From: Trichoplax sp. H2
Lineage: Eukaryota
Reading direction: 5' to 3'
Assembly: GCA_003344405.1 (NCBI GenBank)
Contig: NOWV01000012.1
Location: 124,001 to 188,000 of the forward strand
DNA: 64,000 bases
Shown here: positions 1 through 64,000 of the stretch, piece after piece
How positions within the stretch are numbered: the stretch's first letter is position 1
Layout: every line of letters begins with the position of its first letter
Program-made: the position numbers and the translations under genes
Notes under the pieces: generated by a model
The model's input: only the letters and a program-made list of their open reading frames with translations
What the model was told of the DNA's origin: nothing
Database searches by the model: none

Positions 1-1305
1 TATAAATTCGTTTTGAACTATTGTAGATATTGAAGAAATAAGAAGTTGAAGAATCGCGATCAGATATTTCGTGAGATAATTTTATTATGTCTCCACCTAA
101 CTTGCAGTCGAAATTAAATTGTTACAAACTTACAAATAATGACGAAGTGTCGCAAAATTTCAAATTAATTACCTTATAACCTTTTTATATTCGCTCTTAT
201 TTTAATGAGAATAAACAGTTATTCTTATGAAGAATTACCTATGGAAATAACTCCCAACATGGAAAGGGAAGTACTCGTATAACACATTTAGACTAAAATA
301 GAAATATTTTTCTATCTAATAACGTAGTCTATCCGCCACTAGAAATACGATCATTTCTCAAATAATGGTCTTAGAATATATACCTTTCACTAGTCCTGCA
401 ATCTACTTTGCTACGGGCATATTCGATATTAGACATCGTAACGCTGTCAGCATATAGAAATATGCAAGAATTCACAGAAGTGTGGATGAAATCTTATACC
501 AATAATCATTTAATCTGCCTCAATTATTAATAGCAAAAGTAATGTAAGGTATCAAGATATACGCCAGTCGCTAAATTATGCTATAATTTTCTAACTTTGA
601 CCATTATCTATCATAACGTAGCATTAGGTGAGCATTACATAAAGAACAGTAGAACAAGAGAGAATACGTGTATGTTTAAAATTAAATTTATGCTAGAAAA
701 ATGACTCATGCTACTATTATTGATATGAAATATCAACATTTTATAAATTAGTCACGCGAAATCGGCAAACTTGCTGTGTTACTAGGTCATTGCATGCTAT
801 GTAGTCGTCTACGTACAGTGTGACATACAAACACGCTGCGCCTGCTTACCTGCCTGAGGTATGCATTTAATAAAGCAAATCTTAGTAACTTTGCATATGC
901 CTGAAAGTACGAAGAGAGCATTTTATTTCAATTTATTTCTAAAAGGAAATAATGCAAATCCTCAATTCTAAAAGGTAGTATTGAAATACTTTTGAAATAA
1001 TTGACAACAAAATCATTAGGATCTTCTTTGATCATTAGTCTCAACGATCACATGAATAGACTGGCGCTTGTATTATTCGTAATACTGTAATTGTATAGGT
1101 GATATAGTGGACTAAGTACATCAATTGATTCACATTACATCATCGCTCATATTAAGTTGAAAGTAGAGAATTTAATTTACGATATCTACATTCGTTTTTG
1201 TACAGCTGGGTGGTCGCGATGTCACGAAAGAAAAGAATAATCCAGAGTGACTGCCTAAAATAGTAATACTTTAATAAAAAATTACTAGCACTTGCTCCTA
1301 CACGA

Positions 1306-4300
1306 TTAACGCTTCTCAGGTTTTAAGGTTGGAGGTTTGAAAGCCGTCTTTTGATACTTTTCTTTATGTTTACTAACTCCTCCAGTTTTAAAATTCCTCC
1401 AATTATCAACTCTGTTCGTTCGAGATTTCTAAATATGCAATAAAGAGGAATTACAGTTACTATATGAAGAAAATCTATCAGCGTAGGGATGCAGTAAAAT
1501 TTCTTTAGATAACTCAACGCTGGCAATTCATCTATACTATTTTCTTGTTTATACCGTATTTATGTAATAGTATAATCTTGAATTCATACATAGTTCACGC
1601 TATAATTGTTTATCGGTTGATACATAAATACGATAGGATATAGGTATACAGTCAGTTACCTCCCAAGCATCTTTGAACTTTGCCTCCTTCTTTTTTCTTT
1701 CTTCTTCTACTATTTCTTCGTTCCTTTGACGCTTTCTACAAAGAGATTAAATTAACTAAACGTGCATCTATAAAAGATAACTTTGAAACATCTAATGCAT
1801 ATAAACAGGTAGTGCGCAATGATATCTTTAATAGATAAACTATTCCGATTTTAAGAGCTCCAAATTGATGTTTTTAAATTACTTTTCTTCGGTTTCTCTC
1901 CTTTCTAATTGCTTTCTTCTTAATTCGTAGTCGGCAAACAATTTAACTGTAGTGTTACGAACGAATTTCTTCATCTAGATATGTAAAAGAATTACTCCAA
2001 TTTAATTTTAAAATAGCATACAATCTTGGCTAAATTTTCATATCTTTCTTCCGATATCAAACGTTGTTACCAATTCAGGGTCTTTATCTTCCTCTATAGG
2101 TAAGTTGCCTAACTTTTTCGCCTCCTTACGCTTATCAGATAACTAAAACAGCATGATAATGTGGTGGGTGAAAGGTGATCAGTATTGCTACTTAATATAT
2201 ATATACTAAAAATCTAAAATTGTATTTCTATCGCACAAATACATGTTCAGAATAGCATTATATTGTATGAATATGATAGGCATAAGATTTTTACTTTTTT
2301 ACTGGATAGGGCCTTGGCATCTTCTATAATTTGCAATATTTTCTTAGTTTCATCTTCATCTTCCAATAATTTATAAGCTTTACTAATAGCTATCAGGAAA
2401 TAAATAACGTATCAATACATTGTATAGCTAACGAATCATTGTATGCTCGCATATTCATTTTGGCTAAAAATTAGGTCGAAAGACATTTTCATCATAAATA
2501 AGCATAATTGATAGTAACTGTTATATGTTGCAGATACAGTCAAAAATACTAGCACGGACTATCCTAATAATTATTTTAGGTTTCAACTCCGAAATTGATA
2601 AAATTTTTAGCTTGCCGAGACTACTGGCCTGCTGCAGTTTTAACAGCCGTGTTACTAGGAAACTGGTAGGGATTATTGAATGACTTTTAAGAAATTGCCG
2701 AAATGTTTTCAAACCATTTGCTAAATTAACAAGAGTCTACTATTCATACAGTGTAATATTAATCATCTTGTGCTTAATCAAGTACCGTAGTATCCCTAGA
2801 AATACACAAGCACGGGCAAAATTCTGCTGTATGAATAATGTAGGATTATTTACATTTACTTATTTAGATTACACACATTAAGATCTCACCATCAAACGCT
2901 TTACGAGCTGATTCTTCTCGTTCTAGATTCTTGTCAGGATGTACCAGTATAGAGAGCTAATAAGAGAATAGGATTTTCCAAAATGATTACAATCGAATTA
3001 GCGTTGGTATGCGTCCATTGTACAGTATGGCGACAAATCGTATATAAAGAACATTTGTAAAATTAAGATGGATACATGAACGCGATTTAAACTCTTTGTT
3101 ACTGTAAAGTAAAATAAACTTTGTAGGAGGTAGTGTTATTATCATAATCAATTTATTACCGTTCGATATTTTTTCTTCAGTTCGGTTTTATCGGCTGAAG
3201 GATCAGCTTGCAATACCTGAAAATGTGTAAAATAAAGATAAGATTTCAACTTGATGGAATACGTTATCAAAGACGATATAGATTGCATATTGTAGTGCAA
3301 TAGTAAGACACTACATCGGTGTCCAAAAAGTTCAAGCCGCAATTTTGTACACTGTATTTTGAAGTTGAGTAGTTGAAGCGGATTTAAAAATGATAACGTG
3401 CTGGCTTATAGACAGTATTATTGTCTTTATCAAATGCTATATTCCAACATATTATTATAATACAGTAGTGGCAAAGGACGTAGAAATGATAGTACGCAGC
3501 ACTAACTAGTTGAAAGCAGTGTGTTTGTCGCTAGCTATCTGGTGAATTAGACCATATCATGACGCATAATCAACGTTAATTATAATCCGAGTTAGCAGTG
3601 TATCATGTACATGTATATCAAGACTTTAGCTAAGCTTCCAATAATAATCAAATCATTAAAACTTTAAAAGTAAGATAACCCTACAGTATCTTGTACAATA
3701 TTGTTTGAGGTAAGCTGAATTTTGTGAATAAGGTTTTAATGGTAGTATTGTACGCTTGAACATGATTAGCAATAACTCACTACAAAGGTGAATGACAGTA
3801 AATTTTTTATATTATAAGATTAAGTACATATACATCCTATTTGCCGATGAACTAATGATTTGTATTGTTGATGAGTCAGTTGAAAGGAGAAGACTGCATG
3901 TAAGAGCCCTGGTAAGAATGTAAAGTACATGTCGACATGATCAAATGTAAGGATTTCCAAAATAGCGAGTGATTTTTTTGGATATGTTGTACACGTACAT
4001 ATATTGTATAGTCAAGGTAATGATCTAGGTATTTTACAGTTACAGTACAATACAATGATGAAAAATGATGATACGGCTAAGTTACAAACCTCGAAAGGGT
4101 TTAGATTAAGATAACTGGATCCAGGTTTAGTGAGGCGTTGAATTTGTTGCTCACTTGTTAGTACGGAATCGCGTTTTTCAATAGCTTTGACCTAAAATGG
4201 AATGGTAATGACAGAATTGGGTAGATTGAGCTTTGAGCCCTTTTCACCAGGCAACGAAAATACGAGTATGCCCATCGATGATTATGCAATCGTTTGGGAG

Positions 4301-4372
4301 AGATATTACCTCTGTCAGGAAATTCTTGAAACTATCATCTGGTGGATTTTGATTCGTTCCGCCACTTGCCAT
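1306..4372 (-). CDS. DNAJC8: DnaJ homolog subfamily C member 8 (SPF31), 9 exons
   Basis: Spliced translation MASGGTNQNPPDDSFKNFLTE|VKAIEKRDSVLTSEQQIQRLTKPGSSYLNLNPFE|VLQADP...KKKYRT|LSILVHPDKN...RVDNWRNFK...FKPPTLKPEKR*. J-domain HPD motif present; GT-AG introns; exon 1 4310-4372, exon 2 4090-4191, stop 1306-1308. Confidence 0.93.
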
Positions 4373-4513
4373 ATTGAATGCTTGCAGTTGCTATCAACAG
4401 CAATTTTACACCTTCCAACGATTGGATCATTGATGGACAATTTCACCTTGATCCATTGGATTGGCGGGTACAGTGAAAAGCGCACCAAGATTGTGTGCGA
4501 ACAGTTCAGTCCA

Positions 4514-4925
4514 CTGTATACTGTAGCTGTCCTCGTACCGTACACTGTACTGTGTACGGTACGTACAGTACAGTACTGTGGCGGCTACAGTACGGTACGA
4601 CGGATGGAAAACTGGGGTGACATTTTCAATTGAAAAGACTGTACAGTGTACAGTACTGTATTGTACAGTATACTGTACACTATACACTGTACTATATTGT
4701 CATTCAATGTACTGTACAGTACACTGTACTGTACAATAGTCAATACGCTACTTTACAGTACCGAGTACTGTGAACTGTACAGGGTACTGTAAGTATTATA
4801 CTGTAAAGTCGCTCAGTTATACTGTATTTGTAAGGCACTGAAATATACTGTACATACTCTCGTTGTGCAACAAACCTCAAATTAAGAACTGTATCTCTAA
4901 AAAAGGACTACTCTACAGTACTGCA
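4514..4925. promoter_or_regulatory. TACAG/CTGTA palindromic tract upstream of DNAJC8
   Basis: Dense ACTGTACAGT/CAGTACTG units about 140-550 bp upstream of the ATG. Confidence 0.6.
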
Positions 4926-5034
4926 TGTCTGCATACAGTAATCAGGATTAATCATGAAAACAAAGAAAACCTCTAGGGATATTTTCTTTCTTTTACCTCG
5001 ATGGGAAAAACCCAGTTCACCTTTCAATTTTTAA

Positions 5035-5244
5035 CTGAGGCACTAACTGAGATACAGTACTGAAAGCAACAGAGATTGTTTTCCTTCACTCAGGCACTAA
5101 CTGAAATACCGTACTGAAAGCAACAGAGATTGTTGTTTTGGTTCGCTGAGGCGCTTACTGAAATACAGTACGGAAAGCAACAGAGATTGCTTTCCTTCGC
5201 TTGGGCACTTACTGAAATACAGTACTGAAAGCAACAGAGATTGT
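5035..5244. repeat. 54/57-bp minisatellite, left copy, truncated by N gap
   Basis: Unit ~GAGGCACTWACTGARATACAGTACTGAAAGCAACAGAGATTG plus a 12-15 nt tail; about 3.5 units before the gap. Confidence 0.9.
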
Positions 5245-5264
5245 NNNNNNNNNNNNNNNNNNNN

Positions 5265-6350
5265 GAAAATACGAGTATGCCCATCGATGATTATGCAATC
5301 GTTTGGGAGAGATATTACCTCTGTCAGGAAATTCTTGAAACTATCATCTGGTGGATTTTGATTCGTTCCGTCGCTTGCCATATTGAATGCTTGCAGTTGC
5401 TATCAACAGCAATTTTACACCTTCCAACGATTGGATCATTGATGGACAATTTCACCTTGATCCATTGGATTGGCGGGTACAGTGAAAAGCGCACCAAGAT
5501 TGTGTGCGGACAGTTCAGTCCACTGTAGCTGTCCTCGTACCGTACACTGTACAGTGTACGGTACGTACAGTACAGTACTGTGGCGGCTACAGTACGGTAC
5601 GACGGATGGAAAATTGGGGTGACATTTTCAATTGAAAAGACTGTACAGTGTACAGTACTGTATTGTACAGTATACTGTACACTGTACACTGTACAGTACA
5701 GTACCGTGGCGGCTACAGTACGGTGGATGGAAAATTTCAGTTTTAATTGAAAAGACAGTACTGTACGGTACTGCACCGTACTGTACTGTACAGTGTACAG
5801 TATTGTCATTCAATATACTGTACACTGTACTGTACAATACAGTAGTCAATACGCTACTTTACAGTACTGAGTACTGTGAACTGTACAGGGTACTGTAAAC
5901 ATTATACTGTAAAGTCGCTCAGTTACACAGTATTTGTAAGGCACTGAAATATACTGTACAGTACAGTACTGTACTGTACATACTCTCGTTGTGCAACAAA
6001 CCTCAAATTAAGAACTGTACAGTATCTCTAAAAAAGGACTACTGTACTGCATGTCTGCATACAGTAATCAGGATTAATCATGAAAACAAAGAAAACCTCT
6101 AGGGATATTTTCTTTTACCTCGATGGGAAAAACCCAGTTCACCAGAGGCACTAACTGAGATACAGTACTGAAAGCAACAGAGATTGTTTTCCTTCACTCA
6201 GGCACTAACTGAAATAACGTACTGAAAGCAACAGAGATTGTTGTTTTGGTTCGCTGAGGCGCTTACTGAAATACAGTACGGAAAGCAACAGAGATTGCTT
6301 TCCTTCGCTTGGGCACTTACTTAAATACAGTACTGAAAGCAACAGAGATA
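5265..6350. repeat. Near-identical second copy of ~4256-5244 (DNAJC8 exon 1, promoter and start of minisatellite); probable uncollapsed haplotype
   Basis: Starts immediately after the N run (5245-5264). Exon-1 copy at 5319-5381 encodes MASDGTNQ versus MASGGTNQ; differences are SNPs and repeat-unit indels. Confidence 0.8.
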
Positions 6351-6705
6351 GTTGTTTTGGTTCGCTGAGGCACTTACTGAATACACTACTGAAAGTAACA
6401 GAGACTGTTGTTTTGGTTCGCTGAGGCACTTACTGAGGTACAATACTGAAAGCAACAGAGATTGTTGTTTTGGTTCACTGAGGCACTTACTGAGATACAG
6501 TACTGAAAGCAACTGAGATTGTCGTTTTGGTTCACTAAGGCACTAACTGAAATACAGTACTGAAAGCAACAGAGATTGTGCTTTTCGCTTACTAAGGCAC
6601 TAACTGAAATACAGTACTGAAAGCAACTGAGATTGTGCTTTTCGCTCACTAAGGCACTAATTGAAATACAGTACTGAAAGTAACAGAGATTGTTTTCGTT
6701 CGCTT
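6145..6705. repeat. 54/57-bp minisatellite, about 10 units
   Basis: Tandem units with conserved core ACTGAAATACAGTACTGAAAGCAACAGAGATTG. Confidence 0.92.
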
Positions 6706-8835
6706 GAAAAATATTGAACATTGACAGTACTGTAGTGGCAATTTGACACACAGTATTAAGTGCTACAGTACCATGAAATAATACCATCAAAACGCCCGCA
6801 AGCAGCAGTTGAAATGACAACAAAAAGCTTCTCCAATGAATGAACTGCTGTTGCCTTCACTATATAGTCGGTACAGTAGCGCATTAACCATCATGAATTG
6901 CTAGATTATATAGTCATCATCACGCTATTCATGATGGGATTATGACTATTACAAGTTAAGACTATGTCAAATGAAGATGATGCATCACCACTTTAGGGCA
7001 TTGGAGGGCAAATTGAAGTATTTCAACTCTTCAATACGGTCCCAAACTAGACAGGCATGCTGGCAGGGATTACTAAAAGAATCCTGCTAATACGATACCG
7101 TCATAAAGTCCAAACAATATGATTGTAATGAAGTAGATGTCTTAGCATGTCGACTGCAGCTATGCTGTCCATTTTACTATATAGTAGGCCTACGAAAAGG
7201 AATCCCCCATTGAAAGGGACTTATTGTCAAATTGTCGTGGTCATCATCAAGCTAGTTGCAATAACTTTGAAATTGACTATACAAGCGGTAAATGAAATTA
7301 ACTCTAAATTACGGTATACTTAATTATTGTAAAATTTAATAATAATAATAGCAATAATAGATAGTCATATTAAAAATGAGATATCGGTCATAATAAATCA
7401 TATTTCCAAACCAGTCTAATGATAATTATCATCAGGGATTGCTCAATTCGTTCCTTCATGCACGATCGGCACACTTACAAAATTATTGTTCATATCCATA
7501 GTCCGTCTACTCACACTCAATCTTGTACAAAGAATTGACTCTGCACTATCGTTTTAAAACAAGATAGTGAGAAATACTGATTGAATAGGACAGGCTGTGA
7601 CAACTATTCAACGGTGTTGTCTTGTTGTTTGCTATTTAATTTGCATAATATATCAAAAATCCACCACATGCGTATCTTGATTCAATATTGATCTTTTGTT
7701 TATTCGCATTAATTAATGATAAATACAAGGTATTATTAATATTATCCTCTTGTTGAACAGTTATAGACTATTGGTAATCTTACTTTACCAAACGTTGACA
7801 AAAAATAGATAATTTTGCAATTGCTATGATAATAAATGGAAGATTGATAAAGGAAATTCTGTTGGGTTACCACGCAGTCTCGCTATAGGGTGCGCACCAT
7901 TCATTATTATTCTGATTATTATTTTTTGTTATTTTGATTTCCTTTATATTATATCATGAGAAAATTAGTAATCAAGCATTGGATCGATGCATACCCAGTA
8001 TTTGACATTTGCTAAAACAACAAAGTAGTATCATATTATTATCAAAGAGTACGACAATGAGCTGCATCAACAGTACTACATCTATTGCACTCAAACACCT
8101 CTAAGGAACGAGTTGAAATTTCTCTTAGATACTTCTGGTCTAGAGAATACCATTCTATAGTATATACTATAAATTAATTTCCATCTCGGTGGAATTGGTC
8201 TAAATATTTTTTTCTGCTCTTCCAACATTTTTTCCGTACTTTATTCATTTTTTTTTTGGTGTCCTCTGCTTGTTTCATGCAAGGCAAATCTACTGTAGCT
8301 GTAACTTGGGTAAGTATCGAATAAATCATATTAATGTAATAGAATAGAATGCCTGCCATTTTGTGTACTTTTACCATTATGCGCACACTGTATCTTGCTA
8401 AGATATACTGTAGGATGTATTTTTTCTTGAAATTAAATTAAGTGCAGTGCAATACAAACATTGAACACAATTTTCTATCAATTTTTCATCATTAATACTT
8501 ATTGTCTACTCGATACTTGTATCTTATTATTGCACTACTTTAGAGCTGAAATATTGATTAACTGCGATAATAAATTTTGAAGTTAGTATTATCTTCATTA
8601 ATATTTCCTCTTTTCAATTTACCCTTACCATAATTTACACTCGTACTTTGTAATTGATCGCAGTTTTATGTTTTATCTCTATCGTTCGTTTCCTTTTTCT
8701 CTTTTTAGTTTACAAAATATCATTTTATGATTGTTGGTTATCGAGTATCTTATCTCTATTTTTTGTCCATCTTAAATAGTTTGAACAACAGTCTCATTTT
8801 GCAAACAAAGATCATTCCTAAATTAATCAAGATAC

Positions 8836-11800
8836 ATGGCGGGTGGTGGTAATAATCGTCAACGCTTTTCAACAACGACCTCAATTGCTGAATATTTGAA
8901 ACAGTTACTAAGGGATAAACACAATGTCTCTACTTGTGCTCCAAACACATTCCTTCACTGCGAACGCCTTCTCAATGAGGGTAAGTTTACTAAATTAAAA
9001 GTATTAATCAAAATTTCACTGCATCTTCTATCCTTGTACAGTAATCCGCTAAATTCTATTGTTACAAATCTACCCGCCATCAATCGTTGGAGATAATTGA
9101 TAACAGAATTATTGCGACCTTTGCTAGTAAAAGTTAATTTTTCCCATGATTAAAAGCTAAATGAATATTTCAAATTAAGTTACCAACATCTTAGCACTTT
9201 CTTTCATCGCTATAAATTATCGTTATTATCAATAGAATAAGATAATGAATAGAATATTTGTATATAATTATTGGATGTTTTGTTTCAACTTAGTCCAAAA
9301 TTCTGTCAACTATTAACACCATTTTTATCCATCGTAATCTCTTCATGAACAGTAAAATATTACTTGAAGCCATCATAATAATATTGGCTATAGATCTAAG
9401 TGCATTATCTAACTTGTATGCTATCAGACTGATTTATCCTTATTATTATTTGTTGTCCATCATTTTTTTTTGGACAAGTGGGTAAGCGATTAATGAAATT
9501 TAGCAACTGCTTTGTTTCTAGATTCATTAACAATGTTAAGATAAGTTGATTAACCCGACTATCAGTCTCCATGAACAAATATCAGTTCGTATTTAAGTCA
9601 TGACATGCCCGATAGAATATAGAATACCTATCTCTTTCCTATTGCTCTTTTTAAATAACGATCGCGTATTCTAAAATAAATCCGAATCCCCCTCCCTCTC
9701 AGAAAACGATGAGATCAAATTAAAATGAGTTGCATATTAAACTTGACAATTATATTTCTGTCAAGTACGTAATGGTCAAAAATTATGATAATTATAAGTA
9801 GCCGTACAGAAAATCGATCAAGTCTAGACGATACTCAAGTAGAAGCCATTTCATCCTTAAAGGCTATTATAGAATTTACAACCGAAGCAACATAACTATT
9901 ATTGTCATACGTAATTCGTTGATGAAAAGTAATGTACCGTAGTATCGCTTTGCCATTTGCCATATACAGTATTTAGCATTGAGTACTCGGTATAAAAACA
10001 GCTTAAAATAGTGCTCGCATCGTTCATTCCATCTCAGGGATGAAGCTAGGGTAGTAGCATTTTAGTCATATTTATCTGCCGCTTATTTAGTATTATTACT
10101 TGCTACAAAGGATATTAGAAAAGGTATTATTATATATTATCGAAAGGATTCGCTAGAGTAAATTCTTTAATTACCTTGTGTTGAGTACTCGTACCAAAAA
10201 ATAATTTTATGCAAAAAATGTAAGAAAAAGAGATAATAGTTGCATACACTTGGGCATAATATGTATTCATACAAATTTATTTTACGTTAATCCTACACAA
10301 TGTTAGTACTATAATTTAAAGAATATTAAATCAATTTCGTCTCACCGTTATTACCGCAATCTGGTTGCAAATGACCCAACTAAAGAGAATAATAAAGTTA
10401 CAGTTTCCTAAAGTAAAGTAATTGGCATTTTATCAATTGCTTGTCTGGTTACTAATCAATAGCGATAGTTAGTACTGTATTCCCATAAATTGAATTATAA
10501 ACCACATTGTATAAACCAGCTTGTGATTCCAATAAATCAGTTTAGCATCAGTCGATGCATAACAACAAGTCGCTCATTTACGTTCAATTTATTACACTAG
10601 TCTTCGATTATCTATTTCCATGTTTTGCATAGGATGCAACAGCTAAGGCTACCACGATACAACGTCGTTGATGTTGTATGACATGCGTTAATAATTTCCA
10701 ATTTCCATCATTTATCATTATTTTATTTCAATGGTTATTTTAAGCGCAATAGTTACACTAGTTCCTTTGTAGATATAATAGCGTAGGTGATGATGTTGAA
10801 TGATTGTACTGATTTTGGGCTATAAATCTACCAGTAAGCAAACCTATCCTGATCAATATAATTGAGGTTTTTAATTCTATATAATCTTAAATTTTGTGTT
10901 ACTAAATTAGAAAGCCAACAATACTTATATACTTATAATCGAATCGACAAAGTCTAAATAACTTTGTAAATCTCAATTTTTCATTAATTTAAAATACTTG
11001 AACTTTCACGATTACGGATTAAATCAAACACAAAACTGAATATGAACAAACTAAAATACTGAAGTCAGAAATGCAGTTGCTAATGAAGGCGCTATTCAAT
11101 AAATGGAATAATAGCAAGATTTTTAACGTAAATTATTATATTTGATCGTATGAGTGTGCAAAATTTTAAATTAGTAGATATTGATCAAGCCTATACAAAA
11201 ATCCTATAAAAAATTGATCGTTACTGTATTAATAAATTAGATTATCTTTCTAACTACTGTAATTACTAGAGTTACATAATGCAAAGCTTAAAGTTTAATT
11301 CTGTAACATAACAACATGCTACAAGTTAGTGTACGATCGATTTCATTATAATCATGTTATCACATCCAGATCGATAATTTGTCGCTATGTTAATCTATGG
11401 AGTGACATCTCACTAATGAATAAGCCATTAATTAGAAATAAAATACAAACTGCAAGTTGAAATAATAACTTTTCTTGCTTACTTTACTTTACGATGTTTA
11501 GTAATGATGGCGCATTGTTGCTAGTTGTATCATTCTACCTTTGCATATAAGTATGCGTAGGGAGTATTGATATTGGCTATCCTTATCATAATGGACAATA
11601 AACAGACTGATGCAATTTTTCTTTCAATTATTGTAATAATTAACATGTTATGATTAATTTTTAATTAAAATTCATAGATTGCTCAAACATATTCACAAAC
11701 ATTAATTTTATTAATTTGCCGTGAAATAACTGTATCGTTAGCACCATAGCTTAGATCGATACTTTAAGCTATAAATTAAAATATGATATACATATTTTAA

Positions 11801-13785
11801 TTCTAAATTGGCAATCAGATTACAGATCATTCTGTGGTCATGTAGTAGCTGAAATGATATCAATAGTTCCGAATTTTATAGCTGTATATCCGCACTTCCT
11901 TGCGAGATCGAACCTTTAATTTTTATGGTAATTTGGTTTGATGTTGTAGAAATTGAAAGAGTTAGAATGGAAATGATCGGACTTAAAGCAGAAAGCCCAA
12001 ATAGTTCATTTCTTGCTTCATTACCTGAACCTGAAGGTGACAAAGTTCAAATTATCGAGAAAGTCTTTATACCGGTTAATCGTTTTCCTAATGTGAGTAG
12101 CGATTTACTTTGTAGGCTAACATTACTACGTCAAATTTAAGATCAGTTTACTAGGCTTATGTTACAAATATGTAACATTATTTTTAATTCAAGTCGAATC
12201 AGTAATACCTTTCATCTGTTGATCCATTTATAATCGAGATGAAAACTAAATTTGATGTGTACTGAAGTCATGATATAGATTCTGGTTAAAAGCATGCGAA
12301 ATTATAGCGCAAGAATCGAGTTGTCTTCTAGTTCAGTATTTCTAATTATAATTCTAAAACTTGTATTTAGTATAATTTTGTAGGTCGACTTTTAGGCCCA
12401 AGGGGAATGACAATGAGACAGTTAGAACTTAATATAGGTTGCAAGGTGAAAATTCGAGGAAAAGGATCTCTCAGAGATAGAAAAAGAGTAAGTACTAAGA
12501 TAATCTAATGCTATATATAATCACTGAAAGGTAAAGAAAAGGACGTAATAGAAAAATTGTTAAACGCTAGAACTGATACGGCAAATACCTGAATCATCAA
12601 AACGTGTTTAATAAATTTAATGGAATTTGCAAATGTGCAAGGATTTTACATCTATATAAATGTGTGGATAGAAGCGTAACTTTTTTTAAAGTTAACCAAT
12701 CTGTGATGATTATTTTACAATGAACAAGTCATTGTGCGATATTACTGCTCCTATACTTAGTAGAACAGCGAATAAATTTTATTGTAGGCCTAATTTTGTC
12801 GTTGGGTCTATATGTGATACGTATTTGGTTTACCTAGCAATGTTGACATAACTTTAGATCATGTAGTAACTCATTAAACAAGCAAGCAGAGCACCTACAG
12901 TACCAAAATTATACTGCGGTAGATGTCCTTATATAGTATCTCATTCAATGACGAGAACTGCAGTCAGCAAATTCTTAACATATTTCACACATTGTCATTA
13001 GGAAGAACAACTAAGGGGCAAACAAAATTGGGAGCATTTACAAGAGGAATTGCATGTTGTTATCGAAGTGGAAGATACACCAACCAGGGCTCAAATCAAG
13101 TTAGAAAAAGCTAAGGATGAAATTAACAAACTATTAATTCCCGTGGTTAGTAATTTATCATCTTCATAATCATTTCATAACTTCTACACAACTAATAAAT
13201 TATGAGAATAAATTATGGACTTATGCTCTTATCAAAATTTAACGGATGACTTGAAATATAAAGTCTGAAGAAGATGACGAACTGAAACGAAAACAATTGG
13301 AAGATTTAAGGCTCTTGAATGGGGTAGAAGGTATGAGCTTTCTTCAACGAGATATGATAGTACAGTTTGGCAGTATAGCTGGTAATACAGCAATTTACTC
13401 AAAATGTTTATTTATTATATTAATTTTCAACAGCTGCACAAAATATGGATCCTACCAACAATTACAATAATGTTTACGCTACCGTTATTCCTAGTCCAGT
13501 TGATACTGGATTAATGCAGTATACTACAACTGGATCACTAGTTAGTGCATTTCAACCGTCATTAACTCAGTTGCAAAGTGGAATTATTGCATCACGAACA
13601 CCGACTACTTTAGTTCGACCTATGAGAATTCATGGTTAGCCTAATATACTGTACTAATATGCTTTAATAGTGTAAAAAATTTTATTGATGTTTATTTGTT
13701 AAAAGTGCTCTAAACCCTTGTACTAGGAGTAGTAACTGGAGACTACCTTAAACAGTATCGTGGACATCCATACAGACGATCTTAA
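8836..13785 (+). CDS. QKI: STAR-family KH-domain RNA-binding protein, Quaking/HOW-like, 7 exons
   Basis: QUA1 ([10 protein letters not shown]...[16 protein letters not shown]), KH ([18 protein letters not shown]...IRGKGSLRD...[17 protein letters not shown]), QUA2 ([17 protein letters not shown]), C-terminal RGHPYRRS*. Exons 8836-8980, 11950-12092, 12371-12487, 13002-13145, 13264-13330, 13434-13634, 13727-13785. Confidence 0.9.
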
Positions 13786-15030
13786 TACGGTAAGATTCGG
13801 AAAACAATTAAACATAATGATAAACATCGCTGCTACACGTTAAACATTAAATCATGAGAAATAATTTATAACCGGCCAGCTTTTAAAGTTTTTAATACTC
13901 CTCGGGTTCATAAGCCTAAAGCTTAACTAATGCGTGATTATAATAACCTTGTTATTTATATTAAGTAAAGGTACCAATAACATATATACTACAATGACCA
14001 CCTTAAGCCAAACTGTGGCTTTCTAGGGCTAATGAATAACACAAAATAATATAAGAGTATTTTATGAAAATCTTTTGAAACTTTTTCTGTTTAGAAGTGT
14101 ATGATAAAATACTGATAAAGCCTATCAATAAATAAGAGGCCTCATTTATAACTGCAATATTTATTTACTTATGTAGACTAAATAGCACTGATCTATTTCA
14201 ATATTTTTTGACTAGATGATGTATAAAATCATAACTAACCTGAGCTCCTAACTCTACGATGGTGCAAGCCTAACAATACCATGCATACAGCAAAACCAAT
14301 AATAATTTAAGATGAACAAAATTTTCCTTAAGGAGCCATTTACGAGAGATTCTGACTATTTATCACCATAATTGATTCCCAACATACGTACTATTTATCG
14401 CTACCAATGCTGCTAATACGGAATCTCATAAACAATTTGATCCACGTTCACAATAGCCGATTCATTGATTTAAGCAGATCACGTTACTAAATTAATCATG
14501 ATCCGATTTAACAGGGCACTTACTAAGTAGCTCAGGCCTGCTTGTATAGACTTAACATTTAATCAGTTTAAAATGATTTTGCTAATTTTGCAGTATAGAC
14601 ATACATGCAAAGCTGATTTGTGATTTTTCGTCTTATCTATAATAAAATGTACATGATTGTTACAACGTCTCTTACAACTCTTAAGATTTGTAATAGCAAA
14701 TACTGCACTTGGATATCAGCTAGCTTATAGTTGAGTATACAGTACGTATACAAGTAAGAAATCATATCACGTTTGACTAAGATGGCGTGACATTGATTGC
14801 CATAAAAGTAATAGAGTACGAAATTAGAAAGAAAATGTAATTTATTGTCGCAGATTGCTTACAGTACCTATAATTTTTTTTAAGTGTTACTAAAATAATA
14901 GTCAATAAAGTAGGCCTCAGATGGAGTATTACTTAAAATGCTGCTGATAATTATTGAAGCCTTTCGATATACTGTACGAGTGTAAGTGTACGTTTGGCAT
15001 GTAATTTAACAAAATATTATTTATTACAAA

Positions 15031-20073
<5,043 letters not shown>

Positions 20074-20343
20074 TTTCCTAGTGTTTAGTATGACTTCAAT
20101 GCTGTCCTGGCGGAATTATTAATAAAATAAGCGAAATGCAACTGGAGTTTCAAAGGGCCAACTTGGATTTGCTTTCAAGTTTAAAGGGAAGTGTGCGTTT
20201 TGATTGTCGTCTTATGCCTAAAACGGTATCCAGTTTTGATGCACAGTAACAAGCTGTGCATAAAAAGTGTCCCACACACCCAGGCGACAGTAGCGTAAAA
20301 TTCAGACCATACAGGACTAGAGACGGTGAGTTAGTGTCATGGG

Positions 20344-20525
20344 TGTACAGTATACAGTATACACTGGGTGTGCACTGTGCGGTAAAAGCTGGGAGTTGAC
20401 ACTCTCGACTGGAGTACAGTACTGTACTGTAGCTACATGGACTAAAGTACTGTACTGGATGCCCTATGGCATCTACTGTACAAAGTACTGTAACTGATGG
20501 CTAATATACTGTATACAGTGCTGTA
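20344..20525. promoter_or_regulatory. TACAG/CTGTA tract upstream of YARS1
   Basis: GTACAGTATACAGTATACACTG...GTACAGTACTGTACTGTA about 270-450 bp upstream of the ATG. Confidence 0.55.
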
Positions 20526-22285
20526 AGGACCTTTTCTAAAATGATGTCACCCCGTTAGGGTAAGATAGATATTGTACTGGCTGACTATACAACCTTAATT
20601 AATTAAAACAAAATAAAGAGAAACGAAGTAAAAAATAACTTTTTCAGCTTATAAACAAACACGGGTTGTTGAAGGAGTTCGATAAAGCATATTAGTATTG
20701 GGTAATCTATGGATACGTTCCCTTATTAATGAAAGTACAGTACTACCAATCAACATTCCTTCTTATCCTTTCGACTTTAATTCATTCTAAAATGATAGAT
20801 AGCTTAGTCTAAACGAGTTATGAAATCTTTAAACTGAGCTGCTGTAGATAAAAGTCATTTCACAGTCGGTAATACGTAAAAATACCTCAAATATATATTG
20901 TTGTATTATATAGAGACTGTACTACTATCCTATCACAGATTGCATAATTTATACTGAAATTTGCAATAGCATATTGGTAAATATGAAATTATACAGTGGT
21001 AATTTTCTCTTAAAACAATCAGCGTCTTCTCAAGAGAATGGCATCGGTTGCACTCACTCCAGTAGATAGGTGATCGAAGACAATCCAGTCCAGTACAGTA
21101 CTGTATTTGCCAATCAACGTCAATTTGCAGTATACGAGCGTACAGTACAGTAACACTTAGTACTACTGCATATTTACTGATAATTGCGACCAGCATTCTG
21201 CAAAATTATTTAACGCGTAATTTTATCTATCTAAAAGTTTTGTAGCACAGTACAGTAATTTCAACTGAATAATTACAACATTTGTACAGGATATGAAAAT
21301 ATGCGATCAAATATTTGATGCTTTCTGTAATTATAATTACACAATATTATTACACTTAAGTTATAATGCTATCACATATTGCACTTTTGCTTTCTATAGA
21401 TTACTGTACATATCATAATAAAGCATATACTAATCAATTTTAGCCAGGCATGACTATTACAAGTCATTCCCATGTACTGTAAATACCAATCAGTAATATT
21501 AGTATACTAGTATATGGTACTATCGATGATAGTGACGGATTTTTACTAGTTTCCTCTTAAAATTAGAAGTTCCTGGTATACTTCTGTAGCGTATAGAACG
21601 GTTTTAGAGCACCACTTACGATGAGAATTTGATCCGCACACACATCTCGTCTGTTCATTGAGCGTTGCAATTTCTGGACTAAAGCAGCAACTGTAAACTT
21701 ATTTAATATGCACACCCAATGAAAAGATCAGGATTACATAAGAAATAAGCTTGACATAAATCCCTGTTTGCAGTAATACACGGCACAAGTAGAGACGCAG
21801 TAAAATATTTAGTTATAAGGGAAATGCAGTGTACAAACGTACCGGCGGTATGTGTCCGTATAGTATAATACCACAAGTGGAAAATCTCTTCTGCATTGTA
21901 TACATAGTAATTTTATCAAATGTTACAGATGTATTACTTTTCAAAAATTTTATTGTTCGACGTTCCTAATAGTCATTGAACACATTGCTTTATCAAAGTT
22001 TACTTAACAGCAAAAATAGCTTTTGTAACACTAATCCAACATGAAGGTAATTGTACATCAAACAGCAGCATTTATACGAATTAGGATCATAATCAATTCG
22101 TATTTTCAGTTTATAGCGCAAGGCATGCATTAAATAATAAAAATACAATAATGTCGAAACCAGGATCTAAACAGTACATTCATTAGGTCTCAGACGTTGA
22201 AAGAGATTTAGATTGACATAGGTCAAATCAAATAGAGAGATCAAATTACTTAAATGCATCCATCTCAATCGAAGCAAAACGTTGA

Positions 22286-24536
22286 TTACAGTTTCTTCTT
22301 ATTATTCTTCACACCATATAAACTACTTTTCTCCGACATTGTAAAATTACGCGCTATCAATCCACCTATAATAACTATAAATTAAAAATGCAATGTTATC
22401 AATCCTTTCTCTAAAATAGTTGAAACAACATAGCGCAAATACTAACATTCAAATGATAAAACAATAAGAAACTCAATCGTTACACAATACTAAGATCAAA
22501 GATACTTACTCAATAAGGAAAATACACCAGACGAGACTAATGCAACTCTAGATCCACTAATAATGGCAGGAATTAAATAAAATACTAACGAAACTAAAAC
22601 AATTGTCCACCAAATTGTAGTTAATAGGAAAGTAGTACGGTTACGATGGGCGTAACACCTAGGCCAACCAACAGTACCTTTTTGCAAATATTCATCCATC
22701 AATTGATCCTACAAGCATCATTCTTAATTAGATACAACGATTATATGTATATTATGTTAAATCATTCAGGTATCATACCTTTGTCACGTATAATTCCCTT
22801 AAAAATTTTGTGCAAGCTTGTTCGTCATCTTCACCTCGTATCACAGAGATCGGAAGGCGCCTAAATTCAGGCAAAAAATAGTATTTAAGATCTTCATTAC
22901 TTGAATTAACGAGGATCAAAACTAATATTTTTGTATCTGGACCAGTAGAAATGCTTTGATATCGTGTATCTAAGCGAGAATATAAAGGACGGTAGGTTCT
23001 TATACATAATTATAGTTACCTTACAAGAAGAACTATTTTACAAGGTTTGCAGAACAACAAGTGCATTAGGCTAGGCAACGTATCGGGAAATATGAAAGTG
23101 GTATCGTAGATTGCATCACCTGGTGGTTTGGTAGCCAAATCGTAAAGAAATTTTTATGAATAATTCAATATATCTAAAGAATGATATACAGTTTTATATA
23201 ATGGAGTTATTGCTAACATTTTTCCTTTAGACAACTATATGCAAGTGTAAAGCCCTTAACACGAGGCTGCATGTGGTGTTTAAGAACTGGAAGGCCATTT
23301 TTTTTTGCAAATTCAACACTTTTTAGGTATTTTTCTTTCGTGTACCTTGTACCTTCTGCAAATATTGTTAACTTTAAAATAAAATTTACAATCAGACTAG
23401 CAACGTGGGAAAAGACGAGTAACACCAAGATGATTTATAAATGCGGTAAATACTTATAGTATTACCCATAAAGGAAAAGGCCCTTCTTTCAGACTTTTTA
23501 ACTGCCGTTCCAGAGATATAGAATCTTTAGCCCAGTCCCTCTTAACAAAGAGATGTTCTAAGTTCCAGAAAGAGAAACCGAGTAGGGGGACGTACTTTAT
23601 TGCTGATTTCAAATAGCATTTTGTAGCCTTCAATTCAAATATATTTCAAATATGTTTCAAATGTAAGTATTTACCGTAATAAATAAATAGATGCTGATTT
23701 TTCATGTACTTCTTTCGAGTTATTGAGTGAAAAATGCAACTTTTTCATTGCGTTTTAAACATTATAACATGTGAGACATGAAGAAATAGTACTTTCGTAT
23801 GATAAATGTGCACGTGATAAAGTAAGGTTATAGATTATAATATATTAATTATACTGTAAATCCGAATATTTACCGGCACCATATTAAACCTATCAGCGAA
23901 CGTCAGGCCAATCAGCCAGTCAACATCGCTACGATGATTTGCGACAATCAGTGCATTTTCCTTTCCGAAATATTTATCATCATCATTCGGGCAATAAACT
24001 TCCCATTCTAAGCCACTCCAGAATTCAGGCAATGCCGTTAAATCTATACAAATAAGTTATCATTTTTATTATAGAGCACAACATATGCGTTTTGTAGGTT
24101 GTAAAGAGATGCAACTCTTTGATATCGTATGTGTATGTAGTCAATAGTTTATATAATCTGCAGTAAAAAGTACTAGAACAGCACATAAGATAGACAACAG
24201 AAGGTACGATATTGTAGAGCTGTACATTCTTACATGATGCAGCACCATAACTCTTTCACTGCATGAATAGAGAAAATATAATTGATTCATCTGCAGTATA
24301 AAGTAATAGCATCACTGTATTAATGATTACAATACTACTGTACATAAGATACTGTACTTACTTGCAAGCCATAGGCGACCTATTGCCATAGATACGTGTC
24401 TATAATATACTTTAGATATTGGCCAAAGAACTAACGAAAGGATATGAAAAATGCATGCAAACGTTCCGCTAACAAAAAAGACGGTTGCATACAAGAACCA
24501 AGCCAATGGTGATTTCTTAAAAGCCGTAAGCGCCAT
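22286..24536 (-). CDS. AGPAT3: 1-acylglycerol-3-phosphate O-acyltransferase, AGPAT3/AGPAT4 group
   Basis: Catalytic NHRSDVD (NHX4D), FVKRDWAKD, FAEGTR and PRVKGF motifs; C-terminal TM helices and KKKL* dilysine ER signal. Probable non-coding first exon ending at a GTGAGT donor near 26651 and spliced to an acceptor near 24561. Confidence 0.88.
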
Positions 24537-26939
24537 TATTTCAATCCACTGAATCGGCACTGTGAAAAGCAATGAGTGTGCAAAATAAGTACATTTTATG
24601 TACGCCTGTAATAGAGATTTAATTGGTACTCGCCCCACTCTTGAATCATGATAACTCTCAGGACATACGAGTAACAGTAATGGAAAGCAGCTACATCAAC
24701 AATCACGAACAAATCAAATGTCTATGTTTAACTATGCAAATCACAAACCAAAATTAATTGTAACTCCATTTAAGCACTGATCCTTAAATAGCTTATAGTA
24801 TCGTAGAACGAGCATCTAAAGTTACTTCATTTCAAAATCAGCGAAATATCTGACTATCACAATTCAGTCACTCATGCAAAATGACATTATTCCTATAAAC
24901 ACAACTTAAGGGTATGCATGCATAATTACTGTAGATAGCACGATCAGCACGAAGTTAACAAAAGAAGACTCAAAGCCTAGCACATATGCTGTTTACTATC
25001 TGCCTTGATACATATACCCATACTGTACAGTTCTCAACATTATAACATGGTGCAATTTTAGTTGAAGAATCTGTTGTGCGCTGATTTTCGTTGTTTTTAT
25101 CTCACTCGTACTAATGAAGCTTACGCACAGTAACGATGATTATCTTAACCTATCATACAGAGTACTTTTGCACCTGAGATGCAATTACCGCAGTTTAGCA
25201 TGCAAATAAATAAATAAATACGTCAAATCATAGTTGAAATGAGGCGTTGTACTATACACGTATGAGTGAGTATGGTGCAGACGGCAGTGTTTACTATTTA
25301 ATGTTAAGGTTTTTCTCGCGTTGTAAAAGGCAGTTGCCCGATTGGACGCATCCGCAGGTAAATAACAGGCTTCTGAATACAGTAAGTAGTAGTGTCCTGC
25401 ATTTGACTAAATGTTGATTCCAACATTTGCGCAGTCACGCCTCATGCATACGTTAAATCAAATAAATTAAATTAAAAAAAAAAATTAAATTTATTTTGCG
25501 ATAGATTATAGAATATACATGTTAGACACTAAAGAATTACCATAGAGGTTTTACGTCCATGAATCAGTCGACTCAGAAAAAGTTCAAAAATATATTAGTA
25601 CTTTGCGCATAACACATGCATGTCAATATTGAATGGTGTACTATTAATGGCATAGTTTAGCTCATAAAGAATTGATGCAAAGATATACTGCTCTAGATCC
25701 AGTATGCACTATTGCAGATTTCACTATTAGCACGTCGAGTAACCAATAATTCATATTATGCGACTCAGGCGAATTGCAATATTGTAACACTGTGAATAAT
25801 GATCAAGCTAGCTTTCATACCGACGTTTGGGAAATAAAATTCGATGCATCCAATGTTTATTAAGGAATATAACACCATTGAGCAAATGCTTGCCAGCAAG
25901 TATACATCAACCGTTTCAAAGTGCTGTCGGTATTGCTTTAAACTAAACTACAGCACTGTATTTATTTACAGTTGAATGCTAAACAAATAAATGTTCAGTC
26001 TTCTACAGCAGAATCGATCATTCTGCGATCGCGGTCCGGTCGATATTGAGCTAATTTATTCTATAGCAAAAGATTCTGCATGATTGACTACCACCCTGCT
26101 ACCTATAACGATGGATAGATCAGCTATTCGATAATGTGCGGTGCAATAGGAGTGTAGTATTGCATTGCCTTTAGACACTTTGCCATATTGTTTTGAAGTA
26201 CCGTACTGCTAGGGAAAAATTGTATGCGTAGGTGCAGTAAGTTAAAAATTGGTGAAAGCGTAGCAGCAGGGACTTTCTTAAACCATCAATATACAGTACA
26301 GTACAGTACTGTACTGTACAGGAGGATAAAGTGACCTCGATGCAAGTGTAGGTGTCGTGTAGTGCGATCAATGCTATTGCACTCGACATACTGTAATACA
26401 GTGCGACCACTGTCGTTAGCCTTTGTACTACTGTATATTGGCATAGGAGGGTATATCTACAGTAGTAGTCCATAAAGGGACTAGCCAGATCCTCCAAAAT
26501 AGTAAATTGCAGCGGATGCTATCAATATTATCTGCACATGTGTTCATGTTCCTATTGCATTGATGTAGGCTATAAAAATCACTTTCTCAACGATGCCAAT
26601 GCTTGTATATACAGATGACATCAATAACAAGAAGAAAGGATCTTAACTCACCTCAAGTTGTGGATGTTACAGTAATCTTCAAACGCTCATCCAAACATGC
26701 AGACTTGCAAAATGTTAATCGCAATACTCGTGCATTCGCTTCCAGACAGTTGCAAGTGTTGAGCTTTTAAATCATCCGACCTCAGTTGATATACGATAGT
26801 TGTTGATATATACGTGACAGATACAGTACTGTGATGCACCGTGTTGTGACTTGTGACCCCTCGTGACCTCTGAATCTGATTCACGCAGCAGAGTTCATGT
26901 ACACTGATACGAGACTCTGAACCACATAGAGTACGTTGC

Positions 26940-27235
26940 TACAATGCACAGTACAATGTGGTAATCTGTACTGTGCACTGTACACTGTACAGTTCTTTTA
27001 TCAGTCCGCGCAGATGTCGACCAAAAGCTGCTGACGTGTGATTGATTGCTAGGCGAAGTACTGTACTGTACAGTACACTGTACTGTACATAGTCATTAAC
27101 AGTACTGTACTGTACAGTGTACAGTACTGTACGTACAGTATTAGAAAAGATACCGGTAATTTTTCGACTAGCCTATTAGGTTATACTGTACTGTACAGTC
27201 ATATAATGAAACTACAGGAATTACTGTACAGTAAA
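26940..27235. promoter_or_regulatory. TACAG/CTGTA tract in the divergent AGPAT3-SRA1 promoter
   Basis: GTACTGTACTGTACAGTACACTGTACTGTAC etc. between head-to-head genes. Confidence 0.6.
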
Positions 27236-27365
27236 GTAATTAATAATAACTATTGAACCACGGCAGGCTAAACGAATCAATCAACGAACGAACCAACCAA
27301 CGCACGATCGACTGGAAAACGGAATCCCAGTGACTATCGCTGCTCAATCCTGGTTCAAGAACAAG

Positions 27366-30314
27366 ATGTCAGGTATCTACTAGTAGAGCTTCATATAAAA
27401 TCTCTCTCAGTCTCTCTGCTTTCCTTAAACCCTGCTAAAATAGACGCTGTGCAAATAGGGTACAACCCTAAAATCAATTTGTTAAGAATGTGAATGAATT
27501 GAAAAGGTTGTTTCCAAAATTATTCCTGGGAATTAAATTTCCCTTTAATGCTCGCATAAGTACAGCACTGCTGTACTTATGAATGATGCAGTGATACGTG
27601 TATGTACAATATACAGTATACACGTACGCGTATATATCTATATAAAGTATAATTAGAATAATTATAATTAATGTAACATTAGTCGGAATAGCATAAACAT
27701 CAATATAACTATGACAAAATATGTGTATAAAGGCGATATTGAGTTCAATAAAGTTAAAGTATATTCTAGATAATAATTAGTAAGAATTAAATTGAGCTTG
27801 TATTATTATATGGGATGTTATGCTAATATCATGGATTGTCAGATATGGTTTAAGACAAGTTCCGACGAATTACTTCGTGTGATCAATCCCGATACGTATA
27901 GTATACATCGCATAAAACTATGGAGAGAAATTCCATACTTATGACTAACAAATATCATTTTATGTAATGGAAGTGTGCCTATGTTGTGCTATATCCCTGC
28001 TACATCGTGTGTATGGACGAATGCAAGAGAACATGCCTCTATTTTTTAGTTCCTGGCGCCATCACCAATAACACTTCCATTATGTCTACTCCATGCAAAT
28101 TTCGATCGTTTCTTTGAAGGCTAAATGTTGACATATACTCGTCCAACCTATTTGCTTTGCTACTCAATTAAATTTGAGTACAGGCGGTAGATGCTTTAAG
28201 GGGTATCATGCAATACTCTGGTTACTGATTCTTATCATTCCACCTATACCGTATTGGCCAAAGATATCTTATCTAAAGTATAATTTGAATATGCCATTTG
28301 CAATAATTATTTTGACTCTACTGCAGACTACAGTCTGTGGATGAAAAACTGTGCTATGCAATGCTGTCAATTTGGAAACTGGTAGGGAACTTCATCGCCT
28401 TTATAAATCATTATACGTTTACTCTTATAAAGTTCCATTAATACAGGCATGGTGATAATCATCAGTAAAAATTATAGACAGCATAAAAGAAACAGCTTTT
28501 CCTTTTACTTCTATAACGCATATTATCATTAGACTTGCCGTCAGCCAATAATCCTTACTTAAGTTCTAGTTTGTAATGTCTTCGTCACCAATCTTAATTT
28601 GTAACACTTAGGGAGACCGACAGTGCGAATTACTATAGCTAGCTCATAAGAACATTCACGAATACCCTATCCTATTATATAATTATAGGCCAGGAACCGT
28701 TTGTTATAGCAACCATTTCAAAGGACGTGAATATGGAAGCGGAATCTCGATATTCAGCTATTTTATAAGAATCATTTCAATGCGTCTACGTAGAAATCAA
28801 TTCGAGTACAAATGGAACAGAGACTACTATGAAAGCCCTAGCTAAGCTATAACAACAAAAACACCACGAAACCCATTTTCGTGATAGTCAGCTTACAGTG
28901 GCCATTCATAAAGAAAAACTCTTATATATACGATTTACGATACGGTAGATAAACGAAAATACTATATCAAGTTCTAGAATTTATACTTTTATCTTGACTG
29001 CTTGTAGAATGCAATATATTCGAAAATGAGTTTCATTTTTTATGGATACGCATATTTATTTAGGCTTTAAAGCAACTATCCCATAATATCAAATCTAAAC
29101 TATACTATAGCAATATGATTGTACTTGTTCAATTGATAATAAGTCTTTAATCAATATTATTATTAATAATGGTAACAGAACGAGGATGGAATGATCCGCC
29201 TGATTTTTTATTCCAAAATAACAAACCTACAAGTGATGTACCACGACTATACCGCTTATATGGCAAAAGGCAAACGCCTTCGAGTGCGATTCCTGCCAAT
29301 AACCGTAAGTTGAAATCGATATAATCTTAAGTCAAAAATATTATGAATATATGGAATCACTTTTCGATACTTTTTTAAATTCTATATCTGACAGTCACCA
29401 CAAATTTCTTAAACAAAGACAATGGACCCCCAATTTCCGTAGCTCCTCCTATCATTCATACAGATAAATCGAAAGAAAACAATCTCGCCGACGATACTAG
29501 TCATCAATCCTTGTCCTCAACTACTAGTGTAAGCCTCACTGTTGATGAAATGACCGGATGCCTTAAAAATATGTTGGATAAATGTAAAGAATCGTTGGAT
29601 GTAAGCGATTATGTTCTAATTCATGTCTTAAATAACTCAAATAACACACTGTATAACATTACCTAGTTATGCCAGTGCTATAGTTACAGTATACGAGTAT
29701 ATATACAAAGATTATAATTTGATGCACCAGTGTGCTAGAATATTGCTTACAGCAATTGACTCACAGGTTGTATACCGCTTTAAAATTTTCATGTTGTCAT
29801 TTGACGCGATACTTTTTATCATTAGGTAGAGGCGATAGCTGATATCGAGAAAAGATTGCAGGAAATGGAGTCCAAATGGCGTTCAAATCTACTATCAAAA
29901 TCTACCATTGATGCATTATCGACAATTTATGATGGTGAGACTAAGAAATTCCGGCAATTTTCACTTTATGTCTAGCAGGATTATTTACTTTTATTGTAAA
30001 AGTAAATCTTTCTGATGCAAAAGTGCAGCTGCTCTTGTTAATAACTGTAATCATTCTAAATTTATAGCAATAAAGGATGGTAGCAATTATGAGAAAGCCA
30101 GCGAAGTCTGTACTGCTTTGGCTAAGAACAATGTTGAAGAAGTAATTTTTAATTAGTAGTACTGTATTTAATATCAAACAATCGAGTCTATAAAATTATG
30201 TTCCTACAACTCGAAAATGACATCGCTTTGATTCTCTCAATAATAATTTTTTATCATGGAAAGGTTGGTCCTTGGATACCTGGAATACACCGACTGATAC
30301 AACAACGTCTTTGA
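27366..30314 (+). CDS. SRA1: Steroid receptor RNA activator protein (SRAP/SRA1)
   Basis: ATGTCAG (27366-27372) spliced to 29179 gives MSERGWNDPP, the SRA1 signature GWNDPP. C-terminal exons DIEKRLQEMESKW...YEKASEVC...VEE|VGPWIPGIHRLI. Exons 29179-29304, 29395-29600, 29826-29934, 30068-30141, 30264-30314. Confidence 0.82.
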
Positions 30315-30796
30315 GTCTCATCGCCTTTCTACTATGACTTTTATGTAGAACATTTATGAGACATATATATGTATTTTTCATACTAGGAGATTTCGTCATA
30401 TAGTACAAAAGATATGACTGTTATACAATGTAATGCATCGAAGTGATATTATAAGCCATACGAGTGTTAAATCAAGAATAAGCAGGTTTTAAATTTCATC
30501 TAATATATAACATAATTACTTCACTGCTTCTGTTACCTCCCTTACTCGAAATAATGTTATATTATATTATTACCTCTAAAGACTCGATAGTTGTATTTCT
30601 TACAGTAGATATGACTTTACTGTAACTATGAAGTATGACTGTATACCTATGAACGACTTCAGCACCTTCTTTGCCATTGTATAAGACATTGATTTGGTCA
30701 GCCATTATAACATTTTATTATATCTATTATTGCAATCTGAAAGCTAACACCATATCTATCATTAATACAGTAGAAAACTAGTTCCATGTATTGTGT

Positions 30797-33700
30797 TCAC
30801 ATTTCATTAGGTTTCAGTGATGAAGTTGTACTCGTATTTTCATCCTCATTATCTTCCATTTGGATTTCTTCGTTTTCTTCGCAGCCGGAAAATCCAGCAT
30901 TCTCTCCAGTTTCTTTACCATTCTTTTGCGGAGAAGTATCATCGATAATGATATCTTCAGGATCAGGAGGAGAAGGAATAAACTCTTCATTAGGACAAAT
31001 GTTATGGTACATATTTTCTGCCTAAATAAGCATAGTAAATACACGAATGGTGTCAAAAAATAACTTTTGCAGAACAACGTCATTTAAAACTAGTCCGCTA
31101 TAACACCTAGATTCATAGACCAGCTAAAGTATATTAGACGTAATATACGATTACTCAAGAACTAATCACCAATCAAATCAATCAGTAAAGTGATTGATCT
31201 TGAGAGTATTAGATAACACAAGACATGTACCTTTGCTACGATAGATTTAAAACTCATTTCGCTATCTATTGGATCTACGGTTAAAATATTTGATGGCAGT
31301 CTCTCCTTCACATTGTAACCAATTTGATTAAAATAAGTACACCATAAGACTTTTGGCTTTTTGTTACCATCTTTACCTAATAAGATTAACAAATTTGTTA
31401 CCAAAGCTGCTAAAACACTCAATATATTTAAATATAGTATTCCACCAACAGCGATTCTAACTAATTAGCAATACATATTATGTCTAGTTTTACATTCTAA
31501 TGCTTAGTATTGTGTGGAAATTTTCCATACCAACTTTAAATTTAATAAGTCAGTAAAAGTATTACGCACCACTTTTGTTTCATTATGTATATGAAGAGTT
31601 ACCTGAATTTTCTTCAAAATTAAATAAAGAGTCGGTAACTTCTTGTAGATCATCTTTAGCATTCGATTTCATTAAGCAGGTTAGGTGCACGATATCTATA
31701 GATTGAATATAAATTTTAAGCTGTAAGATATCGAATAAGGTAGCAAGTTACTACTAGCAACAGAGTAATGACCATGTTGATTTCCTTTCACTCGAGTTGC
31801 CTGCTGATTCTTATGACAGTAATAATAATTATAATATATTATATAATCAAGTGTACTTCAGTATACATTGTAAACTTACACAATCCCTCAGGACATGCCA
31901 TAGAGCCAGCAGAAATTTCTAGTCCACGTATTAAATAACTAAGATCACTGGAAGGTAGGGAGAATAAAATCACCTAAGTAAATGAAAAATAGATAAGTTA
32001 CATTTTTCTTATCGTAATACTTATATAGTGAAGGCTCAATTAATTATCTTATACCAATTTATATTTCGAAGTTACAGTCATGCCTACCTCATCTGTTTCA
32101 GTAGGGTAAATTGATTTGTTGGTAATAAATATAGCTCGAGATATTGATTTTTCTTTATCGGGTTCATCAGATAAAAGGGCAGACGGTAAATAACTACTGT
32201 CAATGATGACATTACTGCAAAAGAGTACAACTATATTAGTGCGCATAATTACATAAGTAAAGCTATTACACTTAATGAATTTGCACCAGATCTCCTTACA
32301 TTACCTGCAGGATATTTTCTGCCCTTCATCAGTAATAATTCCTGTACATCTGTATTCGTACATACATTAAATTATCAATGGTGGATGCTTTAATTTATAA
32401 TTAGTCAACACTTATCTCTACTTTCTTTACGGCATACCTATTCGAAGTCTCATCAATAATTAACGAAGGTACTGTCATCCGTAAGCAATAGATGCCACCA
32501 AAGACAGCGCAAAGTCTATGCATTTTGATCGATTTACATAGGGATTAATAACGGTGTATACACACGTAAACACTGTCGATAGCCTGATGTTAGTACGGAG
32601 ATTATTTTACGACACCATCTTACCGACAGAAAGCTTGCGGCAACTCTGCAACCCCATATAATGGCCACAGAAAAGGGGTTTCTCCAAATCGGCCGAGAGA
32701 CTGCAAAAAACATTGTGCAGCAGCTAATCCCTAAGTAAAAATTAGTTATTATTGAATTTAGACCAAAGTACTATAGCAACATTTCCCATAACCATATAAG
32801 AACAATATGACAAAATTATACAGTGTAGTGTTCTGATATAAAACTAAACACAATAAGTATCAGACACAATTTCTATAATTATTTGCTGAATTTGGTAGCA
32901 GTAATCGTATAAATTTGCCATCGTGTAAAGTGAAACAATACTAAGATGAATCAATTCAATTTCATTCGGCCTCAAATACCTCAATAGTTGTAACGTTTTT
33001 TTCCACCATTGCTATACAATGAATAATAAAATGTTGTAAATCCTCACTGAGACGCCAAGACTTGAGATAATCAGAAAAAGGTCGCTGTTCATATTCTGTT
33101 TAAAATCAGAAATCATTAATATAGCCACTACAATATAATAATACTTTGTCAGTTATACGATTTACGAGATTAATCGACGATATTCGATAATGTAAGTGTG
33201 AATATCAATAAGTATTCTCTAGGCTGAATTACGAGATATCATTGATGTAATTAATTTTTAAGACCTTTAAATTTATCTTCGTGCTTTTCATACTCTATGC
33301 AAAAGCTCAAAAATTTCATCAGCATTCTTTTTTCTAACATTGACATTAAATTGGTGGAAAAGACTTCAGATCTCGAACAAGGTACCTAGAACGTGAAGTA
33401 CGCCTTAAAGGTTTATCATTTACGGAAAACGTATAGGCTATTAGATGATTTTAATTTCGATCAAAAAAAGTAGAGGCTAATATCGAATTTTTAATACCTG
33501 GACGAGTCGATTGCCTCTATAAGTTAAAATTTTTGTTACACATTTGAATTCGACATAGCGAGCAACTTTGGACTTAATTAATAATTCCACAAGAGGTCCC
33601 CGGCACAACAATAACTTAACGAAGAAATAAAATGAATAAATATACAATTAAAGAGAGCATACAGTGTGAACAAAATTACTAGACTAATTATATAGGATAT

Positions 33701-36103
33701 TTCAAGCGAGAAATCCATCAAGAAATAATCATATGAAAAACCTTCGGCAATAAATCTATACTAAAGCGCCTCCATAGATCTTTTAAATCTTGATACGTAA
33801 ATTCTTTTGCTGTCCTATCTCTAATTGCTTGGTTTGAACCGACTTGATCAGCTACGCCAGAGGACGGAGCTTGTAATTGGGGTGATTTAGAATTTTCACT
33901 CTTATCTGCGTCATGTTGATTTGGTGTCTTTTCAACATCTTCTACGATACAAAAGGAATAATAAATTATGTATATTAATCTATACTAAGGGGTATCTATA
34001 GTTCTTTTAAATATTTGACAAGCAAATTCTTTGACTGTTTATGTCTAATTGCTCGACTCTGAATCGACTTGAGCTGCTGTACCTGAAGATGGATCTTGGG
34101 ATTGCGGCGATTCAGAACTTTCATCGTTATCAGCATCACGCTGACTTTGGGCCATTTCAATTTCTTCTATATTATGTATTTCATCACCGTCAGTACTCCT
34201 ATCATCTTTCATTATCTCTGGAGCTTTATCACAGTAGCATTCCACTTCAAGATTTAATGTAGTTAATACATCATTGGATAATAGTAGGCGTTTCTGATTT
34301 GTATCGGTATCCTGAATATATGGCGGTAGCTTTTTACCAGACTTTAAATTCTATCAATGTGATTATAACGTATCGAATTTTATTTCGATAATACTATAAG
34401 AAGTATTTGATATCGAATTCTTGTACTATAGCTACTAGGTTATACCCTTGCTTTTTCAATCCATGCTAACAACTTATCAAACGTAAATGCAGCCCACTGT
34501 CCGCCATAGTAATCGTTCCTAATCGTGAAATAAATAATTAATATAGTATGTTGGCTGTTTCTGAAAGATGTAAACGCCTACGTAGGTGATTCTAACAAGA
34601 TAATTTTAAAAGTAAAAGAGTAAGGAAGTTACTTCGTGCAGTTGTATGTACAGGATAATACAGTATAAGTAATATATTCTGGCAGTGTTTATGAATCATT
34701 AAAATATATCTTACACCTAATTATTTAAGTCATTGTAAGTATTGGCTATAGTAGTGCTTAAAGAACTAGTTATATTCAGCCTCTAGTCATTCAATTTCCG
34801 AATTATTTTATATTATATTAGTGACTGTTCTTGCTATGCCTATGAGCACGCTCATATACTGTACAAGCAAAATTTTAACAGAAGATAATACTTTGATGAG
34901 ATCTATGAGTATTAGTATCGAATTTTGAATGCAGTACAAATCGCCAAAACTTGTTTCGTTGGGTAAAAACATAAATACACAAATCTCTAACTTTCGATGC
35001 ATACGTAGTTAATTGCACAGTTGTACAATGGTATAAAAAGAATAATACATATCTAAAATAATAATTATTATATATTAATTACAGCTGTTATCTATGTGAG
35101 TATTTCTTAATCAATTTGCGAATATTAAGCATCTTTATACAATCATTATGTTTATTATTAAAGTATAATAATAATTATTATAGAGTCTTACTTATCGACA
35201 TGAAGTACTTTTTTACCAATTCGGGTTAAAGCTGCAGCAGTAATTGCTTCGCTTAATCCTAGTTAATAACCAAATATAGAATTAGTATTGAAAGGTCTTA
35301 CCTTCAAGGTTAGAATATGGTATTACAAACATGTAGCTCAGATTGATCACCAAAACTTATTTGTACATTCAAATGATTTCAAGATGCAAACACGACGATG
35401 ATTTGTGTAGATTATCATCCGTGAATGTGTTTAGTACGGTACAGGAAGTCAGCTTACCTATGGATAAATTCGATTTACAATGAATAGCAATTACTATCAC
35501 CTAAATTTCGAACTACAGTGTAAGGTTGGGTGATACTATTAATCCATGATTGGCCGCTGCATTATAATTGTATGAAGATATCATGCAATTATTAATCTAC
35601 TGTTGCTCCATAGAATGAGTTATCCGTATTACAGGTATACTGTACTGGTATAGTAGTAAGAAAACCTATTGGTCAATCAATCAATCGATCAATTGGATAT
35701 TTTATCAAAATTGAGAAGTGACATGCTGTAAATTCTTTTCTATACTGTTTGCTGTCTCAATCCCCATGGACTAGTACGTTTACTGTAGGTAGAACACATT
35801 CACCGCGAACGATTGTAGATGATTAACATCATAAGCTTCCTAGGGTTATCGATTGTTATGATTAATGTTATTGTAGTATTATTTATTATATGGGTTCTCT
35901 CTTCTTTAGTGATTCTTGACGCCATGAATGAAATACGAAAGGTCAACTAGTTGGATATCATATCGTTCCGTATAAAATATATAGTTTGGCTTTATCATTT
36001 CAAGAAATCAATCAGTTCAATACTGAATATCTAGGCTAAAAATGTTACTTTTACCTGTGCCTATAACGATTACGTCAAATTCGGTAGGTAGATCATCGGC
36101 CAT
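30797..36103 (-). CDS. CHM: Rab escort protein (Rab geranylgeranyltransferase component A)
   Basis: [48 protein letters not shown], acidic REP-specific insert, [64 protein letters not shown]-terminal [17 protein letters not shown]. Confidence 0.93.
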
Positions 36104-36180
36104 TGTGTCTGCTACTCGCAATGGTACGAATGAAATGATGTCACAACTGCGGTTGTGCTCACCACTTGATTTCATAGGAA

Positions 36181-36417
36181 TACTATACAGTCCAGTACAC
36201 ACAGTGTACAGTGTACAATGCACGGTACATTGTACGGTACATATACTGGATATGTACTGTACAGTATGATACCGTACAGTGTACAGTGTACAGTACAGCA
36301 CAACAGATCTCTGCAAACGATGTTGAAATGTACTGTACTGTACTTTACCGTACTGTACTGTAAGCAAAGGACTGTACTAGTACTGTACTGTACAGTCCTA
36401 CTGCGAGTACCGTACTG
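36181..36417. promoter_or_regulatory. TACAG/CTGTA tract in the divergent CHM-NUP98 promoter
   Basis: Fills much of the 522 bp between the two start codons. Confidence 0.65.
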
Positions 36418-36625
36418 CGCGAAGTTAGGGCCAAAACGCTGAAATCAGACTGCCTACTAAGCATTTCAAATATAACTTTCCTGCTGGCACATTGGTGCAC
36501 TGGCGGCAAAATGAAGCTATAAAATTGAAGTCCTTGTGCTGTGATAACGAAAAACTGTGTGATTTAACAGTTGACTTGGTTTGAAAAAGCCGTTGGAAAA
36601 GAATTCTAAAATCTTATTAACAGCT

Positions 36626-39600
36626 ATGTTCGGATCAACAAATGCAAGTACTCCCTTTGGCGGTAATCAAAGCGGATTTACTGCTACCTCTGGTAAATAA
36701 CTATACTACATATCGTTCACTTCTAGTTTAGAAGCTATTGTATGTGTACCGATGTACTGTATTGGAGTATGATACACTGTACTATATTTGCGTTGGAGCG
36801 AAATTCGCTATGAAATTCTTGAATAACTTTTGCCGAAAACGATAAATTACCAATAAAAATCCACTTGATAATTAATATAGGATCAGTGACCAACTCAAAG
36901 TATGACTTGTATACAATATTGACTCATAATAGCTGTCTTCTAGTTGATTTTCATACCAATCATAATGTACACTAGTAAACTGACTTCAGTGACTGAGAGA
37001 TCCATGACCCAAGCATTCTCGCGTTAACCGAACTCAATCCCACAAGTAAAGATAAAATCAACATTCTGCTTGAAAATGACAATATAATTGAGCATTGATC
37101 GATATATCATTATGATTTTGAAGTGCAGCTGACTTAAAAGTCCTCAATTTTTGTAAGACAGCTATCGATTCATCCATCATACACTACCGTAAACCGTCAG
37201 GTAAAGTGAATATGCGCAGCTACTTATTAATTTGAAAATGACTTACCGACTGATGCAAATTGTGGCTACAGCTGTTTTTCACTTGCTGATACTGTTATAC
37301 TCTATAGTACTCGGCTTTTAATAGACAAAAAATACGTAGAACAATCTATAAAGTGTACGGATGCCATTCCTAGTCCTTTTCTCATTCTCTTAATGATGAA
37401 ATAGATCAATATCCTATATAAGTCTACACCTGAACTAAAAATAATCATGTTATTCTTGCTTTTTATAGGTGGTCTATTTGGTCAGTCAAGTACTAATACA
37501 TTTGGTGCGTAACTAAGACATCACCTACTAGTCGGATAAAATTAATTGCCCTACAATAGTGAAAAACCTACTGAGTAAGAGGTTGCAAACGGTCTTAGCA
37601 GTTGCACTGATATCAACCTGATTTCATCTAATATTGATTATAAAATAATGAACTGAAGCGCGTACTACTGTAGTATTTGGCGATAATCAACAGTAACTTC
37701 ATGCTAGAAAAATTTGACCCAGTTTCTTACCATTCCTTAAAACTGAGCGTCATATTTACGACTTAGCGCACTACAAAAGTGATAATGCCATCTATTACAT
37801 TTCACCTTTTATCGGAGTAGTACAAAGGGAAGGGATACTAGCATCGAGTTTACATCTGTGAACGCTTCTCCCAATCGGCTCCTTTTTGTCCGAATAATGG
37901 ACCATACCAGATTTGATTTACTCAAATAATATTTACTATGCAATTAAGCTGTAGTAACTGTTACATCTACTTTTTGGTATGCCTGATTACTTTCTAAATT
38001 AAATTATGATCTTGGATATTAAATGTAATATACACAAGTTACTATTCAATAATCTCGTCAGACTAGATCAGATAGTCTACATACAGTATAGACGCGTATA
38101 CATTATATATATGTACTTTTCAGCTATAATAGTTAATCTTGGTATACACAGTATTGTATGATGGTTAAGCTATTAGGATTATTAAATAACTACTACCGTA
38201 ATAGTCTAGAAGATAGTTATTGCTTTACAGTTAATCAGAATAACAGTCTTTTAAATGGTATTATCTAGCTTAAAATCTCCTCGAGGATGAGGACAATGAT
38301 GGTATAGCACAACTTTTATTCTGTTATTTCCGTATGGTAAATAATTAAGTTTCAGATCATCACTGTATATTCTGTGATTGGAAATTTGGAATACTAGATT
38401 TTAGCTTCATAGTTAAATAAATTCCATCAGTCTAAAAGGTCTGAATGATTGTTTTCAAGAATACAAATGATTGGAGTTCAGATTACTGTATACGGTAGCA
38501 GGCTTACCAACAGTGTAGTGTATAGCAGGTTGCAAGCCTCGGACCTGACGGTGTAATGTGTGCAAATTACCTATTTAAGGCACAGCTGGGCGTGTGAGTT
38601 CGGCATTTTGGTTCAATACAATCATTAAATTAAGGTCGATCCTGACCAACTATACAGTACACTTCTTACTGCTATGGAAGTGTTATTGAAAATACTGTAC
38701 TGCGAAAGCTAGTAGCTGTTGCTTATTTCATATTGACTGGATTACTTAAGATTTATGCCTTGATTTGAACAGGCTCTGGTAGCACTGGTTTTGGTACTTC
38801 TACAACAAGTGGCTTTGGCAATACTGGTGGTGGATTTGGCACACAATCGAAGTCGTTGTTTGGTAATACGGCTACTACGAGTGCAAGTGGAGGACTGTTT
38901 GGTACATCTGGTAATCAAGTAAATCCTAGTACCAGTTTCGGTGGTAGTGGATTTGGTGGATTTGGTAACATGACGAATACTAGCAACTCCGGTAGCAATT
39001 TCTTCTCAAATACTAATACAAATACATCAAAATCTAGCAATTTATTCGGAAACAATACGAATAATACATTTGGAGGTTAGAAATTGCAATTATGTCAACT
39101 TTATGATAAACGACCTATGGCTTTAATGAGATATCGTTGCTTTTATGGACGCAATATCAGCAATATATTTAAATCTGCTAAAGTAATTATGTTACATTAA
39201 TAGTATTCATTATCCACTGGCTGAATTGACATGATAATTCTATTAAGTCTAGATACATCATTACTATAATTACAAATCATTGTCCGATCTAAAAATCTCG
39301 ATGGAGCCACGAATAAGGCGCATTTGCTTTAATTTGATGTTTCGCACCTTGCTATGTAATCATCTGTACACGCAAAATACCCTATTAGCATCTTTCCTAA
39401 AGTACAATAAACGCGTATATCTGGAGTTACAGACTTACAGTGATCACTCGCAATGGGTGATGTAGTCAATTTTGAGCGTTTAAGAATAAATAATGGATGG
39501 TTTGTCATGACGTCATTGCCACCCATATAGCTTAAATACTTTAATACTGCACCATAGCATAGTTTAATGCAGGACGCAGGCAACCGACCTTGAAACTTTA

Positions 39601-42600
39601 AATTACACTCTTTAAAGACATGACTATTTTTTAGGTACCGCCATTAGATCTTTTCGGATAGAACGAATGTGGATACGCACGTAGTACTTTAAGTTAAATT
39701 ATAACTACAGTACATTAGAGTAATTAAGTTGCGTAACAGAAATGTAAATACTGTACAATAATGCTATGTAATTGGATATTTTTAAAATGTTGAAAACTGT
39801 GTTTATAATAAATGGTTATTATATGTAGAATAGAATAGAGCAATGAAAGAAACTTCACTTCCGACGATCCATAATGTAGTGATATACTCGTAGTTCTTCG
39901 AAAAATCTATGATATGTGGATTTCTCATAAAGCAAAGTAATCCTTTTAACTCTCTTCCAGGATTCGGTAATATGTCTCAGGCTCAAACAGGATCCACAAT
40001 CAAATATAATGTAATTTTAAGTTGCGCTTTTATCTTATTCTCATAATTTTCTTTGACGAAAATTAAAAATTACATTTTATTCTATGTCAAATTATTGCCT
40101 CGATAATTTTGTTATAATTAATTATTACACGTTGTATGTGGCGCTATTACGATCAGCCTCCATCTGCTACGGATACAGTTACACGAAATGGACGTACTGA
40201 AAATGTATCTGCAAGAATCCAATGTATTTCTGCTATGAATGAATACATCAAAAAAAGCCCAGAGGTAAGTTTGTCTGAAGGCATTTCTCATCATTACATA
40301 GAAGGCTTCTGATAAGAGTAGTCATCTGTAAGTGTAGTACAGGATTACGGTATCCTGAATTGACAACCCTTAACGTCTGGCTGTCCATCTCTTTCAATAC
40401 TATCATAATGTCCTTCTCTCAGGAATTGAGATACGAAGATTACATGCAAAATCGTAAGGGTCCATCATCAGGATCCTTTACTGGTGGAGGCATCAAAAAT
40501 TTTGGAAATACAAGCACTAGCACTAGCGGTTTCGGAGGTAGTTCAGGCTTTGGTCAAGGTAAAGTCTTCATATTAATATTTTGAGTTAATGTTATCAAAT
40601 ATCTCAAAGTAAATTTATATAATTTACATCCTTGTAGGCACTACTAGTGTTTTTGGCCAGACACCAACTAGTTCGGTTAACACTGGATCCCTTTTCGGGC
40701 AATCACAACAAACTGGATTCGGTCAAAATGCCAAAAATAATTTTTTTAACAACACATCAACGTCTACGTCTAACGCTTTCGGCGGTGTTAGTCAATCACA
40801 AGGTTTCGGACAGGTAATATGAGAATAAAATATATTATTTAATACTAATAATTTAATATTTGAAACCTTTAAATTTTTTTAAAACATGAAGAATTCATCA
40901 CTCTCTTTTGGTCAGTCAAATCAGCAAAAGCCCCTATTTGGAAATTTATCGTCTAGCAATCCTGCCAGTTTCGGAACCAATACTTCTACCTTCGGTCAAA
41001 GTCAATCTTTTGGTCAAAGCTTCGGTCAACCGAATACAAGCACTAACTTATTTGGAAATAATAATAAACCTAGTAAGTTGAGATGTCTTTAGCATATGAA
41101 CATTAATTTGAAGATTATAACCTAATTATTTCATGTCAAGCTTTTGGGCAAACCAGTACTGCTCCTACCAGCTTCTCTTCTGGCTTTGGATTTCCTTCTA
41201 ATAATACTACTAATACTACCAGTTCTGCGCCTTCGACTGGGCTTTTTGGAACAAACACGTTTGGAACATCTAGCACCAGTTAGTTAATGAAGAATGTAAT
41301 ATATTTTATTAAATATTACGATTAATGGCTTACTATTGCTCAATGTTTTCTTTTTAGACACAGGATTCAATGCTAGTAATTCGCTTTTCGGAAATAAGGG
41401 TGGATTCGGGACAGGTTTTGGAAACACCAGCAATTCTGCTTTTTCAAGCACGGCCAATAAAGGCTCTCTGCCTAATTCAAGTCAATCGTTTAACCTCAAA
41501 CCTGGATCAAATACTTCCTTTGGAACAGGAGGTACTAATTTTAACCTTGGCTTTGGTAGTGCGCAGCCACAACTTCAACTCATCGCTGGTAACTCGATGA
41601 TTGGTCTTAACAAGTATGTTCAACGTTATAATAAGTGTATTAACCATTGGCATTATTATGATACGCAATGCATCTCACCCTATCAATATCTGAATGACTA
41701 ACTATTATATAGTCCTCATTCTGCTGGAATCAACAATAACGCAATGATGTTGCAAGGTCAAATCAAGGCAATGATAAATTCGCCCTACGGTGATACACCG
41801 TTATTTCGCAATGCCGTTAGGGTAAATTAATTATTAGCTTACTATAAAGTTAACGTTTGCAGGTGCAGTTACTGAATTAAGTAATAATTAATTTTTATTG
41901 TTAGGATTCCCGCCATGACTATACCAACAGCATTGTTTCTACAGAATCTGTTCTTAATAATTCTAGTTATGCATACAGCAAATACAGGGTATAATTTTAT
42001 TAATCACTCTGTCTTAGATAGACTTAATATATCCTCAATTATATAATATTCGTTTATTTCCTCTGAATAATAATGTAATTTATTTTATTATTTCCTTAAA
42101 AGGTATCTTCACGATTAGGAGGGAAGATCAGACTTAGCCGACCAAAAAAATTTGATCAGGTACATCTGTCACTACTTTGAATGCAGCTCTTAGACATGGA
42201 CTATATATATATAATACTAATTAATTTCGTAAACACACTATGAAATGAAATCTGCTATGGTTGCTACCTGATCAAAGCTATCTGACGATCTCAACGATGA
42301 ATTACCGTCTGAGGTTACTTTAAAAGCTAAGAAAAATTGGAAAAAATTAACTCTTGTTGACACTCCCGATAAGAAGGTAAGGTCATTCATTCATTTGAGA
42401 AAAAACTAGTTCCCTATTGTATACTTTTTAATACGTTATCCACCCTAGGATAACAAGAACAATTCAGAAACTAAAAGTACCACTGCAGTAAATTACTTGG
42501 AGTGGGAAAAGGGTTATAGTTATGCACGATTTGGATCAGATTCGCATGATAACCGTTCAGAAACTTCCATTCCGTCTCAACCTCCAGAAAGTAGCCCGAA

Positions 42601-45600
42601 AATTTTAGTCAACAACTGCAACACTGGTGACGACGTTAATGACGTATTTCCTTCTGAGGCAGATAACACTAGGTAAATGTTAGAAACAACCAACCTTCTA
42701 CGTTTTTTAATATTCTATGCACGATAATAAATGGATTGTACTACCTAAATGGCTTGATATATTCTTAGTGCATCTTTAGTATTACCACAATCAAAGTTGG
42801 ATGAAAACAGTATCATTACTAAACCAATGCCTGTTAGACCAAAGGACCCGTAAGTATTGAAATTATGTGATTATTAATTTGTCTAGTTTTTGATGCGTGT
42901 ATAAGCTTAAAGGTTTTTTTCATTACATTTTTTTTGATTTGTTCGATTGTAATTCTTAATAGTCAAGTTTTCGCGTCTACTCCGGCTGTTGAACAATTCC
43001 TAAATAAGGGACCTGATCAGGATCTATCCAATTTTACTCCTGAAGGGAATGATGCTACTCCTAAAACGTAACTATATTTTATTAGTTGTTACCCTGCCAC
43101 GATTAACCACCTTGTAGATGTATGTAAGATGTGTTCATCTATTGCAATTTAACACTAATTGACTAATTTTAATCTATAAGCAATGGTTCTAGGCATATTT
43201 CGGAAGCTACCTTGGTTCAATTATCTAAAGAAGGATACTACACAATACCTCATATAGATGAGATTAATGAAATTGCAAGGACTAAGGAACGAGTTATATT
43301 GCCTACCTTCACCGTAGGACGCGAAGGTTTTGGAAGTGTATACTACGATACTCCAACAGATGTTACTGGTTTGGATCTGGATGATATCGGTATTTCTAGA
43401 ATCGATTTAGGTTATGTACAATAGAAGTATTGATGGAGAAACTTATTATCTAATAAACTATCGTTACCCCGTAGTTGAATTCCGCTTTCAAGAAGTTTCT
43501 ATCTATCCGGATGAAAGTTTAAAACCTCCAAACGGCACTCGCCTTAATAAGCCAGCAATTGTAACACTGCTAGCGGTTTGGCCAGGAGATAAGAAAAATC
43601 GTGATCCTATAATAGATCCGAAAAGGCTACAATTAATGGGATACGCTAAGAGGTTACGTAGGATAACATCAAGAATGGGAGCAACATTTATCGATTACAA
43701 GCCTGATAATGGAGCTTGGCAGTTCCGGGTATGAAATTCACTGGCAATAACAATTAATTATTGAGAATTAGACCTAATTCTCTTTTAATTATGTCTACTT
43801 TGTAATAGGTTGAACATTTTTCGAAGTATGGTCTCAAAACGGACGAAGATGAAGATTCTTCTCCTTCACAAAACTCAAATACGCAGAAGACACAGCATCT
43901 AAAAACAGTACTTTCATATTACAATCTAATTATAAAATACTTAAATACCGTTATTTTTAAAACATGATTTCTATAATGTAGTTTTACATGTACCTTGAAC
44001 GTTGTTACTGTAGAACAACTCATACTGGTTTTGATATGATGTTTTAAATAATTGGCTGATTTGGATGAACTTGCTTGATAAAAGCAGTTATCGTACTACT
44101 ACATAACAAACTAGATGTAATACCCGTGATTGTAATGACTATTGTGCATAGCTAATAAATAAATTAATCTTCTTCCGTTTTAGCAAAAACTCTTGGAAGC
44201 GGAGCATCGGAAGTTATGGTCCACAGCTGACACCGATGAAGACAGCCCTATGGAAATTAACGATGATGAAGCTATGTCAGATAGTGAAGAATTGAATTCT
44301 AATAATGATCTCGATAGCATTGACAGCCAAAGTACACGAAATCAGGTAAATGAGAGTAAATGAGATTTTAAGTACATTTTTCATTTAATTAATGATGCAT
44401 CCATAACTCTCAAGTGCAGTGTCTTTTTCTCACGATTAACGCTTTTCTTTCTGTTCCTTTTAAATAATATATAATCAATAGGACGAAGACGCTGTTTACT
44501 CAAATTTAACGCTAGATACCAGACGTATACAAGTAATGAAAGCTTCTTTTTTCCGCGAAAACGTAGAGGAGAATAAAGATGATTATAAAGGACAACCGGT
44601 TTCTGGCAAGCGTATCAAATCTTCAGCTACCGATAACGTTGACTTACTTCGTATTAAGCGCTTTCATAAAGGTGATTTCCTTTGCATTTTACCTAGACAT
44701 TTATAAACATACGTAGCTTTTGCAGGTATTGATATTTGCGAAGCATTTTGCAAAATTAGTAACAGTATTGTACTTTTTGTTAGCAGTCTCTTCAAAATCC
44801 ACTACTATGCCAATTAGTGGATCAAATGAATTAGTGCTGACGCCTAGAAAATCTATGATTAGAGTTGGTAACAATGCAACCAATCTTCTTGGTGTATCGT
44901 CTGTAGAAAAATCTGCAACCTTAGGTATCGACGATTACAATGTATATAGAAATTATCATCAACACTGTTTCTACAAAGTAATTCTTTGATTCTCATTGAT
45001 GCTGTTTTTGTACCCTCTATTACCAAAGATGAAGGCAATAACCGAACCAATATTGCCTCAACAGTGCTTTCTCGGTCAAGAATTGAAGCTGCTCAAGAAT
45101 TTGATCAAGATAACGCCGAGAAACGATTATTATTGCTTCCAGTTAATCAACCAAAGTTAATTTCACATAATGAATCAGTTGCTCACGGAAAGGGCCATTG
45201 CGTTATTGATGCTGCTTTGTTCCACGGACGTTCTTTTCGTGTTGGATGGGGTCCGAATTGGATGTTTGCATCCATTAATTACTGTTCACAATCTGGCAAA
45301 GACAGCAGTGAAGTCCGTGAGAGCCAGCGTATGTCGGTCGGAGCAAAAGTCCCAAACTTTAGTGAAAATTCTTCGTTTTCTGTAAATATTAAGAAATTTG
45401 AAGACGAAAAACCAAAAGTATGACCAAAGTTTCCATGGAGTATAGTTTTGGAAAATATCTATGTTTTTAACAATGTACATAGTTACATACTATATATCCT
45501 AACATTTTGTGATTTCGTATCGATTTGTTAATAGGTTGCCGTTGATCGCTTAGATATTGAATTTAATCATAGTATTTGCAATTTGGAACATGGCTGTCTT

Positions 45601-48527
45601 CCGTTGTTTTCGCCATCCCGAGGTAAAGATGCGGCACATGAATATGCCCGTCAATCTGCCACGGTTGTTGCACAAGGTATCTGATCAAAAGAGGATTAGC
45701 TCCTTTTTGTTATATATGAATATGTGAACGCAGATTCCTTATCTTATCTATAGGTGCAGAAGATAAGCAGTTACAACACGCGTCTCAAGTATGGGACTTA
45801 GTAGTTGCCTTATGGGGATTCCCCTCGAAAGCCACCCCTGATGGGAATGAATCCAGCAGTGATGAAAGTGATACTGAGATGGGTAAGAAAGTATTTTTGC
45901 CCGCTGTTTTGCATAAGTTTTAATATTTATTCGATTTTACTTAACAGAAGCAAAGAATCTGAATTCGTACGAAGAACAAAATGAAAGAAGACATGCTCTT
46001 TCCAATTGGTTTAGGCGTTCAGTTATTAATTCAAATAGTACCAAAGCTACTGCTAATGTATGATATGCCTTCATTATTAAATTGAAAATTAGTGTTAGTG
46101 CTAATTATTATTTCACTATTTCATTATATTTAGTCACCTAATATCAGTATGATCTTCGATCACTTAACTACAAAATCCATCAATGAAGCATGTAATATCT
46201 GTCATGAAATTGGAGATTATCGTCTTGCTTTACTGATTTCGCAATTGTCTGGTTCAAGAAACGTTACTGCACTTGTGTCTCGACAGTTAGACGACTGGTA
46301 TAAAAATAAGGTAAATACTGTTCTACTCTTGGAATTAGTTTAGATTTAAGAGATTTACAAATTGCTGCATAGTTGATTTATTTATTGTCTTTCCTGCAGG
46401 CCGATCAATTTATCGACCATAATAGATTAAAGATCTACGCCTTACTTGCTGGTAAAAAGCTATGGGAGACGTCGAATAAAATAAGAATATGTCCGTGTGA
46501 GGATCTAAATTGGAAGAAGGCTATGGCTCTACATATGTGGTATAATTATTTTCATTCGATTCAAATTATAAGGTTGTGCTTGTTTTCTGAGCCGATTTCT
46601 TTTTATTACGTAGGTACATACTTCCAACCACCAAATCTATTAGAGACGTTATCTCAAATTATAAAGCCGCTTATCAAGTAAGTTGTTTGCATTTTTTAAA
46701 ATAAGCGTCAAAAATCTTATGATATCCATATCGGCTTCTAGGGAGGGAATGGCTATGAAAAATACGCGAATCCTCCATTACCATTTTACATGCAAGAAAA
46801 GTTAAAGACAGATGACAATCACAAATCCATTGAGGACCTGTGCTATCATCTATTATGTTTGTATTGTGACAGGTCTCATAAACTTCAGCAAATGCTTGCC
46901 AGCAATACATTTACTCCTTTCCAGTTAGATTGCAGCCTTAGGTAAGTTTTTATGCTGTTGATAAATTTTAATTGGGTTTACTCTTAGATCAATCTAACAT
47001 CTATTCCAGTTGGCACTTATATCAGTGTTTGGTATCGTTGGAATATCATCATCTATCAGCTAAATTTGTGGCCAATCTGCATACGAATTATGCAGCGCAG
47101 CTAGAATCGTGTGGAAATTGGCATTGGGCAGTATTTGTAATGTTATTTCTAAAAGATGATCAAAGGTCTGTATCTAATACTTTCTTAAACTTTTCAACGA
47201 CCTGAAACGTAAAATAATAATTTTAACGCCCTGGCAGACGAGAAAGAGCTGTCCGCGACCTACTGAACAGGCATTGTAAATTAACCACCGTCGATGTTGC
47301 AAAAGAGAAATTTATCGAAGACAAGTTGTTAATACCGCCAGCTTGGATCCATGAAGCGAAAGCACTTCGTGCTAAGTATAATGGACTTCTAAAGGAAGAG
47401 GCTTTTCATTTGCTAAAGGCGAAGCAGTGGCAAGCAGCCCATAATGTCATTATAAATGACTTAGCTGCAGATTGTATTCTGGAAGGTAATGTACAAGTTT
47501 GTTAGCTGATCTGCTGTTATAGACTCAGCTGTACAAAGGATGATTAAATTTAGGTGACACAAAGTATCTACGTAAAATCTTGGAAGAAATCCAAGCAGAG
47601 GGTGCTGACGGTTATATTGAAAACTGGATTAATGGAGGACAAGTAATTGCAAATTTTTATCACACCTAGTCTTTAATAGGTTATCAGCCGCGATAGTCTG
47701 TAACCTTGAACTTTAATCTTCGTTAGTTATATTTAGATTATATTTTACTAAAAGAAACTGTTAATACACTCAATCTTCAGGTTAGTACAGTAGTAAGCAG
47801 GTGAAGTTGGACTTTTGAAATTAGTATTCGTATACAACTACCTAACTGTAAACTTAGAGCATAAGTTCGATCTATATTTATATGCAGAAAAATGTACAGC
47901 AGCTGTTACGAGATTGTTCGGAGATACAATTGAAATTAAATTCGCTCAAACCCGAAAATAACAAACGAAAGTAAGTAGTATATTTCCTCATTCAAATTGA
48001 CTTGGCATTCAATTAAGCCTAATTTTACGCTATATTTCTATACTCTATTTTTGAAGAGCATGCAAATTTTTTATGTCCAGTCACGTTCTAAATATTATCA
48101 ATAAATACTCCATACGCCAGGTGAGGCATCTTTAGCTCGTAGCAATCATTTTATTGTTTAATTTATCTAACCTATTTCTTTAAATTCATTAAAGCTACGT
48201 ATTAATGAATTAAAGGCAGAAGTTACAGCACCTCCATTAGTCAAGGAAGGTAATTTCTGTTGCGACTCTGACATAGCTTATTTCAGAAATATCATGAAAT
48301 CTGTTGTAAGCAACTAGAGAATTTAAAAATTCTTAGCTGACGCCATTTATACAAATAAAACTTCTTTCTTGAGTGAATGGCGCAAGCTATGTGGACAATA
48401 TTGTAAATCAAATATAAAAAATAAATTGTGCAATCTAGTCATCACCTATAGTAAGATTGTCTTTTCTACGATGTACAGATCTTGCAGTGCAATCAATTTC
48501 AAATTTATTTATAGACCAGTCCTGTAA
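36626..48527 (+). CDS. NUP98: Nuclear pore complex protein Nup98-Nup96 precursor
   Basis: FG/GLFG repeats; GLEBS motif (CISAMNEYIKKSPE|ELRYEDYMQNRKG); SPYGDTPLF; autoprotease domain (GYYTIP...VGREGFGSV...RLNKPA...WQFR|VEHFSKYGL); Nup96 part (GRSFRVGWGP, DYRLALLISQ, YAAQLESCGNWHWAVFV). Last exon and stop are uncertain. Confidence 0.93.
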
Positions 48528-49426
48528 AATATTTTCGTTTTATCACTATGAAATTCATCTTCCAGGATTCTTTAAAAGAGTTTAAAAATAATATCGACAT
48601 AAATATTTAGGATTTTCAGCAATTTTTTGATCAAATTGTCTACATTGGCTGTATTATTATAAATCTCGTGATTAACATTCTTAAGAACAATTTGCTTTGC
48701 TTAATTTCATTTTATGATAATTAACTACTACATTAATCATGTCGAAATCATTTATGCATAGGTATACATGATTTTATATATTAATAATAAATTCTCTTGA
48801 TACAATGATGTTCATTCGGTTTGTTCGATTACATTCTGTACCTCAGTTCACACTAGCTCAGATGGTAATGTTGGCTAATAACCTAGTGTAAAACATTGAT
48901 ACCAAAACTAACTCAAAAAGCATCAAACGTTATATACAAACGCAGAAATCTCTCAGTCAAAGATGCTCCATATTATACATTGTAAATGGTGTCCGGAAAT
49001 CCCCTATTGAGGGATTTTCCGGTATCAGGCAGATGCCCAAACTCTATAGTACGTGTACGTATAACTAGCCTGTACAGTAAACACAGGAGTAAAAGTTTCC
49101 TTACTTTGTGTCTACGTCCTGTATAGTAGTATTATGTAAAACTTTCTAGAAACTTACACCCTGTGCTGAAGGTTAGCTGAAGGTCCTAACTGCTGTAAAT
49201 ACAGTAAAAATCATCATTTTACATGGTTATTAAGGCACCGTAATGTACAGTACAGTACTGTAGACTCCTTATGATTGACCCGCAATAGCACAGTACTGTA
49301 CTGTGCGGTACAGTTTGTACCGGCACCATTGCAATAATTAATTAATTAATACTAATTAATACAAGCTAACCATTTAAAAATAGTCTATTCATTCAAGTAG
49401 TAATTTAGAGCTTGTTACGATGATAT

Positions 49427-49509
49427 GTCAGGATGGCCGAGCGGTCTAAGGCGCTGCGTTCAGGTCGCAGTCTACTCTGTAGGCGTGGGTTCGAATCCCA
49501 CTTCTGACA
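49427..49509 (+). tRNA. tRNA-Leu (anticodon CAG)
   Basis: GTCAGGATGGCCGAGCGGTCTAAGGCGCTGCGTTCAGGTCGCAG...GTGGGTTCGAATCCCACTTCTGACA: cloverleaf with long variable arm, A and B boxes. Confidence 0.97.
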
Positions 49510-49516
49510 TTCATTA

Positions 49517-49524
49517 TTTTTTTT
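49517..49524 (+). terminator. RNA polymerase III oligo-T terminator
   Basis: Run of 8 T starting 8 nt after the tRNA 3' end. Confidence 0.75.
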
Positions 49525-50461
49525 ACGGGTATCGTACCGTACAGTACTACTTAGCCCTGCTGCACTGTAACCTCAAGCTTAATTAACCCTAACTTGACCA
49601 CCAATACTCAATATTACTTTCGATACTTACAGTTGCAGATATCTACGCCATAGAGGTTAGAAAAAAATCTAGACCGCTAACTTACCCTCCTCATTATATA
49701 CAGTACATATAATTTTCAAATTGGACAAAAATTATAATAACTAATCAGTAACTCTAAAAAAATTATCTCAATTTCAGTGGATAGTGGTGACCCTGTAGCC
49801 ACTTAAATAATAATTGTAACTAATCGTAAACGCTATTTTATGGATTTTTTTACAGTATACGTACCTTAACAATCGTGATATAATATAATTTATTAAAAAC
49901 TCGAACAGAACTCTACTCCGATATTTACTGTATATCATGGAAAACTCTCACGTGTATCAGTATTTAGTGTCCAGATAGATACTATATTTTATACTTACAA
50001 TCTATAAATCACAAGCCGTTGTATCAAAATGTGCAGTACACGCATCACATGAGATAGAATTTATAAATTTATCAGCATTTATTAAACTTATTAATGCCAT
50101 TTTATTTCCGTTATACAGACGTAGTACCTATCATTATTGAACAAAACACTGGTAAGCTAAGTGGGTCAAGCAAGCTAATCCAAAAATGGGTGTAATTCAA
50201 ACTTAACTAATGCATCATAAATTAACTATTTAGCCCTTGTTCCTTCCTTTCCTGACAACAAATAGATATCTTACTAAACAATCGTTTACGAAATAGTGTT
50301 TGACATACACCTTTGCAACTGTATAACATCAATACCTTGAGCAATGATCAAAATTTTACGTATCAACAAAGTACTAAGATAGGTATAACGTAATAATTCG
50401 TTTTATGAATATCTTTTATGAGTATTTCGGTGAGATAGCTCTGCAACTACGTCAATCCCTT

Positions 50462-53400
50462 CTAATTTTGCTTTCCATATTTGCTTGCAAGTTTGTTTAT
50501 AATGTTCATTACCTTCGAATTATTTTGATATTTAGAAACATTTTGTGGATTCATGCTCACATCCTGGAACGCGGCCATAATCTCTGGATCCTGATAGTAA
50601 AATATACGAGTATTGATTACTTTATTTGCATGTAATCGAGTATAAGTATGAATACTGTCTGAATATTTTAAGAGCTAAGTTAGAAATAATACGTTTCGAG
50701 AAGTATAATGATTTACCTGAAATGCAGCGATAATCTCGGGATCATTCAACATGGCATTAATATCAGGCATCTGACCTAATTTTTTTATGAATATTCAGTT
50801 CATTAGCTAAATTGCAAGGTATATAAATCCCATACAAATCAGTAAGGCTTAAATCAGCTGTAGTAGCGAAGACTTGCACCCGCAAACGATTACAACACAA
50901 CCAACAGTAGATTATTTTGTAAACATATTGATGTTATACTATCGGACTGCAACAGTTATAAAATTCAAGATGTCATACCGGCACCAGCACCTGGCATTCC
51001 ACCAGCCCCTGGAAATCCTCCAGCACCTAATAAATTTCGAATAAAACCTTAAATTTATGTAGCTACTTAATGACTACATCGTCAAATACTGCAACAGTAA
51101 TAAAATCCAAGGCGTCGTACCGGCACCTGCACCTGGGAATCCACCAGCACCTAATAAATTTTAAAGAAATTCTAAAGTTTATGCAGCCACTTAATGAATA
51201 AATCATGAAATACTATAACAGTAACAAAATCCAAGCATCGTACTGGCACCTGCACCTGGGAATCCACCAGCCCCTGGAAATCCTCCTGCACCTAATAATT
51301 ACGAATAAAGTCCTAAATTTATGTGGCTACTCGACGGTTAAATAATGAAATATTAAGCCGAGCCTGCACCTGCTGCACCAGGGAATCCACCTACCACAAT
51401 TACAGTAAAATAATTACTATTGGAATATCCATGATGTAGATTAATATAATTTTCAGCCTTACATACCTGCTCCAGGAAATCCACCTGCACGCGAAAAGTC
51501 CGCATTAATCATTAAATGAGAATTAATAATAATCAAATTAGAAAATTATAACAATTCTACTTTACATACCAGCTCCGGGAAATCCACCAGCTCCTTAGAA
51601 TTTAGAATTAATCATTAATATAGATATCTAAATAAGAGCCAAATCATCGACACCGGAGGACTAGGTGCCAAGCAAGAATAAGCAATATCTGTATCAAACT
51701 TTAATTACCTGCTCCAGGAAATCCGCCTGGAGTCCCTGATTCTTCTTCCTTTCTTGCTCTTTCTTCCTCTTCTTTCCTAGCCTTTTCTTGAGCCTCTTGA
51801 GCCAGTCGTCTACACGATAACGACACACCAAGCGATAAATTAAAGCATATTAGACTCTCGCATAGTTGCTCAGAGACCGAAATCGTTACATAACACGACA
51901 TTTAATGACATACACTCTTTCCCTTCGTTCTTTTATTTCCTTTTCCGCCTTTCGACGTTCTATTTTACGTTGGTGCTCTTGAATGCGCTGAGCCTAGTCA
52001 ATGTAAAATATTTATTTTATTCTAGTGCAACCAAATTATTTACATGTATGCATTGTTATAGTGAATCTGTTACCACAAGTTATCAATTTACCCTTGGTTG
52101 AACATAGTTCAAGACTTCTTGAGCATCTTCACTGAAATCTATCTTGACAGAAAGTCTTAAATCTGAAGCCGATTTGTCCCATTTACCTAACATTCTGCGA
52201 TGTTATGAATTATATCATATCACTTACTAGCTTTATCGCATAATTCGTGGTTGTGAAGAAACTACAATCATTTATGTTAATAAACTACTATTTGCATAAC
52301 TTACACGTATACGAAGAGCAGTTTACCTGTAAGCGATACCTCTCCACTTGTATGCCTGGGCTGAGTCAGGATTCAATTGAATTGCTTTGTCACAATCACG
52401 AATAGCTGCGTTTGGCTTTTTCGCTTTTATATATCCTCTAAGATTGAGAGGATAAAGCTATTTGTTACTATGTTATTTCATTACTTTGCCCAGCAACACA
52501 ATTTGACATATAATTCTTACCCTGCACGCTTTGCAAATAAAGGCGCTGATTGTGGATTTAGCATTATAGCTTCTGCATAAAGTTTAATGCCTTCGTCGAT
52601 ATTTCCTAATTGTGAGATTTAAGAGTATAAATGATCAATTAACTGAGCATGTTATGTTAAATATCTTAACTCTAGTTAATCTACTAGCACAACATTATAG
52701 TACTAAAGATTGTGTAAGTCAGGAGATACCGTCAGCTAATGCAATATTTGCATTCTGTCTCTTCTCTGACGCTTCTTCTAGCATTTCCTCTGTGACCTAT
52801 AATAAAATTAGCGAAGAGTATATGCCCATATACTTGTTAAGCAAACGCTAAAATTAGCCAAGCATACATCTGCATAACCTAGTATGCCTACACAGTGCAC
52901 TATACTGCGTATTATAAAGTACTTCAGAATTGTCCGTTAACCTCTTTAGAACCATCTCCCATAGGTTGAGGAGCATCATCGTCACCTTCAATGACACCTT
53001 CCGCTTCAATATCTAAGTCACTTTCTTCACTCTCTTCTGCCGGGGCCTCCGGAGGATTCTCTGGCGGACTATTTTCTTGGCTTGACTGCGTTAACAGAAT
53101 CGACAATGATCACGGTTAATCCATAAAACAATGTCTTCCATTAAATTATCATAATAATGGTACAGCAAGTTTTTTAATCATAGAAATTACTCTCGACGCG
53201 CGTAATGCTTCAACTATTACAACTCATATTAGGCAAAAAATTTGGCATCAATCGTTTTAAAGACCATAATTGCACAAACAGTGGCAATTTCGAAACTACT
53301 GTTTATGGAAGGTAGTATTCATTCGCGACTACCACTGCTACTTTTCTTTCAAACTTTCTGGGCATAAAATAATGTAATTTGCTGATCCAACCTGGCTTTC

Positions 53401-54121
53401 CGATTCATCATCTATGCTTTCCTCGACTTTCTCTTCTTCCGGTTCAGCCGCTTCAGGAATCTTACCACCCAAGCTACAGACGTATACCAAGCATAAAGTA
53501 TAGATTTAGAAACATTCATTTACTGTTAAATAGTATTACTTACAAACGTATGCACGATGAGAAATGACCGTATGAGATTACAGTGACAGTTCCATTCTAT
53601 TTTAACATAACATAATGGAATCTGACTGTCTGAAATCGCATACAGCTGCACAGTTGCACATTATTACTATACAGCTGCAAGTGACTACATAAAATAAAAT
53701 TAATATTATCGAGGGCTAAAATGTTTTCATTTCTATAATGTACGTAGTCCTATGTTTCCGTTTAAGGGACCTGCTGGTATCACTTCCGATCTCTTCAACT
53801 GAACTCTGGAGATGTTTACACTCGATATTGGACAACTGTATAATGTATATGTGTGCCTCCACCGTAATCGAAAGTATCGACTTTTACTATACTGCATTTA
53901 CTCCAGATAAGCTGTATTGTTAATGTGTAACATCTATTTTACTACCTTATTTGAAATAAAATTAATCAAGTGTATTCATTGCAGATGTGCTTCATTATTT
54001 CTCACCTAACAATAAAATCAGCAAAAAATTTCAATTCTGGAAGGCGCAACATCGCGGGATTATTTTTGCAATGGTCAATAAATTGCTCCAAAAGTTTGAG
54101 ATGTTGGATCGAAGTTGCCAT
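50462..54121 (-). CDS. ST13: Hsc70-interacting protein (Hip)
   Basis: N-terminal dimerisation domain ([12 protein letters not shown]...LGGKIP), ESEESDLDI...GVIE, TPRs ([28 protein letters not shown]), GGFPG/GGMPG repeats, STI1 domain [24 protein letters not shown]; stop 50462-50464. Confidence 0.95.
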
Positions 54122-54321
54122 TTTGTTGATAATATCTGATTTGGATTATATTTAACAAACCTGTCGAAGAGTAGTTTCAGCGTCAAATCCAACGGAAGAA
54201 AGTCACTAGCGAAGATTTTACTTACTTGTGAGAAGTTGAAATCGTGGAAGGATTGCTCGGCACAGCGGCGATTGCAATTGGTCCTCAGGTGCCACTACTC
54301 TTGCCTTTTAAGTTACTTTCG

Positions 54322-54732
54322 CAGTACTGTACACTGTACACTGTACACTGTACACTGTACTGTACAGTATAATGTACTAAATCACTAAAATCGAATACAG
54401 TACTGTATGGTTCAATAGCACACTCTTAACGTGAATTTGCTCAAAGTGGCCTATCGCCTTTTTTCAATAACTGATCCAACGCCATTTTTTGCCACTTTCA
54501 AATGCATCAGTCTTTAAAATGGCCCTAGTTGACTTGACGTAAATAGAATTTCTTCACCAATATCCCGTGAAGTTGTTGGGAGTTTATTTTCCTTATTTAT
54601 TTATTTTATTTTAAATTCTACATTACTGGAAGTTAAAATCCAGATTTTTGAATATACAGTACAGTGTACAGTACGTACTGTACAGTACACCACACTGTAG
54701 AACACGAACTGTACACTCTGAGTGTACAGTAC
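54322..54732. promoter_or_regulatory. Two TACAG/CTGTA tracts in the divergent ST13-SH3D19 promoter
   Basis: (CTGTACA)x4 at about 54326-54353 and an oppositely biased TACAGTACAGTGTACAGTAC tract at 54655-54732. Confidence 0.6.
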
Positions 54733-56658
54733 GCATAGTTTAGTAATGTCATCCATGGGCGTGTTGTACGGTCTACGGGTATAACATGGTCTGTATGGTA
54801 CTACAACATCATTGGCACTCAACATTAAGAGAAGGCTCCGCTAAGTGGTCGAGTTACACTGTTGCTGTATGACCTGGTTCAAGACGACATCTACCTATGG
54901 TCCGCAATCTATGCTTTGAAGTTTGTATATTTTGAAGGCAGAATAAAGGAGCCATTTCTTGCAACGAAATCAGTTGGTTAATCCAGTGGCAGAAAGGCTT
55001 ATTCCCTGCTTGTGACTAGGCCTGTTATACAAAGTTGAGCTATCTTGCCATTTAGTGTCAATGAAATCCTTGTAAGTATCATATAAAAAAAGTGATTTTA
55101 TAGTTTACAATCATTCAAATTGTTCAAGCAATCACTGCACAAAGTGATAGTGTAAAAATAGAAAATACATACAGCAAAAGTACATAGTGAATGGAATCAT
55201 CTCCATTACTGAAATATTCAAATTTCCACTCCAGGAACAATTGAAAGTTGTTCCAAGTCGTTCAAAAAATGGCACTTCTATCGTAATATACGCGTAGAAG
55301 ATTTGGCAAAGTGCGACCAAGTACAGTCGATTCGATTCTTACTGAATCCTATAAATTAGTATTGGCTTACTTGTAGAGCAATAGTAATTGACAGCTTTTT
55401 CATGGGTTAATAGTTTTGGAACCTGTTACGAATATTGAGTGTATCTTTTGACAGCGACTAATTTGATATGTAAATACTCTTACGTGAGCATTATGTCCAT
55501 CTCCTGTACAGCAACATTATTTTCGTATCAGATATTTTAATAGATAGTAGTATAAACTACTGTATTCGCACTTTAATTTTTAGTTACATTTTTTCCCAAT
55601 GAAAGTATCTAAAACGAAATTGAAGACGCTGTATATTGTACAGTATATCACTGTAATGGTAAAGCTACGTAGATTCCACAGTACTATACAGTATACAGTT
55701 ACACCTCTGATTCTCTCATGACTCATGTAACCGTCAATAAACATGGGATTTTAGGTTAAGAGTTCGAAAATTTCTACATTGTAGAATTAGTCAATACTTG
55801 AAAGTATACAAGCATGAAGTTATAATAAGATCACAACACACCTCTAACACCAATGAGATTCTTTGTACTATTGATATTTTTACTAGGGAGTCCTCCGACT
55901 CTCTGCTACGATACAGTTGTCGCCAATTTCGATACCACTGCGCAATTTTCAAAGCTTATTTTCTACTATTACAATTATTCGTAATACGAATCTATCGCCT
56001 TCATGCCAGTATCATTAAGTTAAAATTACGACAGTGTTCTCCATAACAAAGAAAACAACCCATAATAATATAGACGTTCAATACAGAATCAACTACAAAT
56101 TGCGGACAAATGTATTATTATAGATTGTGATGGAAAACGTATAATAAACATTGCATTCTTTAATTTAATTCAATGCCGTGCATACACTTTACAGTATAAG
56201 GTATGTACATTATATAAACTAAATAACCTGAAGTATCCGTCCTTCGTAGAAAATTTAAAATACTACTCAATAATTCATACGGTAGAATATATCAATTTAA
56301 CACTTATGTATATATTGTAATGGAGTGAATTAGCGGTAAAATAATCACAATTCTCCTATAAATGGTTTATTTACAGTATTACTATATTACTGTATACGTG
56401 AGCAGAGCAAAGTTTGATGCCTTTTCTTCCAACAAATGTAAAATTACAGTAATACACGTTTAATGCACTTGGTGTGCAGTATTATAATGGACTATTAAAA
56501 CACCTTTCTTCCAGTTCAAGAGCTGATACTACCTGTGTGAACCTTAGTGGTCTAATTAATTATTTAGCAATCTTGTATTATTATTAAATGATACATTAAA
56601 CGTGCGTGTCTCTTTTCTTATTTAGGTGTAAGAAGCACTTTATGAATATCTCTTAATT

Positions 56659-59600
56659 ATGTCTAAAAGGTAAGGTCACTGTCCCTAAGAAGGGGTTTCG
56701 ATAAGGTAGCTCCATAATGTTTCCGTTCCATTATCAAATATGTGTATAACAATGTATCATCAATAATATAGCCATTTATAACATCATGCGATAGTATTCC
56801 ATAGCTAACTATCATGCTTAAGTAAAGAAATAATAAGCAATAACACAGTATCTTAAAGATGTCCATGTTCTTTAGAATATCGTAACTGAAATTATATCAT
56901 GTCACGCTTTAAACTTGTACTATTCCGCCACAACAAGCCGAAAGCGATCTTCTAAAACATGTGCTTATTTAGACCAGAAATAACAATTGTTTCGGCAACG
57001 CCGATGGATGTATCTGCAATTGATTTTAAACAAAGTAATCACTCCAGACCTCCTCCGCCGGTGCCAAATGTTCCTCCTCCGAGTTCTACCGTACCCCCGG
57101 CTCCGCGTCGCCCGCCCCCTGTACCCAAACCTCCAACTAATAAGCCTCCGGCTAATAAGCCTCCTTTACCCAAGCCTCCTACTAATAAGCCTCCTTTACC
57201 CAAGCCTCCGACTAGCAAGCCTCCTTTACCCAAGCCTCCTGAAGCAACTACGCCTGCTATAGGAGAAAAGCCTACTATAAAACCAAGGCCGATCATAGCT
57301 CCAAAGCCTACTATCAACCCGGATCCAATACCGAAAGCTGAAGTGAAACCTGAGTTAAGCGATCAAAGAATTGAACCAACAGTATGTTATAAACTGCTCT
57401 CCATCCGTTTATTTATTAAATGAAACCACTTTTTGTAGTTTTCGGTTAAAGATAATCTCACTCCTTTTGCAGTCTAATGAGTCACCTCACAGTATTGAAG
57501 CACGTGAAAATAGTTTTCGGATGTCAAATACAGACTTAAATGAAGATACTACAACCTCCCCAAGTTCTCATCATAAAGTATTGCCTCCAAGGCCCAACAG
57601 TCGAGTCCTACCACCTCCACCTTCAAAGACTTTACCTCCACGGCCTACATCGAAACAAATAGATAGCCCTCATAAAGACAAAGATGAAGTTTCAAATGGC
57701 ATCAAAGCAGATAAATCTAGTAAAGAAACTCCAACAGTTCCTAGCCCAGAGTCAGTAGTGTCAAGACCCACGAGTAGACCACCGACAGTGCCGGTACAAT
57801 CTTCAGCCCAGGAGCCAAACTTTGGCATAACTAGAAATGAAACGAATCAGCCACCTTCACCTACCCGAAGACCTCCAGTGCCACAACAACCACCATCTCG
57901 ATTACCACCACAGATTCCACAGCAAGATATCCGTAACTCCATGCCACCGCCTCCTCAAGCTCTACCTCAACGGCAATTGCGACAAGTTTCTCCGGACTCA
58001 TCACCAAAGGCTGCTTTAATGATGGATAACGTTATGTCTAAGCAGCTAAACAGCTTTCAAAATCCTAACGATAAACCTCTAAATGCTCAAACCGATAACA
58101 AACCATCGAAACCTTTGCCGCCTAAAAGGCCACCACCGACAAGACAGTCAGTTATAAAATCACCTGAATCACCCGAAAACCCCTCACCGAATTTACTAGC
58201 GGATGCCACTGATTCACTGAGTGCTATATCAGGAAATAAAGATACGCGTACAGTTTCGCAAGATGATACAATTAAATTAAGTAAACCTCCGCCACCTGTT
58301 AAGCCGAAACCAAGGCCGTCAGTGCCCTTCAATTCGCAAGATCTTATTAAACTACCAGGTGCATTTACAGCGTGAGCACCGTATTAAAATACTATAACTG
58401 CAAAATATTTTAAAGGGCATAAAAATATTAGCATACATTCATGCAGCAGAATCTACTAGTAGTATCTCAGATTATACAGAATCTTTATCCCTGCACAAAT
58501 TTTACACACGTACAATGGTATGCTGAATAAATGTTTAAGTACCGGTGATTACGCTATTTCTCGTACCCTAGGTCGATCGGAAGCAATCCCGCAGCAAGAA
58601 TCTATAGTCAATGCAAACATAAATCCTTCACTACAAAGTTCTGAAACAGTAAAAGAAATCTCCAATTCAAAGAAAAAAGCACCACCTCGTCCGCCCATGT
58701 TTCAAGTCAAGCCTGGAGACAGTAAACAACAAAGTAAAACCGAACGAAGTAACTCACAATAAAATACCTATTTTGTGTTACACAATATCTGTTATACTAA
58801 CCTGTATCTTTATATGAGATCAAGAATTATTTCGAAAGTTACGCAGTTGTACTTCTTCAGCTGCTGTTCATATTTTAAAGCCATGTTTAATGTAAGAAAA
58901 TTATGTTATAGTAGATGGCGTTCCATTACAACAAAGTTCAAAAATGCCACCATCGAAGCCTCCAAGATCTCTGGCTATCATATCAAAAACAGGTTTCTCA
59001 AAACATTGAATCTTTGGTTTGAGAAGGAAATACTGTGATGTATATCTTTTCACTATGCGTATAATCAACGACCTATTATACTGTAGGAATACCGCCCTTA
59101 CCAAAACGTCCTGGACCAGGACATCCCTTGTATCACTATGTGGTAAATACGTATATCGCATGATAACATGCTTTTGATTGAAAATGTTTGTTAGGTACCA
59201 TTGAAATTGACACAATCATGCGCTATTATCCAACTCCCTTATAGGTTACAGAGCCTCATGCTATAGCAACATTCGATTTTTCAGCCCAGGATAACGACGA
59301 GCTGTCACTTCAAAAAGGAGATGTTATCATTTTACTGCAAAAAATAGACGATACGTGGTATATAGGCCGAAATGATCAAAAGAAAGGCATATTTCCTTCG
59401 AATTTTGTTCGAATTGTTAAGGACATTGGAACAAGACAAGCACAAAGCGATGTACCAGAAAAAGTTAGTAGCTAAACTAAAATATTGTAAATCATTTTAA
59501 CGAAGTCAAACTTACTTTTCACCTTATGTTAAAAAATTAGATGAATGCCGAATTCGATAAACCATGTGCTGTAGCACGATTTGATTTTGACGCCGGTAAC

Positions 59601-61901
59601 TAGTCTTCGAACTATTACTATACAAGCAAGATCTCAGCTAATTAATAATCAACTTTGTGATGATTCGATTAGTAATAATTTATCGTTTATTTAACTAAAT
59701 TGTCTAGTAACAAAAACTTTTTTGATAATGTGTATACAATAACTGCATCTTCAACTTTTATATCACCATAATAACGTAGAAAATGAGAACGAGCTAGCAT
59801 TTACAGAAGGTGACCATATTACGCTATTAAACTATGTTGGAGAGGAATGGCTGAAAGGACAACTTAATGGAAAGATTGGAATTTTTCCGATCGATTTTGT
59901 TCATATTCTTGTAAATATCACATCTAAATGTCTCTTACCTTGTTAAGTTTTTTCTCTCTTCATACGTTTTCTTTCAATTTCTCTTTCATGAATTTGTAGA
60001 AAGACTTGTCTGAGCCACATGATGCAGCATCAGCGAAGTATGATAACTTTATAGTTGATCAAAAATAATAGCATTTGTCGTTTTCAAATTGTTACTGATG
60101 TCTTTCGACAGTATCGAACTTAAAACATACGTATGTTTTCTTTTCAGTGTTGACAGCACTGATTCTAACCCAATAAATAGCCAATTCGCTAATCCTAATA
60201 ATCCGTCCATGTCAGGTACCTGTAAAATTTATATCGATTTCTTATTCAGTAATCTTAGTAGTTATACAGCCATAAAATTAACGACCCAAATAAGAACCTA
60301 GATCTTCTACCTTAAATAAACACGTTCTAATTTACAGATAAAAGTCTTTGCAAAGCAATGTTTGACTTCGAAGGGAGTGATGACAGAGAATTATCGTTTA
60401 AGGTATCTGAAAATGATTTTTAATACGGACCACGATATATACTGATTTCTCTATAAATTAAAATAGCTGTAGAATGTTACATTTATGAGGGTAACTTCAA
60501 AGCTGCATATAGTCCTATTCTTTATACTTTCTATTGTTCAATGTACTAGGCGGGAGATATGCTTGAAGTTACTGGAAAAATCGATAATGAATGGGCAACT
60601 GGAAAGTTAAATCAAAAAGACGGAATGTTTCCAATTGCATTCGTTGACAAAATTCCTGATACATTATTGCTTGTTGCCAATAAAGAGGTATACGCAACTT
60701 AGGAAATTTGACGTGGTTGTAACAGTGCATTAAATTATATAGTAATAGCTTAATTTAGAGTTTATTCTAAAATTAACACCGCTTGAAAAGCAATCCTTTC
60801 ATAACTATAAAAAGTAGTAAGCATACAATAGGGAATTCCCTCCAATAGATGTAGGCACTTTATTGTTACTAAGACATTCTGGATAATAATATTAGTACTA
60901 CTAATGATTAATTACTGTCATATTTATACCGTATAGGTTAATCATCAGTTTCCGCGAGATGCTACAGCATTAGTACATAAGTTACATGTTTTAATGTAGC
61001 GTTACTGTATTAAGGCCTTTAAGTCTAAAAATCTTCATACTGTATTGATATTACAGGTTGACGTTCCTCATTGCAAAGCAGTATATGATTTTAATGCTGA
61101 AGCTGATAATGAGCTATCATTCCGTAAAGGCGATATAATTACGATCGTAGCAAAAATAAACGACGAATGGTTAGAAGGCAAATTAAATAATCGCAATGGA
61201 ATATTTCCTACCCAGTTCGTGGAAATTATTCAGGATCTGGGGGATAATGCAAAATCTGCCGGTAAAGTAACAGGCAATTGATTTATGTAGTACTTTGCGA
61301 TTAAAAATTGCTGTACTAGTGAATTACGAGAGTAGTTACTGCATTAAACGTAATGAAGTGCGTGCTCTAACGTTTATTGCAAAGCACTCATATTTTACCT
61401 TTAACTTCATTTCGTAATTGTGGCTAAAGGTTCTATTTATTTTTCACTTTAGCATCTAATAGTAACTTTAATGTTAAAGCTATCTACGACTTCGATGGCC
61501 AAGATAGTACTGAATTATCATTTAAGGTCAGTAAATGCAAGTTTTTTAATATTTTAAAATGTTATCATTAGTTAATTTATTTTATCAATGAGAGCCTTAA
61601 CGTAAGTTTTATGACTGTAGATCCATCTTAATTGCATATCGTAGTTTCCTAGTTTGTAATATCACATAAAGACTCGTAATATTTTTATGAATAAATGCAT
61701 ATATATGCCTACTTGAGAAACTGAACTTTAAAAAATACTATTGTAGTTAAAACAATGTAACCTGGCGCATATTGTCTCCAATAGGAAGGTGAATACATTA
61801 CTGTTATAGAAAAAGTAAACGACGAATGGTTACTAGGAGAAATCAATGGACAAAAAGGCCAATTTCCTATTGCTTTCGTGAAAATATTTAATAGACAATG
61901 A
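56659..61901 (+). CDS. SH3D19: Proline-rich adaptor with five C-terminal SH3 domains, SH3D19 (Eve-1)-like
   Basis: MSKR|PEITIVSATPM start (56659-56669 joined to 56973), long PxxP-rich region, five SH3 domains (approx. 59250-59420, 59560-59910, 60340-60650, 61060-61230, 61465-61890), each with A..DF..ELSF..G..W..G.FP..FV. Confidence 0.8.
57120..57240 (+). repeat. Coding 30-bp tandem repeat (PKPPTNKPPL)n
   Basis: CCCAAGCCTCCTACTAATAAGCCTCCTTTA repeated 3-4 times inside the SH3D19-like exon. Confidence 0.85.
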
Positions 61902-63524
61902 AATTCAGGACTGAAACGTGGATTATTCATGTAAAATTTGATACTTATGAATAGAAATCGTCTTATTGATATCGTTACTGAAGGTTAATTATATCATTAC
62001 TGGAAAAGTGACGTAAAGTGATTCAGTGGATGTCATGATGATGTTTAAAATCGGCATCTCTTTAATACTGCCTCTCTAATTTATTGATATTATTTTTATA
62101 TTAGCTACTGTACACTCATGCATATTTTGCATTAAATTGAGTATTCCCCTTTAGCATTGTACATACATATATGGTAGCCATACTAACAAGGGAAATGATA
62201 TACTATCTTGTAAACTTGATAAATATTTTTTTTACTGACAGTTTATTATTGTTATATTAACTATTTTTTATTTTATCTTTGCCTGAACTAAAAGTTTGAT
62301 ATTTGCTGTAATGCAAGTCGTGTTTAGAATAATTCCTGGGTAGTAAGAATATTATTATATGTCGTCAATTTTCATACCTGAACTAATGAAAATTTTGCTA
62401 TCGTAGTGACGACCTAAAAATCGAAGTAATTGAGGCTAAGTATGATAAACATTTTTATTGAAGATAATATGAAATTATCACAGCTTTTTATATCACCCGG
62501 GCGTAATTATAGATGGAGTGAACTAATACATCATTTGAATACTAGGTATACTAATTCACTGTTGGTTAATTAATAATTAATATATGTAACATCATTGTAT
62601 CTTATCACTGTTTAACGGAGCTATACTGTATGGAAATCTCAGTAAATTAACTCCAATGAATAATGCGATAATTCAACATACTTGTAATCCATAAATTTTG
62701 CTGCCGTATTACGACATTAACAAAATATTGCTATATCATAAGTATGTGTACTAAGATTGTACTAAATGCTATGTGTAAGTAGCATTTATTAAAAGAGTTC
62801 TAGTTAAAACTTAAATTTATCAAAAGGTGTAAAATGGTTATCATATAAATTATGTAAAATATATGGTAAAAGATATCGACTTGAGAAAGCTATTATTGTT
62901 TCGTAAGTCTACGGCACCCAATTCATAAGCTTAAATCTTGATAAAAAGAGAAATTTACTGCAACAATCTATTGGTGAACAATATTTCACCTAAGAGTGAT
63001 AGAAAAAATAAGATGAATTTTTCGACAGTATTGATCTCACAGCGTACAGTTAGTGTTAAATTTACGAATTAATCAACTTATAATGAGTAATTATATATAC
63101 AAGAAAATGAGAAATGTATATGGGTCTTGCTAGTATAGCTTTTATAATATATAATCGGCAACGGTTTCAGACCTTGCAACCGTCTAGACCTGAATACAAT
63201 AATAAATCTACCGATTAAATATTAGAAATCAGTTTACCACTAACGCATTAGATTATTATCTCCGTGGATAGAAAAAGTTCACGCTGTCAATTTTATTCGT
63301 AAATGCATTATTGATGAAGAATCTAACACCTGTTACAAATATATTTATTAGTAACATGTTTACTTCATACATGTACCAGCTGTAAAATTGTTCCGTTGTT
63401 AAGAAGCTAACATTTCAATAGCTATTTAAACCAGCATTTGAACATTTTTAAGCATATTTCAGTCCACTTTGTGGTGATTGATAATCAACAAATATTTACA
63501 TTTGGTACAACCTACGTTATTAAG

Positions 63525-64000
63525 ATGAAGATTGCTTTTATATTTCTTATTGTTTTAGCTTTAAGTTATCATATATTTGGTAACCCTATCAAAGACCATG
63601 ATTCCTACAGTGGAGGTAAATAATAGCAATTATCTGTACACAAATAGTCCACGCATAGTTCGAAGTCCTTTTTAAGATTTTAATTTAATCCAATTTTATT
63701 ACGAAAGGTATATTTCTATTTACTGAAGAATAAGATTTTGAATCGCGTCACATACATTGGTTATTGCCTATCGCAAAAATTTCTATGATTGAATAATATA
63801 ATATGTTACTATTTTATCTCAATTCCAAGGTTACGGCAATGATAGGCATAAATCCAAAACGAAAGGAATAGTTTATAAAGAAGTACGTAAATACGTTAAG
63901 AATGATCACGCCAGGCCATACTACAACGTAGGCTACAAAGGAAAGAAAGGTTATGACGACTACTATTATATTGGTAAGAAAGATTACGACGATTATTACT
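63525..64000 (+). CDS. Secreted neuropeptide-like precursor with YY-type amidated peptides, 5' part, runs off the window
   Basis: Signal peptide MKIAFIFLIVLALSYHIFG (exon 63525-63615), phase-1 intron, exon from 63830: ...PYYNVGYK-GKK-GYDDYYYI-GKK-DYDDYY; TATA-like TATTTAAA at 63423. Confidence 0.8.

Follow-up and report, generated by a model that had tools for sequence, protein, structure and literature searches.

Why are dense mosaics of TACAG/CTGTA-type units found beside the promoters of broadly expressed genes in Trichoplax, and what kind of sequence are they? We addressed this question in a stretch of 64,000 nucleotides, here called the window; an exon of it, at 44950-45420, shares 99% identity with 'Nup98-Nup96 [Trichoplax sp. 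H2]'. A sequence-only reading of the window had taken the mosaics for a promoter-marking system of which it knew no description. In fact, the repeat was described as (ACAGT)n upstream of genes in 2010, and again in 2025-2026 in connection with loops and insulation. The window tracts are this already published promoter-proximal microsatellite of Trichoplax, so the phenomenon itself is not new. What the window offers is the anatomy of the arrays.

Enrichment of the units and definition of tracts

The window contains 796 occurrences of TACAG, CTGTA, TACTG and CAGTA combined, whereas 100 dinucleotide-preserving shuffles gave a mean of 290.4 (sd 15, maximum 333). When units were counted in 200-bp windows stepped every 100 bp, the densest held 36 and those of the shuffles never more than 9; at least 11 units were present in 32 such windows and in none from any shuffle. 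GTACWGTACWGTACWGTAC was matched five times in the window and not once in the shuffles. The nine intervals listed by the sequence-only reading are all dense, as it had claimed, with 186 units in 1,438 bp (12.9 per 100 bp; 1.24 for the whole window), the weakest being 49535-49570 with 3 units. A threshold of at least 6 units per 100 bp delimited 18 tracts, which cover 3,505 bp and contain 361 of the 796 units. Outside them, 435 units are spread over 60.5 kb, about 1.6 times the shuffle expectation. The description of gene bodies as holding no more than scattered single units is therefore close to the mark without being exact. Tandem Repeats Finder gave period-5 arrays at 26292-26321 (6 copies), 27058-27140, 36329-36393 and 5758-5791, and tandem pentanucleotide repeats of the ACAGT type that exceed 12 bp, the class of Wang et al. 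2010, are present. The tracts and related features are as follows (strand is given for genes).

About 4372, minus strand: ATG of the gene near the 4469-4940 tract, named DNAJC8 by the sequence-only reading
4469-4940: GTAC-cored tract, 50 units, about 100-140 bp upstream of a minus-strand first coding exon
5034-5244: second stretch of the minisatellite, a further 3.9 copies (family unit 54/57 bp)
5244-5264: run of N, 21 bases, separating two near-copies
5478-6066: largest tract, 76 units, a near-copy of 4469-4940 across the N run
6137-6694: 57-bp minisatellite, 9.9 copies
20288-20579: tract, 24 units, 216 bp upstream of the YARS1 start codon (20072, minus strand)
21060-21179: smaller tract, 13 units, flanked by the 5' end of YARS1 and the 3' end of AGPAT and assigned to no gene
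24294-24356: minor cluster, 6 units, in AGPAT intron 1
26204-26464: tract, 20 units, with a (TACAG)6 core at 26292-26321 and a 24-bp perfect palindrome at 26296
26949-27233: tract, 37 units, ending 136 bp before the exon 1 donor of a plus-strand gene
27369, plus strand: exon 1 donor of the gene downstream of 26949-27233, named SRA1 by the sequence-only reading
About 36105, minus strand: ATG of CHM/REP, 81 bp from the 36186-36417 tract
36186-36417: tract, 29 units, filling the CHM/REP–NUP98-96 head-to-head region
36627, plus strand: ATG of NUP98-96, 210 bp from the 36186-36417 tract
38653-38702 and 60963-61083: weak clusters inside genes, at least 6 units per 100 bp
49193-49313: tract, 14 units, 113-233 bp upstream of tRNA-Leu
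49426-49510, plus strand: tRNA-Leu(CAG) gene, with the 3' end of NUP98-96 on one side and that of ST13 on the other
49535-49570: remnant, 3 units, downstream of tRNA-Leu
About 54126, minus strand: start codon of ST13/Hip, with the 54322-54407 tract upstream
54322-54407: tract, 15 units, including (ACTGTAC)5, 196 bp upstream of the ST13/Hip start codon
54624-54731: tract, 14 units, with a 20-bp perfect palindrome, on the plus-strand SH3-gene side of the ST13/SH3 intergenic region
55558-55698: weaker tract, 10 units, upstream of the first recognised SH3-gene coding ORF (56956)
56372-56451: weak cluster, likewise upstream of that ORF

The largest tract (5478-6066), the minisatellite, the tracts at 21060-21179 and 55558-55698 and four weak clusters had been overlooked in the earlier reading.

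Internal structure of the tracts

The tracts are built of GTAC cores at 5- or 7-bp spacing in both orientations. From one GTAC to the next the distance is 5 bp in 67 cases and 7 bp in 29, and the spacers inside tracts are T (29), A (23), ACT (12), AGT (9), G (6) and C (3). The 5-bp unit is GTAC followed by A or T, less often by G or C, and the 7-bp unit is GTAC followed by ACT or AGT. Repeating ACGG and ACAGT were reported as insulation motifs by the Chimaera network, trained on Micro-C data of T. adhaerens (NAR 2026, PMC12817080), and both strings are found in the window tracts, ACAGT as the main unit and ACGG where the spacer is G. Since G occurs as a spacer between GTAC cores, the published ACGG motif is a GTAC-G-GTAC variant of the same arrays. 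That report treats them as two motifs and, in its available text, assigns only ACGG to a transposon, whereas in the window ACGG and ACAGT are variants of one GTAC-periodic array.

ACAGT and ACTGT are interleaved in most tracts, and the two orientations are about equally frequent. The nested palindromes pointed out earlier are real, and they form because the arrays often switch strand orientation. Perfect palindromes of 16-30 bp lie within tracts, the longest (30 bp) exceeding those of the shuffles (mean 16.4, maximum 24); TACTGTACAGTA occurs 7 times and in none of 30 shuffles, and CAGTACTG 28 times against a shuffle mean of 0.9 (maximum 5). When tract length, unit order and orientation were compared with the gene, no rule was found, which fits a tolerated by-product as well as a binding array.

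Such palindromes could in principle act without any protein, by extruding cruciforms or resisting nucleosome wrapping and so keeping promoters open on their own. As single-stranded DNA, two tracts fold into structures of much greater stability than shuffles do (z = -6.15 and -6.09; 0 of 200 shuffles equally stable), and the 30-bp palindrome also suits this idea. However, most arms are short, imperfect and interrupted, and fold energies of an isolated strand are uninformative on extrusion from duplex chromatin. Sequence-specific pairing of promoters in loops (PMC12221973) would moreover be easier with a bridging protein, and we consider a purely structural element highly improbable.

Position of the tracts relative to genes

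A tract is located within 300 bp upstream of six of the nine gene 5' ends (DNAJC8-like, YARS1, CHM/REP, NUP98-96, ST13 and the plus-strand gene at 27369), which was equalled by 77 of 20,000 circular shifts. These genes are broadly expressed, and the tracts lie 80-220 bp upstream of their start codons or exon-1 donor, well inside the 1 kb upstream of genes used by Wang et al. 2010. The exon-1 donors 27369 and 36691 just downstream of tracts were seen as splice joints in two RNA runs, with a contig overhang of only 27-36 bases on the shorter side; the joint 27369->29176 (GT..AG) is present in runs X19 and X20. Tracts fill short head-to-head intergenic regions: the one shared by CHM/REP and NUP98, the one separating ST13 from the SH3 gene, and the stretch from the plus-strand gene towards AGPAT. 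Where only gene 3' ends meet, three of four regions are tract-free, and the fourth has one tract, adjoining tRNA-Leu.

The remaining three 5' ends, those of QKI, AGPAT (from its start codon) and the peptide gene, have no nearby tract. 'Every housekeeping promoter' was too strong a wording. For AGPAT, the nearest upstream tract lies 1,669 bp from the start codon. A candidate untranslated exon, suggested by splice consensus only, may connect the two, and 26949-27233 is a candidate bidirectional promoter common to AGPAT and the plus-strand gene. The earlier statement that neither QKI nor the peptide gene has an upstream tract holds for the latter, a signal-peptide gene with no tract within 2.4 kb. 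QKI shares its intergenic region with the tract cluster 4469-6770, and its apparent lack of an upstream tract would depend on where its transcription starts. Four weak clusters lie away from known 5' ends, three of them within genes. As for the claim that the system is shared by Pol II and Pol III, a tract does flank tRNA-Leu, but a single tRNA gene makes the claim overstated.

A similar gene pattern has been published genome-wide. Wang, Zhang, Meyer and Bao (Biol Direct 5:18, 2010, PMC2871265) reported, for the same organism group, pentanucleotide unit and upstream position, that (ACAGT)n is the dominant Trichoplax microsatellite; ACAGT made up 78% of 7,233 pentanucleotide repeats, counting perfect repeats longer than 12 bp only, and 54% of ACAGT repeats lay within 1 kb upstream of genes, with translation genes enriched. 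A transcription-factor binding site was suggested there (PMC2871265). The 7-nt units, strand switching, palindromes, bidirectional promoters and the tRNA gene found here are not described in the available text of that report. Kim et al. 2025 (Nature 642:1097, PMC12221973) found a motif at 'promoter hubs', whose loop anchors are promoters, accessible and carrying H3K4me3, of about 3,000 housekeeping genes. Their GP1 motif is repeated, present at about one third of genes (housekeeping) and absent from cell-type-specific peptidergic genes (PMC12221973); the window pattern matches, including the tract-free peptide gene. Both bodies of work agree with the view that the tracts mark housekeeping promoters (PMC2871265, PMC12221973). 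The window tracts may correspond to the motif of Kim et al. through one sentence of PMC12817080, which assigns ACGG, but not ACAGT, to their element.

Duplication, instability and spread

Most differences between the copies 4469-4940 and 5478-6066 are indels of 5, 7, 20 and 104 bp within the tract, whose flanking sequences share about 98% identity. At 24335, within the AGPAT intron 1 cluster, one DNA run has an additional TACTGTACAG, equal to two units. The window arrays look as though they evolve by unit-length indels, like unstable microsatellites and not like transposon copies. Each copy of the minisatellite includes one ACAGTACTG core, and in the 57-bp unit conservation of this core does not exceed that of the remaining positions. 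In one DNA run, 4,069 contigs match a 20-kb stretch, stacked on the tract bins; the contigs break at tracts, and their flanks are mutually discordant (consensus agreement 0.36-0.43). The tracts recur at very many genome loci. (GTACW)n arrays were also found in at least 113 metagenome contigs; their median G+C is 0.43 (0.34 for the window), and 96 of the 113 match in one orientation only. The repeat may therefore not be peculiar to placozoans.

These data bear on the idea that the tracts are a passive by-product, that is, slippage-prone microsatellites tolerated in the open, nucleosome-free DNA of promoters without a role in promoter function or looping. Unit-length indels between the two local copies and between DNA runs, irregular unit order and orientation, a minisatellite core without extra conservation, weak clusters in introns and the mostly one-orientation metagenome arrays are all what it would lead one to expect. 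It is harder to reconcile with the three tract-free 3'-end regions, which are likewise non-coding, and with the dominance of this repeat in the genome, unusual for a pentanucleotide (PMC2871265). The loop-anchor motif is also present at orthologous housekeeping promoters of other placozoan genera (PMC12221973, Fig. 3d legend), and in silico insertion of the motifs changes predicted contact maps (PMC12817080). We regard the by-product idea as unlikely.

The question of a Mutator origin

Kim et al. tied their motif to Mutator terminal inverted repeats: 'Mutator' annotations are over-represented at housekeeping promoters, and the consensus sequences of the terminal repeats resemble the loop-anchor motif (PMC12221973). 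On this proposal the tracts would be ends of a promoter-preferring DNA transposon, and their function secondary. The 16-30-bp perfect palindromes of the tracts are in line with it, as are 12 structures with 9-11-bp direct repeats around inverted repeats (mean 0.17 in 30 shuffles). Maize Mu elements, too, prefer gene 5' ends. In all 12 structures, however, the putative target-site duplication is itself a repeat unit (9) or lies at the offset of the local duplication (3), and none is a 9-11-bp duplication of host sequence. Abundant inverted repeats are an automatic consequence of a strand-switching microsatellite. Self-BLAST of tracts at different loci gave only simple-repeat matches of up to 74 bp, with no common backbone, and the flanks of the matching DNA contigs are unrelated. 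No long transposase-like reading frame was found in the window, the longest stop-free frame (338 aa) belonging to the SH3-gene region. EDTA calls such elements largely by structure. It was the annotation tool of Kim et al. (PMC12221973), and by homology Wang et al. found only 6 MuDR fragments (3,498 bp) and one miniature-element family of about 20 copies (PMC2871265). While Kim et al. ascribe the motif to Mutator (PMC12221973), the window tracts have no transposon features beyond their own palindromy, and a Mutator origin seems to us quite improbable.

The absence of transposon hallmarks in the window arrays questions the published Mutator attribution. A further-reaching reading is that the 'Mutator terminal-repeat motif' at placozoan loop anchors is not transposon-derived but a self-expanding, strand-switching (GTACN)n microsatellite, which was co-opted as the phylum's code for housekeeping promoters and loop anchors and also marks Pol III (tRNA) genes. 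Structure-based callers would have been misled because the array units imitate inverted repeats with 9-11-bp target duplications. If true, a simple repeat, not a mobile element, became the promoter and loop-anchor code of a phylum. We put this forward tentatively, as possible but somewhat doubtful in its full extent.

Proposed role and significance

We consider it probable that (ACAGT)n-family microsatellite tracts at the promoters of broadly expressed genes serve as clustered protein-binding sites that grow by slippage. The arrays would offer clustered putative sites to a placozoan sequence-specific protein, probably a dimer. This protein may exclude nucleosomes from constitutive promoters and tie these promoters to one another, as the loop anchors and insulation points in the 'promoter hubs' of the literature, while replication slippage would lengthen and shorten the arrays. 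The three 5' ends with no nearby tract, the four weak clusters off known 5' ends, the ACAGTACTG minisatellite core without extra conservation and the metagenome (GTACW)n arrays stand against this explanation.

With a genome of 100 Mb, this early-branching animal apparently uses a single microsatellite family to mark roughly one third of its promoters, which form three-dimensional hubs; as this is already published, the window adds little to it. Its contribution is the anatomy: one GTAC-periodic array, unit-length indels, no transposon hallmarks and one tRNA-flanking array. Microsatellite-like instability as opposed to transposon copies, and a tract flanking a Pol III gene, are the points that possibly add something. 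The available texts of the 2025 and 2026 papers (PMC12221973, PMC12817080) mention neither the 2010 report nor the word 'microsatellite', and that of Kim et al. is also silent on simple repeats and tRNA. Therefore, the link among the three descriptions may be worth stating.

Comparison with known systems

An M1BP motif has an effect in the Trichoplax model (PMC12817080). The likeness of the tracts to DRE/BEAF-32 and M1BP of Drosophila, to CpG islands and to yeast general regulatory factor sites is one of role only, and there is no sequence relationship to any of them. The CpG-island analogy of the sequence-only reading is accordingly sound in function alone; identity with CpG islands was rejected, as the tracts are CpG-poorer than the window (observed/expected 0.64 and 0.89) and their G+C ranges from 0.27 to 0.43. 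All these systems place short sequence features at constitutive promoters, where they coincide with insulation. They use single sites, whereas the window tracts are long microsatellite arrays.

Results

The window has a G+C content of 33.9% over 64 kb and a single run of N (5244-5264). The source organism is Trichoplax: one exon of the window matches Nup98-Nup96 of Trichoplax sp. H2 at 99% identity. The pentamers TACAG, CTGTA, TACTG and CAGTA together occur 796 times, against a mean of 290 (sd 15, maximum 333) in 100 dinucleotide-preserving shuffles, and their density peaks at 36 units per 200 bp, compared with 9 or fewer in any shuffle. The sequence-only reading had described dense tracts of these units, and this observation was correct. 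All intervals that it listed are dense, with 186 units in 1,438 bp (12.9 per 100 bp vs 1.24 in the window as a whole); 49535-49570, the smallest of them, contains 3. Two palindromes that it had picked out, TACTGTACAGTA and CAGTACTG, occur 7 and 28 times, versus 0 and a mean of 0.9 in 30 shuffles. With a threshold of at least 6 units per 100 bp, 18 tracts were obtained, which total 3,505 bp and hold 361 of the 796 units. The largest of all, 5478-6066, had been overlooked, as had the tracts at 21060-21179 and 55558-55698, a 54/57-bp minisatellite and four weak clusters, three of which are intragenic.

The sequence GTAC, which forms the core of the arrays, occurs 420 times in the window, with consecutive copies spaced by 5 bp in 67 cases and by 7 bp in 29. 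Inside the tracts, neighbouring cores are separated by T (29), A (23), ACT (12), AGT (9), G (6) or C (3), and in 4 cases by nothing. On these counts we distinguish the pentamer GTAC+W (ACAGT/ACTGT), the 7-mers GTAC+ACT and GTAC+AGT, and a minority unit GTAC+G, in which ACGG can be read. Most tracts interleave ACAGT with its reverse complement ACTGT, resulting in perfect palindromes that measure 30, 26, 24 and 20 bp; in 30 shuffles, the longest palindrome averaged 16.4 bp and never exceeded 24 bp. The order in which ACAGT and ACTGT follow each other along the window's tracts is not consistently related to the direction of the gene. A purely structural element is one rival explanation of the tracts, and the palindromes and folds bear on it. 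Single-strand DNA folds of two tracts gave z = -6.15 and -6.09, values which demonstrate that the strands are self-complementary but do not demonstrate cruciforms in vivo. CpG is not enriched in the tracts (observed/expected ratio 0.64 vs 0.89 in the window).

The gene map is based on Pfam matches and the reading of first exons. Distances are those between each gene's 5' end and the closest tract upstream of it, the 5' end being the start codon or, for the plus-strand gene that the sequence-only reading called SRA1, the exon-1 donor. A Pfam search of ORFs gave no match for its DNAJC8 and SRA1; both names are its own.

Genes of the window, with Pfam or other support and distance to the nearest upstream tract
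Start codon about 4372, minus strand: DNAJC8-like gene; tract 93 bp away
Start codon about 8836, plus strand: QKI (STAR_dimer); tract 2,066 bp away
Start codon 20072, minus strand: YARS1 (tRNA_bind); tract 216 bp away
Start codon 24535, minus strand: AGPAT (Acyltransferase, below the curated cut-off); tract 1,669 bp away
Exon-1 donor 27369, plus strand: plus-strand gene (RNA splice joints); tract 136 bp away
Start codon about 36105, minus strand: CHM/REP (RAE1/2); tract 81 bp away
Start codon 36627, plus strand: NUP98-96 (NUP98); tract 210 bp away
49426-49510: tRNA-Leu(CAG) gene
Start codon about 54126, minus strand: ST13/Hip (STI1 DP); tract 196 bp away
Plus strand: SH3-domain gene (SH3 domains)
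Start codon about 63525, plus strand: signal-peptide gene; tract 2,445 bp away

The exon-1 donor of NUP98-96 is at 36691 (splice joints, two RNA runs); at this joint and that at 27369 the contigs overhang by 27-36 bases on the shorter side. The proposal that the tracts mark promoters held for most genes here, since six of the nine gene 5' ends have a tract within 300 bp upstream; the other three, those of QKI, AGPAT (start codon) and the signal-peptide gene, have none so close. Circular shifts (20,000) gave 1.18 such 5' ends on average, and 77 of them reached six. Three regions with 3' ends only (13700-15700, 30264-31020 and 61300-63400) contain no tract, and 47502-50465 contains one, adjoining the tRNA gene. 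About 25 nt ahead of the AGPAT start codon there is a good acceptor site, and a donor-like site lies near 26655. These matches to the splice consensus suggest a candidate untranslated first exon beside the tract 26949-27233; RNA cover is poor in places upstream of AGPAT, which is evidence of nothing.

Other repeats were seen near these genes. A AACGAACCAACCAACG-type repeat (27271-27307) lies directly between the tract 26949-27233 and the donor at 27369, roughly where the plus-strand gene must begin to be transcribed. The ST13/Hip gene region includes a 124-bp tandem repeat of 2.2 copies (51000-51275), and in the SH3-domain gene 15/30-bp repeats encode a proline-rich stretch (57126-57240).

The N run is flanked by the stretches 4256-5243 and 5265-6360, whose unique sequence shows about 98% identity. 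The duplicated stretch is about 1 kb long, and the minus-strand gene's first coding exon is copied within it. It may represent two haplotypes set in tandem by the assembler at the gap, or a recent tandem duplication. Most differences between the copies are indels within the tract (7, 104, 20, 5 and 5 bp), and under either origin the tract changes by unit-sized steps. At 24335 one DNA run carries an extra TACTGTACAG, that is, two units. A passive microsatellite is another rival explanation of the tracts. The 54/57-bp minisatellite, at 5034-5244 (3.9 copies) and 6137-6694 (9.9 copies), with 84-86% identity in the two arrays, lies between QKI and the tract cluster. It carries one ACAGTACTG core per copy, and in 12 aligned copies this core is conserved no more than the other positions of the unit.

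Kim et al. 2025 found that the terminal inverted repeats of Mutator contain a motif enriched at loop anchors (PMC12221973), and a further rival explanation is that the tracts are Mutator remnants. In a self-BLAST of the window, tracts at different loci shared only the simple repeat, over 74 bp or less. A search for 14-bp inverted ends (at least 12 matches) enclosed by exact direct repeats of 9-11 bp found 12 transposon-like structures, versus a mean of 0.17 in 30 shuffles. The putative target duplication is the repeat unit itself in nine of the 12 and lies at the local-duplication offset in the other three, so that a structure-based caller would report inverted repeats and target duplication without a transposon. 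EDTA calls for such elements are largely structural. Kim et al. 2025 annotated transposons by EDTA v2.1.0 (PMC12221973). Wang et al. 2010 recovered only 6 MuDR fragments (3,498 bp) by homology, and also one miniature-element family of about 20 copies (PMC2871265), and a preprint on transposon-derived transcription factors reports no FHY3 (Mutator-derived) factor in Trichoplax. The window's tracts appear to lack transposon hallmarks, which may be an addition to the literature.

The four sequencing runs compared with the window consist of contigs, which cannot show transcription starts. Because both RNA and DNA contigs break at tracts, where words repeat, contig ends near tracts carry no meaning. 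Run X14 was left out as evidence on starts: its RNA label is a guess, and one of its pieces ends a few bases from the neighbouring tract, as does the matching DNA contig. One DNA run gave 4,069 matching contigs for 19800-39799. Its summed depth there is 2,533-5,135 in the three tract bins vs about 30-37 in most others, which is not copy number and shows that a very large number of different contigs contain tract-like sequence. Next to these matches, the contig sequences disagree with each other (consensus agreement 0.36-0.43), and the long contigs of this run break at tracts. Tract-like contigs were also found in RNA runs (202 and 131 records); therefore some tracts are transcribed somewhere.

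Single RNA contigs of two runs, over 29176-33495, join plus-strand introns (GT..AG, up to 30264) with minus-strand introns (CT..AC, from 31020), so the plus-strand gene and CHM/REP seem to overlap or abut at their 3' ends. Two RNA runs have a 12-base insertion, AAGATTACGAAC, at 29127 relative to the window, and a DNA run labelled as another organism does not; this is probably strain variation.

At least 113 metagenome contigs of unverified origin contain arrays of (GTACW)n. Among the matches listed, 96 of the 113 match in one orientation only, a few (L020, L032, L067 and L074) have strand-switching mosaics like those of the window, and the matches supply no placozoan loci and no promoter information.

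Discussion

As a working model, the tract is most likely an array of binding sites for a putative architectural or promoter factor, which would act at constitutive promoters. The tract phenomenon itself has already been described, since 2010. Literature searches by 10-mer and by general promoter terms returned nothing relevant; with ACAGT and Trichoplax together, only Wang et al. 2010 and Chimaera, a 2026 neural-network study (PMC12817080), were relevant among the papers searched. The passages on promoters and repeats in Najle et al. 2023 do not mention the tracts.

According to Wang et al. 2010, pentanucleotides make up 61.8% (7,233) of 11,697 Trichoplax microsatellites, and ACAGT makes up 78% of these pentanucleotides (PMC2871265). 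ACAGT repeats lie upstream of genes, at a distance of up to 1 kb for 54% and up to 5 kb for 85%, and the genes concerned are enriched for translation and protein modification; a role in transcription-factor binding was proposed (PMC2871265).

In Kim et al. 2025, GP1 comprises about one third of genes (n = 2,978), which are housekeeping and positive for ATAC and H3K4me3, and their promoters form hubs through loops (PMC12221973). The loop-anchor motif is also found at orthologous promoters of other placozoans, and GP3 peptidergic cell-type genes are without the hub and motif features (PMC12221973). The searched texts of Kim et al. 2025 and the Chimaera study mention neither microsatellites, simple repeats nor the title of the 2010 paper, and that of Kim et al. 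2025 does not mention tRNA. The association of one tract in the window with a tRNA gene may add to the literature. The Chimaera study describes repeating ACGG and ACAGT insulation motifs; in this window ACGG and ACAGT are members of one GTAC-periodic array, and this too may be new to the published descriptions.
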